Source of the DNA: Macrostomum lignano
Taxonomy: Eukaryota
Reading direction: 5' to 3'
DNA: 55,418 bases
NCBI GenBank assembly: GCA_002269645.1
Contig: NIVC01004203.1
Location: 1-55,418, forward strand
Shown: positions 1 through 55,418 of the stretch, piece after piece
Position numbering within the stretch: the first letter of the stretch is position 1
How the letters are laid out: each line of letters opens with the position of its first letter
Notes under the pieces: generated by a model
What the model saw: only the letters and a program-made list of their open reading frames with translations
What the model was told of the DNA's origin: nothing
The model's database searches: none
Made by a program: the position numbers and the translations under genes

Positions 1-4
1 AATC

Positions 5-270
5 TTGGCAAGCAAAGTTCCTGCAAGCAAACTTGGCAAGCTTATGTGCAGCAAGCAAATTTCCAGCAAGCAAAGCTCGGTAAGCAAACTTTGGCAGGCA
101 AAATTCCGCAAGCAAAATTCTGCAAGCAAAGTTTGGCAAGCAAAGTTTGGCAAGCAAAATTTGGCAAGCAAAAGGCAGACAAAGTTTGGCAAGCAGACTT
201 TGGCAAGCAAATTTCTGCAAGCAAAAGTCCTGCAAGCAAACTTTGGCAAGCAAACTTCTTGCAAGCAAAT
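5..270. repeat. Degenerate tandem repeat (GCAAGCAAA core, ~14-15 bp unit)
   Basis: Repeated gcaagcaaa/ttggcaag motifs; accounts for ORFs 5..277, 42..434 and 46..318. Confidence 0.85.
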
Positions 271-699
271 TTCATAGACCCCTGGGTGGATAGGCCTAAC
301 TTTTTGGTTGGCCTATAATAAGCTTTAAATAAGCCAAAAATTGCAATACTCCCCCTTATATGCAAGTTCAGCCATGGCAAAAGAGGGAGACAACCCTCTG
401 CCCTCTTTTTGGATCCACTACTATATAAAGTCAAAATAGCTTTGCAATGGATTTAAATTTTAATAGGTTAAATTTATTACCATTTAAATTTTAGGCTTAA
501 CAAGTGGAACTCCTCCTTCGGAGGAGAAAGGGGAAGAACTCCCATCACCGGAATTCCATTCCCTGAATTATCCATCAACTGAAATTCCATGTCTTGAATC
601 CCATCTTCCAAATTGTCTCCAAATTCTTTACAAACCTTTCAAAGACCATAGCTCAAAGACACTTACGTCTCTCATATCTACTCTCTCCTCTCTTCGCTA

Positions 700-1780
700 T
701 TATCGTGACTCGCTTCTCTCTCTCTCTCTCTCATCTCATCTCTACCCCTACTCTCTTATTTATCTCTACTCCCTTATTTATCTCTTCTCCCTCGTCTTTC
801 GTCTTTCTCTTCTCCTCTCCTGTCTACTCTCCTATCTTCTATCTTATCTCTCCCCTTTTTTCTCCTCTCTCATATCTCATCTCTAATCACTTATCTATCG
901 TCTCCGCTCTACTTTCTCTCTTCCCTTTTCTCTCTTCTCTCTGCTCTCATTTCTCGTATCTCTTATACGCTCTCAACCTCTCCTTTCTTATCTCCCATTT
1001 TTCTTCCTTCCTTTCTACTGCATCACCTGTCTCTCTCCTCTCTTTTCTCTCCTCTCCATTCTCTCTTCTCTCCTCTCATCTCCCCTCATCTCTTCTCTAA
1101 TCTCTAATCTCTTCTCTCTCTTATTTTCTCACTCATCTCTTTCTCATTGCATCTCTCATCTCTCCTCTCTCTCTCCTCTCATCTGTACTATCTTATTTAT
1201 CTCTTCTCCCAGGTCTTTCAAATTTACTCTCTCCTGTCTCCTCTCTCCCCTCGTCTTTCCTCTCTCATATCTCTTCTCTACTCACTTATCTATTCTCTCT
1301 CCTCTGCTCCCCTTTTACACTTTCCTATATGCTCTCACTCTCACCCTCCCCTTTCTTATCTGCTGTTTTTACACTCCTTTCTACCACCTGTCTCCTCTCG
1401 TTTCTCTCTTCTCTGCACTCTCATCTTTACCCTCTTCTTTCTCCTCACTACTTTCTTCTCTTAAATCTCTGATCTCTGATCTTTCATCTCTCTCCTCTCA
1501 CCTCTCACCTCTCTCCTCTCTTTCCTCTCTTCTATTGCCTCTGTACGCTCTTATCCCTCCTTTCTTCTCTCTCCTGTCTCCTCTCTGCTATCTCATATCT
1601 CCTCTCTCATATCCTCTCCCTTCATCTCCTCTCTCCTCTTCTCTTCTCTCTCCTTCGTTCCCGCCTTACTCCCCTCTTCTCTCCCATCTGTCATGTCTAA
1701 TTTTCTACTCATTTCTACTCTGTTTTCTATCATCTCATCTCTCTTCTCTTTTCATTCTTCTCTTTACTCTTTTCTCTGAC
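700..1780. repeat. CT-rich low-complexity tract
   Basis: Almost entirely pyrimidines on the + strand; the L/S/F-rich ORFs here are compositional artefacts. Confidence 0.9.
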
Positions 1781-2004
1781 TGATTGAAGATGCCAAATCT
1801 ATCAAGATCTTCTCCGCGAAGCAGAAATCCTGTCCGTGAAGCTGAACATCAGCGAAATCCTCTCCGTGAAACTGAACACCATCGAAATCCTCTCCACGAA
1901 ACAGAAATCCTCTCCGTCAAAATTAAAACATTGAAATTGTCTCCGCTAAACTGGACTCAATCGAATTTTTTCCGTCAAACAACTCAACTCTCCAGATTCA
2001 TTGG

Positions 2005-2031
2005 TTAGGTTAGGGTTAGGGTTAGGGTTAG
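2005..2031 (+). repeat. Short interstitial telomere-type repeat (TTAGGG)n
   Basis: ttagg ttaggg ttaggg ttaggg ttag. Confidence 0.8.
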
Positions 2032-3253
2032 AACTACGCACAGGTTCGTGTTAAAAGGCACTGATAAAAATATTGAACTAATTGAATCAATTCATTGCGC
2101 AACTGATTTCACAGTCAGTCAGTCAATCTAAATCAACCCTCCAATACACAGCAGCAGTGAGAAGTTGAACCCTCCCCCCAACTTTATCTATTACGTCTCG
2201 CAAAACTGATTACAATTTTTGCAAAAAGTTAAAAGTATGGGAATAATTTTCCCAATGAAAACTTTTAGTTTTCATATATAAAGCAAACAACTTATATCCT
2301 CGAACTCTGCGTTGCAAGATCTTTCCAGCAATATAAGTTTCTCCTCTCAAAGTTTAAAACTCGAGGAACAGTTAGCGTTTGAAATTTACCGATCTCCCGA
2401 CTGCTTGCTAGAGAAGCTCGCAATTCATTGAATTTCACTGCTAAGCTAATACACAGGGATGCCTATGGAGAAAAAAGGCGCCAATAATAAAACCAATTGA
2501 ATCTCGACACAGTCCTGATTCCTATCTATCTGTTTACACTGTACAACTGCTATGTACACTCAGCCCAAGCCCAACCCCCCGTTCTGGGGGAAGCATTAAA
2601 TTTAACTGAACCCCCCCAACACGCGGGGGGTTTTATTTCCACTCGCACCCACCACCCCTCAATACACAGCGGCCCGCGGGCGGAGGTTGGGGTGGCTATT
2701 TTTAAAAACTGGCTGCAGCCCCAGGCAGAGTGGCCAAAGAAGGTTATTAGGGGTTTAAAAAGCAGTTTTCTGCTTTTTTAGGGATGTTAAAATGTGAAAA
2801 TTAAAAATTAAAATAGCCTAAAGCCTGCTCCGGAAAATTTGCAGTTTTCCCATATAAGTTTCAACGCTGACTTGGCAGAATTGTAGGAGTTCACTTGCAA
2901 CACACAAACATCGCGTCAGGTTTAGTATTAGGATGGCAATATACTTTAATGTAAGTATTAAATTGCAATTATTTCCATAAATATATTAACTTGAAAAACA
3001 AACTTTTAGTTTTATGAAAACATAGGTTCATCTAGATTTTAAGTATGATAATATTTATACTTAAATACCTTTTCTTTATAAAGGTTTAAGACTAGTAATA
3101 AGCTTCAAACTTATCTATATATTTTAATTTTATATTAATTTAAGCCAAGGTGTCAATTGCATGCCAGAATGCAATTCCTAGTTTAGTTAGACCTAAGTAA
3201 ATACATAAGATTTTATACCAAAAAGGTAACAATTCCCTAATAAAATATATACC

Positions 3254-4379
3254 TAGGGGTCTTAAATCCCAGACATTTTACAATCCTGAGATCCTAGACA
3301 AAAAATTGACCCAATCCTGGGATCCCGGGCCAATCCTGGGATTGAACAAACACACTTACAAGAAGCTTTCCATTGTCCACAAAACAATTTCTCAACCAAT
3401 TTGAGCATCATTTGGGTTTCTACTTTCTATTTCTAGCTTATATAAGAACTGCATTGATAAAATAGTTGAAGTTAGTTGTTAGTTGTATTTTTTTTATTAG
3501 AGGCAGGGGGGTTATGTGCACCCTGGTGCACTTTAAGCAACATAGGCACACAACCGGTGAGAGGCATTACTGCTCATTCCGCCGACTCCCCTGAGCAGGC
3601 ATACAAGCGCGCGGATACATATGCAGGCACACACTCACATGGGAGTGTACAATGGCCCTAACTATCCTTAGGCATGTATACTTCACTGCGCCTTGGGGGG
3701 TTGGCTCTCAAGGCCATTAATTGCACAAGTAGAGCCAAGCCGAGATTCCAATTTAGCCCCAAATTAATGTGACTGCACTTGGAATTGAGCCTGAATCGCT
3801 GGCACACCAGAGCAGCTGCGCTACCGCTGGGCTACAGCCCCCCCCCCTATTGTTAGTTGTTGATATATACTAAACTATACCCTCTTCCCTTGGATTAGCA
3901 CTATATATATTGCACTAATGCCTCTTTCTGCCCCTAACATAGGCCATATCACACACATACAGAGACTCAGACTCAGAACTCAGTCTGTACCGGCATATCC
4001 CATGCCCTTTTTTCACTTTCCCTTCCTTAACTGTGCCTGCACACTGCAGCAGGGTCTGGGCTAGTAGGCCCAGTGTCTAGGCCATTGCCACTTAGACAAT
4101 TAGAGTCTTAGAACCTCTTAGAAGATTAGAACCAAACCCCTTAGTCTAGTGATTAGTAGTGCTTGATACAGTTGATTAATAGTCTACTGTCTTTTATTCT
4201 ATAACTTTATTCTCAATCTCAGGATACAAAAATTCTCTCAAAACTGTAATGTGCTAACTGCAAGATGAAAAATATTCATTTTTGTAAAGTGTAAATTCCA
4301 ATCCCATGTTTATTGGGATCCCAAACCCCAGGATCCCGAACACTAACAAAAAGCTAAGATCCCAGGATTGGGACCCCTA
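3254..4379. mobile_element. Non-autonomous hAT-type DNA transposon (MITE) containing a nested SINE
   Basis: 8-bp TIR TAGGGGTC (3254-3261) / GACCCCTA (4372-4379); 8-bp TSD TATATACC (3246-3253 and 4380-4387); subterminal aatcc/gggat repeats at both ends; no ORF. Confidence 0.65.
3487..3849 (-). mobile_element. tRNA-derived SINE, copy 1
   Basis: Minus-strand head with A-box TAGCCCAGCGG and B-box-like GGCTCAATTCC; AATAAA tail; flanking direct repeat TTGTTAGTTGT (3476-3486, 3850-3860); homologous over its length to 12071-12420. Confidence 0.75.
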
Positions 4380-6269
4380 TATATACCAAAATTTAGGCCT
4401 ATCCAAAGAAGGTAATTTGACTTTGTAAGTAAATTAAAATTATTACCTTATTTTTAGCAATTAGTTTTCATTATAATAATCTTAAGAAATATAAATTATT
4501 ATTGACTTTTTTATTAAGGATTACATAGGCCTATAAGATAAATTATATCTTGTAATTTTATCTAAAAATGCTAGCCAAATAACATTATAATTTTTAGGTT
4601 AAATTTATCTATAGTGTAGACCTACTCTAAAATTTATTTGCATTTTTTATTCACTAGGCCTAAAATTTGTATACCAGATACATATATTGATTGGGACTTA
4701 GAAAAGAAATTGGTCCCACCTACCTACCTGTTATAAAATCATTATAACAAACTAGACCTAAAAAACCTGGTTAAAAAAACAAAAAAAGAATTTTCTATGA
4801 AAATGAAATATAATAAAAGTTAGAAATCCACTATAAACAAATAATAATATTAGGAAATACTCAGAAGAGTGTCCTAATTAGGAAAAATTAGGAAATATTA
4901 TTAGGAAATATTTGTTCAGCATATTCTTCTTGAACATTATTTCTTGCTAGACTCTAGTTGAAAATTTTCTTTTTTGCACTTACTCTTCAATTGCCAATTT
5001 CTCAACATAACAGAAGGTTGAAAAAGGTCGTGGCCACCGCCCCCTCTTTTGCAGTGGCTGAACTTGCATATAAGGGGTATTGTAATTTTGGGCTGATTTG
5101 GGGCTTATTTAGGTCCAACCCAAAAAGTTGGTTCTATCCCTTACTTTTCTACTTTTTTGGATTTTGGATTTTGGATTCAAATTTTTGTATCTACCAGTGC
5201 CCATATATTTTCTATGTATGCGATGCGATTTTTACTGATATAGAGCGTTCTACGTATTTTAACGATTATCATCTCATGTGCCACAAGCGTCACGCATAAG
5301 CCATTTGCCGATGTATCATTATTATATGAAAAGAATGCAAGATTGCTTACTTTTACTGGACACTCTAGTACAGTAATTTCTTTATTCAGTCTTTTTGAAC
5401 TTTTGAAATCATTTGTTAAATATTAACAAAATGTAGCATTTGATTGGGAGAAGCAGGCTGTTTAAACGTAAATAAATATAGGCAAGGAAGACGTTTCAAA
5501 AACATTTCTTTGTGATTTGGTCCTATGGCATTGAATGGACACTAAAACTGACAGTTGTTAAAAAATGAAACTAAACCTGGCCAGCACTACCCTGGCAGTA
5601 TGGCCGGCAAAATGCCAAGAGACGAGAGAAACTCTTAAAGAGAAATCAGTAAGGTAGACTTCTACTACTCAAATAACATCTATCTGATTAGCAAATTAAT
5701 AGACTAAATATATGCTCAAACAAGTACATGTACATCATGTATTGAGTAGTTCAGAAACCGCAGAGCTCTCCACCACCTAGAAGAGGCTTCCCGTACATCC
5801 CTCCTGTATACACTGCATATGTATATGTATCGATAGGAATTTGCTTGTACATGTATATTGTGCTCGTAGTGTACATACAGCTGCTATCATTTATAAATAT
5901 GCAAATGATCTGAGAAGCTGCAGCTAGGTCTCTCGCTCTCTCTAAGCCTTTCGAGGATTCATTGAAAGCAATAAAGAACGTACAGCTCGTATGCCTGCTG
6001 CAGCCTGCATCGAAAGATGCGACAAAACAAGCAATGCAGCCAAACCTCATGATTGCATTGTGCTATTTTCATCATTATTGTTCTTTTCTCAGCTGCCACA
6101 CTAAAACTTCTGTCTCTGTCTTCTGCACTTGCATTTACTGTACAGATCAATAAGTCTTTGGCATTCTCGCCCTAGGCTAGCAATTAAACGAGCGTACATC
6201 ACATCACAGCACAGCTCTGCTTGCATTAAATTAACTAAGAAAACTGAATGGACTACTCCAGTGGTTCGT

Positions 6270-6390
6270 GAAGCGTATGTACATGTATGAGTGCGTGTCT
6301 GCGTACATATCCGCGAGTCTGTATGTCACTCAGGAGTCGGCGGAATAGGCAAAATTGCATCAGCTCTGGTTGTCGGACGATGTCGCCTCC
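6270..6390 (+). mobile_element. Degenerate fragment of the same SINE body
   Basis: tgcgtacatatcc...ctcaggagtcggcggaat resembles the SINE core ctcaggggagtcgg(c/t)ggaat. Confidence 0.45.
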
Positions 6391-6819
6391 TGCCACTTAA
6401 TTTATCAGGGGTATATGTCATATGAAAAATTCGGCGAGTATGCTTTATTGGGGTTTCCCAATGACCACTGAGCCGCGTACTCAGCAAAGCTCAAATGTCT
6501 GCCATCCCTTAGCAAGAAATCTTCTCTGCCACTCCTCCTGCACAAGTGCGCAACGAATTCGCTAAAAATTTCGTCAGTAAGCGGACAACTAATTTTTTCC
6601 GTCCTTGATGTCACATCACACAAGAATTGAAAAACTTCAATAGAATTTGCAATGCCTCAAGGAAACACATTGTCACTTTATATCAAGGTTGTAGACTGCT
6701 AGTCAGTTTTAAAAATAATTCAATAGCATTGTGCTCTTGCTGTCTACAGTTTATATAGGCAGCACAGAGAAATATTGAGTCGATAACTGAGTTAAGCACA
6801 GGTACAATTAGAAACTGAC

Positions 6820-7913
6820 ATGGAGATTGTAGTGAAGATTCCCACCGCCATAGAAACTGCCACTGAGGAGCATCGCAATTCGAGGGAGCCCAACTCCGAC
6901 TGCCAAACTCGGTGCAACTGCTTGTTCAAGTGGTTCTTCCTGCCCGGCATTGTCATCATCTACATGTTGCAGTTCGTGCTAGACTGCATTTGCTACACAG
7001 AGATTCTTCCATTCAATTCGACCACCTGTCCCGAAGACCTTTTGCGATATTGCAGCTGCGAGAACGGAAAATGCATTGCCAGCATCAACCACCTGCGCCC
7101 GATCTATGTCTTCTTCCTGGTGATGTCCTCCCTGGTCCTGTTCTGTTTGCTTGTCATCTTTATTATATCCTGCTGCAGCTCCGAGTATCGAGGTGAGCCA
7201 ACTTTCAACTGAGGCAGACAATGTCTCCATGAATTCAATTACGAGCTCACGAGCATCATTGCCAGCATCCTTAAACCCTCTAAGCATGGCATCATTGATA
7301 GAGAAAAAATTAATCAATTTCAGACGTTAATCCAAATTGGACGGGATCGAACACGGAAGCTGCCACCCAAGGTGAGATCTCGTATCTGCCTTCCCTACTA
7401 AGCTCAAACTGAGCTCTATCCCGCTGCTGAACCAAAAAGTCACTGAGTCCAGAGTCAGCAGCTGATAAAGGATCACAGCGCCCTCTAAACGCAGTCCATA
7501 CGTAACCATTCCCCCATCCAGAGATTCCTGGCTACGCGAGAGTCAAATGGATGAGGCTGAACCGCGCAGCCCTGCTGCTCAGTATGCTCATCTCGCTGCT
7601 GCATATCATCCCGCTGAACTCAATCCGAGCTGAGTATCTCGGCACATTCAGAAGGCACCTGCCGCAGGGCAGCCTGGCGAAGCTGGTGCTGCCATCGGTG
7701 AGCAGCATACTGTTCGCCTGCTTCTCCTTCATATTCCGGATTCCGCTCTCCTTCTGTGGCAGCTGCGACCGCTGGGACTGGAGCAGCATTTCAGTGGCGT
7801 CGGTCGCAGCGAGCAGTGCAGACAGGAAAAAACCGTGGCTGGTTGTGCACTACTTCCTGTTCGTGCTGATGCTGGTTGAAATTGTTGTCGCTTTTTTGGC
7901 TCTGCTTCTATGA
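6820..7913 (+). CDS. Orphan multi-pass (~5 TM) membrane protein, copy 1 (divergent; 3 exons, ~270 aa)
   Basis: Exons 6820-7192, 7324-7371 and 7522-7913 joined by phase-1 GT-AG introns (G|gtgagc, tttcag|, G|gtgaga, cccatccag|) give one open frame of 813 nt; homologous to copies 2-5. Confidence 0.7.
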
Positions 7914-8065
7914 GAACTCAGTGTTGATTTCTTATTGAACAGTGCTGTATTGGATCCTTGTTATTGACTTAGAATATGACTGGCAAAATTAACTGCTATA
8001 AACGACAAACTGCTTAACTCATGGTATTTCATTTTCTTGATTTCTCGTCCTTTTGCACCTGTCTT

Positions 8066-8320
8066 TCTCCTCTCCTATCCTCTCCTCTCCTCTCCTCTCC
8101 TCTCCTCTCCTCTCCTCTCCTCTCCTCTCCTCTCCTCTCCTCTCCTCTCCTCTCCTCTCCTCTCCTCTCCTCTCCTCTCCTCTCCTCTCCTCTCCTCTCC
8201 TCTCCTCTCCTCTCCTCTCCTCTCCTCTCCTCTCCTCTCCTCTCCTCTCTCCTCTCCTCTCCTCTCCTCTCCTCTCCTCTCCTCTCCTCTCCTCTCCTCT
8301 CCTCTCCTCTCCTCTCCTCT
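8066..8320. repeat. (TCTCC)n pentanucleotide microsatellite
   Basis: About 50 near-perfect units. Confidence 0.95.
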
Positions 8321-8624
8321 GCGGCAGTTTGATACATCAGAAAACAATTTCTGTGTCCGAGTGTCCCTATTGCAAGAGCATGAAACAGCACTCTGTAAGA
8401 TGCCAACAGCTTTAATAGCATTTTTCCTGTTTTTTTGCAACCCTATGAGTATCTTTCCAGAAATATTTTATCTTCTTGAACGAACTATTTTTAATGAGCG
8501 TACCATATAGAACTAGTTTGATGACTAACTAAAATAATTTTGTCACGGCCTGGCAAACAGTTTTTTTCTAAATTATTTTATTATTTTTGGGCTGACTAAA
8601 TTTGCGAGATGCCACAGTTTGGAT

Positions 8625-9035
8625 GTCAGAAATCATCTAGGTGTCAGAAGCCCCCAGATGTCAGGAGCCCCCAGGTGTCAGGAGCCTCAGGTGTCAGGAG
8701 CCTCAGGTGTCAGGAGCTACAGGATGTCAGGAGCCTCACGTGACCCACAGGTGTCAGGAGCTACAGGATGTCAGGAGCCTCACGTGACCCACAGGTGTCA
8801 GGAGCCCTCAAGTGTCAGGAGCCCCCGTGACAGGAGCCCTAAGTGTCAGGAGCCTCAAGTGTAAGGAGCCCCCAGGTGTCAGGACCTACAGGATGTCAGG
8901 AACCACCAGATGTCAGGAGCGCTTAAGTGTAAGGAGCCCCCAGGTGTCAGGAGACACGCGTGTCAGGAGCCCCCAGGTGTCAGGAGTTCCCCAGGTGTCA
9001 GGAGCCCCCCAGGTGTCAGGAGCACCCAGGTGTCA
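8625..9035. repeat. Degenerate minisatellite (GTGTCAGGAGCCCC core), with a weaker echo at ~9300-9425
   Basis: Repeated tgtcaggagc core. Confidence 0.85.
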
Positions 9036-10003
9036 AGGAGGCTTTTCATATTACCAATTCCAGAATCAGAATCGGTTCGGATCTTCCAAGAAAAACAGCA
9101 GTATAACTATTTAATTCTGTTGAATGTTTGACTGCCTTAACAACCTTACTTAGCACAATTTTTCACTTTATTCTTGGCGATTGTCATTCAATAATAAAAA
9201 CTTTATAGCACGTATCTCCCTAGTTATGGAGACAAAAAGTTATACTTCACACAAATTGGTTCTGGTTCTGGAACCAGAGCAAGCAATATGAAAAGGCCCA
9301 AGAATTCCCCAGGTTTCAGGGATCCTCAGAGCACTCGGGTTTCAGAAGCCCCCAAGTTTCAGGAGCGCCCTACGTGTCAGGAGCCCCCCTCCGGTGTCAA
9401 CACCCCCTTAAGGTGTCAGAAGCGCTAAGCGTCGAATTAGAGCCCAGATACTAAAATATTGGGGCTTAAAAACTGCTTCTTAATGGTAAAATGGCCTTCC
9501 AAGTCCTCAAAGTATTTTTAAGTCCCACATCCAGGGAAAAAGTTTGCCAATGCTCGGAAGACTCGACACGCACACAGCTTGCTTGCATGCACATCGCAGA
9601 TGCTGTGTGCAGCTCGGCATCAATATTGAGCTCACAATAAGCAGTCCGAGTGCCGTACATGGTAGCAATTGCTTCTAAAAGAGCAGTCAGGCAATTTTTT
9701 TCCAAGCCTCTGCAGGTGCCTCTTGGTGTACAATTTAGCTCGTAGTGTGCGATCAGCGCCTCAAGGCTTTGGTTGGGCTTGAAAAAAGATAGTTGCAGAA
9801 AGATTTTCGCGCAAGTGATGCACACAAAGTTCCTTTTTTGCCAGCAAACAGAATGAAACGCCTAAGAATAGCTGCGCCGACTTGCATGCACCGCCCCTAA
9901 GCTCTGTTCTTTATTAGGGAACGGGTTGGGTTATCTAGGAACTAACTGAAAACACCAAGCTTACCAAGCTGCAGTTCAGGTATCAAAAGAAATTCAATTC
10001 ATC

Positions 10004-10891
10004 ATGGAAGTGGCAGCAAAAATGCCTAAAGAAATACAAGATGTTATGAAAGGCGGCAGCAATAAATCCTTTCAAAAACGATTGGGCAGCTGGCTGATCC
10101 TTCCAAGTGCCATGATTTTGTACCTGTCGCAGTTCTTGCTAGATTGCACTGCTGCCTCGGAGCTACAAGCGTTGACCTTTAACACAACGTGTCCTGAGCA
10201 GCTGACGTCTTACTGCTCCTGCACTGGCATAAACTGCACCGCCAATATCATTTATCTATTGCCCCTGTACATTCTGTTTGTAGTGATTGCTGGCATTCTG
10301 CTCATATGCATACTGGTTGTGTTCAGCACCTCCTGCTGCTGTGTGACTACCGCGAGGAAGGTTAGCTGCCTTTTAATTTGAGCTCTGTTACATTTAACTC
10401 TTTTATTACCCTGAAGCATTAAATTTTCAGACGAAAGCAACTCCCGGATCTACGGCGGGAGAATCCCGGCCGCCCCCAGCGAAAGCGACTCTCCGATTAG
10501 CTGCAGAATCCAAGCTGGCGGCAGCGCCCTGCTGCTCAGCCTGCTCATCTCGCTGCTGCACAATATCCCACTGAACGCTCTCCGAGCCCAGTATCTCTAC
10601 GCCTTCAGGAAATTTGTCCCGCTAAGAGGCCTCATCAAGCTGCTGCTACCATCCGCCTGCGCACTTTTGCTCGCCATATTCGCCTTTCTGTTCCGCGTTC
10701 CGTTCTCCTTCTGGGGCTGCTGCAACGATCTCCGCGGCTTCAGCACCACTGGAGTGGTGCGGGATGCCATAGGGAATCCTGGTGACAATGTCCTGCTGTC
10801 GAGGCCGTGGCAAGTCCTGCACTTCTGCCTCATCCTGCTGTCTATCTTTGACTGCCTGTGCGCTCTGCTGCCTCTTGTAATTGGCATCTGA
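10004..10891 (+). pseudogene. Orphan 5-TM family copy 2, frameshifted
   Basis: Exon 1 10004-10360, intron to ttttcag at 10430, exon 2 10431-10891. A 4-nt deletion (GTTC absent versus copies 3 and 5) just before the donor changes the phase from 1 to 0, so exon 2 is read out of frame to an early TGA. Confidence 0.7.
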
Positions 10892-11554
10892 GATGTGGCA
10901 GTTCTCTGAACTCTCGTAGCAAAGTTTATGTACCGTGTTGACAAAAAGACTGATATTCTGCTATTTAATTTCGCACGAAAAGCTTCTGAATTTGTTATAT
11001 TGTAAAATCTGTTTTTAAGCGTGAAAACTTTGTTTTACTATGTTTTACGTTATTGCACTATACGCGAACAAATCGGAAAAAAATTTAAAATAGTATAAAT
11101 ATACTATTTTATAGCTCTTTTGAGCTATAAAATGCCGCTTTAATATGAGTACCGGGAGTACCAGAAGTACGAGAAGTGCCACCAATCTGAGAGCAGACGG
11201 GATTGCTATTGTGGAGTTTCAAAGGACCCAAGAGCCGGATAGGGAGGCTTCACGACCCGTTATGTGTCCCGCGGGCTATGAGTTTACCGACCCTGTAATT
11301 TTATTCCCGAACGTATTTAGCAATTATAGCATTATTGTATTTATGTGCAATACAACAGAGAGTTCAGACTTGGGTAAAGCAATGCGAGACAATTTTTTTT
11401 GTCACACTGAAGCAACTGTGCTTAGCAAATGAAGCCGGGCTCCACCTATTCCTGAATAAATATTGTTTAAGTGCAGTAAGTGAAATAAATAGCTCGTAAA
11501 GCTGAAATTATCGTCTGATTAAACTCAGTGATGTACGGCAGGTCCCAACTGCAA

Positions 11555-14500
11555 TCAGTCTGCCAGGAAGCCGTGACGCAGCAGATCTGCCGTGTCCGCT
11601 CTCGCTGCGGCGTCTCGCTCCACGCACCGGCGGTAGAAGTCCTTCAGACTGCTGGAGGTTCGAGCCGGGAGCTCCGGCATCTCTCTATGACAAATTCGAA
11701 CTGGAATGAGGTGCACGCACACTTCTCCGTTTGGCGGCTTCATCTCCAGCATCTCGAACACTGCGCAGCCGAACGCCCAGACGTCAGTCTTTGGCGAGTA
11801 GGTGATTCGGCCGTCGTCCCTGAACAGCTCGGGAGCCATGTAGTACCAGGTGCCTCCCAGGTGATCGGTGCTCACCTCCATGAATGTTGAGACGATCTGC
11901 TTTGCCAGGCCGAAGTCGATGAGTTTGACAACGCCTTCGTGAGTGAGCATTATGTTCGAACACTTGATGTCCCGATGAACGACTGGCCTTGTCCAATTGT
12001 GCAGGAAGTTGAGAGCGGTGCACACCTGGAATTCCGCCCAGATATTTGAAGTTCTGACCTGAGTTCTGAGGGGTCCGCGGCCTAGTGGTCTAGCGTGGCG
12101 CTCTGATGTGCCAGCGGCCCAGGCTCGATTCCAAGCGCAGTCACATTAATTTTATGCTAAATTGGAATCTTCGCTTGGCTCTGCTCGTGCAATCAACGTC
12201 CCTGAAGGCCAACCCCCAAGGCACAGTGAAGTGTACATGCCTAAAGTTAGGGCCGCTGTACACTCCTGTGTGAGTGTGTGCCTGTGCGTATGACTGCGTA
12301 CATATCCTTGCGCTTGTGTGCCTGCTCAGGGGAGTCGGTGGAATGAGCAGTAATGCCTCTCGCCGGTTGTGACAATGTCGCTTAAAGTGCGCCAGGCTGC
12401 ACACAGCCTCTAATAAAACATAATCTGAATCAAACATGGGATTTACCTGCACCGAGATCTTCTTTACTGCCTCTTCATCGAAAGGCCTGCCCTGGAGGTT
12501 CATCAGGTCCAGGAGGCTGTGGCCGGCAATCAGCTCGGTGAAGATGCAGAACTGGCCGGTGCTGGAGCGCTCGTACTTGAGAAATTGCATTATGTTCAGG
12601 TGTCAAATGCCTTTCAGAATCTCAATGCCCAGCCTCTCGCGTTCAATTGCCTTTGCAAGCTTTGCGGGGTCCTTGGTGTCATTGAGCTTGACAATCTTGA
12701 CGGCCACCGTCTGAAGCTTGTCAGTCAGCACCTTGTACACCTTGCCGAAGCCGCCCCTTCCGATTGGGTGCTTCTTGCCACCGTCTAGAATAAATTTCCA
12801 GCTAGTAAAGCTTGGATCCAGTTCCGGTGGGCACCTAAAATAGCGAAACTTGATGTTTTTTAGTTTGGAAGTAACGTACGCTCGTAGAATGGTTAAAATT
12901 GAAGCATGTTCAAATTTGTTCTCAGACGTACGAAGACTCTGATGACGTTCTATTTGAGAGCGAAGGCGGCTGCTCCGAGCCTTGGCGTCCCGAATGCGTG
13001 GCCAAACGCTCCATCTGAGAGCTTCTTCGTCCCGGTTGTGAGGTAGAAGCTGCTGAAGCTCCAGAAACCGGCGAGACGGCTGTACCTGAGCTGTCATCGC
13101 GTCGATTTTTACTCACTTGAACAACGCTGGCCGCGCTCTGCATGGGGGAGGCGGAATCGGAGTACGTGCTGATTGGCAGCTTCGAATCCAATCCGCTCTG
13201 CATGGGGGAGGCGGAATCGGAGTACGTGCTGATTGGCAGCTTCGAATCCAATCCGCTCTGCATGGGGGAGGCGGAATCGGAGTACGTGCTGATTGGCAGC
13301 TTCGAATCCAATCCGCTCTGCATGGGGGAGGCGGAATCGGAGTACGTGCTGATTGGCAGCTTCGAATCCAATCCGCTCTGCATGGGGGAGGCGGAATCGG
13401 AGTACGTGCTGATTGGCAGCTTCGAATCCAATCCGCTCTGCATGGGGGAGGCGGAATCGGAGTACGTGCTGATTGGCAGCTTCGAATCCAATCCCAGCGA
13501 CGGTTCCTGTCCTGGAAATTGATTCTGCGTCTGCGTCATCCAGCTGAGCACCTGGCTACTCCTGCTGTTCCTTCTAGCGTAGTTGGACGCCGAGTTTCCC
13601 TCGCTGTCAGGAAGCTGAAAAGCCGATGGGCCAAGCGAGTTTTTAATGCGATTCAACGATTCCACACTTTGGTGTTGAGCGGCCAGGTGAGCTAGTGTTC
13701 GGCCACGCGAGTCGCTGGCGACCAGGCAGTGCGGGCCCAAGTTGCTGATGCACCAGGCGAGAGCGGAGTCGCTCACTGTATTCTGCGCAGCCAGGTGCAC
13801 CACCGTCCACCCGCTGTTGTTCTTGGCTGAGAAAGCCTCGGTGCCGACCTGGTCAGCGAGGAACTGCAGCGAGTCCGCCCTCTGGTAGAGCGCAGCCAGG
13901 TGAAGCGGCGTGCTGCCCTGGCCGTCCTTCAGAGTCAGGCAGCCGCTGCCGCATTCACCGACCAGCCACTTAAGACTCGAGTTGTCCTGTTTGTTCATGG
14001 CGGCGCAGTGGATGGCAGTTCGCTGGCATCGACCTTGGAAATAGAAGACAGAAGGACCGACCAGCGACTTGATGAGCTCCATGGACCGGTAGTCCCTCTT
14101 CATGGCGGCCTGGTGCACGGGAGTGTCTTCGTAGTCGTCCTGAACGGCGAGACAGTCGCGCCCGCACGTTCTGATCAGCCAGTCAAAGACCGCACCCGTC
14201 CGTACGTTCGAGGCGGCCGCGTGCACAGCTGTCCGGCCGAACTGGCCGGGCTGGTTGAAGCAGTCTCTGCCGGCAGCAGTGAGAATCATGGGCAGCCAGG
14301 TCTCATCCTGGACCAGCGCGACCAGGTGCACCGGCATCTGGTTGTACTGGTTCCTGCAGGTGAGACAACTCGGTCCGAACCGGTGGATCAGGATCTCCAG
14401 GCAGTGCGGACTGTTGGTCCTGCATGCGATGTGGTGCACCAGGGTCTGCTCCACTCTGCCTTCACGATATCCGCCAACAGTCAGGGTGATGTTGGAGCCG

Positions 14501-14571
14501 ACTTCGCAGCACAGGAACAGCAGTCGCTCGCTGTCTCCGGTCTCCAGAGCCGCTATTAAGTTGGCCTCCAT
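11555..14571 (-). CDS. Ankyrin-repeat + STE/MAP3K-like Ser/Thr kinase (3 exons, ~832 codons) with one in-frame TGA; possibly a pseudogene
   Basis: Exons 14571-12932, 12834-12447 and 12025-11555 with in-phase GT-AG junctions; ~8-9 ankyrin motifs (e.g. GSTPLHLAA, GRTAVHAAA); kinase motifs GRGGFG, VAVK, HRDIKCSN, DFG, GTWYYMAPE, DVWAFG; TGA at 12605-12603 in ILKGI*HLNIMQF. Confidence 0.85.
12071..12420 (+). mobile_element. tRNA-derived SINE, copy 2, in kinase intron 2
   Basis: Head GCGGCCTAGTGGT...GGCGCTCT...GCGGCCCAGGCTCGATTCC resembles tRNA-Glu with A and B boxes; body matches 3487-3849; AATAAA near the 3' end. Confidence 0.75.
13135..13494 (-). repeat. Coding 60-bp tandem repeat x6 (GLDSKLPISTYSDSASPMQS) in the ankyrin-kinase linker
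   Basis: Six essentially identical 60-nt units, in frame. Confidence 0.95.
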
Positions 14572-15523
14572 CGAGTCTCAATGTAGAGTTTCGACAAGAA
14601 AAAAATATGTGAGTTGTGAGCTGAGCTGCTTTTTTAAAAATGCTTTGAGCTAAACACCGGTGTTTATTTGTATAGTTTAAGGCTAGTTGAGCTATTTCTG
14701 GCCGTAACGCTTAACATCTGCCTCCGAAGTTGGCATGTGCATCTTGGTGGGCAATTTAGCTCGTAGTGTGCATTCAACGTCTCTGCGCGTATGAGCTTTC
14801 GGCAGGGCTGGTAGGATGCATTAATAAGGAGCTAATTAATTTCAACTCTTGCCATTGTGCCTGGCAAAATGGGCAGGCAAATAGAATTTTGCATAGCCAA
14901 CCAGCGGGTTTTACAGCCGTGTGTCGGAACAAATCGACTGACTTGCAGCATCTGACACCCAGCCGCAACGGAAAAAACTGCCGTGCGCAACTGAGGCTTA
15001 AGCGGTGCCTTATAGTCAGTGCAGCTTATTAAATCAAAGAGCAAAACCCCTTTGGCACAGGCTATTCCTACTGTCTAAATGCACAACACTTAGCTCGTAC
15101 TTTATCTCGAATCGTTGAATACTGATAAAACTATAATTTACTTGGACAGATAATTTCTGGATAACTTGCACATTTTAGATCGTATACATGTATAATACAA
15201 TCCTAGTCACCAGATAAAGAAAACCAGTGAAATTTCTTGGAAAAAGACAGTCGCAGAAAGACTTGCGCGCAAAACATGCACGCTTAGTTCAATGCTTGCC
15301 AGCTGTACACAGTTGATGCCGGCTTCAACTCCGGAAATCGGCGGTTGACAGAGAAACCAAACGCAATACCTAAAAATAGCTGTACGGAGGCCGGACATAC
15401 ATGACTTAAGCTCTATAATTTATAATGGGAACGGGTTGGATTACCTAGAAACTAACTGATAACTCTTTAGTGAATTTGTTAAACCGCAGTTCAGGTATCA
15501 CTGAAATAGAAATTCAATTCATC

Positions 15524-16420
15524 ATGGAAGTGGCAGCCAAAATACCTGAAGCAATCGAAACTGCTGTTGAAGATGGCAACGGTGAATCCTTTCAGAAACG
15601 ATTGGGCAGCTGGCTGATCCTTCCAGGTGTCATGATTTTGTACCTGTCGCAGTTCTTGCTAGATTGCACCGCTGCCTCGGAGCTACAGACGTTGACCTTT
15701 AACGTAACGTGTCCTGAGCAGCTGACATCTCACTGCTCCTGCTCTGACAGAGAGTGCACCGCCAACATCAGCCATCTGAAACCGCTGTACATTGTGTTTG
15801 TTGTGGTTGCTGGCATTCTGCTCCTAGGCGTACTGATTGTGTTCAGCACCTCCTGCTGCTGTGTGACTACCGTTCGCGAGGAAGGTTAGCTGCCTTTAAT
15901 TTGAACTTTGTTACATTGAATTCTTCTATTACCCTGAAGCAGTAAATTTGCAGACAAAAGCGACTTACGGATCAGCAACAGGAGAGTCCAGCCCGGCCGC
16001 AGACGAAAGCGACTCAAGGATCAACAGCTAAAGAGAAACCGGGCTGGCCGCAGCGCCCTGCTGCTCAGCCTGCTCATCTCGCTGCTGCACACTGTCCCGC
16101 TGAACGCTCTGCGAGCTCAGTATCTCTACGCCTTCAAGAAATTTATCCCACTAAGAGGCCTCATCAAGCTGCTGCTACCATCCGCCTGCGCACTTTTGCT
16201 CGCCATATTCGCCTTCCTGTTCCGCGTTCCGTTCTCCTTTTGGGGCCGTTGCAGCGACCTCAGCGACTTCAGCACCGCTGGAGTGGTGCGGGCTGCAATC
16301 GGGAATCCTGATGACAATGTCCTGCTGTCGAGGCCGTGGCGCGTCCTGCACTTCTGCCTCATCCTGCTGTCCATTATTGACTGCCTGTGCGCTCTGCTGC
16401 CTCTTGTAATTGGCATCTGA
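15524..16420 (+). CDS. Orphan 5-TM family copy 3 (2 exons, 275 aa)
   Basis: Exon 1 15524-15884 (GAAG|gttagc, phase 1), 69-nt intron, exon 2 15954-16420 (tttgcag|AC); translation is open through SALLLSLLISLLH...LPLVIGI*. Confidence 0.8.
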
Positions 16421-17099
16421 GGCTTCAGTTCTCTGAACTTAAAGATTCTTTCAAGATTCTGGTAGAGTAGCTCGCTTTAGAGGCTATGTACATCAAAGAT
16501 GGGGGGTGCCGCCAACTCAGCGTGTTTTAGCTTGGAGTGTACGCTACTGCACCGTGTGTTAACTTGTTTCGATTGAAAACTACGTACATTAATTTATATT
16601 GTGTAATCAACTTATTACAGGTATATTTAATATTTATTCAACTGTTTATTAAAATTTTCTATTTCACTACTGCCCTGACGATGACCTACAAGGGTCGAAC
16701 TGCATTGGCAATTGAATTAAAGTAAATAAAAACAAGTTAATGTTTGTTCTCTCATTTATTTCAAGATTACCAGCAATATTCAGATTCAGTATCTCAAACT
16801 TAGCTCTTAAATCACCGTGAATGCCACTATTTTGTTACTCACGACTTCATGCGAACCTAAAATTCTATAGTTGCTCGGAGGAGATCCCGACCCAAATCCC
16901 AAATCCCCGATTGTTCTTAACTAGTCGTGACAGCACCTTTCCTTCAAGTAAGGTTGCTAAAAAGTGATATAAATAATAACTACTTATGCACAATGGCACA
17001 CGCATCAAATGAAACGAAAATACTCCTAATCAAGGCTCTGCCTGTGCAAAACTTTATCTTTGTGTCTTTTGAGCTAAAAATGGCGCTTCAACAGTAGGA

Positions 17100-17690
17100 G
17101 TACCGGAAGTATTGTACCACGAAGTGCCAGAAGTACCAAAGGTACTTGAAGTGCCAGAAGTAACCAGAAGAAACCAGAAGTAACCAGAAGTAACCAGAAG
17201 AAGTAACCAGAAGTAACCAGAAGAAGTAACCAGAAGAAACCAGAAGTAACCAGAAGTAACCAGAAGAAGTAACCAGAAGTAACCAGAAGTAACCAGAAGT
17301 AACCAGAAGAAACCAGAAGAAACCAGAAGTAACCAGAAGTAACCAGAAGTAACCAGAAGAAACCAGAAGTAACCAGAAGTAACCAGAAGAAACCAGAAGA
17401 AACCAGAAGAAACCAGAAGTGCCAGAAGTACCAAAGGTACTTGAAGTGCCAGAAGTAACCAGAAGTAACCAGAAGTAACCAGAAGTAACCAGAAGAAACC
17501 AGAAGAAACCAGAAGAAACCAGAAGAAACCAGAAGAAGAAACCAGAAGTAACCAGAAGTACCAAAGGAGTGCGAGTGCCAGCAGTGCCAGAAGTAATCAG
17601 AAGTACCAAAAGGTTCCAGAGGTACCAGAAGTGCCAGAAGTAACCAGTAAACCAGAGGTGCCAAAAGGGCCAGAAGTGCCAATAGAACTT
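17100..17690. repeat. Minisatellite with a 10-bp unit AGAAG(T/A)AACC
   Basis: Dozens of units; flanks are 9-mer gtgccagaa variants. Confidence 0.9.
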
Positions 17691-17821
17691 CAGCTTGACA
17701 GTTGAAGTTGCTGGCTCCGTGGACACTGCAAAACCCCATCAGCTTTAAACTGTGCCTTATAGTCAGTCTGCCTTTTTAAATTATTGAGCAAATGGCAGCT
17801 TCTACTGGCAGCAGCACGACA

Positions 17822-18107
17822 TTTGTCCCACTAGGAAGCCTTATCAAGCTGCTGCTACCATCCGCCTGCGCACTTTTGCTCGCCATATTCGCCTTCCTGT
17901 TCCGCGTTCCGTTCTCCTTCTGGGGCTGCTGCACCGAGCTCCGCAGCTTCAGCACCGCTGGAGTTGTGCTCGATGCCATCGGGAATCCTGATGACGCCGG
18001 TGTCCTCTGGACGAGGCCGTGGCAAGTCCTGCACTTCTGTCTCATTCTGCTATCCATCCATCATTGACTGCCTGTGCGCTCTGCTGGCTCTTCTAATTGG
18101 CATCTGA
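17822..18107 (+). pseudogene. Orphan 5-TM family copy 4: 3' fragment of exon 2
   Basis: Matches exon 2 from FVPL..IKLLLPSAC to GI*; exon 1 is absent; a 4-nt duplication (tccatccatc) shifts the frame. Confidence 0.8.
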
Positions 18108-18393
18108 GCTGTGGCATTTTTCTGAACTTTTTGGCAAATATTATTTAGCAATAATAAGCAATATTCAGATTTAGCATCTCAAACTTAGCTTTTAAATCTC
18201 GGTGAATGTCAGTGTTCTGCTAAATATGCATAATGCGTGCTCTAAGTTCATCTGGTATACATTAGTATCCGTCCTATGATAGTGCTCGGACGGAATCCCG
18301 ACCTAAATCCCTAATCCTCGACTGTTCTTGACTAGTCGTGACAACAGTTAACAGATATAAAAGTACTTCTGCAAAGTGGCAAGCACATCCAAT

Positions 18394-19193
18394 TGTCGTA
18401 ACCCGGGTCGGTTTGAGTGCCCAGTCCCAGGTACAATATGTTATACGTAATATAACAGGCGTAGTGACGCTCTGTCTGGTACTTGTATGGATACGAGCAG
18501 GCGTGGCGACGCTCTGCGATAATGGGTCGCTCCATCTGGTGTTGTGACACTCCGAGTTCACGCTGCGGCTCTAGGTGTGGTGACACTCTCGAGTGCTTCT
18601 AGTTTCGATACTGTAGGTTGTACACACTATATAAAGTAACCGGTACAGTACTACAATAATTATACAACGCTGCTGTGCTGCAGTGGTCACAGTCGCAGGC
18701 GTGATGACGCTCTAGCTATGGAACCACTGTTACGGCAAGGCCTCAGAAAAGCTAAAGAAGTGAATGAACTCGGGGTCTTACCGGTGCCAGAAGCTGTGAA
18801 GCTCGTTCGAATATCGCTAGCACTTGACCACTTGGCCACTTGGCTCGCAATTAATTGAGTCCTCGCAGTAAGAGACCGTCTAGACACGGCTCGCTTGAAA
18901 CAGGGTAGAGGGGCAGACAGTGTGAGAGAGAGAAACGCCAAACAAAAGAAATGACCTCTCAGCCAATCAGCGTGCCCGCCGAGCAGATCTGACTGAATGG
19001 GGGCTAGAGCGAAAAGCGCAAACTCACAGGCCCAGCCAATCAGTGGCCGCCGCGGGGAAAGACACAAGCCGTGCCGGGCGACCCCCAACCAGTTCTGCCT
19101 GGTTGGGCAGCCAGAACTGGTCCGGGATGGCCGCCTAGGGCGCACGGAAAAAACTCAAAAAGTGCAAGAGCACTCAACAGGCCAGACACCACA
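18394..19193. mobile_element. Solo LTR (800 bp) carrying a spliced-leader-like sequence
   Basis: Ends TGTCG...CCACA (TG..CA); 4-bp TSD caat/aaat with one mismatch; interrupts a segment that is contiguous in the paralogous flank at ~16990-17040 (catcaaatgaa). Confidence 0.7.
18847..18890 (-). other. Spliced-leader-exon-like sequence
   Basis: GCCGTGTCTAGACGGTCTCTTACTGCGAGGACTCAATTAATTGC. The last 35 nt match the M. lignano SL as recalled (..AGACGGTCTCTTACTGCGAAGACTCAATTTATTGCATG) at 33/35; it also matches 22158-22180 within this window. Confidence 0.75.
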
Positions 19194-19299
19194 AAATGAA
19201 TCAAATAAACTTTTAAACTAAATGAAAATACTCGTAACCAGGAGCTCTGCATTTTACGTTTGTGTCTTTTGAGCTACAAAATGGCGCTTTAACAGTAGG

Positions 19300-19500
19300 A
19301 GTGCCAGCAGTACCAGAAGAGCCAGAAGTGCCAGCAGTACCAGAAGAGCCAGAAGTGCCAGCAGTACCAGAAGAGCCAGAAGTGCCAGAAGTGCCAGAAG
19401 TACCAGAAATATCAGAAGTATCAGAAATATCAGAAGTACCAGAAATATCAGAAGTACCAGAGATATCAGAAGCTGCAGAAGTACCAGAGGCACCAAAAGC
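19300..19500. repeat. Minisatellite with a 9/27-bp unit (GT(G/A)CCAGAA variants)
   Basis: Repeated ccagaa core behind the same flank as the 17100 array. Confidence 0.85.
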
Positions 19501-20896
19501 ACCATTATATACCTGGCTGACAAAAATACTGATATTCTGCTAATTAATTTCCCGCCAAAAGCTTCTCACTTTGTTATGCTGTAAAATTTGTTTCAATATG
19601 TCATACGTTATTGCACTAAACGCGAACCAGTGGAAATACATTAAAAATGGTATAAGTATACCGGCAGTGGAGCGCGAGGACCAAAAAAATTTAACCTGCT
19701 TTTCTTTTGTTCTCGTTTTAATCAATTCTTAGCCTTGCTTTCTCTTAGTCATTTGTCGAGGAGCAGTCTCAACAGTGTTTGCTGGTAAAGCAGTGGTTGC
19801 AGATTAAGCACCAGGGGCTTTAGCGCCTGAAGCGTTTTATTGCAGAGAAAAGGACGTTTTGCCTATGGAACAGTGCTTGACTGAATAAAGCGTGTTGCAG
19901 TGGGAAGCGGAAGGGCAAATTGCCAAGTGCCAGTCCCCATACTGTCGAGACCAAAGAAAAGGGGGGAAGTCCCAGGGGAAATTAAGATGTGATGCCTAGA
20001 CATATAAACGTGATGCGTCAGTGAGTCGTGATAGACAGTAAATCCGTGAAGGAAGCCAGGATTCCTCTCTCGATCATTAATAATGACGTTTTGGGCTTAG
20101 AATCAGTAGCCAACAGTGTCTTGCAGCTCGGGCACTGGAGCTCGGGCACTGGAACACCAGGGGCACATTGTACCAACGGTAATTCCATAGTTTTAGTTAT
20201 AGATAGTAAGCACATCATTTAGTTTAAAAATACTAATTTACTAGTAGTATCTGTGATTTTTACTGTCTAAATGCACGTCACTTTATTTATCTCGAATCGT
20301 TGAGTACTGATTGAATATTAGATACTATATTAGATTATATTATAGTATATTTGCAATAGGGGCTTCGTTTTTAATGTATAGTTTTGCTAGAACTTTTCAT
20401 TTTTGGAACTCCGCCAGCTGTAAGGCAAATGAAATAAACTCGGTTTCAATCCTTGTTTCTTCTCTCGATCATTCGAGCTATTCTGATATACTTCAACTAT
20501 TCTAATTTGGAGACGAAACTGATAATCAGCTTCGGAGCTAGTGCTTACTCTCGTGTTACTTATTTCGAGTCGTAGATAGTGACATAAGAATAGCCCCAAG
20601 ATTGGGAGAGTAAACCGTTTATAACGAGACCTATTAGATTTAGTAAAACAACTCTATAGTGGATAGTGCGAGAAATCAATAAGTATTGAGCTCTGAGCTC
20701 ACTAGACTACTTTTATATTTTTGGTACAAGCGAACGTAAGAATGATTGATGCATAAAAGCACAAGGGTTTTAAAAGAACGCACACACTAGTCACGCTCAA
20801 TGAAGCATTGTCAGTCAATCGATAAAATAAAACAGCGAGTGTACTCAATGTACACCCGCTGAGTCACGCGATACGACAACTCTCCCATCGTAGTTT

Positions 20897-22180
20897 GTTG
20901 TTGTTAAACGGGGTGGGAAGCTACGGGGCTACCCGCGGATCAGCCCTGGGAGGGGCTCTGCCGCAGAGGGCACTACCAAGGGCACAGATAAGACTGTGAA
21001 CCCGAGATACCCAAACCAATTTAGTTGGGAGAGGGCGAGGGACCTCAAGTCTATGGTACAAGACACCGCCAAACCAACAGTGGAATCAGGGACGGTGCTA
21101 GGACCGAGTCCACCCAGGCCACCCCCCAGCAGACAGGTCCTCGGGAGTGCGCGAAAAAACAGAAATTGGAGAGCGAAATGCTAAGCGGTCCGAGTGAGGA
21201 GTTACTCCTAAACCTACGGAAATGGCTTAAACTATTGGAGCGAGTCTGGGCAGCTTATTACCAAGAGCGATCCTAAACAGCATAGTCTCCACTACTGTAG
21301 GTCTCGAGCCTCAAGGCTTTTCACTACCCAGCTCTATTTTGGAGTGAGACTGGAAGGCTTGTTTCCGAGGGGGAGACTCTAGGCGGACATTGCTACGCCT
21401 CTATTGCTACCAACCCAAGGGCATCGCCTATCCAGCTCATTATTGGGGGCCAGGCCAAGGGGTCGGGAGAAGAGGCACCCAGGGCAAGAGGACTCCGGAC
21501 TCAGCCGGTTGTCCCCGGTTCGGGACGAACATCCTTCCCAGGACACCAATCCACTGTCAGGATGAGAGCCAGAGACACGCAAGCAGGGACCTTACAGCAG
21601 GAGCCAGGAGATGGACCCGAGGACAGGGCAAGATGGACCGGGCAAGGGCAGAGCTCATAACTCCAAAGATTGGAAGGCTTCTAGTGGCCAGATAAAAGAA
21701 TAAAAGAATAAAAAGCCACAAAGGCACAAAGCTAAAGGGATAAAACAGCGCTGGGATGCCAGCCCAGAAAAAAAGAATGGCAGTGGGGAGGAGCACCATA
21801 GCCCTAAAGCAGGCAGCTTGCCGGCCTGCAGCCCGGGTGCTCAGCCTCAGGGCTGGCATGCTACTGGGTCTACCGTACACCTTTGTGAATTGGTCGTTCT
21901 TTCCTGCAGGGCGGGTTCGACCGGGGGGCTCAGTCCCGACCTAGCCACACTGCAGTCCAGAGAACCTACTCACTCCGGGCACCACCCCCCCTAAACCAAG
22001 GCCGAGGGCCAAATAATTGGAATGTACACCTAAGAAAGATAGGGTTTATTTTTAGATGGGCACAGCCCCTCCGGGGCGGACCCTTAGAAATTGGCATAGC
22101 CAATCGGATTGCGCACAACCCTTAGACAAGCTGCCAGAGAGGCAACCAGGGTAAAAACAGTCAGAGACCGTCTTTACGGC
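20897..22180 (-). mobile_element. 1.28-kb nested insertion of unknown class, with an SL-like 5' end and an (AAC)n 3' tail
   Basis: Flanked by the direct repeat (C)GTAGTTT at 20889-20896 and 22180-22187; removing it restores pol ..RLNYDGRV.. and the PPT/LTR junction; no TIR; no recognisable ORF. Confidence 0.8.
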
Positions 22181-25100
22181 GTAGTTTAGGCGGACGGGAA
22201 TCGATCGAGCTCTGCTTGATCTTCTGAGAGCTTGTGCTGGTCCTTGATCTGGAAGTTGCAGCGGTCGAGGCTGCGACGGTGGCGGCGGCGTTGGCGGCGG
22301 CGTTGGCGGCGGCGTTGGCGGCGGCGTTGGCGGCGGCGGCGGCGGCGACGGTGGCGGTGGCGGCGGCAGCTGCAGCGGCGGTGGCGGCGGAACCAACGGT
22401 TGCGGTAGTGGAGGCCTGAGCTCACCGCTAAATTCCGGATTCGTCTGCACCGGCCCAGGCCGCTGGGAAGTCTTGTCGATTCGCATCTGTTCTGTGTGCC
22501 GCCGCACCATCCGGTTGTTCGGCAGAATGCACTTGTACCAGTTGCTGCCCTCCTTGCCGACCACCATAGCCGATGTCCAGGTTCGCTCGTTCCCGCGGCT
22601 AAAGTCTTGAACGAACACCGCCTCGCCCTCCTCGAAGACTCGTCTTTGTGCGCCCGAGTTGTGCTGCTGCTTCTGCTTTTCCTGGCTCTCGAGAACTCGC
22701 TTGGCGATGTCTGGCCTCGGTACGTCAAGCAGGCTACGCAGCGTCCGGTGCATCAGCAGCTCACACGGTGCCACTCCCGTCGTTGGATGCGGTGTAGTAC
22801 GGTAGCTGAGCAGGAATCTGGCCAGCTGGGTCTCCAGGGAGCTGCCGTCATTGGCCTGCTTCTTCAGGGAGTTCTTAACAGTTTGCACTGCTCGCTCAGC
22901 TTGGCCATTGGAAGCCGGGTGGTAGGGTGGCGTGCGGATGTGCCGAATTCCGTTCTTGGCACAAAAGGCGTCGAACTCGAAGCGAAGGTCGTCGTCGCTG
23001 TCGTCACGTACACATCGAGCCACTTTGAGAAGGAGTCGACCACCACCAGCAGCATCCGACCTTGGACGGGACCGGCAAAATCGACGTGGATTCTCGACCA
23101 AGGCCTTGCCGTTAGCGGCCATGGCTGCAGCGGAGCTTCTGGTCCGGCTCGCTGGTCTTTCTGGCAGTCCGTGCAGCTTGCTGCCTTGGCCTCAATGTCA
23201 CGATCCATGCCCGGCCACCATATGTAACTTCTGGCAAGCGACTTCATCCGGGATGCTCCAGGGTGTCCAACATGCAGGCAGTCGAGCAAGCGGCTTTGGC
23301 CGACTTCAGGAATGACGACACGACTGCCCCAGAGAACGCAGCCGTCTTGAACTGACAATTCCTGGTGCCGTTTCCCGAAGGGCACCCAATCGGAAGTCCA
23401 GGAATCTCGGTCTGGCCAGGCCGAGAGACAGTAAAGAATTACGCGTGACAATGTAGGGTCGCGGCGGGACCAGGTGCGCACGTCTGATGAAGTCACCGGC
23501 CCGGCGTCCAGGCAGTCCATCACTTGCACGACTTCTGGAGGCACCGGAACTTCCTTAGGGCCCGCTGATGCAGGAAGGCGGCTTAAGGCGTCTGCTCGGA
23601 GTATGGAGACCCCGCTGCGGTGTACAAGACGGTACCGGTACGCGGTCAGCAGCAACGCCCATCGTTGGACTCGGCCGGAAGCCAGGGCTGGAAGCGGTCG
23701 CTCTTGTCCTAGAAGGCCGAGAAGCGGCCGGTGGTCGGTCAACAGGTTGAACTCCCGACCAAACAGATAGTGATGGAATTTTTTCACACCGAAAACCAGC
23801 GCCAAGGCCTCCTTCTCCAGCTGGCAGTAATTTTTCTCTGCTGAGCTGAGGCTGCGCGAAGCGTACGCGATCGGCTTGTCCATGCCGTCCAGACGGTGGA
23901 ATATGACGGCACCGAGCCCGTACTGCGATGCGTCGCACTCCAGGTAGAGCTCTTCTGCAGCGTTATAGTGGACTAGGACGCTGGGGTGCGTGAGCAGCTG
24001 CTTTGCCGCGCTGAACGCGTCCGCCTCGCTGCGATCCCACTGCCACCTTGAGTTCTTCTCCAAGAGCCTGTGCAGCGGGGCCAGAACACTAGAGAGATTT
24101 GGCAAAAACTTGCCGTAGTAGTTGATGAGGCCCAAGAAGCTCCTCAGTTGAGTCGTGTTAGTCGGTGCAGGCGAGTCCAGCACAGCTCGAACCTTATCGT
24201 CCAGCGGGTGCAGCCCTTCGGCGTCGATGCGGTGGCCTAGGTACGTGACTTCGTCCCTGAAAAAGGTGCACTTCTCAAGCTTGCAGGTCAGCCCGGACTC
24301 CTTGAAGACCTTCAGAACTGCTCTCAGGTTGCGGAGGTGACTGGCGTCGTCTTCGCCTGTGATGATGACATCGTCGATGAAGGATGCAGAGTGCGGAATT
24401 CCTCGCAGTAAGCTGTCCATCACCCGCTGAAACACGCTGGGGGCGATCGACACGCCGAAAGGCAGACGGGTGTAGCGAAGAAGTCCCAGCGAGGTGTTGA
24501 TGGTACAGAGCTCTTGAGCATCCTCATCCAGGGGAAGCTGCGAAAATGCCTGGCTCAGATCCAGTTTTGAGAACTTCTTACCGCCAGCCAAGCGTCAAAA
24601 CAGCTCGTCGATGTTCGGCAGCGGGTAAGCCTCAGGCCGGATAGCTGCGTTGACCGACTGCTTGAAATCAGCGCAGATGCGCACGCTGCCGTCGGACTTC
24701 ATTACCGGCACGATCGGGGACGCCCAGTCGGAATTTTTGACCGGCACCAGGATTCCTTGGTCGATTTCCTTCTTCAGCTGCTGCTCAACCTTCTCGCGCA
24801 GCGCAAACGGCACCGGCCGCGCCTTATAGAACCTTGGTCTGGCGTTCTCCTTCAGACTGATGGACACCGGCTTGCCGCTGAACTCGCCCAAACCTTGGAA
24901 GACTTCTGAGAACTCCTGTAGCAACTCCTTGGCTGCATCAGCTTCTTCCATACGCTTGATAGATTGCCAGTCCAGCCGCAGGCGGTGTAGCCAGTCTCGA
25001 CCAAGGAGGCTCGGACCACAACCGGCGACAACCAGCAGCGGCAGCTGTTCCTCGGCCGAACCTTGCGAAGCTCGCACGCGTACGAAGAGCTGACCGAGGA

Positions 25101-26166
25101 CACGGACGGTTTGACCGGTGTACGTACTGAGCTGAACCGTTGACGCAGACAGAGACATCCGGCTTCCCAGGTTTTCCTTGAACGTACGTTCGGACATCAG
25201 CGATACGGATGCCCCCGTGTCCACCTCCATCTCGAATCGCTTCTCCTCGATGAAGACAGAGGTCACGATTGGAGGAAACCTGGCCTGCGATCGGTCAGCA
25301 CCCAGATGGTAGAAGGGATAAGCGACCTCGGCTGGGCTGGGCGGCTCGGCGGCCTGAGCTGAGCTGCTGTCTGAAGGCTGCTGGTCAACCAGCTGGTGCA
25401 TTTGCATGTGCTGTGTCCCCGCCTTGCATGCCTTCGCGGTGTGCCCGGTTTTGCTGCAGTTGAAACAGCGTTTGTCCGCGAAGGGACATTTGGCTGCCGG
25501 ATGGCGAGTCGACAAGCAGCGGAAACAGCGCCGCCGGCCTTCTGTTCCAGACTGACGGCTGTCTTGCGGTCGCTGTCGTTCCATTCGAAGCACGGAGTCG
25601 CTCTCTGTCGCTGACGATGCCGATGTCACTGCCGCAGGTTTTGCTGAGCCCAGCGATTGACAGTTTTTGGCTGCTGACTCGCCCGCTTGCGCGATCTGTT
25701 TGGCAGTTACGAGGGTCAGCTCGGCCTCCATCAGGAGCCGGCGCTGGATTTGTTGGTCCGCGATGCCGCACACCAGCCTGTCGCGCAGCATGTCAGACAG
25801 GCTGCCGCCGTAATTGCAGAACTCCGCCAGCTTCCGCAGCTCCGCAAGGAACTCTGCCACCGACTCTCCAGGGCGCTGAACTCGGTTATTGAAGTGGAAC
25901 CTCTGAATGATCTTACTCGGCCTTGGGTTGAAATGAGCGCTCAGCAGCTCGCGTATTTCGGCATAGGATTTGTCCGCGACTTTGGCTGGAGAGCAGAGGC
26001 TTCTGGCCAACTGGAAGGTTTTCCTACCGCAGACGCTCAGCAGGGTGGCCCTCTTTTTACTTTCGTCGGTGATGTCCTGTGCCAGGAAATGTTGCTCCAG
26101 ACGCTCCTGGTACTCATCCCAGGTTTCCTCGGAGTCCTCATATTCTCCGATTGCGTGGTTAGGCAT
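22181..26166 (-). pseudogene. gag-pol of the Gypsy element (2 CCHC knuckles, protease, RT, RNase H, integrase), disrupted
   Basis: CFRC..H...C and CFNC..GH....C; VDTGAS; WASPIV..ADF; LPFG..FIDD; HHCC LHVGH..C..C; DFAGP; PYHPASNGQAER. In-frame TGA at 24597-24595; deletion plus frameshift near 22985 removes the second integrase Asp region. Confidence 0.92.
22277..22385. repeat. (GGC)n-rich microsatellite giving a poly-Pro tract in the integrase C-terminus
   Basis: ggcggcggcgttggcggcggcg.. translates to PPPTPPPT on the minus strand. Confidence 0.85.
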
Positions 26167-26178
26167 TGCTCAGCCACA

Positions 26179-26191
26179 ATCCTCGTCGCCA
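26179..26191 (-). other. Primer-binding site complementary to tRNA-Ser(GCU)
   Basis: TGGCGACGAGGAT, one nt after the 5' LTR; complementary to the conserved eukaryotic tRNA-Ser(GCU) 3' end AUCCUCGUCGCCA. Confidence 0.8.
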
Positions 26192-27132
26192 CTAAAACAA
26201 CTCTATAGTGGTTAGTGCGAGAAATCAAAAGTATTGAGCTCTGAGCTCACTAGACTACTTTTATATTTTGGTAAAAAGCGAACGTAAGAATGATTGATGC
26301 ATAAAAGCACAAGGGTTTTAAAAGAACGCACACACTAGTCACGCTCAATGAAGCATTGTCAGTCAATCGATAAAATAAAACAGCGAGTGTACTCAATGTA
26401 CACCCGCTGAGTCACGCGATACGACATTTAGAATCTAAGAAATCGTCTTAGAAGTCAGAACATCTACCAAAGGGTAAGAACATCCGCACCCGGGGATCTG
26501 AAAACTCGCCTAAGGGCAGAAAACCTACCAGAGTGAAAGCCGTGACCCTCTGATCCCGGTAACGCCTCAGGACTGAGAGAGAAAACCTCAATAGGCGAGT
26601 TGTAATACATAGGATAGGATAAAAGTACAGTGTCCTAAGACCGCTCAGGCTAGTAGTATATAATACGCTACCGACTTTATATGAGACGTTACCAGTTCAG
26701 CAGTAAGCTAAATTTAGAAGAAACTAGCAATCAGCGCCCCCCCGTTGGGGAGCCAAAAAATGCAGTACAAGTTTTTTTAATAAACTACATGTAAGCGTCT
26801 CTTTGCATTATACCTCAGCAACCCCTTGTAAGCCTTAACATGTCAGCAATCCCCCCACAAGCCTTAGCATACTCCCCCCTTGAAATCTCAGCTATTCCCC
26901 CCGTAAGCCTTGACATGTTAGCGATGCCCCCCCATAAACCATCTGAAAAATCCCCTGTTAACCTTGAAACCCGCTAAAATCTAACCCTCAACCCAAAACT
27001 AACCTAAACCTAACTTTAACCCAACCTAAAGCCTTGAAATCTCGGCAATTCTTCTCCCCTAAGCCTTGATATTTTAGTGATTCCTTCTTTAAGCATCACA
27101 GCACTATAGCGATTCCCTCCAACCCTTGACAT

Positions 27133-28817
27133 TGTAGCGTACTTTAATGACTTTCCCGAAATTTCTTCAGATTTCTAAAAGTCAAAAACTATTTCCAGAA
27201 ACTTCTTTGAGTTAGCAGCTAATCTATAACATACGCATATAAATAGTAAATAATTAATTATCACTTAAGTATTAATGTTCTAGTTATATTTACGTAATGT
27301 ATATAATTAAAGAGTTATTTCGCTTTGTTAAAATTAGCTGAATCTTTCTAGAAATTTCCGGAAGGCAATAACAAAGCTATAAATACACGGCGGCAGCAGT
27401 GAAACAAATCACTCTCTCACTCTCCCCTTGTTTTCTCTTTGATCAAAGTTACGTTGGTAAATAACTAAATGAACCACCGCCTTGCTCTTATTCAATAATC
27501 AAATTAAAGAAAATTCTACAATGGTCCGGTGAGGCGTCGAGCGATCTCTTTCAGAATGCGTGTGCATACGCACGCCCGTGACCGCTCATCATGCCATCAT
27601 TCGCGATCAGCACCGCCGTCGCTACCAACGCCAAAACATAGCACACCACTGTCTACTGCCCAGCGTCATCACTTCTCAGCGTGTCTCCCGTCGCCGTCAT
27701 GTAATATAAATTTAGCTAAACCGTCGCCAACCTCCCTGTTCCCACATCTAAAAACGACACGGTATCTCGTCGGTGACCAAATAAACTACGCCTACACGGG
27801 CTCACGAACGGCCATCCGATCGAGCCATCCGCGCAGCTACATGTATGACCTCCACGTATACGTACCAGCGACATCAACCGCAGCACCGCGCAGACGCGAC
27901 GTTAGCACTGGGTCTCATCCGTCGCGAAAAAACTCAATTAGCAATCCACAATAAACCGGCTGGCACTACCGGCGAGTCTACACATTGCAACCTTCTACGA
28001 GGTTCCTCGATAAGCCGGTGGTCAACCAGCTGGCCTAACCCGAACAACACCCATGAATCTTCTCGGTTCTGTTTCAGCCGCAGAGCGACTACCCGCCTTG
28101 ATCCCTGGCGCCTATCCGTAGTTCGGGAGTCGTCTGTCTGCAAACCGGCAATAACCTGCAGGTCGTTCAAACTACAGCGACAAACCGCCATCCTGGAACA
28201 GTGCCGCAGAGACCACGGACTTGTTAACCGCCATAATGTACAATCAGTCTGAACTCCTCGACCGCAGTGCGAGCCCAGCTGCCCCTATCCGTCTCGCGGT
28301 GAACCCAGTCGTCATCTGTATTAATTTTCAGCAGCGTAATTTCAACCTGGACTTTATTCACGGTAACCCAGCAACTAATTAACATTAATTAACCGTCATA
28401 CCTTAGGGACTCCGTCTCCCGTGGGGGGAACTGTTGTAGCGTACTTTAATGACTTTCCCGAAATTTCTTCAGATTTCTAAAAGTCAAAAACTATTTCCAG
28501 AAACTTCTTTGAGTTAGCAGCTAATCTATAACATACGCATATAAATAGTAAATAATTAATTATCACTTAAGTATTAATGTTCTAATTATATTTACGTAAT
28601 GTATATAATTAAAGAGTTATTTCGCTTTGTTAAAATTAGCTGAATCTTTCTAGAAATTTCCGGAAGGCAATAACAAAGCTATAAATACACGGCGGCAGCA
28701 GTGAAACAAATCACTCACTCTCCCCTTGTTTTCTCTTTGATCTAAGTTACGTTGGTAAATAACTAAATGAACCACCGCCTTGCTCTTATTCAATAATCAA
28801 TTAAAGAAAATTCTACA
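27133..28817 (+). mobile_element. Non-autonomous LTR retroelement (TRIM/LARD-like)
   Basis: LTRs 27133-27520 and 28435-28817 (TGTAG...CTACA, about 4 differences); 4-bp TSD ACAT (27129-27132, 28818-28821); PBS-like TGGTCCG at 27522; PPT GGGGGGAA before the 3' LTR; ~0.9-kb interior with no retroelement protein motifs. Confidence 0.9.
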
Positions 28818-29149
28818 ACATCGTAGCAATTCCCAAATGAATTTTTTAACTTCGACATGACTCTTCTTTTATGTATACATAGTGCTACTTTTCTTTTTTA
28901 CATGACTCTTCTTCTATCAGCCCCCCCCCGTTACGAGCCAACAAAGAATGTAATAAAAAAATTGAGCAAACTACATGTACTATGAAGTAGCTTCTGACGT
29001 TTGCTTTGACATCTCAGAAACCCTCCCCCCGTAATCTCAGTTATTCTCCGTAAGCCTTGACATCTCAGTAATTCTCCCCAGCACAGCACAAAAGCTTCAT
29101 TTACTTTTTACATGGCACTTCTTTTATGTCTGACAGGACGCTTATTTTG

Positions 29150-30325
29150 ATTTTTACATGACGCTTCTACGAGCTATAATTTCTCAAATGACACTTTCAT
29201 TAGTTTTTACATGACGCTTCTATGATTTTTTACATGACGCTTCTATGATTTTTTACATGACGCTTCTGTTGTACGTGTGGTTGTCCTGCTGTACAGCGCA
29301 GTGACTTGGGCTCCGTCCTCTCACTTAGAAGCCTTCTTAACTTTAGTAGCGTAGGTAGTGCTGCCACCAGTTCCTTCAGGTCTCGGCCTTCGGTGAGGTG
29401 AGCTTCCCGTCGGAACGAAATAATGAAGTCAACGAACACAGCACAGCGTGCAGATTTAGAGCGCAACGAATAGGGCGTCTCGTCAGCAGTACCTGCCGGG
29501 CTAGGATGGTAGAGGGAGGGCTGAGTTAGCCTCTCGTAGACTTGGGTTGACTTGGTCAGGTTTCAGTCGGAGCAATAGGAATAGAATCAATATGCGCAAA
29601 GGCTCGGACACTCGGGATTTAGTCACGTGCAGACGTAGAACTCGAGGTTGAACAGAAAGAAGACTCCTTGACGGAAACAAGGCGGAGAGGGCTCCTATTT
29701 ATAGCCGGGAAACGCCCGCGCTCAAGACCTCGTGACTCGTTCTATTTTTAGAACTGACGTCACTCGAGAGTCTTGGGCAGGGTACAAGCGTGCGGAAGGC
29801 CTCGTGATTGTTCTATTTTTAGAACTGACGTCACTTGAGGTCCCCGGCCAGAGTACACGCGGCTGTGACTCAGTTGCTATTTTTAGCAACATGAGTCACT
29901 CCTCTCCTTAGAGAAGGGAGGGGTCCGAAAGCACGTGACTCACCCGGTAAACAGGGCCAACGGGTGCAGTAAACATGCTTACTGCACTTTAAGACTCAAA
30001 GAACGCAAGAACTGTCATGTGACTTGCTCACAAGACAGTGAAAACGGGACGGGGGCGAAACAGAGACAGCTCACAGCCGAGAGGCTGGGGGCTGAGAACA
30101 GAGACGCAACAGAGCGACAAAAGGGCGGGCGACAACAGGCAGACAAAAGGGGGGCGGGAAGCTGACCAGCGGCAGCGGCGAGGGCGAGGGAACAGCTGAC
30201 AAGGGCGACGCCTAACCATTAACTAGCGGCTCACTACACTTCTATGATTTTTTATATGACGCTTCAATGATTTTTTACATGACGCTTCTGTGATTTTTTA
30301 CATGACGCTTCTATGATTTTTCACA
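29150..30325. repeat. 23-bp satellite (ATGACGCTTCTATGATTTTTTAC) split by a solo LTR
   Basis: Units at ~29150-29266 and 30239-30325. Confidence 0.8.
29267..30238 (-). mobile_element. Solo LTR (972 bp)
   Basis: TGTTG...CTACA ends; 4-bp TSD CTTC (29263-29266, 30239-30242); minus-strand TATAAATA at ~29696-29703, preceded by three ~35-bp repeats (gtgact..ctatttttag.aactgacgtcact). Confidence 0.8.
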
Positions 30326-30855
30326 TTTTAGGATTTAAAGAGAGAAATGAACACCTAGCTACCACGGCTTGGTGACTCAACGGTGGGATTATTCTGACAG
30401 AGAACTAACACCACCAACACAACTTGGTGACAGCATTATAGTATTAGATTTATTTGAGCATTGTGATAAAACACTAATTTAGTAGGACGGATAATTTCTC
30501 GATAAACCGGTATTATATACATTTATAATGCAACCCCAGCTATTAGTTGGTGAAGACTAGTGAAATTTCTTGGAAAAGGATAGTCGCAGAAAGATTTGCG
30601 CACAACTGCTGCACACACGCAGTTCCATGTTTTCCTGCTGTACGCAGATGATGCCCCGGTTCAACTCCGAAAATCGGCGGTTGACGGAGAAACCAAACGC
30701 AATGACTGAAAATAGCAGTACAGACATGCATGCCCTGTAGCTCTGCAGTTTATAACAGAACAGTTCGGATTATCTAGGAACTGACTGAAAACTCGTCAGT
30801 GAATTTAATAAACTACATTTTAGGTATCTTTGCAATAGAATTCAAATAATTAATC

Positions 30856-32577
30856 ATGGAAGTGGCCGCCAAAATACCTGAAGCAATCGATGCTGCCATT
30901 GAAGGCCGCAACGCTGAATCCTTTCAAAAACGATTGGGCAGCTGGCTGATCCTTCCAGGTGTCATGATTTTGTACCTGTCGCAGTTCGTGCTAGATTGCA
31001 CCGCTGCCTCGGAGCTACAGACGTTGACCTTTAACGTAACGTGTCCTGAGCAGCTGACATCTCACTGCTCCTGCTCTGACAGAGACTGCACCGCAGCCAT
31101 CAGCCATCTGCAACCGCTGTACATTCTGTTTGTAGTGATTGCAGGCATTCTGCTCATAGGCGTACTGATTGTGTTCAGCACCTCCTGCTGCTGTGTGACT
31201 ACCGTTCGCGAGGAAGGTTAGCTGCCTTTAATTTGAACTTTGTTACATTGAATTCTTTTACTACTCTGAAGAATTAAATTTTCAGACGAAAGAGACTCTC
31301 CGATCGACGGCGAGGAAATCCGGCCCGGCCCCAGGGAAAGAGACTCTTGGATCGACGGCGGGGGAATCCGGCCCGGCCCCAGGGAAAGAGACTCTCGGAT
31401 CGACGGCGGGGGAATCCGGCCCGGCCCCAGGGAAAGAGACTCTTGGATCGACGGCGGGGGAATCCGGCCCGGCAACAGGGAAAGAGACTCTCGGATCGAC
31501 GGCGAATGGCCCGGCCCCAGGGAAAGAGACTCTTGGATCGACGGCGGGGGAATCCGGCCCGGCAACAGGGAAAGAGACTCTCGGATCGACGGCGGACGGC
31601 CCGGCCCCAGGGAAAGAGACTCTTGGATCGACGGCGGGGGAATCCGGCCCGGCAACAGGGAAAGAGACTCTTGGATCGACGGCGGGGGAATCCGGCCCGG
31701 CCCCAGGGAAAGAGACTCTCGGATCGACGGCGGACGGCCCGGCCCCAGGGAAAGAGATTCTCGGATTGACGGCGGAGGAATCCGGCCCGGCCCCAGGGAA
31801 AGAGACTCTCGGATCGACGGCGGACGGCCCGGCCCCAGGGAAAGAGACTCTCGGATCGACGGCGGAGGAATCCGGCACGGCCCCAGCGAAAGCGACTCTC
31901 GGATCGACGGCGGACGGCCCGGCCCCAGGGAAAGCGACTCTCGGATTGACGGCGGAGGAATCCGGCCCGGCCCCAGCGAAAGAGACTCTCGGATCGACGG
32001 CGGACGGCCCGGCCCCAGGGAAAGCGACTCTCGGATCGACGGCGGAGGAATCCGGCACGGCCCCAGCGAAAGCGACTCTCGGATCGACGGCGAGGAAATC
32101 CGGCCCGGCCCCAGAGAAAGCGACTCTCGGATCGACGGCGAGGAAATCCGGCCCGGCCCCAGAGAAAGCGACTCTCCGATCAACAGCAGGGGAATCCGGG
32201 CCTGTCGCAGCGCCCTGCTGCTCAGCCTGCTCATCTCGCTGCTGCACACTGTCCCGCTGAACGCTCTTCGAGCTCAGTATCTCCATGCCTTCAGGAAATT
32301 TATCCCACTAAGAGGCCTCATCAAGCTGCTGCTACCACCCGTCTGCGCACTTTTGCTCGCCATATTCGCCTTTCTGTTCCGCGTTCCGTTCTCCTTCTGG
32401 GGCCGCTGCAGCGACCTCCGCGGCTTCAGCACCGCTGGAGTGGTGCGGGATGCCATAGGGAATCCTGGTGATAATGTCCTGCTGTCGAGGCCGTGGCGAG
32501 TCCTGCACTTCTGTCTGATCCTGCTGTCCATCATTGACTGTCTGTGCGCTCTGCTGGCTCTTCTACTTGGCATCTGA
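30856..32577 (+). CDS. Orphan 5-TM family copy 5 (2 exons, 550 aa) with a repeat-expanded loop
   Basis: Exon 1 30856-31216 (phase 1), exon 2 31286-32577; the frame is preserved across 20 repeat units into SALLLSLL..LLGI*. Confidence 0.78.
31288..32190 (+). repeat. Coding minisatellite, 48/42-bp units x20 (RERDSRIDGGGIRPGP / RERDSRIDGGRPGP)
   Basis: Unit starts are separated by 13 intervals of 48 nt and 6 of 42 nt (876 nt in total). Confidence 0.92.
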
Positions 32578-33188
32578 GGTGTGGCAGATCTCTGAACTTT
32601 TGGCAAATAGCTCGTATTATTTAACAGTAACCAGCAATATTCAGATTCAGTATCTCAAATTTAGCTTTTAAATCTCGGTGAATGTCGGTGTTCTGTTAAA
32701 TACGAAGTCCTTGCGAACCCAAAATTCATGATGTCTTCTGGACGCTTCAGCTATTATTCCTTAGTTAAGGATGGTTCGATGGCGACTGTTACCTTTCAGA
32801 TCCAAATCTTTATTTACCCTCCTGCGTGTAAGACGTAGATGTACGCTCGTAACTCTCAAGAACTCTACACTAATTTTCAATCAAACTAATCGTCACGAGC
32901 ATCAATCGTAAGCTCGTTCCTTTTTGAATAAATCTGTTATATACTCGTACTAATAAAAAGCAGTGATACATTCAATTACGCTTTATTGGATTAATATATG
33001 TTGATACATATATTAGAGTCCAGATGCAGAATGCGGACGTTATATTTAAATAAATAGTCATAACTGCCTCCCTAGAGAAGAACCTGTTCACCCTATCTTA
33101 GCAGATCTTGTCCCAGCGCATCAGGATCTTACAAGATGTGTGACACTTTCTTGAAAGAGATTGTGGTGACTTTATTGATTGATTTCTA

Positions 33189-33209
33189 ATACTACTACTA
33201 CTACTACTG

Positions 33210-33280
<71 letters not shown>

Positions 33281-33281
33281 G

Positions 33282-33342
<61 letters not shown>
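33189..33342. repeat. (TAC)n microsatellite
   Basis: About 50 units; the poly-Thr ORF is an artefact. Confidence 0.95.
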
Positions 33343-33345
<3 letters not shown>

Positions 33346-33556
33346 GCCACGACCACAGCTGCCCTCGCCTTAAGCTCGAGGAACTCAGCAGCCGGAGCTC
33401 GATGCTCGATATCTATATCAACCTGGGACAAACACAGAATAATGTAGAAGTGCCTTTTCATTACCTTTCATTGGTTGCATTTCATTATTGTTTTTTTTAT
33501 ATTTTTTTCATTATTATTTCATCAGTGCCTTTCCTTTTCATTGGATTATGTAGATG

Positions 33557-34340
33557 AGTTCAACTGCGTGCAGAATGTCAAATTCAACTGCTTGCAGGAT
33601 GTCGAATTCAACTGCTTGCAGGATGTCAAATTCAACTGCTTGCAGGATGTCAAATTCAACTGCTTGCAGGATGTCAAATTCAACGGCCTGCAGGATGTCA
33701 AATTCAACTGCCTGTAGGATGTCAAATTCAACTGCTTGCAGGATGTCAAATTCAACGGCCTGCAGGATGTCAAATTCAACTGCCTGTAGGATGTCAAATT
33801 CAACTGCTTGCAGGATGTCAAATTCAACTGCTTGCAGGATGTCAAATTCAACTGCTTGCAGGATGTCAAATTCAACTGCTTGCAGGATGTCGAATTCAAC
33901 TGCTTGCAGGATGTCAAATTCAACTGCTTGCAGGATGTCAAATTCAACTGCTTGCAGGATGTCAAATTCAACTGCTTGCAGGATGTCAAATTCAACTGCT
34001 TGCAGGATGTCAAATTCAACTGCTTGCAGGATGTCAAATTCAACTGCTTGCAGGATGTCAAATTCAACTGCCTGCAGGATGTCAAATTCAACTGCCTGTA
34101 GGATGTCAAATTCAACTGCTTGCAGGATGTCAAATTCAACTGCTTGCAGGATGTCAAATTCAACTGCTTGCAGGATGTCAAATTTAACTGCTTGCAGGAT
34201 GTCAAATTCAACTGCTTGCAGGATGTCAAATTCAACTGCTTGCAGGATGTCAAATTCAACTGCTTGCAGGATGTCAAATTCAACTGCTTGCAGGATGTCA
34301 AATTCAACTGCTTGCAGGATGTCAAATGCAACTGCTTGCA
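33557..34340. repeat. 24-bp minisatellite (AATTCAACTGCTTGCAGGATGTCA), ~32 copies
   Basis: Near-perfect tandem units. Confidence 0.95.
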
Positions 34341-35990
34341 TTTGGTGTCTGGACAAAGGTGTCTGGGAAATGGGGGTATGAAACATATTCCCCACTGATT
34401 CTAGCTTTCCGCCAGTCAATAAGCAAGACCCTCGTGCTTTTACCACTTGATAAGAAGATTATACGTACTTTAGAGCATAATGACCGCAGTCACTCTATTT
34501 TGGTGTCGCAGTCACTGATTTAGGCACCGCAGGCATTCATTTTGGCACCGCAGGAAGGAGAACAAAGCAACGCAAGGAATGCATTGGAACACTTAGTGGA
34601 CTTGTGAACCTGTGAAGATGCCAATACAAAACGCATGACTGCTCCATGCGTATTCTAGCAGTGCCGAAGCTGAGAGATTGGATAACAAAACTGAGAACTT
34701 TTTATTTGAAGTCCGACTTACATACAAGTACTTTGAGTTACGCGAGTTCAGAAAGCTCTCTTGCAGGTACATGAGAGACGAGAGACAGGTTACGCAGGTA
34801 AGAAGTGTTTGCTATTGTTAATTCAGGTACTTTTGAAGCGACATCAAGTACCCGGCATACGCAGCTGCCCCCTGTTTTGTAGGAATATTACGGCCTTACT
34901 GATGACGTCGCATCCATTAGGAGCTCGCGTTTCAACAGCTCAGAAACGTCAGCTCGCTCGCTCGGGTTCTTCATCATATAGTAACGATAAGCATTCGACA
35001 AAGCTCCTCTCGACAGAGGCAGCATCTCAAAGTTGTGGATTCAGTCCGGCAACTTCTGGTCCTTGAGCTCGTAATATTGGTATACGTCATTTCAAGCTGA
35101 GACAAAACCAACCGATGATCTTGGCAATGCCTTTGTCAGAATAGCATTATCACCATTCAGATCCCTGTGCAGAAGGTTTATTTGATGCGCTCTGATTCAC
35201 CTGGGCGGATATGCTCAGCGAATCACTTCTCATCCAAGTATCTCTTCCGGTTACATGGCATGATGGCAGCTCAGAAATGCAGAAACCGACTTTTTTCCGC
35301 GCATTGTCCCGGTTCATAAATCTGGAAAAATTCAATATTTCTGTTTTTGGATGCATCTCAGTGTAGCTCAACTCCGACTTTTTCATTTTTCCCACCCTTT
35401 CCTGCTTGAACCGATATCTCCAGATTGAACCTGCATGAGAACCTTGACAGTGATGTCGGACTTGATGCTTGTTGTCAGTTACACTCTGATCCAACTACCA
35501 TCTTTTTTGCAAAGGAGCCTCTATACGAGGTAATGCATATTTCGTAATGGGGTGTCTACAGAGCCCCTGATATTATCATAACCCCTAATGTGATATACCC
35601 TAAATTTCACAACCCCAGAAATTTCACACTAAGGCCTAAAAACGATTTTTTGACAACTTTCACTTCCTCTAAATTCCGTAAAGCCGAAATTTCTTAGCAT
35701 CTAAAGTACTAACTGTTTATGAAATTTAGGGTTCGTGTTTTGCCCCATTGAGTCAGGATGAAGCTGTCCGGTGTAAAGTGCTATTGCATTCTTAAGTAAT
35801 GTTTATTGTTATAGTATATGAGATACGCTCATATAGTCATTAGTGGTTTTCAATCGTACCAGAGGAGGTCCTGAACTCTCAACAAACTCACTCACGATTG
35901 GTTGGGCGATTCCACGAAAAAAATGGCGAGTAACCCAAGTAAATAGCAATAAGTTTGTCTGCCAGAGCACAGAGCAGAACCGCCTCCACC

Positions 35991-37715
35991 ATGACTGACG
36001 GCGGCAATGCGAGCAGCGAACTGCGGATGCGGTTCCTGGAGATGGGAATGAGAATGATGGCAGATTGCGACAGCGGACAGGCCTCCCGGACGCTCAATTG
36101 CGCCTTGTCCATCGTATCTGGAGCCTTGTCAGCTGTGCTCGTACCGCTGCTGCTGCTCATTGGAGTCCTGGGCAACCTGCTCGTAGCTCACATCATGCTG
36201 GCTCGGCTGAGACCGCTCACCAGGCAGAACCTGTACCTCGGCTGCATCGCCATCGCGGACCTGATATCGCTGATTTTCAACGGCACATTCAACGGTCTGC
36301 TGAACAAGGGCCTGCCGTGGCTGACCAGAGGTCGAGTGTCCTTTATGCTCTACAACCTGAGCGATGCCGGCTGCAGAGCTGCGCGAGGAGTAACAAATGT
36401 ATTGCAGGTGCTGACCTGCCTCTGGCTCCTGGTGCTGGTCAACGACAGGGTGCTGGTGGTGCTGCGGCCGCTGGCCATGAAGCAGGTGGGCCGGCGCTGG
36501 GCTGGAGGAGCCCTGCTGCTCAGCCTGCTCAGCACGGTGCTCATCGCATTGCCAAGCAGTCTGCTGACAGGCCACCAATATGCCTGTTTTCCTCGCACCG
36601 CGCTCATCTACTGCTACACGGCTCCGCATGCCCGTGAGTTCATGCTGTTCTACACGCTGATCGTCTCCTATCCTCCGACAGTGTTCATCTTCATCATCCT
36701 GCTGCTGGACTTGCTGTTGATCAACAAGGTCAGCTCTGCGCTCAAAGTACGGCGCTCCCTGACCTCCGGCCAGCAGCAGGCCAGGGGCGCGGCCACGAGC
36801 GGCACTGTGGTGGTGCTCATCATCGGGTGCGCGTACCTGGCGCTGCACGCACCGCTGATTGTTGCCAGGCCGATGCTGGAATTCGCCTTCGACAATCTCG
36901 GCCGCAACGGAGATTTGAGTCGTATCTCCGTGATTGGGAATCTGAACTACGCCTTCATTTGCCTGGCCCTGGTGAACCAGTGCGTCAGCGTCTTCGTGCT
37001 GCTGTCCCGCAACGCACAGTTCAAGCAGGCCGCCAAGGAGCTGCTACACTGCCGCGGCGGTGGCGATGGCCCGAGGAGAAGATGCTCAGCCTACGGTGTT
37101 CCCGAGCTCCAGCCTGGGAAAGATGCTCAGCCTACGGTGTTCCCGAGCTCCAGCCTGGGAAAGATGCTCAGCCTACGGTGTTCCCGAGCTCCAGCCTGGG
37201 AAAGATGCTCAGCCTACGGTGTTCCCGAGCTCCAGCCTGGGAACCCTTGTCAGTCCCGGCGCCCCGAGCTCCAGCCTGGGAACCCTTGTCAGTCCCGGCG
37301 CCCCGAGCTCCAGCCTGGGAACCCTTGTCAGTCCCGGCGCCCCGAGCTCCAGCCTGGGAACCCTTGTCAGTCCCGGCGCCCCGAGCTCCAGCCTGGGAAC
37401 CCTTGTCAGTCCCGGCGCCCCGAGCTCCAGCCTGGGAACCCTTGTCAGTCCCGGCGCCCCGAGCTCCAACCTGGGAACCCTTGTCAGTCCCGGCGCCCCG
37501 AGCTCCAGCCTGGGAACCCTTGTCAGTCCCGGCGCCCCGAGCTCCAACCTGGGAACCCTTGTCAGTCCCGGCGCCCCGAGCTCCAGCCTGGGAACCCTTG
37601 TCAGTCCCGGCGCCGAAACACAGCGTCAGCAGCTGTCAGTCGGAGACCGCCGATTCCGATGGCGAATCTTGCCTTGACAAGCCGTGGCACCGAAGCTCCG
37701 GCTGATCGGAGTTGA
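35991..37715 (+). CDS. Intronless rhodopsin-like (class A) orphan GPCR, copy 1, with a repeat-extended C-tail (574 aa)
   Basis: CCACCATG start; seven hydrophobic segments; GVLGN, NLYL..IAIADL, C in TM3, DRV in place of DRY, P in TM5 and TM6. Confidence 0.85.
   Translation: MTDGGNASSELRMRFLEMGMRMMADCDSGQASRTLNCALSIVSGALSAVLVPLLLLIGVLGNLLVAHIMLARLRPLTRQNLYLGCIAIADLISLIFNGTFNGLLNKGLPWLTRGRVSFMLYNLSDAGCRAARGVTNVLQVLTCLWLLVLVNDRVLVVLRPLAMKQVGRRWAGGALLLSLLSTVLIALPSSLLTGHQYACFPRTALIYCYTAPHAREFMLFYTLIVSYPPTVFIFIILLLDLLLINKVSSALKVRRSLTSGQQQARGAATSGTVVVLIIGCAYLALHAPLIVARPMLEFAFDNLGRNGDLSRISVIGNLNYAFICLALVNQCVSVFVLLSRNAQFKQAAKELLHCRGGGDGPRRRCSAYGVPELQPGKDAQPTVFPSSSLGKMLSLRCSRAPAWERCSAYGVPELQPGNPCQSRRPELQPGNPCQSRRPELQPGNPCQSRRPELQPGNPCQSRRPELQPGNPCQSRRPELQPGNPCQSRRPELQPGNPCQSRRPELQPGNPCQSRRPELQPGNPCQSRRPELQPGNPCQSRRRNTASAAVSRRPPIPMANLALTSRGTEAPADRS
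37081..37613 (+). repeat. Coding repeats in the GPCR C-tail: 41-bp unit x4 starts, then 39-bp unit x10 (PELQPGNPCQSRR)
   Basis: 41-nt starts at 37081, 37122, 37163 and 37204; 39-nt units span 37224-37613. Confidence 0.92.
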
Positions 37716-38454
37716 ACGACAGCTGACAGATTCAACAGATTTTCCGTTGTACTTTTAGCGAGCACCCGCACGCACACCAAGATTTCTATAATTGCACCCT
37801 AAAATAACGGAACAAAATCCGCTGTGTTGTCGAGCCTGGGGGTTGTCAAGGGATGTGAAAATGAAGGGCCAATACCTCATGGCCTCTGTACACCCCTGTG
37901 AGAGCTGTGTGCCTTCGTGTACGTCTCTGTGTACGCGTGCACCTTGATCTGTGGCAGAGTTCCGAGCCCCTGTGAACTGACAAATCTGTTGCTGGCTCTG
38001 TGACACTGCTAAACCCCATCAGCTTTAATCCTATTAATCATTAATTATTAATTTTCTGGAGTCCAGATTGTACTTTCACCTAAATCTACCGGAAAGGAAT
38101 CTAGCTCGTAGCTAATAAAAAAATCTAAAGCAGAAGTTCTGAGGAGGAACTGAAATCCCTTATCCATCCCCAAGTGCACGAAATTTTCTTTGTTCTGCGC
38201 TAGTTTTTTTCCGGATTGGATGCCAAGCAAGGATTCGAGTTGCAGCCTTCTCAAATATTGTTCGTGCAGCTTTGACTCGAATTGAGAAACACGAATAGAC
38301 TTCGAGTTTTTTTAAGATGAGCATGCAACATTAGTCTCAGTTACAAAGGAAAGGTTCAGTTAACAGTCGTGTTTGGGAGGCTTAAAACACCGGAAAAGTC
38401 GTGTGAGCCAAATCAGCAAGGAATACTAAGGTCGTCTTTGCACAGAGGTCTTAA

Positions 38455-38965
38455 ATGAATGCAGCACCAGCTGCAATGCAACACCAGCTGCAATGCAACA
38501 CCAGCTGCAATGCAACACCAGCTGCAATGCAGCACCAGCTGCAATGCAACCCCAGCTGCAATGCAACACCAGCTGCAATGCAATACCAGCTGCAATGCAA
38601 CACCAGCTGCAATGCAACACCAGCTGCAATGCAACACCAGCTGCAATGCAACACCAGCTGCAATGCAACACCAGCTGCAATGCAACACCAGCTGCAATGC
38701 AACACCAGCTGCAATGCAACACCAGCTGCAATGCAACACCAGCTGCAATGCAACACCAGCTGCAATGCAACACCAGCTGCAATGCAACACCAGCTGCAAT
38801 GCAACACCAGCTGCAATGCAACACCAGCTGCAATGCAACACCAGCTGCAATGCAACACCAGCTGCAATGCAACACCAGCTTCAATGCAACACCAGCTGCA
38901 ATGCAACACCAGCTTCAATGCAACACCAGCTGCAATGCAACACCAGCTGCAATGCAACACCAGCA
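38455..38965. repeat. 17-bp minisatellite (TGCAATGCAACACCAGC), ~30 copies
   Basis: Tandem units; explains several overlapping ORFs. Confidence 0.95.
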
Positions 38966-39564
38966 TTGTACAGAAATTTTGTACAGAATTGTACAGAATT
39001 GTACAGAATACAGAAATACAGAAATTTCTCAATCGACCGAAAGCATCCGGGTGTGCAGAGCAGACGGTTTCTCCTGACCGAGGAGCGGTGACGCTCAGAA
39101 TTCCAAATCCTAAGTGCTTGAATAAGCTGGCGAACTTGCAGAAACTCTGGGAAAGAAAATCCATTCTAAATTTAAACACACTTGAGTAGCAAATGGCATT
39201 CATAGCTTGCTTTTGGGCCAACAGAATTTCATCCTCTCTATGCTTTTTAAAGAGTTTCCAATTTCACAAAACGTTTCTGAAGAATAATCGCCCTCGCAAC
39301 CCCATCGAATCTGCTCAAAGTCGGAGCATGTCATATTCTGCGCTGTCATGCCGACCTTTTCACGTTAATGCGAGCTATTTCAAGCTACTTTAATTGCTCC
39401 GTGGCGAAGGAAAGTCGCCTACGCTTGTAAACTGAAAATATCCCTGAAGAACCAGCCCAAAAGCATCACCCCAGCATCGCCACAGCATCACCCAGCATCA
39501 ACTCAGCACCTCAGCATCAACCCAGCACCTCAGCATCACCCAGCGTAACCCCCAGCATCACCCC

Positions 39565-39985
39565 AGCACAGCGCCACTCCAACACAGCGCCACTCCAACA
39601 CAGCGCCACTCCAACACAGCGCCACTCCAACACAGCGCCACTCCAACACAGCGCCACTCCAACACAGCGCCACTCCAACACAGCGCCACTCCAACACAGC
39701 GCCACTCCAACACAGCGCCACTCCAACACAGCGCCACTCCAACACAGCGCCACTCCAACACAGCGCCACTCCAACACAGCGCCACTCCAACACAGCGCCA
39801 CTCCAACACAGCGCCACTCCAACACAGCGCCACTCCAACACAGCGCCACTCCAACACAGCGCCACTCCAACACAGCGCCACTCCAACACAGCGCAATCTC
39901 AGCACAGCACCACTCCAACACAGCGCCATCCCAGCACAGCCCCATCTCAGCACAGCGCCACTCCAACACAGCGCCATCCCAGCAC
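39565..39985. repeat. 16-bp minisatellite (CAGCGCCACTCCAACA)
   Basis: About 20 perfect units, preceded by degenerate cagcatca repeats at ~39460-39560. Confidence 0.95.
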
Positions 39986-40301
39986 GAAAAATCCTCGCCC
40001 TTAAAGTCTCGTCAGGAGAAGCTAAAATTGTCATCCATAGAACTGGCTACTAGCAGTAGTATAGGCTTACAAACCATAAGCACATTTTTGTGCATCTAGC
40101 TTCTACTTCGAATGCTTCAAGACTCGGAGGCAGAGTTCAGCTTGGAACTTGAGCCACCATTGGTCGATATCTCAAACGAATCAACGAAGATTCTCGAACA
40201 TCAGGACGGAGCCGCCTAACTATAGATAAAATGAGTTGCAGTGGATGGAAGCAACAGAAAACCTGCCATCCATGCAATCCGAAGCCTAAAGCGGTTGAAC
40301 A

Positions 40302-41516
40302 ATGAACGTCAATGTCAGCGCCCCGCTGCGAGTGCAGTTTCTTGAGAGCGGCCTGGGAATGGTGAGAGACTGCGCCAGCGGGAAGGTCTCTCGCATGACC
40401 AACTGCGTCCTGTCCATCGTGTCCGGAGCTCTGTCTGCCGTAGTCATGCCAGTGCTGCTCCTGGTTGGAACCGTGGGAAACATCCTGGTTGCCGTGGTCA
40501 TGCTGGCTCGCCTTCGGCCGCTCACCAGGCAGAACCTGTACCTCGGCTGCATCGCCTTTGCGGACCTGCTGTCGCTGGTTGTCAATGGCGGAATGTTCGG
40601 CTTGGTGAACAAAGGCCTCCCGTGGCTGACCAAAGGCCGGGTGTCCTTCATGCTGTACAACCTCAGCGACATCGCCTGCAGAGCGTCGAGGGGCCTGACG
40701 AACTTTCTACACTTGCTGACCTGCCTGTGGCTCCTGGTGCTGGTCAGCGACCGGGTGCTGGTGGTGCTGCGACCGCTGGCTATGAAGCAGGTGGGCCGGC
40801 GCTGGGCCGGAGGAGCCCTGCTGCTCAGCCTGCTCGTGGCAGCGCTCGCCTGCGTGCCGAACATCGTCTTCACCGGGCATCAGTACATATACGCTCGGGG
40901 AGCTGCCTTCGTTTCTTGCTACCACCTGCCGCAGTCCCGGATGTTCATGATGTTTTTCACGACTATCGTCTCCAATCCTCCCACACTGTTCATTCTCGCG
41001 ATCCTTGTGCTTGACCTGGTACTCATCTACAAGGTTGCCACTGTGCTCAGGAAACGCAGCGCCCTGACATCTGGACAGCCGCAGCCGGGCGGAAGCGACA
41101 TGAGCGGGACTATGATCGTGCTCATTCTTGGCTGCATCTACCTGGTGCTGCACGCGCCGCTGATGATCGTCCGTCCGATCTTGGAGGTGGCTCTGGATAC
41201 GATGGACATCCTTCGGAATGAGAATTACATAACTAGGTTGGCCAACCTGGCCTACTCCAGCATGTGCCTGGCCCTGGTGAACCAGTGCGTCAGCGTCTTC
41301 GTGCTGCTGTCCCGCAGCGCCCAGTTCAAGCAGGCCGCCACGCAGCTGCTCCGCTGCCGCGGCCGCGGTCGCAGCGGCAGTCGGCAGCGAGCCGTGGCCT
41401 ACGAACTACCGGAAGTCCGGTCCGGGGGAGCCTCTCGATCGCAGCACCGGAGCGCCGCTTCGACGACGCGCCGGGACGCCTCAACCAGCGAGGCGGCGAC
41501 GGGGAGGAAGCAGTGA
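40302..41516 (+). CDS. Intronless rhodopsin-like orphan GPCR, copy 2 (404 aa)
   Basis: Clear paralog of 35991-37715 (e.g. RLRPLTRQNLYLGCIA, DRVLVVLRPLAMKQVGRRW, ALVNQCVSVFVLLSR); no repeat tail. Confidence 0.88.
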   Translation: MNVNVSAPLRVQFLESGLGMVRDCASGKVSRMTNCVLSIVSGALSAVVMPVLLLVGTVGNILVAVVMLARLRPLTRQNLYLGCIAFADLLSLVVNGGMFGLVNKGLPWLTKGRVSFMLYNLSDIACRASRGLTNFLHLLTCLWLLVLVSDRVLVVLRPLAMKQVGRRWAGGALLLSLLVAALACVPNIVFTGHQYIYARGAAFVSCYHLPQSRMFMMFFTTIVSNPPTLFILAILVLDLVLIYKVATVLRKRSALTSGQPQPGGSDMSGTMIVLILGCIYLVLHAPLMIVRPILEVALDTMDILRNENYITRLANLAYSSMCLALVNQCVSVFVLLSRSAQFKQAATQLLRCRGRGRSGSRQRAVAYELPEVRSGGASRSQHRSAASTTRRDASTSEAATGRKQ

Positions 41517-41629
41517 CCGTTTCTTGAATTTTTAGAACCTCTTGTACACCTTTTGTCTCTTGTAAATTTTTACTGTTTATTGTTACAGTAATCAAATTTT
41601 AGTTGTTATAATCCTTTACTTTTTGTTGT

Positions 41630-42305
41630 TGTAATCCGTTGATTTAGCTGCTATAATCCTTTGATTTAGCTGTTATAATCCGTTAATTTAGCTACTATAA
41701 TCCTTTGATTTAGCTGTTATAATCCGTTGATTTAGCTGCTATAATCCTTTGATTTAGCTGTTATAATCCGTTGATTTAGCTGCTATAATCCTTTGATTTA
41801 GCTGTTATAATCCATTGATTTAGCTGTTATAATCCTTTGATTTAGCTGTTATAATCCTTTGATTTAGCTGTTATAATCCGTTGATTTAGCTGCTATAATC
41901 CTTTGATTTAGCTGTTATAATCTTTTGATTTAGCTGTTATAATCCTTTGATTTAGCTGTTATAATCCGTTGATTTAGCTGTTATAATCTTTTGATTTAGC
42001 TGTTATAATCTTTTGATTTAGCTGTTATAATCCGTTGATTTAGCTGTTATAATCCGTTGATTTAGCTGTTATAATCCTTTGATTTAGCTGTTATAATCCT
42101 TTGATTTAGCTGCTATAATCCTTTGATTTAGCTGTTATAATCTTTTGATTTAGCTGTTATAATCCGTTGATTTAGCTGTTATAATCCTTTGATTTAGCTG
42201 TTATAATCCTTTACTTTTAGCTGTTATAATCCGTTGATTTAGCTGTTATAATCCTTTGATTTAGCTGTTATAATCCTTTACTTTTAGCTGTTATAATCCT
42301 TTGTT
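41630..42305. repeat. 22-bp minisatellite (TGATTTAGCTGTTATAATCC(G/T)T), ~30 copies
   Basis: Tandem units. Confidence 0.95.
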
Positions 42306-44409
42306 GTTTGCTGTTTACTGTTATTATAATACAGAATAAATGTTATAAATAACCTGATGACTAAATGTAACTAAATTCCTCACATAGTCAACTTCTTATT
42401 GTGTCAATTCCTCACGAGTCAATTCCTCACTGATTTAATGATGCCTTGCACATTTCGATCTGGAATTCAAGGTATTTAACTACCCAATATACTCGTTCTA
42501 AATTCGTCACTTCCGAATTGTCCTTTGATGATCGGAAGAAAGCCTGCAAAATTCTTCAATTTTTACCGAATCGGATATTTCCCTAAGGAGAAGCTTTTTT
42601 AAGAGTGAAACTCGACTCTTGTCACGAACTGCGCTCCTTCCTCCTTTGTTCCCTTTTCGACTGGAGCTGTCAGTCAGCAAGAGAGTCAAGTTCGATCAGG
42701 CAGGTGGCAACCGACTGATTCTCACATGGAAGCAGCAGGTGCTGATCTCAGCTTTTCAATCCCGAAAATTGAATTTCTTCTGCTCAAGGACTACTCAAGT
42801 AGGACTGGAAACTTCGTTTCAAGGAAAATTTTGGAAGGCCTTTGTTACCGAAAAATACGCTACGGAAAATGGAGATTTTCATTTTCAATTTGTAATTGCC
42901 TTTGATAGCGGGCAGACTCAATGTTCATCTTTAGGTATGAATTGGTTTTTTGTTTATAAAATAAGGATTGTAAGGTTAATATTATATCTTACGTACGAGC
43001 TACAATGTCCCGTGCCGAAAAAATCATAAAAATGGCTTTCGGCTAGAACAATGAGAAGACAAAACAATGATTTTACTGCTAAAATAGTAAAATTTTAATA
43101 AAATTTTTGTTTCTACGCGCAGAACAATTTTTGCGCATTACTACTGACTTTATGCTGATAGTAGGAAATTGTGAGAATGATGTCCCGTGTAGCTAAGTTA
43201 ATTATTTATCAAAAATAGCTTCTTTACATTTGTCAGGCTCCATATCTTTGTTTAATCTTGACTTTGACTCCATGCTTTAATCCCCTATAGAGGGGATCAG
43301 GGCTGCCCTGGGCAGTCGGCTGCAGGGCCATAAATTTCAACTGGAGCTGCAGCTCACACTGACAGCAGAACCCCATGCCAGCATGCTCAGGGCTGTGCAT
43401 TGCAGTTCATGGCCTGCGCAGTCTGGGGATCAATGAATCAATTGCCGAGCAATGCAGTGCTGCAAATCCCCCAGCCCAACACTCCCAAATCCTCCCATGC
43501 TGAGAAGCCGGCTCAAAAATAGCCACCATAAGCTCTGTATGGAAGCTGCACAGCCTGCACTAAGTCCATTTTTAAAACCTACACAATCCAAGCTTTTAGT
43601 GAAATAAGTAAGGCTAAAATTTAAACTGACGTGTTTCTAATTTAATAAATGACATTAAGACAGATAAAAAAGCATTTTTTATCTATTTCTGTGCCTCCTT
43701 ATTAAAAGGTACCAAAACTCTCAGGTGTGGATGCCAGATACCATGCATATTTTTAGAAATTTCGTCAGAAGCTGAACTATGATTAACGAGCGTCACCTGA
43801 GGCTGCGGGCCCGCCAGTCTGCCTTGGCTGCACTTTTCAACTGGACTCAAGTCATTATTTTGCCGGGTGAGCCCCCTGGGCAGGGCAATCTTCTTAATTT
43901 CTGCTGAAGCAGTTTATACAATACAATTCTGTTTTCTTGTTTACGAGCTTTACAGCCAAGCGCCACCCCACCGTCTCGAGACTAGGGGGGGGGGGGCGGC
44001 CGAACCGCACGCAGAGCTCTTTCTCATCGAGCTTTCGCATTCTCACGCATTCAGGTGGGTCAAACTGCTGCTGCACAAGAAGACCGACTCAAGGACTCGG
44101 GGTGGCGCCCCCCGCCCGCCCACGGGACCCAATGCAATATTCTATAGTTACATCAGACCATTCTGCAGCCACCTAAAACCGCTCACTGACCTTATACTGG
44201 AATTTTGTTCGGTGTTTTATGGTCCCGCCCAAGTTTACAAGTTTGAGTAATAAATAAACTGAGAACTCGATACTCGCTTTGCTTCGTGGCATGCAAGCTG
44301 TGGCAACAGATGCGTGCGAGGCTGGGTGAGGGGCTGAGTTGAATGGGAGAAAAGCGAGTGAAGATTTGGGTCTAGTGAATGAGGTTTCGAAGTTACTTCT
44401 GTGAAACAA

Positions 44410-44925
44410 ATATCGGGTCTGTGAATGAAGCATCGTGTCTGTGAATGAAACTCGTCTGTGAATGAAACATCGAGTCTGTGAATAAAGGATCGGGTCTGTG
44501 AATGAAACATCGGGTCTGTGAATGAAAAATCGGGTCTGTGAATGAAAAATCGAGTCTGTGAATAAAGGATCGGGTCTGTGAATGAAACATCGGGTCTGTG
44601 AATGAAACATCGGGTCTGTGAATAAAGGATCGGGTCTGTGAATGAAAAATCGAGTCTGTGAATAAAGGATCGGGTCTGTGAATGAAACATCGGGTCTGTG
44701 AATGAAACATCGGGTCTGTGAATAAAGGATCGGGTCTGTGAATGAAACATCGGGTCTGTGAATAAAGGATCGGGTCTGTGAATGAAAAATCGAGTCTGTG
44801 AATAAAGGATCGGGTCTGTGAATGAAACATCGGGTCTGTGAATGAAACATCGGGTCTGTGAATGCAACATCGGGTCTATGAATGAAAAATCGGGTCTGTG
44901 AATGAAAAATCGGGTCTGTGAATAA
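44410..44925. repeat. 20-bp minisatellite (ATCGGGTCTGTGAATGAAAC), ~25 copies
   Basis: Tandem units. Confidence 0.95.
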
Positions 44926-46970
44926 AAAATATTATCCGTGTATAACGATTCGAGTTTTCAGCTCAAAATTTGAGTACGAGTAGAATGATTATTAAAAACA
45001 CTACCATAGGAATGCAGAGGAATACCCCAGCAAAGCACTATTAAATTGCATTTTGCTCAGCCAAATAACCGAACTAAGATCTCCCCCGTTTTCTCTCTAC
45101 CCGCTGGGGAGGCACTGCAGAGCTGCATGGGCTGGCACGCATGGGGGCCGGGGGCGGCCGTGACGGCAGTTCTATTTTTAGCATCAGAGAATTGCAAACA
45201 CAACAAATACGGAGGGTTTCGTCATAGCAGAGGGCAAAATACGAGTAGAAAAGAAAGAAAGGAAGCCGAAGGACACTGCAATGATATTTTTGCTTTGGAA
45301 AAGCATTTTGCTTATATAGCTGGCTGCTGCAGCACTGTAATAATACTATATATTTGAGAAAGCATGAGTTTCTCTTTTTAGATTTTTGCAAATTTTATTT
45401 GCTTTTTTTACAACAGGACAACGATAAGAGAAGAGCGAATATGGAGGGGCGGGGAGCGAATGCTTGTTGGCTTCGGCTGGGCCACCAGACTGAAAGAGAT
45501 GAGTTCAGGTATAAAAATATTTATTATTATAGTTATTACACGCTTCAGTAGAGAAAAATACTAAAACTCAAGGGGTCGCACAGTCTCACGTTGATATGCT
45601 TTGACTTAGCAGACTTAAACAAAAACTAAAAAAACAGCAAATCAATTAATTATTCGTTTAAAAAAGATTATATAGTTTTCTTAGAAAGAGAACTATCGGT
45701 GCTTAGGAGAGTAGAGGCACCCTGTCACTCAGACAGGCACAGCGATATCGGATTAGTAATAATAATAAGTAAATGCTCTGTGAGTTTATAGTAACAATAT
45801 AATTAATAATATTTGAGGGGCCGCGAGCGCTCTGATCCCAGATTTCATCATTTTTAGGGATCTTATTAAATAGAAGTAAAGGATTAGAATCTCAGTTCAG
45901 GGATTTCTAAAGTTCCTTTTGAGATACAGATTTTGGGATATTTACAGAACTGGACACGGGGATTCAAATCCTTATAGCGACTCAAATCCCACTTGGGGAA
46001 TTTCAGCTTCGGAGTTCTGTTAGACATTGTGAACCTTTTTTTGGGGTTTTCAATAACAGGATATAGGGGATTTTTCCACTATTTACACGCGGCAGACTCG
46101 TGGCGTCGGGAGGATGGAGGGGGGCTGCCCCCCCCCCCCTGCTCAGCTCTTGAGCACCGCCGCCGACTCAGCTTTTGCACTCAGGCCGCCCTTGGACAAA
46201 CAGGACAGAGGGGAAAACATTTGCAGTGCATCAAAGCAACTTGTGGAGCAAAAAACGCAGGCCGACAACAACTTATTATCGTGAAGCAGATTTGAACAGG
46301 TCGGGAAAGCTCTCGGGGCTAATTTGTGCTGCGCCGCCTGTGTCGCAAATGGCAAGCAGTAAAAGAAGACAAAAGCAACACGGAACAGTGAATAACTGTC
46401 TGAAAACTGTGAACAGGCCGGCCCAGGAGATAGCTAAAAACACAACAGCAGTTAGGGAACAGCAACAGAGTACAGCAGGAGGGAGTGGCGAGCTCCATCA
46501 TCAGGAACAGTCGGGCATCTTGAGAATATCTGATCCTGAGTACGCTAATTAGCTAATTAACATAAAGACATAAAGACATGTTGCAGCAAGCCAGCTGGCT
46601 TCGAGTACTGACGGGACCGGAATATTTTATCACAATTTTTGTTGGATTTTTTGCAACAGTTATTAACATACAGAGGGAGCGGTGCAAAATAGAAAAATGT
46701 ACACAGAAAAAAAGCATGCAGTTGCATTTTTCTTCTTTTTCTTCTTTCGAGCTTTGAGATATCGGGGAGAGACGCGGGAGCCAACAAACAGCACAGCAAG
46801 CAGAAGACAAGAAGCAAAATACACAGCAATTGACAGCAGTGCGCAAGCAGCAGTGGACAGAAGCAGAGACGTGAGAGAGGCAGAGGGCTAAGAAACAAGA
46901 AATAAACACAGATTCCATTTTTCAGGAGGCTGCAGCTGTCTGGGGGGGATATTTATCCCAAATCCCAGAC

Positions 46971-49900
46971 TCAGTCGAACAGGCGCCCGATGTCCAGGTT
47001 GTCCTCCTCCAGCCAGTCCTCGCGGATCGGGTCCAGCAGGGAGGCCTGGGCGGCGGCCGACGGCTTCTGCAGGTTGCTGATGGTGCGGCGGCTGAGCTGC
47101 CAGACCAGGGTGCGCGGCGCCGGGCTGCGGTTTTGAACCCGGCGGCTCTCGACCTCCAGGTGGGCCGAGCACACGGACAGGTCGCTGTCTGACACCTGAG
47201 GCGGGTTACGGGGATATTCGGGGATAACCTTTTTACGGCCGATTGACGTTAATGATAGGTGAGACACAATGTCACGATCCCAAAAATGTTCATCTAACAT
47301 TCGATCTAACATTTATTGCTTCCTGGCATTCTCACCTCCAGCCTCTTCTTCATGAAGGCGATCGCGGCGTAGTCGCAGTCGTCCAGGTAGCGGCCAGCGA
47401 TGCACAGGGCCAACACGGCGGGCCGGAAACTGTAGACGGCCACTGAGCACAGGCAAATCTCCAGGTCGCCAACAGCTCGCTGGTAGCTCTTGGCGCTGGG
47501 GAAAAGCGGCTGCAGCAGCTGCAGAAAGTGCAGCGGAGTGACGGCCAGCTCCATTGGAGGCACGATGGGGTCGCCCAGCTTAGTCCGAATAATGCCCTCC
47601 ATGCGCTCCAGATCGCTGGGAGAGCCGCCGCAACGAGCAACGCTGACCAGCTTCTCTGGCGATGGCCAGTCCTGAAAAGTAATAAAATGAATGATCTTCG
47701 TCTTAAAATTTAGATTCAGTGTATCTTTTTAAAGGTGAACAGGTCCTATTTTTAGAATGAGTGTATAAACCCAGATTTCTGGTCAACCTTTAGTCATTAG
47801 ATTTAGCCTAGAAAAAAAGAAAATTTGACGAGGCAGAGGGGAAACTCCTTTATTAAATAGCAGACTTCTATATTTGGTTCAACACGCTAAAAATCTGTTC
47901 AATAGAATTCTTTGGGGAAAGGGGGGAATCTCAGAGAATATTCTAGAATTATTGTGCCTATTTTTAGCAATAAAATTTCCACTAGTGAAGCTACAGGCGC
48001 AGACCGAGTGTTAAAGTGACTCATTTGGCACACACACACACACACGGTCCACACTCAGCCCACAACAAGCCCAGTCGAAACTTAACTGCTAAATGAATAG
48101 GGGGAGGCCTAGATGGGGTCGTCAGTACATAGAAAGGAAGCCACACTCCGATCTGCGTTCGGTTGAAAGTTCAGTTCAGCCGAACCAAAAAACAGTAGGG
48201 AGGCGTGAGACGCGATGGGCCGTCACTCCCGACGTGCCATTTTATTAGCACAGGGCACTGAAATAGCAATGCCTCCCATGCTGTGCGCTGCCCTAACACG
48301 AGGACGGGTAAATAAAAGTGCAAAGCCAATAAACAGGCGAACTGAGGCGGTCATTATAAGACGGGCACAAAGGAAGTCAGAGGCTCAAACCTAAATTGAA
48401 CTGAACAAGTCGCGGGGACCAATAAAGTTGGTAAGATAAGAAGTCAATTAACTTGGTCATGTGATGCAAATTGCAAGCAAAGCTTACCTCTGGGTCCTCG
48501 ATCATCTTGCAGGCGATCAGATAGGCGGCTGTTGCAACGCAGGCCATGTACTTTGGCTTAACCTGAAATAATGATCAAGTAAAGGACAATTAGTGGCATA
48601 ATTAGATGCGTATATTAATATAATAATTATGTGAAGTTTTTAACTGTAGAAAGCTTACCTTGATCTTCATTATGAAACGATCGGAGATGTTCACGGCATG
48701 AGCGAAGCACTCCGGCGCCAGGTTGTAGAACTTGTGCAGGAAGCGCAGGTTGAATATGGCCTCATTGCGCAGTATGGCATCAACTTTGTCCTCGCAGGCC
48801 TGAAATAAATTGAAGTTGGGTTTTTTGAATTAATTAGCATAATCAATGTGGAAAGTACCGATTCATTTCATTATAGATAGGGCTGGAATGTCAGTGAAGT
48901 GACTCACCGCATTGATGCGGAACAGCGGATCGGCCTTCGGATGGTACAACAGCTCGCTGTCTAGCAGCTTTTCCAGATTCTCCTCGAAATCCTTCGGCAA
49001 AGAGGGACTAACGCCAACATTGGTCTGAAAATTGGGGCAAGTGAATAATAAAAAGTAATTGCACAATATTTCCTTGGCAACAATACAATCTATTTGCTGA
49101 TGCAGCTGGACATGAGATAGTGGGAAAAAGCATAGTCTTAACCTTTAGGTGATAGGGATTCTTTGTCAGTTAACTGGTTTTTGGTCTGCTGAAATATTTA
49201 CGCCCGGGCCGGTCCCGCAGTCAAGAGAGAAAGTATGCTAATGATGACAAGAGCCTCTGGGGCAGGATTTCTGTTTATTTGTGCAAGCGACAAAGCAGAA
49301 GCCACGTATTAGGCATAGCTAGGCTAGCTACAGGTTACTATCTGCAGGGACTGCAGGCAGTGACTTCGAAAACTTGGACCAGTTAGTTCAGAATAAGCTT
49401 AAAAATGAAAGGTCTTCTTTGTTCGGCAAATCTTCCCCACCCCAGGTGGATCCGATCTCCGTCTTGGTTCCAATCCAAAACCCCATCGTTTCTGTCAGAG
49501 CCACGTGACATGTGTGTGTCTGTCTAGTCCAAAGGTCGCACGCAGGACAAGCCCCTCATTGCTCATTGGGGTTTTTGAATAGGGAGCTCGGGCACAGGCA
49601 CAGCCCCCCTCCCCCCAACCCATATGGCACAGGTATTATATTATCGAATTTATGCCAGTCACGACGTCTCTGCCCACCGCCTCCAACGTGCAATGGAGAG
49701 GTTGAGTGACGGATTGCTTTACTATTGCTTGCTATTACTAAAAGTGTTGTGTATGCACTGTGCAAGTTTGTCTTTGCCTTATGTTATGCTAGACCCGAGG
49801 GTAAGGCAGAGAGCGAAGGAAAACCCACCATGATATCTGGCGCTAACAAGCTGAAGTTCAGTAGATACTAAGGCCAAGGGCAAGGGTAAAGCATAGAGAA

Positions 49901-50233
49901 ATTAAGTCGAGATTGCCGGGTAAAACAGGGTAAAACGCTATAACAGGATATTTCTCTTAGCCTTACCGAGTGCGGAATCTCTATCTCGCTGTTATCCTCA
50001 GAGCTAGCCGGCGACTCCGCCAGGTGGCAGAACATTTGGGACTCGCTCCGCCTGGCCTCCTTGTTGCCCTTGGACCAGTCGGCGGCAATCTCGGGTGTCG
50101 AGCGCTTCTTCATGCGCTTCCGCCTCGACCGGCGCTCGCAGCGGCCGCCCGTTGACCCGCTGCTGTTGTTCATGACGACATTGGAAGCCGTGATGCCCGA
50201 GCGCGCAGACATTTTTGACAGATTTTGGACCAT
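46971..50233 (-). CDS. CCNG: Cyclin G (6 exons, ~386 aa)
   Basis: Exons 50233-49967, 49024-48908, 48799-48659, 48562-48488, 47671-47336 and 47195-46971, all phase 0 with GT-AG junctions; cyclin box (..HAVNISDRFIMKIKVKPKYMACV..AYLIACK), SDLERME.II..KL, and the cyclin-G signature LVWQLSRRT. Confidence 0.88.
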
Positions 50234-50554
50234 GACAGATGTAGTAAAACTCTTGGTATGGTAACGGTAGCTGAGTTACGAATTAAAAAATTCTAGATGA
50301 AAAGGGTGATCTGAATTCTAAATCTTAAAGACTAAATAACTGACTGGTTTGAACTGGCAACAGTTGCTAGTGCACAGTGTGTGTATTGAAAGACTTTCGG
50401 GCTGGGATGGATGAAGCTAAATCGCCAGTTTTAGCAATCCATTTCAGTTCTGCTAGAAAAGAAATAAGAAAAGGAAATCCTAACTAATAAACTAGCGGTT
50501 TCGTTCTTGGGGCGCAACTCAGCAGTGACACTGGCGGGGAACGGAAGAGCATTC

Positions 50555-50600
50555 GCTTATATAGTCATAGCCAGTGGGGGGGAAGCCCCAACCAATAAGA
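50555..50600 (-). promoter_or_regulatory. Candidate cyclin G core promoter (TATA + CCAAT)
   Basis: Minus-strand TATATAAG at ~50557-50564 and a CCAAT at ~50592, about 330 nt upstream of the ATG. Confidence 0.3.
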
Positions 50601-52682
50601 AGCCTTCTCGTGCCCAAGGTCGGTCAGCTGATTCAAGCTATTTCAAACCAAACAGCTGATTGCCCCAGCGCTGTCATGACTACGCTTTCCTACCAGTCTG
50701 CCCACAGACCCCGATTTTTCTCTCCCCCTCTGTGGCTTGAACGTTCTGCCCCTTCTTCTATATTCCATCATTCCAGAGTGAGGGGGAAAGCCCAAGAAAG
50801 CTTTGATGTACATTAGATTCTATAGCACGGGCCCGGCTCATGGGAAAGAGAGGGAAACACTAATTTTATAACGACCAGCCCCACCCACCCCAATTCGGCC
50901 CTCCCGCCGAGAACAGCCAAAGCCAGAGAGGCTCAAGCCGAAGAAAAGAGAAATAGAACTTGCATTAAGACAGGAAGGAAAGGAGGAGGTGGAGAGGCTG
51001 AGGATGGAGCCTTTCTTTGGCTTACTCATCCAGTCCTGTTTATTGATTTGCCTTCACATATTGAAGATCAGACTCAATTGGGACCTTACATGTTTTCAAG
51101 CTTATAAAGAAACTCTGGCCATACAATTGCCGCAAACTAATTTAAATTTAAGCTAGAACCAAATAAGCATTTCAATGTTTGTTACAACCGTCAGCCAAAA
51201 GGACTCAGACCCAACTAACAGTCTTTTTTGAGCCTCCTAGTCCTAATTGGTGTCCGCCTGCTCATTATTATGCCAGGTTAATTGGCCGTGCCCATGCAGT
51301 AGGCACGAGAAACCTGAGACTGTGCGGCATTTGTTGACTTGAAAATGGGACCACTGGACCAGCTAGTGAGTTTTAGCAAACGCTTTGGCGAATGACTAAA
51401 AACTCAAACTCAGCCCATTAGCTGACTGCACAGGCGTATCCGTGGCCTTGAGCTCCCCACTCACCTGAGCTCTAGTCAATGGGAAGTTTTGGGGAAACAC
51501 GTGCCGCTTTCAGTGAGAAGAATAATAACAAAGGGGCCCGTGGGGAAACAAAGAAAGCCCCAAAAATGGGGACGATGGCGACTTTCGAGAGAGGGGTGGC
51601 TTTGTTCCCCAAAATTTCATGAAAAAATTTCTGTTAAATGCGCGTGGCGGCGCAGAATTTAACGAGGGGTGGCAGATGGGGTGGGCAGCGGCTTTGCAAG
51701 GTGGGTGGGCGCCGATCCCCTCCACCTTCTTCCGGACTTGGCGTTGAGTGAAAAGAAAAAGCGGGGGGGGTCACGTAAAGGTATGAAGGTGCTTGAGGCT
51801 GACGCATAAACGACTGCTTTCCCAGCCAGGGATTTGAGCGCAGCGGGACCGCCAAATCATGTGATCCGGCGGCTAGGGAGAAAAGAAAGAAGGAGATTAT
51901 AGAATTACACAGGCCTGTATGGCAGATTATCGTTGGGCTGGGACGGAGAATTGGGAACAGAAGAGTGTTGTTGCATGGGATGGGAGAATTTCCAAAGTTC
52001 TCCGCTGCCAAGGTCTGGCTGGGTAGAATTCAATAGAAGCAATAATTGCCCTCTGAAGCAGAAATTCGATATGCCCCCCCAGTGCGCTGTTTATTGCCCC
52101 CGAGAGCGTGGCAATGGCAACTAGCGCACAGAAAGAAGAAGTCGAACAGACTTCGCTTCCAGCCACAAAAGCTTACATATACAGAACCTGAAGGCCCCAT
52201 CGCGCGCGCGGGGCCTTGCAAACTCTAATGGCATTGGAAATGTCTACAGGCCGCAGAAGTGCAGCCCCTGAATGCTTTTGTGCCTTCGTTCACCTGCATG
52301 CAGTGAGTGAGTGGCTCGTGAACCGATTTGCTCGCTAATTGCGAAAAAGAGGAGAGTCGAGAGAGGGAGAGAGGAACTCGGGTTCCCTAGGGGCTGTTAA
52401 ATCGACTAACTCTTCAAAAACCGAAAAATAATTAAGTAGGCGAAAATCGGATGTTTGTAGCCTTCAATACCTCTGCGTTCTCGCGCAGGCAAACAAAACA
52501 ACCAAGTTAGTAAAAAAACACGCTGACCAAAAATCACGCCCTTTTTAATTATTATTTAACGTGGGGTGGGGTTAGCAAATCGAGGGGGGTTGGCTCATGT
52601 ACATTAAATAAAGAGAAAATACATGTACAATTAAATAAGTAAAAACCCAAAAAAATTGACAAAAAAAACGAACCTCCAGAAC

Positions 52683-55418
52683 ATTCCCCCCTTCCTGATT
52701 GGGGCCAATCAGCAAAAAAGCAGAAAAAAATCGCCTCCCAGAAACTTAGGTACAATTAATTGAAAAAGGTGCAATTGTGCAATTGAAACGGTTGCAAGCA
52801 TAATTTGAAAAAAAACAGTAAAGTTCTGTAACCAAAAAAATGAATAGCGCGAAAGCAGAGAGTAACAATACGAATGCATGCAATGTGAAGTGTTAATTGG
52901 GCTCAAAAATAGTTAAATATAACCCTTGACTTCCGTCGCTAGCCAACACAAAAATCTCTACTAAAAAACGAACACAAACGAACTCAAAGACTGCTCAAAC
53001 GATAATTAGTGAAATAACACGGGATAAAAATGTCTTGAAAACTTAAATAATCCCTACTGTAAACATATGAAAAAATCAAAGCACAAAATCTGCCAAAAGA
53101 ACTCGCATTCAAGCAAGCAACAAAGTCTTTTTACTCAAAATAAAAAAACACAAAATACGCAAAAATAAGCAATCCATCACCACTTCAGCTATTAGGAGCA
53201 AAAAAACGGCAAATAATGACACGAAAAAGATAAATAATTCCAAACACCATAAACTAGCCGTCAAAAAACTACATATCTGAAAAGTTTTGTTTAGCATCGA
53301 AAAGTCCATTTTAACAATAAGTCAATAGTCACTGTTCACCTCGCTGCAGCAGACACAACTTCGTCACGGGTCGCAGCACTGTCCCACCGCCAGTCCGCAC
53401 CTTGGCCACGCGCACATGGCCGTCTCGTCCAGGAAATACCTCGAGAACTCGCCCGAGCGGCCAGTGTCCTCGAGGCGCATCCGCTCGTAGCGCCAAGACG
53501 ATGTCGCCGACGGCGAGATCCGGCTGCTCCTTGACCCACTTGGATCTGGCATTGAGTCTTGGCACCCACTCACGCAGCCATCGGTGCCAGAAGTGCCGCA
53601 CCAGCTCTTGGACACGTCGCCACCGCCGGCGCGGGTCGCGGCTGACCTCGGTCGAGACTTCCGTAGCAAAGTCACCACCCAGCTGTCCATGCAAGAAATG
53701 GTTTGGCGTCAACGGCGTGTCGTCCTTTGGGCTTGCGGTTTGGTATGTCAACGGCCTGGAATTGATGAGCGCTTCCGCACCGGTGAAGGCGGAATGCAGC
53801 TCTTCGTCGGTGATGTCAGCGTTGCTAAGGATGGCGCGCACAGCTCGCTTAGCGGCGCGAACCATAACTTCGTGGGAGCCGCCGAAATGGGGCGCCGACG
53901 GAGGCTGGAAGCGCCACTTGATGCCGCGCTCAGCTGCCGCTCTCTGGATTTTGTTCTGCTGCTCGTTTTCGAATTCTCGTAGTTCTCGCTCGCCTTTGAC
54001 AAAGTTGCCGCCGTTATCGGAGTAAACTTCGAGTGGCCGGCCTCTACGGTTGATCATGCGCGCGAAAGCATTCAGAAATGAGTCAGAATCCAAGCTGTAC
54101 GCCATTTCCAGGTGCACGGCTCTCGTCTCCAAACAGGTGAACAGGGCCAAATACCTCTTCGTTCGCCGTCTTCCGCGCCCTTGTACCGTTTCAAACGGAC
54201 CACCGAAGTCGACTGCCACAAAGCTGAACGCTCGGAGAGAGTTCTTCAGCCTGGCCTCTGGCAGCGGCGCCATCTGCTGCACCTCCGGTCCTGCTTTTTG
54301 CCTTCTGCATCGCGCGCACTCCTTCTCCCATTCTCGAATGGCTTCGCGCCCACCGACTACCCAAAACTTCGTCGACATCGCTGCCAGCGTCTGGTTTGTT
54401 CCGCCATGTCCTTGATCTTCGTGATAGTGCTTCACCAACAACTTCGTGACCCACCGCAACTTCGCCTCGGCAGAATGACCGGATGCTTGGACTGATATGA
54501 CAGATTCTGGTCGAACTTCAGTCTTCCGTCCACTCGCAGCAGTCCGTCCTCATCAAGAAATGGTTGGAGACAGCGAAGCTGACTGCTGGAGAAGACTGGC
54601 TTTCCCCTACGCACCTGCTGAACTTCTGCTTTGAAAGCTTCTTCCTGAGCCACGCGTAGGATTCGATCCTCAGCTTCTTGCAGCTCCTCGACCTCGAGGT
54701 CACCAAGTCGTCTCTCATCTCGCGGAAGTCGGCAATTACTGATGAAGCGCTGAACCCATGTTGTCACGCTACGCAGCCTGCGGTAGCTCGAAAATCGCTC
54801 TGGATTCAAACGCCAATCGTTGTCTGTGGTGTCGTTCGACAACAGAGTTACGGCCGCCGATTTACTACTCTTGCTCGCCTCTCGCCGAACTTCTTGATCT
54901 CCGTCAACCGATGTCGGAACTAGCCTTGCCGGCCAGCCATCCTCATCTAGCAGCAGAAACTCTGGTCCCGCGCTCCAGACCGCTGATTGGCAAAGGTCTT
55001 TGGCGCTACAGCCTCGCGATACGGCATCAGCGGGGTTCAGATCGGTCGGCACGTGACGCCACTGACAAGTCTTCACCGCCTCCTGAATGAACGCAACACG
55101 ATTTGCTACGAACGGCTTGAAAATTCTACTGCGACCTCGAAGCCACCAGAGCACATTTGCACTGTCACTCCAGAACACCGACTCTCTCAGGTCTAAATCG
55201 AGCGCATCTGCCACCGTCTGGCGAGTCGCACGCCAAGCACCGCCGCCATGAGCTCGAGTCTGGGGATGCTGCATGCTGCCAATGGAGCTACACGTGCTTT
55301 TGCGGCTACAAGACGAACACAGATTTTGTCCAGGCTTGTGGCGCTCCTGAGATAGATTACCGCGCCGTAAGCCACCTGAGATGCATCCACAAAGACGTGT
55401 AGCACTGCCTTTTGGTAG
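52683..55418 (-). mobile_element. BEL/Pao LTR retrotransposon, 3' part (runs off the window end)
   Basis: Pao RNase H ([27 protein letters not shown]), integrase (YSDNGGNF) and C-terminal W..FW..W..E/WPLGRV domain; candidate PPT GGAAGGGGGGAA (52695-52684) followed by TGT. The LTR end was not located. Confidence 0.9.
53329..55418 (-). pseudogene. BEL/Pao pol (RNase H to integrase) with two frameshifts
   Basis: Domains are split over three frames (55405-55193, 55274-54432, 54459-53329), with shifts near 55222 and 54460. Confidence 0.88.

What the first reader, a model, noticed from the sequence alone, without database searches (positions are those of the whole stretch)
6820..32577. Tandem family of an unrecognised ~5-TM membrane protein hidden by splicing
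Seen: five related loci (6820, 10004, 15524, ~17822, 30856). The ORF track splits each into two short ORFs, but a conserved phase-1 intron joins them. Layout: TM1; a Cys-rich loop with a conserved N-glycosylation sequon (NST/NTT/NVT); TM2 followed by CC/CCC; a charged variable loop; three more hydrophobic segments. I recognise no family. Inference: birth-and-death evolution (intact, frameshifted, fragmentary and expanded copies) fits a lineage-specific receptor, channel or recognition family.
Basis: partly seen in the sequence, partly recalled or inferred. Interest (0 to 1): 0.7.

Follow-up and report, generated by a model that had tools for sequence, protein, structure and literature searches.

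The report
Orphan flatworm membrane-protein gene cluster
The window is a Macrostomum lignano (flatworm) contig carrying five tandem copies of a real, spliced gene for a small multi-pass membrane glycoprotein that has no detectable relatives outside this species; it is a genuine but fairly ordinary lineage-restricted gene family of unknown function.

Summary
Five related loci lie on the + strand at 6820, 10004, 15524, 17815 and 30856. A conserved 69-70-nt GT-AG phase-1 intron joins two ORFs into a ~275-aa protein. The protein has five hydrophobic segments, a Cys-rich loop with a conserved N-glycosylation sequon, and CC/CCC after TM2.

The window is a whole contig of the M. lignano assembly GCA_002269645.1. 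Copy C is already annotated there with exactly this splice (PAA48212.1, "hypothetical protein"), and that annotation was built from RNA-seq.

State of each copy:
- A is intact and strongly constrained (8 synonymous to 1 nonsynonymous change between homeologs).
- B carries a 4-nt frameshifting deletion; its homeolog is intact.
- C is intact.
- D is a 3' remnant.
- E is intact, not broken. Its 0.9-kb "expansion" is an in-frame 48/42-nt minisatellite of about 20 units in the TM2-H3 loop.

Pfam, PDB sequences, a profile search of 5.8 billion proteins and an exhaustive HMMER search of 1.84 billion cluster representatives found only M. lignano proteins. AlphaFold models were poor (pLDDT 45-52) and Foldseek gave nothing significant.

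dN/dS on the Cys loop is 0.43, so there is no sign of diversifying selection. The "receptor/channel/recognition" reading remains untested. This is a real orphan family of modest interest.

The parts
6820..7192 (+). Copy A, exon 1. Encodes the N-terminal helix, TM1, a Cys-rich loop with 6 Cys and sequon NST, TM2 and CC. Ends at a phase-1 donor G|GTGAGC.
   Evidence: It is 43% identical to copy C. It is 99-100% identical in homeologs L001 and L002, with 8 synonymous to 1 nonsynonymous change.
7324..7371 (+). Copy A, possible 48-nt micro-exon (phase 1 in, phase 1 out). It may instead be intronic.
   Evidence: AG/GT borders are present and the frame is kept with or without it. It lies in a locally repeated element that is expanded in L002. 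This is unresolved without RNA-seq.
7522..7913 (+). Copy A, last exon. Encodes the end of the loop, H3, H4, loop 4 and H5, up to the stop codon.
   Evidence: It is 100% identical at protein level in L001 and L002.
10004..10360 (+). Copy B, exon 1. It is 357 nt. A 4-nt deletion just before the donor puts the donor in phase 0, which shifts the frame relative to exon 2.
   Evidence: The collinear homeolog L002_B (98.7% identical region) has the intact 361-nt exon.
10431..10891 (+). Copy B, exon 2. The ORF is intact in the phase-1 frame. The loop holds 2 repeat units.
15524..15884 (+). Copy C, exon 1 (361 nt, phase 1).
   Evidence: It matches the annotated protein P0004/PAA48212.1.
15954..16420 (+). 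Copy C, exon 2, giving a 275-aa protein. Part of its loop is read in a shifted frame relative to B and E (a +1/+5 compensated frameshift turns ESDS... into RKRLK...).
17815..18129 (+). Copy D, a 3' remnant (H4, loop 4 and part of H5). It has a premature stop and a frame shift near its end, and it lacks exon 1, the intron, the loop and H3.
   Evidence: Homeolog L001 keeps a longer D that is also degenerate: a 75-nt deletion in the Cys loop and the same premature end.
30856..31216 (+). Copy E, exon 1 (361 nt, phase 1).
   Evidence: It is identical to the N-terminal part of UniProt model P0002.
31286..32577 (+). Copy E, exon 2. It is an uninterrupted ORF, and the whole protein is 550 aa.
31288..32199 (+). 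In-frame minisatellite inside copy E exon 2. It has 19 full units plus one degenerate unit of 48 or 42 nt, encoding ERDSRIDGGGIRPGPR or ERDSRIDGGRPGPR. These form the loop between TM2 and H3.
   Evidence: TRF finds period 48, 19.7 copies and 86% matches. The translation is in frame. The same unit occurs 1-7 times in the other copies. The long ORFs on the minus strand and in other frames here are stop-free repeat artefacts.

Best explanation
**What it is.** A lineage-restricted (so far Macrostomum lignano-only) family of small integral membrane glycoproteins. The genes have two exons and sit in a tandem array.

**Inferred protein layout (inference, not shown experimentally):**
- A conserved acidic N-terminal helix in the cytosol.
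- TM1.
- A ~40-residue extracytoplasmic mini-domain that is disulfide-bonded and N-glycosylated.
- A very hydrophobic TM2.
- A juxtamembrane CC/CCC, a typical S-acylation context.
- A disordered cytosolic linker whose sequence and length are almost free.
- A conserved C-terminal membrane module of three hydrophobic helices. H3 carries the family's best-conserved motif, ALLLSxLISLLHxxPLN.

**Most likely function (inferred).** Non-enzymatic: a membrane scaffold or accessory subunit whose conserved polar residues in the membrane (Y40, Q43, D47, H166, N171, K192, H253) mediate helix packing or oligomerisation.

**How the array evolves (shown).**
- Tandem duplication and conversion of a ~1.0-1.3-kb unit.
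- Slippage or unequal exchange of a 48-nt coding minisatellite in the linker (1 to ~20 units).
- Loss of copies by small deletions (B) and truncation (D).
For: **The genes are real.**
- The ORF is kept in 10 of 11 full-length copies examined across three homeologous contigs.
- Exon indels are multiples of 3, intron indels are 1 nt, and the loop is always 2 mod 3 although its length ranges from 95 to 926 nt.
- dN/dS is 0.04 for A between homeologs (binomial P = 6e-5) and 0.4-0.6 among B-E paralogs (P = 0.0009 to 0.04).
- Copy C's splice is identical to a GenBank model. The GenBank annotation came from StringTie/TACO RNA-seq assemblies (PMC5730564).

**Layout.**
- Five hydropathy peaks.
- Invariant cysteines, an invariant sequon N60-x-T, CC after TM2 and the H3 motif.
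- Both AF2 models agree on helices for TM1, TM2, H3, H4 and H5, small beta strands in the Cys loop and a coil linker.

**The linker is unconstrained.**
- Copy number is 1, 2, 7 or ~20 units.
- Copy C carries a compensated frameshift there.

**Orphan status.**
- Pfam: none at E<=10.
- Word-indexed searches of 5.8e9 proteins: only 3 M. lignano clusters, even at E<=10 with a profile.
- Exhaustive hmmsearch of 1.84e9 representatives: 1 hit, M. lignano.
- The PDB sequence search and both Foldseek searches gave nothing significant.

**Array dynamics.**
- Exon and intron identity among paralogs is 0.89-0.91, against 0.60-0.70 in the flanks.
- The gene at the B position of homeolog L001 is only ~85% identical to window B, inside a 97-98% identical background. 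A 16-kb segment carrying E and an LTR retrotransposon is absent from L001.
Against: - No experiment or expression dataset for these genes was found.
- RNA-seq reads could be multi-mapped among near-identical copies. Transcription is therefore supported for the C type only, and only indirectly.
- The B-E clade's dN/dS of 0.4-0.6 is only mildly below 1. The C and B homeolog comparisons are not significantly different from neutral.
- The topology is not settled. H3 is flanked by basic residues on both sides. Cysteine parity fits better if loop 4 is on the same side as the Cys loop, which would give 4 spans plus one non-spanning helix.
- 'Scaffold or accessory subunit' is an inference from the absence of enzyme or channel signatures, not from positive evidence.
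- Orphan status depends on which flatworm data the libraries hold. Other Macrostomum genomes and transcriptomes may not be represented.
Confidence: 0.6

Rival explanations
1. It is a very divergent member of the claudin/PMP22/calcium-channel-gamma (tetraspan) fold. That fold has four true spans, an extracellular beta-sheet built from the large first loop plus the loop before the last helix, and a role as a junction, adhesion or channel-auxiliary protein. H3 would then be a membrane-peripheral helix in the cytosolic loop.
For: - Claudin-9 is the top Foldseek hit of model 2 (6ov3_A, E 0.62, prob 0.47, TM 0.28/0.36). Claudin-4 and stargazin recur in both searches.
- AF2 places short beta strands in the Cys loop.
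- The extracytoplasmic cysteine count becomes even in most copies if loop 4 faces the same side as loop 1 (sequences).
- Basic residues lie on both sides of H3.
Against: - All structural hits are non-significant and come from models of pLDDT 45-52.
- No Pfam PMP22_Claudin or Claudin_2 hit appears even at E<=10.
- The defining W-(G/N)LW...C...C motif is absent; there is no Trp at all in loop 1.
- The intracellular loop is long and there is no C-terminal tail.
- H3 is hydrophobic enough to span the membrane (KD 1.9).
Confidence: 0.1
2. One reading: a lineage-specific receptor or recognition family whose extracellular loop diversifies under positive selection, as in self/non-self or gamete recognition genes.
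For: - Tandem array with gain and loss of copies.
- A glycosylated Cys-rich ectodomain.
- One gene position (B) differs by 15% between otherwise 97-98% identical homeologous regions.
Against: - dN/dS of the Cys loop is 0.43. No region exceeds 1, apart from TM1, where there are 0 synonymous changes and the ratio is undefined.
- There are only about five genes per haplotype, and no other cluster exists in the protein libraries.
- The most variable part is the cytosolic linker, not the ectodomain.
- Copy A is almost invariant.
Confidence: 0.1
3. It is an oligomeric channel built like the large-pore channels (connexin/innexin/CALHM type): a conserved N-terminal helix, a Cys-bonded first extracellular loop and a variable cytosolic loop. 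This would be by analogy, not descent.
For: - The N-terminal 16 residues are strongly conserved between A and C and are predicted helical.
- Polar and charged residues in or at the hydrophobic segments are conserved: Q43, D47, H166, N171, K192, H253.
- A variable loop follows TM2.
Against: - No Pfam innexin, connexin or CALHM hit, and none among the Foldseek results.
- The Cys spacing differs from those families.
- There is a fifth hydrophobic segment.
- There is no functional data.
Confidence: 0.07
4. The loci are not functional genes: decaying ORFs of a locally amplified repeat or transposon passenger, and the annotation reflects spurious transcription.
For: - B and D are defective.
- The intron is as conserved as the exons among B-E paralogs (0.886 vs 0.905), which shows recent copying rather than long selection.
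- The homeolog comparisons for B and C are not significantly below neutral.
- The region is rich in minisatellites and retrotransposons.
Against: - A and C are 43% identical with saturated dS (~1.4), yet keep the frame, all loop cysteines, the sequon and the H3 motif.
- A has 8 synonymous to 1 nonsynonymous difference (P = 6e-5).
- The reading frame is kept through about 20 repeat units in E.
- No transposon protein domains are in or next to the unit.
- Copies occur only at this locus and its homeologs.
Confidence: 0.05

Closest known systems
Claudin / PMP22 / EMP / voltage-gated Ca-channel gamma (stargazin) tetraspan superfamily
   Same: - Small size of about 250 aa.
- A large first extracellular loop with disulfide(s) and predicted beta strands.
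- Several tightly packed TM helices.
- Best, though non-significant, Foldseek neighbours.
   Different: - No Pfam match.
- No W-GLW-C-C motif.
- Five rather than four hydrophobic segments.
- A long hypervariable cytosolic loop.
- No cytoplasmic tail or PDZ-binding end.
Tetraspanins
   Same: - A multi-pass small membrane glycoprotein.
- Juxtamembrane cysteine clusters of the kind that are palmitoylated.
- Often expanded in flatworms and arranged in tandem.
   Different: - The large Cys-rich loop lies between TM1 and TM2 here, not between TM3 and TM4.
- No CCG motif.
- No PF00335 hit.
Large-pore channel architecture (innexin / connexin / CALHM)
   Same: A conserved N-terminal helix, a Cys-containing extracellular loop after TM1, and a variable cytosolic loop after TM2.
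   Different: - No sequence or fold match.
- Different Cys spacing.
- An extra hydrophobic segment.
- Much shorter than innexins.
FAM155A/NALF1 (NALCN auxiliary subunit)
   Same: It is the only PDB sequence hit below E = 0.01 (E 0.005). Both have cysteines next to a TM, followed by a charged stretch and a Leu-rich helix.
   Different: The per-domain independent E-values are 2 and 60. The alignment covers only the low-complexity linker and a Leu-rich helix, not the FAM155 Cys-rich domain. I treat it as compositional.
Taxonomically restricted ('orphan') gene families of M. lignano
   Same: - No homologue outside the species in very large libraries.
- Annotated only as a hypothetical or 'transmembrane' protein.
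- In the published M. lignano transcriptome only a minority of genes have a human homologue (8,006) or a Pfam domain (5,819), out of 44,328 non-redundant genes (Table 3 of PMC5730564).
   Different: Nothing separates it from that class, apart from the coding minisatellite in the linker and the clear membrane architecture.

Membership tests
Claudin/PMP22 superfamily | Match to Pfam PMP22_Claudin (PF00822), Claudin_2 (PF13903) or related models | tested here: not met
   hmmscan of copy C against Pfam-A at E<=10 gave 0 families.
Claudin/PMP22 superfamily | W-(G/N)-L-W ... C ... C signature in the first extracellular loop | tested here: not met
   Loop 1 of every copy (alignment) contains no Trp and no GLW.
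Claudin/PMP22 superfamily | Four-helix bundle with an extracellular five-stranded sheet (the fold) | tested here: inconclusive
   The AF2 models have pLDDT 45 and 52. The best Foldseek hit is claudin-9 at E 0.62 and TM 0.28/0.36, which is not significant.
Tetraspanin | PF00335 match, and a large loop between TM3 and TM4 with a CCG motif | tested here: not met
   No Pfam hit. The only Cys triplet is CCC/CC directly after TM2, and the big Cys loop lies between TM1 and TM2.
Innexin / connexin / CALHM channels | Pfam match and the family-specific Cys spacing in both extracellular loops | tested here: not met
   No Pfam hit. The loop-1 pattern is C-x14-C-x7-C-x-C-x4-C, and loop 4 has 1-3 Cys. None of these families appears in the Foldseek lists.
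FAM155/NALF | Significant alignment that includes the extracellular Cys-rich domain | tested here: not met
   The whole-sequence E is 0.005, but the per-domain i-E is 2 and 60. The aligned region is linker plus H3 only.
TMEM273 (the name UniRef gives to the truncated model P0005) | Detectable sequence similarity to vertebrate TMEM273 | not tested
   The label was seen only. No vertebrate protein appeared in any search, which argues against it. No direct comparison was made.
Rhodopsin-like GPCR (neighbouring genes at 35955-37715 and 40302-41516) | 7tm_1 match, or significant similarity to the neighbouring GPCR paralogues | tested here: not met
   There is no Pfam hit for the family. BLASTP against the GPCR gave E >= 0.46. 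Smith-Waterman against shuffles gave p = 0.007 to 0.33, limited to 'A(G)xALLLSLL'.
Lineage-restricted tandem gene family (birth-and-death) | Several paralogues in tandem, a mix of intact and defective copies, and no homologue outside the lineage | tested here: met
   There are five copies in 26 kb: A, C and E intact, B frameshifted, D truncated. Only M. lignano hits were found.

The most novel reading that the evidence does not exclude
The family founds a structurally new class of small five-segment membrane proteins. In this reading the conserved N-terminal helix, the disulfide-knotted glycosylated mini-ectodomain and the His/Asn/Asp-bearing helices form an oligomeric pore or an obligatory accessory subunit, possibly for the rhodopsin-like GPCR paralogues 3-8 kb downstream. 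The minisatellite-encoded cytosolic linker would act as a length-tunable tether that differs between paralogues and alleles.
Probability: 0.1. Interest if true: 0.6.

Novelty: new member of a known kind. Interest (0 to 1): 0.3.

Why it matters
If the family is functional, it adds one more uncharacterised membrane-protein fold candidate in a regeneration model that can be manipulated genetically (transgenesis and RNAi exist for M. lignano).

Three points have some practical value:
1. Copy A is the most constrained member. No protein model of it, nor of the full-length 550-aa copy E, is in the public protein collection searched here (shorter E-like models P0002 and P0003 are), so current gene sets under-report the family.
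2. The coding minisatellite ranges from 1 to about 20 units and tolerates a compensated frameshift. It is a clean natural example of an almost unconstrained disordered linker inside a constrained membrane protein.
3. The three homeologous contigs show gene conversion, copy loss and a 16-kb presence/absence segment. This is relevant to how the recently duplicated M. lignano genome is diverging.

None of this changes a current view in the field. Orphan genes are very common in this species.

Tried and rejected
- **Pfam** on copy C at E<=10: nothing.
- **Copy A as a single query** against the 5.8e9-protein index: nothing. It did not even find the C-type proteins, which shows the word-index limit. 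The exhaustive profile search covered this gap and found only M. lignano. The profile search at E<=10 added nothing.
- **PDB sequence profile search**: FAM155A at E 0.005. Rejected after reading the alignment, which is a low-complexity linker plus a Leu helix with per-domain i-E of 2 or more.
- **Two AlphaFold2 runs** on shallow alignments: pLDDT 45.3 and 51.8. The two Foldseek PDB searches gave a best E of 0.78 and 0.62. These are unusable except as a weak claudin-like lead.
- **Expression or phenotype data**: the gene ids Mlig015542 and Mlig025620 are absent from full texts and from the held supplements of four M. lignano papers. A fifth paper had no supplements held.
- **Derivation of H3 from TM4 of the neighbouring GPCRs**: prompted by a 32-nt blastn hit at 36510-36541. 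Rejected as chance or codon bias.
- **tRNA-derived SINE in the copy-A intron**: my impression on reading the sequence. ARAGORN and Rfam found nothing.
- **Rescue of window copy B by an alternative donor or acceptor**: none keeps the frame (by inspection of the sequence).
- **Exact-sequence look-up** of A (254 and 270 aa), E (550 aa) and the GPCR control: none is in the collection. Absence of A and E there is therefore uninformative about expression.

Full report
**Origin of the window**

The spliced protein of the 15524 locus is 96% identical to [quoted passage not shown]. A member of the same 90% cluster, PAA48212.1 (BOX15_Mlig015542g3, "partial"), lies on a contig of exactly 55,418 bp. Its sequence equals my splice of copy C plus 21 residues of upstream open frame. 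The window is therefore a complete contig of the M. lignano Mlig_3_7 assembly (GCA_002269645.1). Two further contigs of that assembly, NIVC01000934.1 (L001) and NIVC01000292.1 (L002), carry the same region at about 97-99% identity. This fits the known recent genome duplication of this species (PMC5730564; abstract of PMC10468722).

**The observation**

blastn of the 15400-16700 region against the window finds copies at 9898-10912 (85%), 17815-18129 (85%, 3' part only), 30739-31382 plus 32117-32599 (87-89%), and a weaker 70% match at 7569-7785. tblastn with the spliced proteins finds the same five loci (E from 5e-27 to 3e-179) and no others in the window.

Gene models:

| Copy | Exons | Product or state |
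|---|---|---|
| A | 6820-7192 / (7324-7371?) / 7522-7913 | 254 or 270 aa |
| B | 10004-10360 / 10431-10891 | frameshifted |
| C | 15524-15884 / 15954-16420 | 275 aa |
| D | 17815-18129 | 3' remnant |
| E | 30856-31216 / 31286-32577 | 550 aa |

**Is the intron real?**

- In the eight B-E-type copies on the three contigs, the donor G|GTTAGC and the acceptor CAG|AC are at the same position, and the intron is 69 or 70 nt.
- The intron has stop codons in all three frames, and its only indels are 1 nt.
- Indels inside the exons are 75, 3 and 36 nt. The single exception is a 4-nt deletion in window copy B.
- The variable loop at the start of exon 2 ranges from 95 to 926 nt, yet is 2 mod 3 in all eight copies. 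This is exactly what a phase-1 exon needs.
- The GenBank model of copy C uses the same junction. That annotation was derived from RNA-seq through StringTie/TACO, not ab initio.

"Hidden by splicing" is true only for a bacterial-style ORF list.

**State of each copy**

- **A** is intact. It is 43% identical to C.
- **B** in the window has lost 4 nt (ACC----GCGAGGAAG versus ACCGTTCGCGAAGAAG) just before the donor, so exon 1 is 357 nt and out of phase. No nearby alternative GT or AG restores the frame. The collinear copy on L002 has the intact 361-nt exon. This is either a recent null allele or an assembly error.
- **C** is intact on all three contigs.
- **D** is a 3' remnant in the window and on L002. 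L001 keeps a longer D, but that copy has a 75-nt deletion removing half of the Cys loop and the same premature stop (…LLSIHH*). D was therefore already decaying before about 1 kb was lost.
- **E** is intact. The long ORFs in other frames and on the minus strand over 31218-32286 are stop-free repeat artefacts.
- The UniProt models P0002 and P0003 are the same E-type protein with two units and one unit. This could be allelic variation, assembly collapse, or a predictor that spliced out the repeats.

**Protein anatomy**

Hydropathy gives five peaks of at least 1.6 in both A and C, at residues 31-49, 88-106, 155-173, 190-208 and 255-273 of C. Features invariant between the A and C types:
- The N-terminus ME(V/I)xxKIPxAIExA.
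- P34, Y40, Q43 and D47 in or at TM1.
- Loop cysteines C48, C63, C71, C73 and C78, and the sequon N60-x-T62 within "FN(x)TCPE".
- C111-C112 directly after TM2.
- "ALLLSxLISLLHxxPLNxxRAxYL" (H3), the best conserved stretch at 74% identity between A and C.
- K192, P196, R211, P213, G218 and C220.
- P248, W249 and H253.

Both AlphaFold runs give helices for the five segments, short strands in the Cys loop and coil for the linker, but with pLDDT of only 45 and 52.

Topology is not settled.
- The simple reading is five spans, N-terminus in and C-terminus out.
- Against that, H3 has basic residues on both sides.
- The B-E proteins have five cysteines in loop 1 and one to three in loop 4. The extracytoplasmic total becomes even in most copies only if loop 4 is on the same side as loop 1. 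That would give four spans with H3 or H4 not crossing.
- This is inference from the sequences.

**The linker**

The loop between TM2 and H3 is built from the 48-nt unit in every paralogue: one unit (P0003), two (B, C, P0002), seven (the B-position gene of L001, whose units have diverged to SKSDPATDGGGAQAGP) and about twenty (E). Within a gene the units are homogenised.

Relative to B, copy C carries a +1 and a +5 insertion 25 nt apart. The stretch between them is read in another frame, so the acidic ESDSPISC becomes the basic RKRLKDQQLK. A segment that tolerates twenty-fold length change and a frame change is almost certainly a disordered spacer.

**Selection** (Nei-Gojobori counts on exon 1 plus the H3-to-end part)

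| Comparison | Result |
|---|---|
| A, window vs L001 | 8 synonymous, 1 nonsynonymous; dN/dS 0.04; binomial P = 6e-5 |
| B-E paralogues | dN/dS 0.39-0.62; C-E P = 0.006; E vs L001_B P = 0.0009; C-B and B-E P = 0.03-0.04 |
| C and B homeolog pairs | 0.54 and 0.45, not significant |
| A vs C | dS saturated (~1.4), dN 0.47 |

By region within the B-E clade, the Cys loop is 0.43, H3 0.42, H4 0.39, H5 0.29, the N-terminus 0.79 and TM2 0.81. No region with synonymous changes exceeds 1. There is no signal of diversifying selection on the ectodomain.

Among paralogues, exons (0.905), intron (0.886) and exon 2 (0.906) are about equally similar, while the 150-nt flanks drop to 0.70 and 0.60. This points to recent duplication or gene conversion of a roughly 1.0-1.3-kb unit.

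**Homeolog comparison**

- The gene at the B position of L001 is only ~85% identical to window B, although its surroundings are 97-98% identical.
- The 16.3-kb stretch 19504-35822 of the window, with an LTR retrotransposon and copy E, has no counterpart in L001.
- L002 shares the retrotransposon.

The array is therefore being remodelled by conversion, insertion or deletion, and copy loss.

**What family is it?**

- Pfam-A: no hit at E<=10.
- Word-indexed search of 5.8 billion proteins: three clusters, all M. lignano, with a single sequence and with the A+C profile at E<=10.
- Exhaustive hmmsearch of the profile against 1.84 billion 50%-cluster representatives: one hit, M. lignano P0002.
- PDB sequences: FAM155A at E 0.005. 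The per-domain independent E-values are 2 and 60, and the alignment covers the charged linker and a Leu-rich helix only, so I reject it.
- Foldseek against the PDB with both models: best E 0.78 and 0.62. Claudin-9, claudin-4 and stargazin recur at TM 0.2-0.36. This is a lead only, and the claudin sequence signature is absent.
- UniRef calls the truncated model P0005 "Transmembrane protein 273". No vertebrate protein appeared in any search, so I regard this as an automatic label.

By every test available here the family is an orphan. Orphan status is common in this species. The published transcriptome reports Pfam domains or human homologues for only a minority of its 44,328 non-redundant genes (Table 3 of PMC5730564).

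**Most likely explanation**

Shown:
- The genes are real and spliced.
- They form a small tandem family with intact and defective members.
- They encode a multi-pass membrane protein with a conserved Cys-rich, sequon-bearing loop, a Cys cluster after TM2, a minisatellite-encoded free linker and a conserved C-terminal helical module.
- There are no relatives outside M. lignano in the libraries searched.

Inferred:
- Loop 1 is extracytoplasmic, disulfide-bonded and glycosylated.
- CC/CCC is S-acylated.
- The linker is cytosolic and disordered.
- The protein acts non-enzymatically as a membrane scaffold or accessory subunit, through helix packing or oligomerisation.

I put about 0.6 on this package as a whole. 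The structural and evolutionary part is much more secure than the functional part. Rivals are a claudin-like tetraspan (0.1), a recognition family (0.1), a pore (0.07) and non-functional ORFs (0.05).

**Verdict**

The finding is real and carefully observed, and its evolutionary reading is largely right. Its functional speculation is unsupported. Part of it (copy C) is already in GenBank as a hypothetical protein. It is a new, uncharacterised member of the well-known class of lineage-restricted membrane-protein gene families. Interest 0.3.

Noticed in passing
window 11555-14571 (- strand): A multi-exon gene sits between copies B and C. It encodes ankyrin repeats (Ank_2, E 5e-25) followed by a protein kinase domain (Pkinase, E 3e-31). 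It contains a perfect 60-nt x 6 in-frame tandem repeat at 13134-13494 (100% matches) encoding GLDSKLPISTYSDSASPMQS.
   Followed up: partly
window 22052-26166 (- strand): An LTR-retrotransposon-like element has gag, aspartyl protease, RT, RNase H and integrase domains in three adjoining ORFs. It is present in homeolog L002 at 98.6% identity. It is absent from L001, together with the whole 19504-35822 segment that also carries copy E.
   Followed up: partly
window 35955-37715 and 40302-41516 (+ strand): Two paralogous single-ORF rhodopsin-like GPCR genes (7tm_1, E 1e-10 and 3e-9) lie 3-8 kb downstream of copy E. The first has a 39-nt x 13 tandem repeat (37101-37614) in frame in its C-terminal tail. 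This is another coding minisatellite in a membrane-protein gene.
   Followed up: partly
window 36510-36541 vs 16055-16086: A 32-nt stretch, 90.6% identical, is shared between H3 of the family (…AGRSALLLSLL…) and TM4 of the GPCR (…AGGALLLSLL…). BLASTP finds nothing, and shuffling gives p = 0.007-0.33. It is most likely codon-biased Leu-rich chance similarity.
   Followed up: yes
window 7193-7521; L001 699-1089; L002 1169-2442: The intron region of copy A contains a ~60-nt unit (…CCACCCAAGGTGGGATCTCGTATCTGCCTTCCCTA…CTGAGCTCTATCCCGCTG) that is single in the window, duplicated in L001 and expanded to about 1 kb in L002. To my eye it looked tRNA/SINE-like on the minus strand, but ARAGORN and Rfam found nothing.
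   Followed up: yes
window 53329-55274 (- strand): A fragment of a second retroelement runs to the contig end. It has an integrase zinc-binding domain, an integrase core and DUF5641.
   Followed up: partly
window 8066-8320, 8639-9040, 17154-17647, 33186-34340, 38458-38964, 39559-39976, 41598-42315, 44398-44927: The density of micro- and minisatellites is unusually high (periods 3-48 nt, 25-50 copies each). They produce many long spurious ORFs in all frames. The 10-nt array at 17154-17647 lies directly upstream of the truncated copy D.
   Followed up: no
protein P0005 (UniRef100_A0A1I8I1Q1): An N-terminally truncated model of the C-type protein is named 'Transmembrane protein 273' in UniRef. 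None of my searches returned any vertebrate TMEM273-like protein, so the name looks like an automatic mislabel.
   Followed up: partly

What the first reader, a model, noticed from the sequence alone, without database searches (positions are those of the whole stretch)
18847..18890. Near-complete spliced-leader exon embedded in a solo LTR (possible cis-encoded SL mimicry)
Seen: an 800-bp TG..CA solo LTR contains, on the minus strand, GCCGTGTCTAGACGGTCTCTTACTGCGAGGACTCAATTAATTGC. It is preceded by two CTGATTGGCTG (CCAAT) boxes, has no TATA on that strand, and keeps a 5' CCGT..ACGG hairpin. Recalled knowledge (verify): 33 of its last 35 nt match the Macrostomum lignano SL. The terminal AUG, a following GT donor and an Sm site are all absent, so it does not look like an SL RNA gene. 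Inference: the LTR may start a transcript that looks trans-spliced without splicing, borrowing SL-dependent capping, translation or stability, or evading surveillance. I recall a loosely similar case for some nematode LTR elements, so novelty needs a literature check.
Basis: partly seen in the sequence, partly recalled or inferred. Interest (0 to 1): 0.9.

Follow-up and report, generated by a model that had tools for sequence, protein, structure and literature searches.

The report
Spliced-leader relic in a solo LTR
A decayed copy of the Macrostomum flatworm spliced leader sits inside a retrotransposon-type insertion, with a shorter second copy in a neighbouring retrotransposon, and both are most likely fossils left by reverse transcription, a kind of relic already noted in other flatworms.

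Summary
Window 18847-18890 (minus strand) matches the published Macrostomum spliced leader (SL) at 33 of 35 core positions. Against the 45-nt SL it matches 39 of 45, starting at SL nucleotide 1. No shuffle reproduced it.

It lies in an ~800-bp TG...CA insertion (18394-19193) that is absent from a paralogous site at 17010/17011.

It is not an SL RNA gene. Two real SL RNA genes recovered from public contigs share only the exon with it. The ATG, the adjacent GT donor, the Sm-like site and the three-hairpin fold are missing.

It covers SL nt 1-23, in the sense orientation, inside an intact Ty3/gypsy element. Both fragments start at SL nt 1 and end at different internal points. This fits reverse transcriptase running to the capped 5' end of an SL-bearing RNA.

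A 2025 study of parasitic flatworms discarded 597 loci with partial leaders in LTR and LINE elements, with a similar reading (reverse-transcribed trans-spliced element RNA).

"SL mimicry" is untested. The start site and even the orientation of the LTR are unresolved, and a trimethylguanosine cap needs the missing Sm site. No other family copy could be reached.

Verdict: new member of a known kind, modest interest.

The parts
18844..18890 (-). SL relic 1. It covers SL nt 1 to 42-45: GCCGT, loop GTCTA instead of AAA, a 35-nt core with 2 substitutions, and GAG in place of ATG.
   Evidence: SL sequences come from PMC8629364 and PMC10468722 Table S3.
18394..19193 (-). LTR-like solo insertion of ~800 bp. 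On the minus strand it runs TGTGG...CGACA. The flanks CAAT and AAAT look like an imperfect 4-bp target-site duplication. The strand given is the SL-sense strand; the true sense strand of the LTR is unresolved.
   Evidence: A paralogous empty site lies at 17010/17011. The ends were read. No second copy exists in the window.
19033..19043 (-). Distal CCAAT (NF-Y type) box CTGATTGGCTG, about 148 nt upstream of SL nt 1.
18960..18970 (-). Proximal CCAAT box CTGATTGGCTG, about 75 nt upstream of SL nt 1.
19077..19132 (.). Imperfect inverted repeat (hairpin) in the part of the insertion upstream of the SL relic.
   Evidence: Self-BLAST.
18820..18843 (-). Three tandem copies of an 8-mer (CCAAGTGG CCAAGTGG TCAAGTGC), directly after the relic.
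   Evidence: Read directly from the sequence.
18771..18782 (-). Splice-donor-like GGTAAGACCCCG, 108 nt after SL nt 1. It resembles the real SL RNA exon-intron junction GGTAAGACACCG.
   Evidence: It ranks 2 of 57 GTAAG sites and the shuffle p is about 0.01, so the result is inconclusive.
18628..18636 (+). Canonical TATA box TATATAAAG on the strand opposite the SL relic. On that strand it is preceded by the tandem motifs at 18456-18553.
18456..18713 (-). Four copies of an 18-nt motif RGAGYGTCRYNACRCCWG, starting at 18713, 18553, 18515 and 18473. A looser fifth copy near 18589 was seen by eye only.
22158..22180 (-). SL relic 2: GCCGTAAAGACGGTCTCTGACTG, covering SL nt 1-23 (18 nt exact, then 4 of 5). 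It is sense to gag-pol and lies in the C-terminal tail of the integrase reading frame.
   Evidence: None of 100 shuffles matched.
20644..26426 (-). Full-length Ty3/gypsy element that carries relic 2. It has 235-bp LTRs (97.4% identical), the target-site duplication TTTAG, a primer-binding site TGGCGACGAGG and a polypurine tract GGGAGAG. The order is gag-PR, RT-RNaseH-IN.
17010..17011 (.). Empty paralogous site that delimits the insertion.

Best explanation
The motif is a molecular fossil, not a gene. It is a copy of the 5' part of the Macrostomum spliced leader that was written into a retroelement by reverse transcription. It is now carried in a solo LTR-like insertion.

Proposed mechanism (inferred):
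1. Inside the virus-like particle, reverse transcriptase copies an RNA that carries the SL at its 5' end. That RNA could be a trans-spliced transcript of the element, a co-packaged trans-spliced mRNA, or the SL RNA itself.
2. The enzyme runs to the capped end, SL nt 1, and then switches template back to the element.
3. The product carries SL sequence that always begins at nt 1 and ends wherever the enzyme entered or the exon ended.
4. If the event happened at the 5' end of the genomic RNA, SL nt 1 marks an ancestral U3/R boundary.

After capture the segment decayed: two substitutions, a changed loop, and ATG turned into GAG. The element was later reduced to a solo LTR. It lies 20 nt after the stop codon of one copy of a tandem Gly/Thr/Ser-repeat gene and about 655 nt upstream of the next copy.

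Shown here:
- SL homology limited to the exon.
- No SL RNA gene features.
- Insertion status.
- A second relic in an intact gypsy element, in the sense orientation.

Inferred: the reverse-transcriptase mechanism, the LTR identity, and the lack of function.
For: - The SL identity is far beyond chance.
- Two real SL RNA genes were recovered from public contigs (L003, L004). They share only the exon with the window. Local alignment stops at nt 8-42, and GCCGT at nt 1-5 also matches. Nothing matches upstream of nt 1 or directly after ATTGC.
- The real SL RNAs fold into three stem-loops with z of -3.6 and -4.6. The window segment gives z of -0.02.
- Comparison with the paralogous empty site shows an ~800-bp insertion with TG...CA ends.
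- A second SL fragment, nt 1-23, lies in an intact Ty3/gypsy element in the sense orientation.
- These are the only two SL-like sites in 55 kb, even when searched with 11-mers.
- Both fragments start at nt 1 and end at different internal points. The second ends in a 4-nt ACTG microhomology.
- Literature: PMC12582326 discarded 597 candidate loci with partial leader sequences in LTR and LINE elements, and attributed them to integration of trans-spliced retrotransposon transcripts. Transcripts of the C. elegans gypsy element Cer1 are SL1 trans-spliced.
Against: - Only one copy of the 800-bp element is available. Its LTR identity, its sense strand and the conservation of the relic are therefore untested.
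- The target-site duplication is imperfect (CAAT/AAAT).
- A canonical TATA with upstream tandem repeats lies on the opposite strand. The end heptamer TGTCGTA matches the 5' end of the neighbouring gypsy LTR in that orientation. If that is the sense strand, the relic is antisense, which an RNA-capture model does not predict.
- Two strong CCAAT boxes 75 and 148 nt upstream of SL nt 1, and a strong donor 108 nt downstream, are what a working promoter and first exon would look like. A function is therefore not excluded.
- A weak echo of the SL RNA intron lies 63 nt downstream (GGTAAGACCCCG, then TTCTTTAGC; p about 0.01). It hints at an origin from unspliced SL RNA or from the gene rather than from a mature mRNA.
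Confidence: 0.6

Rival explanations
1. Functional cis-encoded SL leader. The LTR promoter starts transcription at or near 18890. Element RNAs, or LTR-driven host chimeras, then carry an SL-like 5' leader without trans-splicing and gain some SL-linked property.
For: - Two consensus NF-Y boxes lie at -75 and -148 from SL nt 1.
- The relic starts at SL nt 1.
- A strong donor GGTAAGAC lies 108 nt downstream.
- The next tandem paralog starts about 655 nt downstream on the same strand.
- In Echinococcus, solo LTRs of ta-TRIM start transcripts that splice in cis to a former trans-splice acceptor (PMC4558846).
Against: - No transcript data are available.
- The sense strand of the insertion is unresolved.
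- The trimethylguanosine cap depends on the Sm site of the SL RNA, which is absent. This rests on established snRNA biology.
- The ATG is lost and 6 of 45 positions plus the loop length differ.
- Relic 2 sits inside a coding tail, where mimicry makes no sense. A passive origin therefore covers both relics.
- Conservation across copies is untested.
Confidence: 0.12
2. The relic is a fragment of an SL RNA gene or of a whole unspliced SL RNA (a pseudogene), captured by the element. A 63-nt insertion, including the 8-mer triplication, was then placed between exon and intron.
For: - GGTAAGACCCCG 63 nt downstream resembles the real junction GGTAAGACACCG.
- TTCTTTAGC resembles the real Sm-like TTTTTAGC at roughly the right distance.
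- The alignment score ranks 2 of 57 GTAAG sites, with shuffle p about 0.01.
- For relic 2, 10 of 11 bases upstream resemble the region upstream of the SL gene in L003.
Against: - The signal is marginal, and GGTAAGA is simply the splice-donor consensus.
- No hairpins II or III are present, and the fold is no better than shuffles.
- Relic 1 shows no upstream similarity.
- The upstream resemblance of relic 2 is absent from L004 and adds only 6 score units.
Confidence: 0.15
3. An active variant SL RNA gene with a long 108-nt exon, carried by the LTR.
For: An SL-like 5' end, a donor at 18781, and U-rich stretches after the donor.
Against: - No canonical or Macrostomum-type Sm site flanked by hairpins is present.
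- Fold z is -0.02, against -3.6 and -4.6 for real genes.
- Only one SL sequence is reported for M. lignano (PMC8629364, PMC12582326).
- The variant was not found in metagenome, GTDB or IMG/VR scans that allowed it.
Confidence: 0.03
4. Chance resemblance, or an assembly or cDNA contamination artefact.
For: None beyond the fact that only one copy of the element was seen.
Against: - None of 100 shuffles gave a match.
- The relic differs from the canonical SL, so it is not a contaminating cDNA read.
- It sits in a collinear insertion relative to a paralog.
Confidence: 0.01

Closest known systems
Partial SL sequences in LTR and LINE loci of parasitic flatworms (PMC12582326, Mol Biol Evol 2025)
   Same: Both are SL-homologous segments with no other SL RNA gene feature, sitting in or next to LTR or LINE elements. 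[quoted passage not shown]
   Different: That report covers cestodes and trematodes and gives only a count of discarded loci (597). It gives no anatomy. Here the host is a free-living Macrostomum-type genome, and one relic is nearly full length. The two relics share a fixed start at nt 1 with variable 3' ends. That pattern points to run-off and template switching rather than only to trans-spliced element RNA.
Relic DinoSL sequences in dinoflagellate retrogenes (Slamovits and Keeling 2008; PMC6050394, PMC5585692)
   Same: In both cases a genome-encoded copy of a spliced leader records reverse transcription of a trans-spliced RNA.
   Different: The dinoflagellate relics sit at the 5' end of retroposed protein-coding genes, often stacked. 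Here the relics lie inside retrotransposon sequence: one in an LTR-like insertion, the other in the integrase tail.
Cer1 (C. elegans Ty3/gypsy) SL1 trans-spliced subgenomic RNA (PMC3315495)
   Same: It shows that LTR-retrotransposon transcripts can be SL trans-spliced. This provides the substrate for capture.
   Different: In Cer1 the SL is added to the RNA and is not encoded in the element's DNA.
ta-TRIM solo LTRs of Echinococcus acting as promoters that splice to former trans-splice acceptors (PMC4558846)
   Same: Both involve a solo LTR upstream of a gene that supplies a first exon and a donor.
   Different: The ta-TRIM LTR is not reported to contain SL sequence. Transcription from the LTR in this window is untested.
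SL-gene-specific non-LTR retrotransposons (SLACS, CZAR, CRE, NeSL-1; from my own knowledge)
   Same: Both are physical associations between SL sequence and a retroelement.
   Different: Those elements insert into functional SL RNA genes. Here a piece of SL lies inside the element and no SL gene is nearby.

Membership tests
SL RNA gene (Macrostomum type) | The 45-nt SL exon sequence | tested here: met
   39 of 45 positions match with a 2-nt loop insertion, and 33 of 35 in the core. The exon is diverged here, whereas it is 45 of 45 identical in L003, L004 and M. cliftonense.
SL RNA gene (Macrostomum type) | Exon ends in AUG, followed at once by a GUAAG donor paired with the exon in stem I | tested here: not met
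   The window reads ATTGC GAG CC. The real genes read ATTGC ATG GTAAGACACCG. A donor-like site appears only 63 nt further on.
SL RNA gene (Macrostomum type) | Sm-like site (UAUUUUUAGC) between two hairpins, with a stable three-stem fold | tested here: not met
   Fold z is -0.02 against -3.6 and -4.6 for the real genes, and hairpins II and III are absent. TTCTTTAGC is only a weak echo.
Solo LTR of an LTR retrotransposon | A discrete insertion relative to an empty site, with TG...CA termini | tested here: met
   The empty paralogous site is at 17010/17011. The ends are TGTGG...CGACA.
Solo LTR of an LTR retrotransposon | Target-site duplication of 4-6 bp | tested here: inconclusive
   CAAT and AAAT match at 3 of 4 positions. 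A 21-nt indel next to the right end blurs the boundary.
Solo LTR of an LTR retrotransposon | The same sequence found as paired repeats flanking a gag-pol core with a primer-binding site and a polypurine tract elsewhere in the genome | not testable with these tools
   No other copy is in the window. Protein-database, exact-match and pattern scans found none. The source species is absent from the reachable collections.
Solo LTR of an LTR retrotransposon | Promoter and polyadenylation signals that define U3, R and U5 on one strand | tested here: inconclusive
   The CCAAT boxes and the donor are on the minus strand. A canonical TATA with upstream repeats is on the plus strand. AATAAA is on neither strand.
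Reverse-transcription relic of a spliced leader | SL homology that starts at RNA nt 1 and does not extend into the gene's upstream flank | tested here: met
   Both relics start at GCCGT. Relic 1 has no upstream similarity. Relic 2 has only a weak 10-of-11 match to L003 that is absent in L004.
Reverse-transcription relic of a spliced leader | Located in retroelement sequence, in sense orientation to the element RNA | tested here: inconclusive
   This is met for relic 2, which is sense to gag-pol in an intact gypsy element. For relic 1 the element's strand is unresolved.
SL-gene-specific non-LTR retrotransposon insertion (SLACS/NeSL type) | A functional SL RNA gene interrupted at a fixed site by a non-LTR element | tested here: not met
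   No SL gene features flank the relic. The window has no non-LTR element next to it.

The most novel reading that the evidence does not exclude
The 800-bp element could belong to an LTR family whose R region begins with a captured spliced leader. Every element transcript, and every host transcript driven by a solo LTR, would then start with a cis-encoded SL-like leader and end its 108-nt first exon in a strong donor. Such LTRs could take over trans-splice acceptor sites of downstream genes, here the next tandem paralog, while keeping an SL-like 5' UTR. A shared SL could also give reverse transcriptase a homology patch for recombination with host mRNAs.
Probability: 0.1. Interest if true: 0.7.

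Novelty: new member of a known kind. Interest (0 to 1): 0.3.

Why it matters
Genome-encoded SL copies are a practical trap. They mimic SL RNA genes in homology searches, and they can make cis-transcribed RNAs look trans-spliced when SL-containing reads are trimmed and mapped. One published M. lignano "SL RNA" was later judged to be misassigned, because it maps to the 5' end of a trans-spliced protein-coding gene (PMC8629364).

Two relics in a single 55-kb window suggest such copies may be common in this genome. That could bias counts of trans-spliced genes.

Mechanistically, the pattern of a fixed start at nt 1 and a variable 3' end is a readable footprint. It shows reverse transcriptase running off capped SL-bearing RNAs inside retroelement particles. 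If the functional reading were true, it would be a new way for a transposon to imitate host mRNA. Nothing here shows that.

Tried and rejected
Searches for other copies or for the source organism:
- Other copies of the insertion in the window: none, by sensitive self-BLAST.
- Exact-product look-up of the 152-aa frame that spans the relic: not on record.
- A six-frame chimeric protein query built from the insertion, to fish family copies from the 5.8-billion-protein collection: no hits.
- Source organism through host proteins: exact look-ups of a GPCR and an ankyrin protein found nothing, and the GPCR homology search found nothing.
- The integrase query gave hits of 59% identity or less, so the species and the gypsy family are not in the collection.
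- Pattern scans that allowed the variant bases. The metagenome scan gave only canonical SLs: one real gene and two trans-spliced mRNAs. GTDB gave one real gene, in a mis-binned contig. IMG/VR gave none.
- An 18-mer scan of IMG/VR gave one GC-rich phage contig. This is a chance hit that stops after 18 nt.

Other checks:
- Rfam has no family that matches the insertion or the real Macrostomum-type SL RNA genes.
- The supplements of the M. lignano LTR paper and the Wasik 2015 paper are not held.

Rejected ideas:
- The insertion is the LTR of the neighbouring gypsy or BEL element. No similarity was found.
- A LINE-mediated processed retrocopy. The SL lies 303 nt inside the insertion and there is no poly(A) tail.
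- A SINE or ribozyme-bearing element. Rfam found nothing.
- A primer-binding site after the insertion. The flank is host sequence, homologous to the paralog.

Full report
**1. Observation**

The minus strand of 18847-18890 reads GCCGTGTCTAGACGGTCTCTTACTGCGAGGACTCAATTAATTGC.
- The M. lignano SL is CGGTCTCTTACTGCGAAGACTCAATTTATTGCATG (PMC8629364).
- The transcript-assembled SLs of M. cliftonense (45 nt, GCCGTAAAGACGG...TTGCATG) and M. hystrix are identical over the shared part (PMC10468722, Table S3).

The window motif matches 33 of 35 core positions. Counted by hand against the 45-nt SL it matches 39 of 45, beginning at SL nt 1. The differences are:
- loop AAA changed to GTCTA;
- A>G and T>A in the core;
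- ATG changed to GAG.

None of 100 dinucleotide shuffles gave a match. The two CTGATTGGCTG boxes are real and are the only exact copies in the window.

**2. The surrounding element**

The region belongs to a tandem array of repeat-rich paralogs. Aligning the copy at 16.7-17.1 kb with the copy that holds the motif shows collinear flanks. About 800 bp are present only in the second copy. The empty site is at 17010/17011 and the filled site spans 18394-19193.

The ends read TGTGG...CGACA on the minus strand. The flanks CAAT and AAAT look like a 4-bp target-site duplication with one mismatch. Sequence after the insertion is host sequence, not a primer-binding site. "Solo LTR" is therefore a reasonable label but is not proven.
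- No second copy exists in the window.
- The insertion is unrelated to the full-length Ty3/gypsy element at 20644-26426 and to the BEL/Pao fragment at 53329-55274.

The insertion begins 20 nt after the stop codon (19213-19215) of a Gly/Thr/Ser-repeat reading frame. It lies about 655 nt upstream of the ATG (17739) of the next copy. All of these are on the minus strand.

**3. It is not an SL RNA gene**

A pattern scan of public metagenomes returned a genomic contig, L003, with a genuine SL RNA gene, plus two trans-spliced mRNAs that begin with the SL. A scan of GTDB genomes returned a mis-binned flatworm contig, L004. It carries a U1 snRNA gene (Rfam 151.7 bits) and a second genuine SL RNA gene about 300 nt downstream.

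Both real genes share these features:
- The 45-nt exon is unchanged.
- It is followed by GTAAGACACCG, a hairpin, the Sm-like UAUUUUUAGC and a terminal hairpin.
- They fold into three stems with z-scores of -3.6 and -4.6.

The window shares only the exon with them.
- The base after ATTGC GAG is C, not a GT donor.
- The 131 nt from 18890 fold no better than shuffles (z = -0.02).

A donor-like GGTAAGACCCCG lies 63 nt further on, followed by TTCTTTAGC. It faintly recalls the real intron. It ranks 2 of 57 GTAAG sites in the window, with shuffle p about 0.01. I treat that as inconclusive.

**4. A second relic**

Sliding 16-mers of the SL over both strands found one further site. It is 22158-22180 (minus), GCCGTAAAGACGGTCTCTGACTG, covering SL nt 1-23 with 18 exact bases (none of 100 shuffles matched). 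Even 11-mers of the SL occur nowhere else in the window.

This site lies in the C-terminal tail of the integrase frame of the Ty3/gypsy element, on the element's coding strand. That element is bona fide:
- 235-bp LTRs, 97.4% identical;
- target-site duplication TTTAG;
- primer-binding site TGGCGACGAGG;
- polypurine tract GGGAGAG;
- gag-PR, RT-RNaseH-IN domains.

Homology to the SL ends in a 4-nt ACTG overlap with the following element sequence.

**5. Mechanism**

Both relics begin at the first base of the transcript-defined SL. They end at different internal positions, about nt 42-45 and nt 23. That pattern is expected if reverse transcriptase copies an SL-bearing RNA down to its capped 5' end and then switches template. 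The RNA could be a trans-spliced element transcript, a co-packaged mRNA, or the SL RNA.

The pattern is not expected from DNA-level duplication of an SL gene, which would carry flanks. For relic 2 it is also not expected from simple integration of a trans-spliced element RNA, which would end at nt 45.

This mechanism is inferred, not shown. If relic 1 arose at the 5' end of a genomic RNA, SL nt 1 marks an old U3/R boundary. The CCAAT boxes at -75 and -148 would then be U3 promoter elements.

**6. Caveats on the functional reading**

- The sense strand of the insertion is unresolved. The plus strand has a canonical TATATAAAG at 18628-18636, preceded by three of the ~18-nt tandem motifs (at 18456-18553). 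Its terminal heptamer TGTCGTA equals the 5' end of the gypsy LTR.
- Neither strand has AATAAA.
- No transcript data can be reached from here.
- By established knowledge of snRNA and SL RNA maturation, cap trimethylation follows Sm-core assembly. The Sm site is absent, so a cis-encoded leader would carry an ordinary cap.
- The mimicry idea therefore remains possible but unsupported.

**7. Comparison with what is known**

- PMC12582326 (2025) screened SL RNA loci in 24 parasitic flatworms. It discarded 597 candidates associated mainly with LTR and LINE elements, whose only SL RNA feature was a partial leader. [quoted passage not shown]
- Dinoflagellate retrogenes carry relic leaders.
- Cer1 RNAs are SL1 trans-spliced.
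- Echinococcus solo LTRs splice into former trans-splice acceptors.
- PMC8629364 reports that an earlier M. lignano "SL RNA" in fact maps to the 5' end of a trans-spliced protein-coding gene.

The present case is thus a new member of a known kind. Two points may be new: the free-living host, and the pattern of a fixed start at nt 1 with a variable 3' end. I found no paper that describes SL sequence in Macrostomum LTRs.

**8. What could not be done**

Exact-product look-ups, a six-frame protein query and three homology searches showed that the source species is not in the reachable collections.

**9. Verdict**

The sequence is SL-derived, sits in an LTR-like insertion, and is not an SL gene. 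Mimicry is unsupported.
- Best explanation: a reverse-transcription relic, confidence 0.6.
- Novelty: new member of a known kind.
- Interest: 0.3.

Noticed in passing
window 22158-22180 (-): A second SL-derived fragment (SL nt 1-23, 18 nt exact) lies inside the integrase tail of the neighbouring Ty3/gypsy element, sense to gag-pol. The 11 bases upstream (CGCC-TAAACT) loosely resemble the bases upstream of the real SL gene in L003.
   Followed up: yes
window 20644-26426 (-): Full-length Ty3/gypsy element with 235-bp LTRs (97.4% identical), target-site duplication TTTAG, a primer-binding site and a polypurine tract. The coding region is split into three reading frames (gag-PR 24595-26166, RT-RNaseH-IN 22864-24591, IN C-terminal part 22052-23122). 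About 1.2 kb with no long reading frame lies before the 3' LTR.
   Followed up: partly
window 27132-28818 (+): TRIM-like miniature LTR element. Two 390-bp direct repeats (98% identical, TTGTAG...CTACAA) flank about 900 bp. A primer-binding-site-like TGGTCCGGTGAGG follows the first repeat and a G-rich tract precedes the second. No clear target-site duplication was seen.
   Followed up: partly
window 53329-55274 (-): BEL/Pao-type pol fragment (integrase plus DUF5641) lying close to the window end (its last reading frame ends at 55274).
   Followed up: no
window 9996-11300, 15516-17740, 17708-19800, 30848-32700 (-): Tandem array of paralogous genes built largely of short tandem repeats (Gly/Thr/Ser-rich in one frame). 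They have 85-93% identical upstream blocks and no Pfam match. The SL-bearing insertion lies in the spacer between two copies.
   Followed up: partly
window 33415-34410, 37038-37691, 38322-39066, 39457-40048, 41482-42349, 44354-45053: Many long minisatellite arrays (periods 16-41 nt, 90-100% identical units). Several lie in or between the two rhodopsin-type GPCR genes at 35955-37715 and 40302-41516.
   Followed up: no
L004 1121-1283 and 1589-1697: A contig filed under a 'Flavobacteriaceae MAG' (JAGQZA010000190.1) is flatworm DNA. It carries a U1 snRNA gene and a genuine Macrostomum-type SL RNA gene about 300 nt apart. This is contamination of a public bacterial bin.
   Followed up: partly
L003 601-614: The real SL RNA gene in this metagenome contig is preceded by a partial duplicate of its own 5' end (GCCGTAAACTCTTT before GCCGTAAAGACGG).
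   Followed up: no
window 19077-19132: An imperfect hairpin (a stem of about 13 bp by eye, around a CCCAAC loop) lies in the part of the insertion upstream of the CCAAT boxes.
   Followed up: no

Follow-up and report, generated by a model that had tools for sequence, protein, structure and literature searches.

Close to its 3′ end, a complete Gypsy element of Macrostomum lignano carries a 1284-bp insert (positions 20897–22180, minus strand, of the 55,418-nt stretch of DNA analysed here, which we call the window) that begins with the 5′ half of the spliced leader (SL). The insert derives from an RNA with SL nucleotides (nt) 1–23 at its 5′ end, a 1.26-kb non-coding body and an (AAC)n tail, which was reverse-transcribed at a TTT/A nick up to its extreme 5′ terminus. 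The best explanation, to which we give a probability of roughly 0.4, is that a non-autonomous retroposon without coding capacity was mobilised by a LINE through target priming, that its template RNA started at position +1 of an SL RNA gene, and that the insert is a full-length copy of this retroposon. Judged from its sequence, a non-coding retroposon flanked by a target-site duplication (TSD), with the 5′ half of a leader as its exact 5′ end, is a new finding in a free-living flatworm.

A probable target-primed insertion in the 3′ end of a Gypsy element

The host is a Gypsy (Ty3-type) LTR retrotransposon at 20639–26431 on the minus strand, complete and flanked by its own 5-bp TSD, CTAAA. Its 235-bp LTRs (26426–26193 and 20878–20644) are identical at 229 of 235 positions, a divergence of 2.6%. 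A primer-binding site, TGGCGACGAGG, adjoins the 5′ LTR, and the polypurine tract, ATGGGAGAGT, occupies 20888–20879. The coding region comprises, all on the minus strand, a gag-protease ORF (26166–24595), an ORF for reverse transcriptase, RNaseH and the integrase zinc domain (24591–22864), and the integrase core (23122–22181), whose ORF (23122–22052) runs straight into the insert. The insert lies in the same orientation as Gypsy, between the end of pol and the polypurine tract, and interrupts the last pol codons 18 bp before the 3′ LTR. An empty site would read ..CCGCCT, then AAACTACG, then ATGGGAGAG; once the insert and one copy of the flanking repeat are removed, pol continues ...RLNYDGRVVVSRDSAGVH to a stop and on into the LTR. 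With the Gypsy integrase as a query for sister copies, the best match was only 46% identical, which indicates that this Gypsy family is missing from the protein collection searched.

On the minus strand (22180 down to 20897), the insert reads 5′ GCCGTAAAGACGGTCTCTGACTG ... CTTCCCACCCCGTTTAACAACAAC 3′, and the repeat AAACTAC(G) directly abuts both of its ends. The upstream copy, AAACTAC, lies at 22181–22187 and the downstream copy, AAACTACG, at 20889–20896, both on the minus strand. At 22180, the G may be counted as SL nt 1 or as the eighth base of the upstream TSD. The 3′ tail is (AAC)3 (20897–20905, minus strand), preceded by CTTCCCACCCCGTTT, and is the sole AACAACAAC in the 55-kb window. The start of the SL part and the end of (AAC)3 are landmarks defined independently of each other, the (AAC)3 having been chosen after the sequence had been inspected; for the 7 nt outside each to be identical by chance has a probability of 4^-7, or ~6 × 10^-5. 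The original prediction had placed the insertion in the Gypsy 3′ end, bounded by a 7–8-bp TSD and free of terminal inverted repeats and ORFs, and each of these points was borne out.

The repeat also bears on whether there was an insertion at all. The 1.28 kb might instead be native Gypsy sequence, with the flanking repeat and the SL match arising by coincidence or as an assembly artefact. AAACTAC does occur 9 times in the window, and the TSD is read from the occupied site. Against this stand the agreement with the SL at 22 of 23 positions right at the boundary, reached in 0 of 100 shuffles, the occurrence of the 7–8-mer right after the only (AAC)3 of the window, and a Gypsy pol frame that is cut by the insert and resumes sensibly once the insert is removed. 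We give this reading almost no credence.

The bottom-strand nick implied by the TSD, 5′-CGTAGTTT/AGGCGG-3′, is of the TTT/A type, the type preferred by apurinic-type LINE endonucleases. We sought terminal inverted repeats in the insert and found none, and it likewise has no LTRs of its own. A cut-and-paste DNA transposon with an 8-bp TSD, such as hAT, is ruled out by the lack of terminal inverted repeats. The TSD, the TTT/A nick, the microsatellite tail and the missing inverted repeats together support a retroposed insertion, probably of the target-primed type.

The body of the insert (element nt 24–1275, positions 20906–22157, minus strand) begins TTTTTACCCTGG and shows no ORF of note and no protein, Pfam, Rfam or inverted-repeat signal. 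The longest sense-strand ORF of the insert covers 107 aa from a GTG start, no Pfam match was obtained in any of its six frames, and stop-free pieces from all six frames found no relatives among 5.8 billion proteins. A decayed LINE coding region is ruled out by the lack of a Pfam signal in six frames. By the same ORF and Pfam searches, the insert encodes neither a reverse transcriptase nor a restriction-like endonuclease; were it of an SL-gene-specific kind, it would at best be a non-autonomous dependant. Searching the insert and its surroundings against Rfam, at gathering and E-value thresholds, returned no family, including no HDV-like or hammerhead ribozyme, SL or snRNA, a negative that is uninformative for SL RNA since two genuine SL RNA genes (described below) gave no SL match there either. 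The first 141 nt of the element are strongly structured (−52.6 kcal/mol, z = −3.3), and a palindrome, GATTGGCTATGCCAAT (CCAAT/ATTGG), lies within this structured 5′ region of ~140 nt.

Half a leader and a hairpin across its junction

The SL-derived head, GCCGTAAAGACGGTCTCTGACTG, occupies element nt 1–23 (22158–22180, minus strand) and equals nt 1–23 of the SL RNA gene with one change, T19G. The published M. lignano leader is CCGTAAAGACGGTCTCTTACTGCGAAGACTCAATTTATTGCATG (PMC5173321; PMC8629364), and the head is identical to its start, CCGTAAAGACGGTCTCTTACTG..., at 21 of 22 positions (PMC5173321). For comparison at the gene level, we recovered two Macrostomum-type SL RNA genes, one on a JGI metagenome contig (L001) and one on a contig misbinned in a Flavobacteriaceae MAG in GTDB (L007), the latter 300 bp from a U1 snRNA gene. 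Both genes read ..CTTT/GCCGTAAAGACGGTCTCTTACTGCGAAGACTCAATTTATTGCATG/GTAAGACACCG.., followed by a hairpin, AUUUUUAG and a second hairpin; both are intact, with no insertion. The head matches each of them at 22 of 23 positions (L001, 615–637; L007, 1589–1611), and the leading G is present in both. Since the protein of the gene adjoining the L001 SL gene falls in a singleton cluster, L001 is not M. lignano. The 23-mer of the insert has a single occurrence in the window.

The element opens with the first base (+1) of the SL gene, which directly abuts the TSD. Similarity to the SL ends at nt 23: SL nt 24–110, compared with the whole element, match nowhere (p > 0.2), and the insert lacks the remainder of the SL exon as well as the splice donor, Sm site and intron. 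At the junction, SL(1–23) is followed by TTTTTACC, the 46-nt junction sequence being GCCGTAAAGACGGTCTCTGACTGTTTTTACCCTGGTTGCCTCTCTG, and the predicted RNA would begin GCCGTAAAGACGGTCTCTGACTGTTTTT. The head is truly SL-derived and truly half a leader only. An SL RNA gene or pseudogene is ruled out, there being no similarity to SL nt 24–110 and no GTAAG splice donor or intron similarity. An ordinary retrocopy of a trans-spliced RNA is ruled out as well: it should carry the whole 45-nt leader, and SL nt 24–45 are absent. Because the SL part consists of nt 1–23 alone, without splice donor, Sm site or intron, both SL RNA itself and an RNA trans-spliced in the normal way are excluded as its source. 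The original prediction, that the first 23 nt are the SL 5′ end followed by divergence and that ordinary trans-splicing leaves such a half leader unexplained, therefore stands.

A trans-spliced origin could be retained in modified form, if a retrocopy had lost SL nt 24–45 by deletion or by skipping of the reverse transcriptase, or if a minor SL variant, GCCGTAAAGACGGTCTCTGACTGTTTTTACC..., shared only its first 23 nt with the known leader. SL paralogues of other animals often have a common 5′ part and differing 3′ parts, as such a variant would. A single SL has been found in M. lignano transcriptomes, however, and the 60 nt past the SL part contain no ATG or other leader-like end, the first ATG of the insert lying near nt 92. 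Calvelo et al. interpret the partial leaders associated with transposable elements (TEs) in parasitic flatworms as remnants of trans-spliced transcripts (PMC12582326), but for the present insert a retrocopy requires an extra ad hoc event that ended exactly at a clean hairpin. We regard either version as improbable.

This hairpin, GUAAAGACGGUC-UCU-GACUGUUUUUAC, is formed by the 5′ terminus of the element (nt 4–30, positions 22151–22177, minus strand) and bridges the point where the SL part meets the body; it has 12 bp, two of them G:U. Its parts are a 7-nt stretch just past the SL part (TTTTTAC) that is complementary to SL nt 4–10 (GTAAAGA), weak self-complementarity within the SL, and T19G, which creates a closing C15–G19 pair; the loop is UCU. 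The predicted energy is −13.2 kcal/mol (z = −3.5), compared with −10.5 kcal/mol for the canonical U19, and 1 of 200 shuffles folds equally well. The run of five Ts after nt 23 partly explains the hairpin trivially, as U-runs pair with the AAAGA of the SL. In genuine SL RNA, nt 9–26 form one strand of stem I, paired with the splice donor, so position 23 is not a structural boundary of SL RNA. To the extent that the junction hairpin is non-random, a selected, heritable 5′ end is easier to credit than a one-off accident.

The possible origins of the head

An RNA begun at an SL promoter would explain the head as follows. A donor copy of the element would sit within an SL gene, joined after SL nt 23, and the strong snRNA-type SL promoter would transcribe SL(1–23) together with the element by read-through. 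A LINE reverse transcriptase would then copy this co-transcript, the enzymes being supplied by a LINE partner, and the progeny would keep half a leader at their exact 5′ end at any landing site; the present copy would be an off-target landing in the Gypsy 3′ end. The logic would be that of trypanosome SLACS/CZAR or, more modestly, that of 5′ transduction from one lucky donor copy. If reverse transcription had run to the start of a transcript from an SL promoter, the cDNA would begin at SL +1 and abut the TSD, as the insert does. A transcript starting at SL +1 with the first SL bases likewise fits the identity of element nt 1–23 with SL nt 1–23, as read here from DNA rather than RNA.

Sequence near the insert and at its target bears on such an origin. 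The original prediction had pointed to an SL-like motif at 18847–18890, which proved to be real and more than a motif: a degenerate SL gene lies 3.3 kb from the insert on the same strand, and a 16-nt SL overlap at 18866–18881 is the only match in the window when the insert is compared with it by BLAST. Further, the Gypsy target CCGCCT/AAACTAC is similar to the sequence CGCCGT/AAACTCT found at −16 to −4 in the L001 SL gene (p ~0.005–0.013 for a likeness seen post hoc). This resemblance is significant against L001 and absent from the L007 SL gene, and L001 is not M. lignano; we have therefore downgraded it and treat it as a lead only. The T19G mismatch in the head, the junction hairpin, the degenerate SL gene nearby, the L001-like target and the TE-associated partial leaders of flatworms lend mild support to an SL-promoter origin.

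We searched for relatives of the insert in several collections. Comparison of the insert with the window revealed no second copy, and neither the insert nor its 3′ end occurs in ~110 kb of M. lignano Mlig_3_7 scaffolds (five pieces, L002–L006, reached through ankyrin paralogues). No autonomous LINE sharing the 3′ end of the insert was present in the window or in these ~110 kb of M. lignano loci. The junction pattern gave 0 matches in GTDB genomes and the SL pattern 0 matches in IMG/VR; in the JGI metagenomes and GTDB the SL pattern found one intact SL gene each and no SL-headed element. All strong matches of the ankyrin ORF of the window (12922–14571, minus strand) are to proteins of M. lignano, with 98% identity across the overlap for one of them, which assigns the window to this species or a very close strain. 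A single known copy, intact SL genes among those recovered and the lack of a LINE with the same 3′ end in the sequence searched count against an SL-promoter origin, which we accordingly hold as a tentative preference.

The same single copy fits the main rival, a one-off chimera, in which LINE reverse transcriptase working on the element RNA would have switched, at or near its 5′ end, onto nt 23 of SL RNA or of an SL-capped mRNA and run on to the 5′ end of that RNA. The junctions of U6/L1 chimeras carry a U-tract, which the T5 at our junction recalls, and SL RNA is an abundant Sm-class nuclear RNA. As in the U6/L1, U5/L1 and U3/L1 chimeras, the small-RNA part starts from nt 1, is fused in the same (sense) orientation as the 3′ part and shares one TSD pair with it; and the insert is single-copy in everything searched, that is, the window, the ~110 kb of M. 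lignano and the 5.8 billion proteins. Internal switching that leaves 3′-truncated heads is documented for the Sm-class snRNA U5 and for U3 (U5/L1 heads are cut at positions 36–98 of 116, and U3 heads are 3′-truncated too), and template switching occurs in the L1, L2 and RTE clades (PMC4476161). On our analysis, the U5 and U3 cases make a template-switch chimera more plausible than the original prediction had assumed.

Several features of the insert sit less easily with a chimera. Each known snRNA/LINE chimera is a unique event, with a poly(A) tail and an L1 body, whereas the insert ends in (AAC)3, its body matches no known family, and its head has a mismatch and pairs with the body in a hairpin. 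Chimeras of the snRNA type also make up a very small fraction of insertions in the genomes for which there are counts. There is no microhomology between SL nt 24–30 (CGAAGAC) and the start of the body, and the 12-bp junction hairpin would have to be a coincidence, with a chance of ~1/16 given the T-run and ~5 × 10^-4 otherwise. Finally, the mismatch to the SL would require a later mutation or an error of the reverse transcriptase: with an LTR divergence of 2.6%, copying of the head from SL RNA at insertion predicts at most ~0.3 changes per 23 nt, and the chance of the mismatch is at most ~0.26. A family-evolved head explains the mismatch more easily than a fresh copy of SL RNA does, and we count one mismatch in 23 nt as weak evidence for it. 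A chimera seems to us possible but somewhat unlikely. The indirect evidence leans mildly to a heritable head, be it that of a non-autonomous element with an SL head or of an off-target site-specific element.

A heritable head need not involve an SL-gene donor. The first ~23 nt of the SL, with their 5′ hairpin and perhaps an snRNA-type promoter within the gene or a cap signal, could have been captured once by a retroposon family and kept by selection, like the tRNA, 7SL and 5S heads of SINEs. An internal promoter element is known in the SL gene of Ascaris, and the structured 5′ 140 nt of the insert, with their CCAAT/ATTGG palindrome, could act as an internal promoter; the junction hairpin with its compensating T19G would also fit a head under selection. 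At 1.28 kb, however, the insert far exceeds the length of a SINE, no members of such a family were found in the sequence searched, the T5 after nt 23 would stop Pol III, and snRNA-type initiation by Pol II without an upstream element has no support. With one copy, this reading is indistinguishable from one with an SL-gene donor. We consider it unlikely.

The SL-promoter reading can be extended to a Macrostomum retroposon lineage that is resident in SL RNA genes, has taken over the SL promoter and 5′ hairpin to serve as its 5′ end, and is represented here by a non-autonomous, off-target copy. We put this forward as a doubtful proposal. If true, such a lineage would be the flatworm counterpart of SLACS/CZAR and NeSL-1 and the first in Platyhelminthes, and it could explain the hundreds of TE-associated partial leaders in parasitic flatworms.

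Relation to known meetings of SLs and retroelements

SL trans-splicing and retroelements meet in few known ways, namely through parasites of SL genes in trypanosomes and nematodes and through retrocopies of trans-spliced mRNAs. To our knowledge, retrotransposons resident in SL genes are known only from trypanosomatids (the CRE clade) and nematodes (NeSL-1). Upstream host sequence can also be transcribed and carried to new sites, as in R2 with 28S bases at its 5′ end and in the 5′ transductions of SVA and L1; for the insert, the host sequence would be the start of an SL gene, which is undescribed in flatworms.

The closest parallel lies in the trypanosomatid elements. SLACS and CZAR split the SL exon between nt 11 and nt 12 (PMC5814959), and transcription of SLACS starts at +1 of the interrupted SL gene (PMC3447711). 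Transcripts of SLACS, CZAR and CRE1-2 thus start at SL +1 and carry SL nt 1–11 before the body, where the insert has nt 1–23. By contrast, those elements are 6–7 kb long and autonomous, encode a reverse transcriptase and a restriction-like endonuclease and occur only inside SL genes, whereas the insert is 1.28 kb long and non-coding, lies in a Gypsy element and belongs to a flatworm rather than a kinetoplastid host. NeSL-1 of Caenorhabditis elegans and the NeSL/Utopia lineage, which target SL1 or U2 snRNA genes (PMC4640811), show that metazoan SL or snRNA genes can harbour retrotransposons too; they are autonomous and site-specific, and the insert lacks their coding capacity. With no coding capacity and no copy in the recovered SL genes, the insert is not a demonstrated member of CRE or NeSL.

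Among flatworms, Calvelo et al. (2025) reported 597 loci in parasitic species with partial leaders tied to LINE or LTR elements, which they discarded as non-genes and ascribed to trans-spliced TE transcripts (PMC12582326). These loci resemble the insert in being platyhelminth cases of a partial leader linked to a retroelement (LINE or LTR). They were counted only, with no junction, TSD or specificity for the 5′ half described, whereas in the insert, which comes from a free-living macrostomid, the partial leader is the 5′ half and forms the extreme 5′ terminus of a TSD-flanked insertion. The insert would show either that the hijacking of SL promoters by retroelements extends to a third, distant lineage or that SL RNA joins U5, U3 and U6 among the RNAs with which LINE enzymes recombine, and either origin would supply a mechanism for the hundreds of partial-leader loci discarded in flatworm SL annotation. 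It also counsels against reading every 5′ SL k-mer of a Macrostomum genome or transcriptome as a sign of trans-splicing.

Genomic SL sequence outside SL genes also arises by retroposition in the relict SLs of retroposed trans-spliced mRNAs, seen in dinoflagellates and at the 5′ ends of M. lignano genes; these are whole leaders or 3′ parts, whereas the insert has the 5′ 23 nt only. Downstream of its head, at element nt 76–122, the insert shows a hairpin–AAUUUCUAAGG–hairpin arrangement that bears only a loose resemblance to the Sm-site layout of SL RNA.

The SL-like locus near the SL-headed element

The SL-like motif cited in the original prediction (window 18847-18890) is part of a longer locus on the minus strand, at window 18700-18893, which comprises a leader and an intron-like stretch. 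Its leader, GCCGTGTCTAGACGGTCTCTTACTGCGAGGACTCAATTAATTGCGAG, is ~85% identical to nucleotides 1-45 of the spliced leader (SL) and retains the CCGT/ACGG stem, with an altered loop. A further ~62 nt follow the leader, after which GTAAGACCCCGAG...TTCTTTAGC can be aligned to GTAAGACACCGG...TATTTTTAGC of the SL intron (p ~0.006 in a shuffling test). On the upstream side there are two GATTGGCT boxes. Judged from its sequence, this locus, hereafter the SL relic, goes beyond a mere SL-like motif and looks like either an SL RNA gene that has degenerated or a paralogue of the SL that has diverged.

The SL relic lies 3.3 kb from, and on the same strand as, the SL-headed element, a 1284-bp non-coding retroposed insert (window 20897-22180, minus strand) whose first 23 nt are SL nucleotides 1-23. 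As the template of this head, the relic in its present form was rejected: because the head carries the canonical loop, whereas that of the relic is altered, the head was not copied from the relic in its present state.

SL RNA genes outside the window

A Macrostomum-type SL RNA gene, whose leader is identical to that of M. lignano, is found at positions 1589-1700 of a 3.7-kb contig in GTDB (JAGQZA010000190.1, 'MAG: Flavobacteriaceae bacterium HKST-UBA79'), together with a eukaryotic U1 snRNA gene at 1121-1283 (Rfam, 151.7 bits). This contig is a flatworm contaminant within a bacterial MAG bin, and it shows linkage of U1 and SL genes in this lineage. Another intact gene of the same type occupies positions 615-725 of a JGI metagenome contig (Ga0302322_100095745), with two copies of GCCGTAAA, one at -15 relative to the SL RNA gene and the other at +1. 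A 382-aa ORF (1774-2922), taken by eye to encode a Na/K-ATPase beta-like protein, lies 1.1 kb downstream of the gene. Its protein forms a cluster of its own at 90% identity, so the contig comes from a Macrostomum-like species that is not M. lignano.

The ends of the SL-headed element and its host Gypsy

Within the SL-headed element, two 14-nt segments, GGAGGGGCTCTGCC and GGCACAGCCCCTCC (window 20949-20962 and 22059-22072), are 93% complementary and lie ~55 nt from the 3' end and ~110 nt from the 5' end. They could allow long-range pairing between both ends of the RNA, or, given how GC-rich the sequence is, the match could be due to chance.

The host Gypsy, the LTR retrotransposon in which the element sits (20639..26431, minus strand), appears defective, or at minimum frameshifted: its RT-RNaseH-integrase ORF (24591-22864) and its integrase-core ORF (23122-22052) lie in different frames and have 259 nt in common (window 22864-23122). 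The C-terminus of pol is a proline-rich (PPPT)n tract, encoded by a GGCGGCGGCGTT-type repeat (window 22240-22345).

Other repeats and genes in the window

A dispersed repeat family of ~1-2 kb, with 80-90% identity and internal tandem repeats, has four copies in the window (9846-10932, 15123-16440, 17815-18226 and 30464-32702), one of which ends ~600 bp from the SL relic. At the window edge, a second LTR-retrotransposon fragment (53329-55274, minus strand) contains an integrase with an H2C2 zinc domain, an rve core and DUF5641, a predicted domain set typical of BEL/Pao elements.

An ankyrin-repeat ORF (12922-14571, minus strand), belonging to an ankyrin and protein-kinase gene family expanded in M. 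lignano, carries perfectly identical 60-bp tandem repeats at window 13134-13494. Two paralogous rhodopsin-type GPCR genes (window 35955-37715 and 40302-41516, plus strand) share ~74% DNA identity; at the C-terminal end of the first is a tandem repeat in which PELQPGNPCQSRR occurs about nine times (37101-37614).
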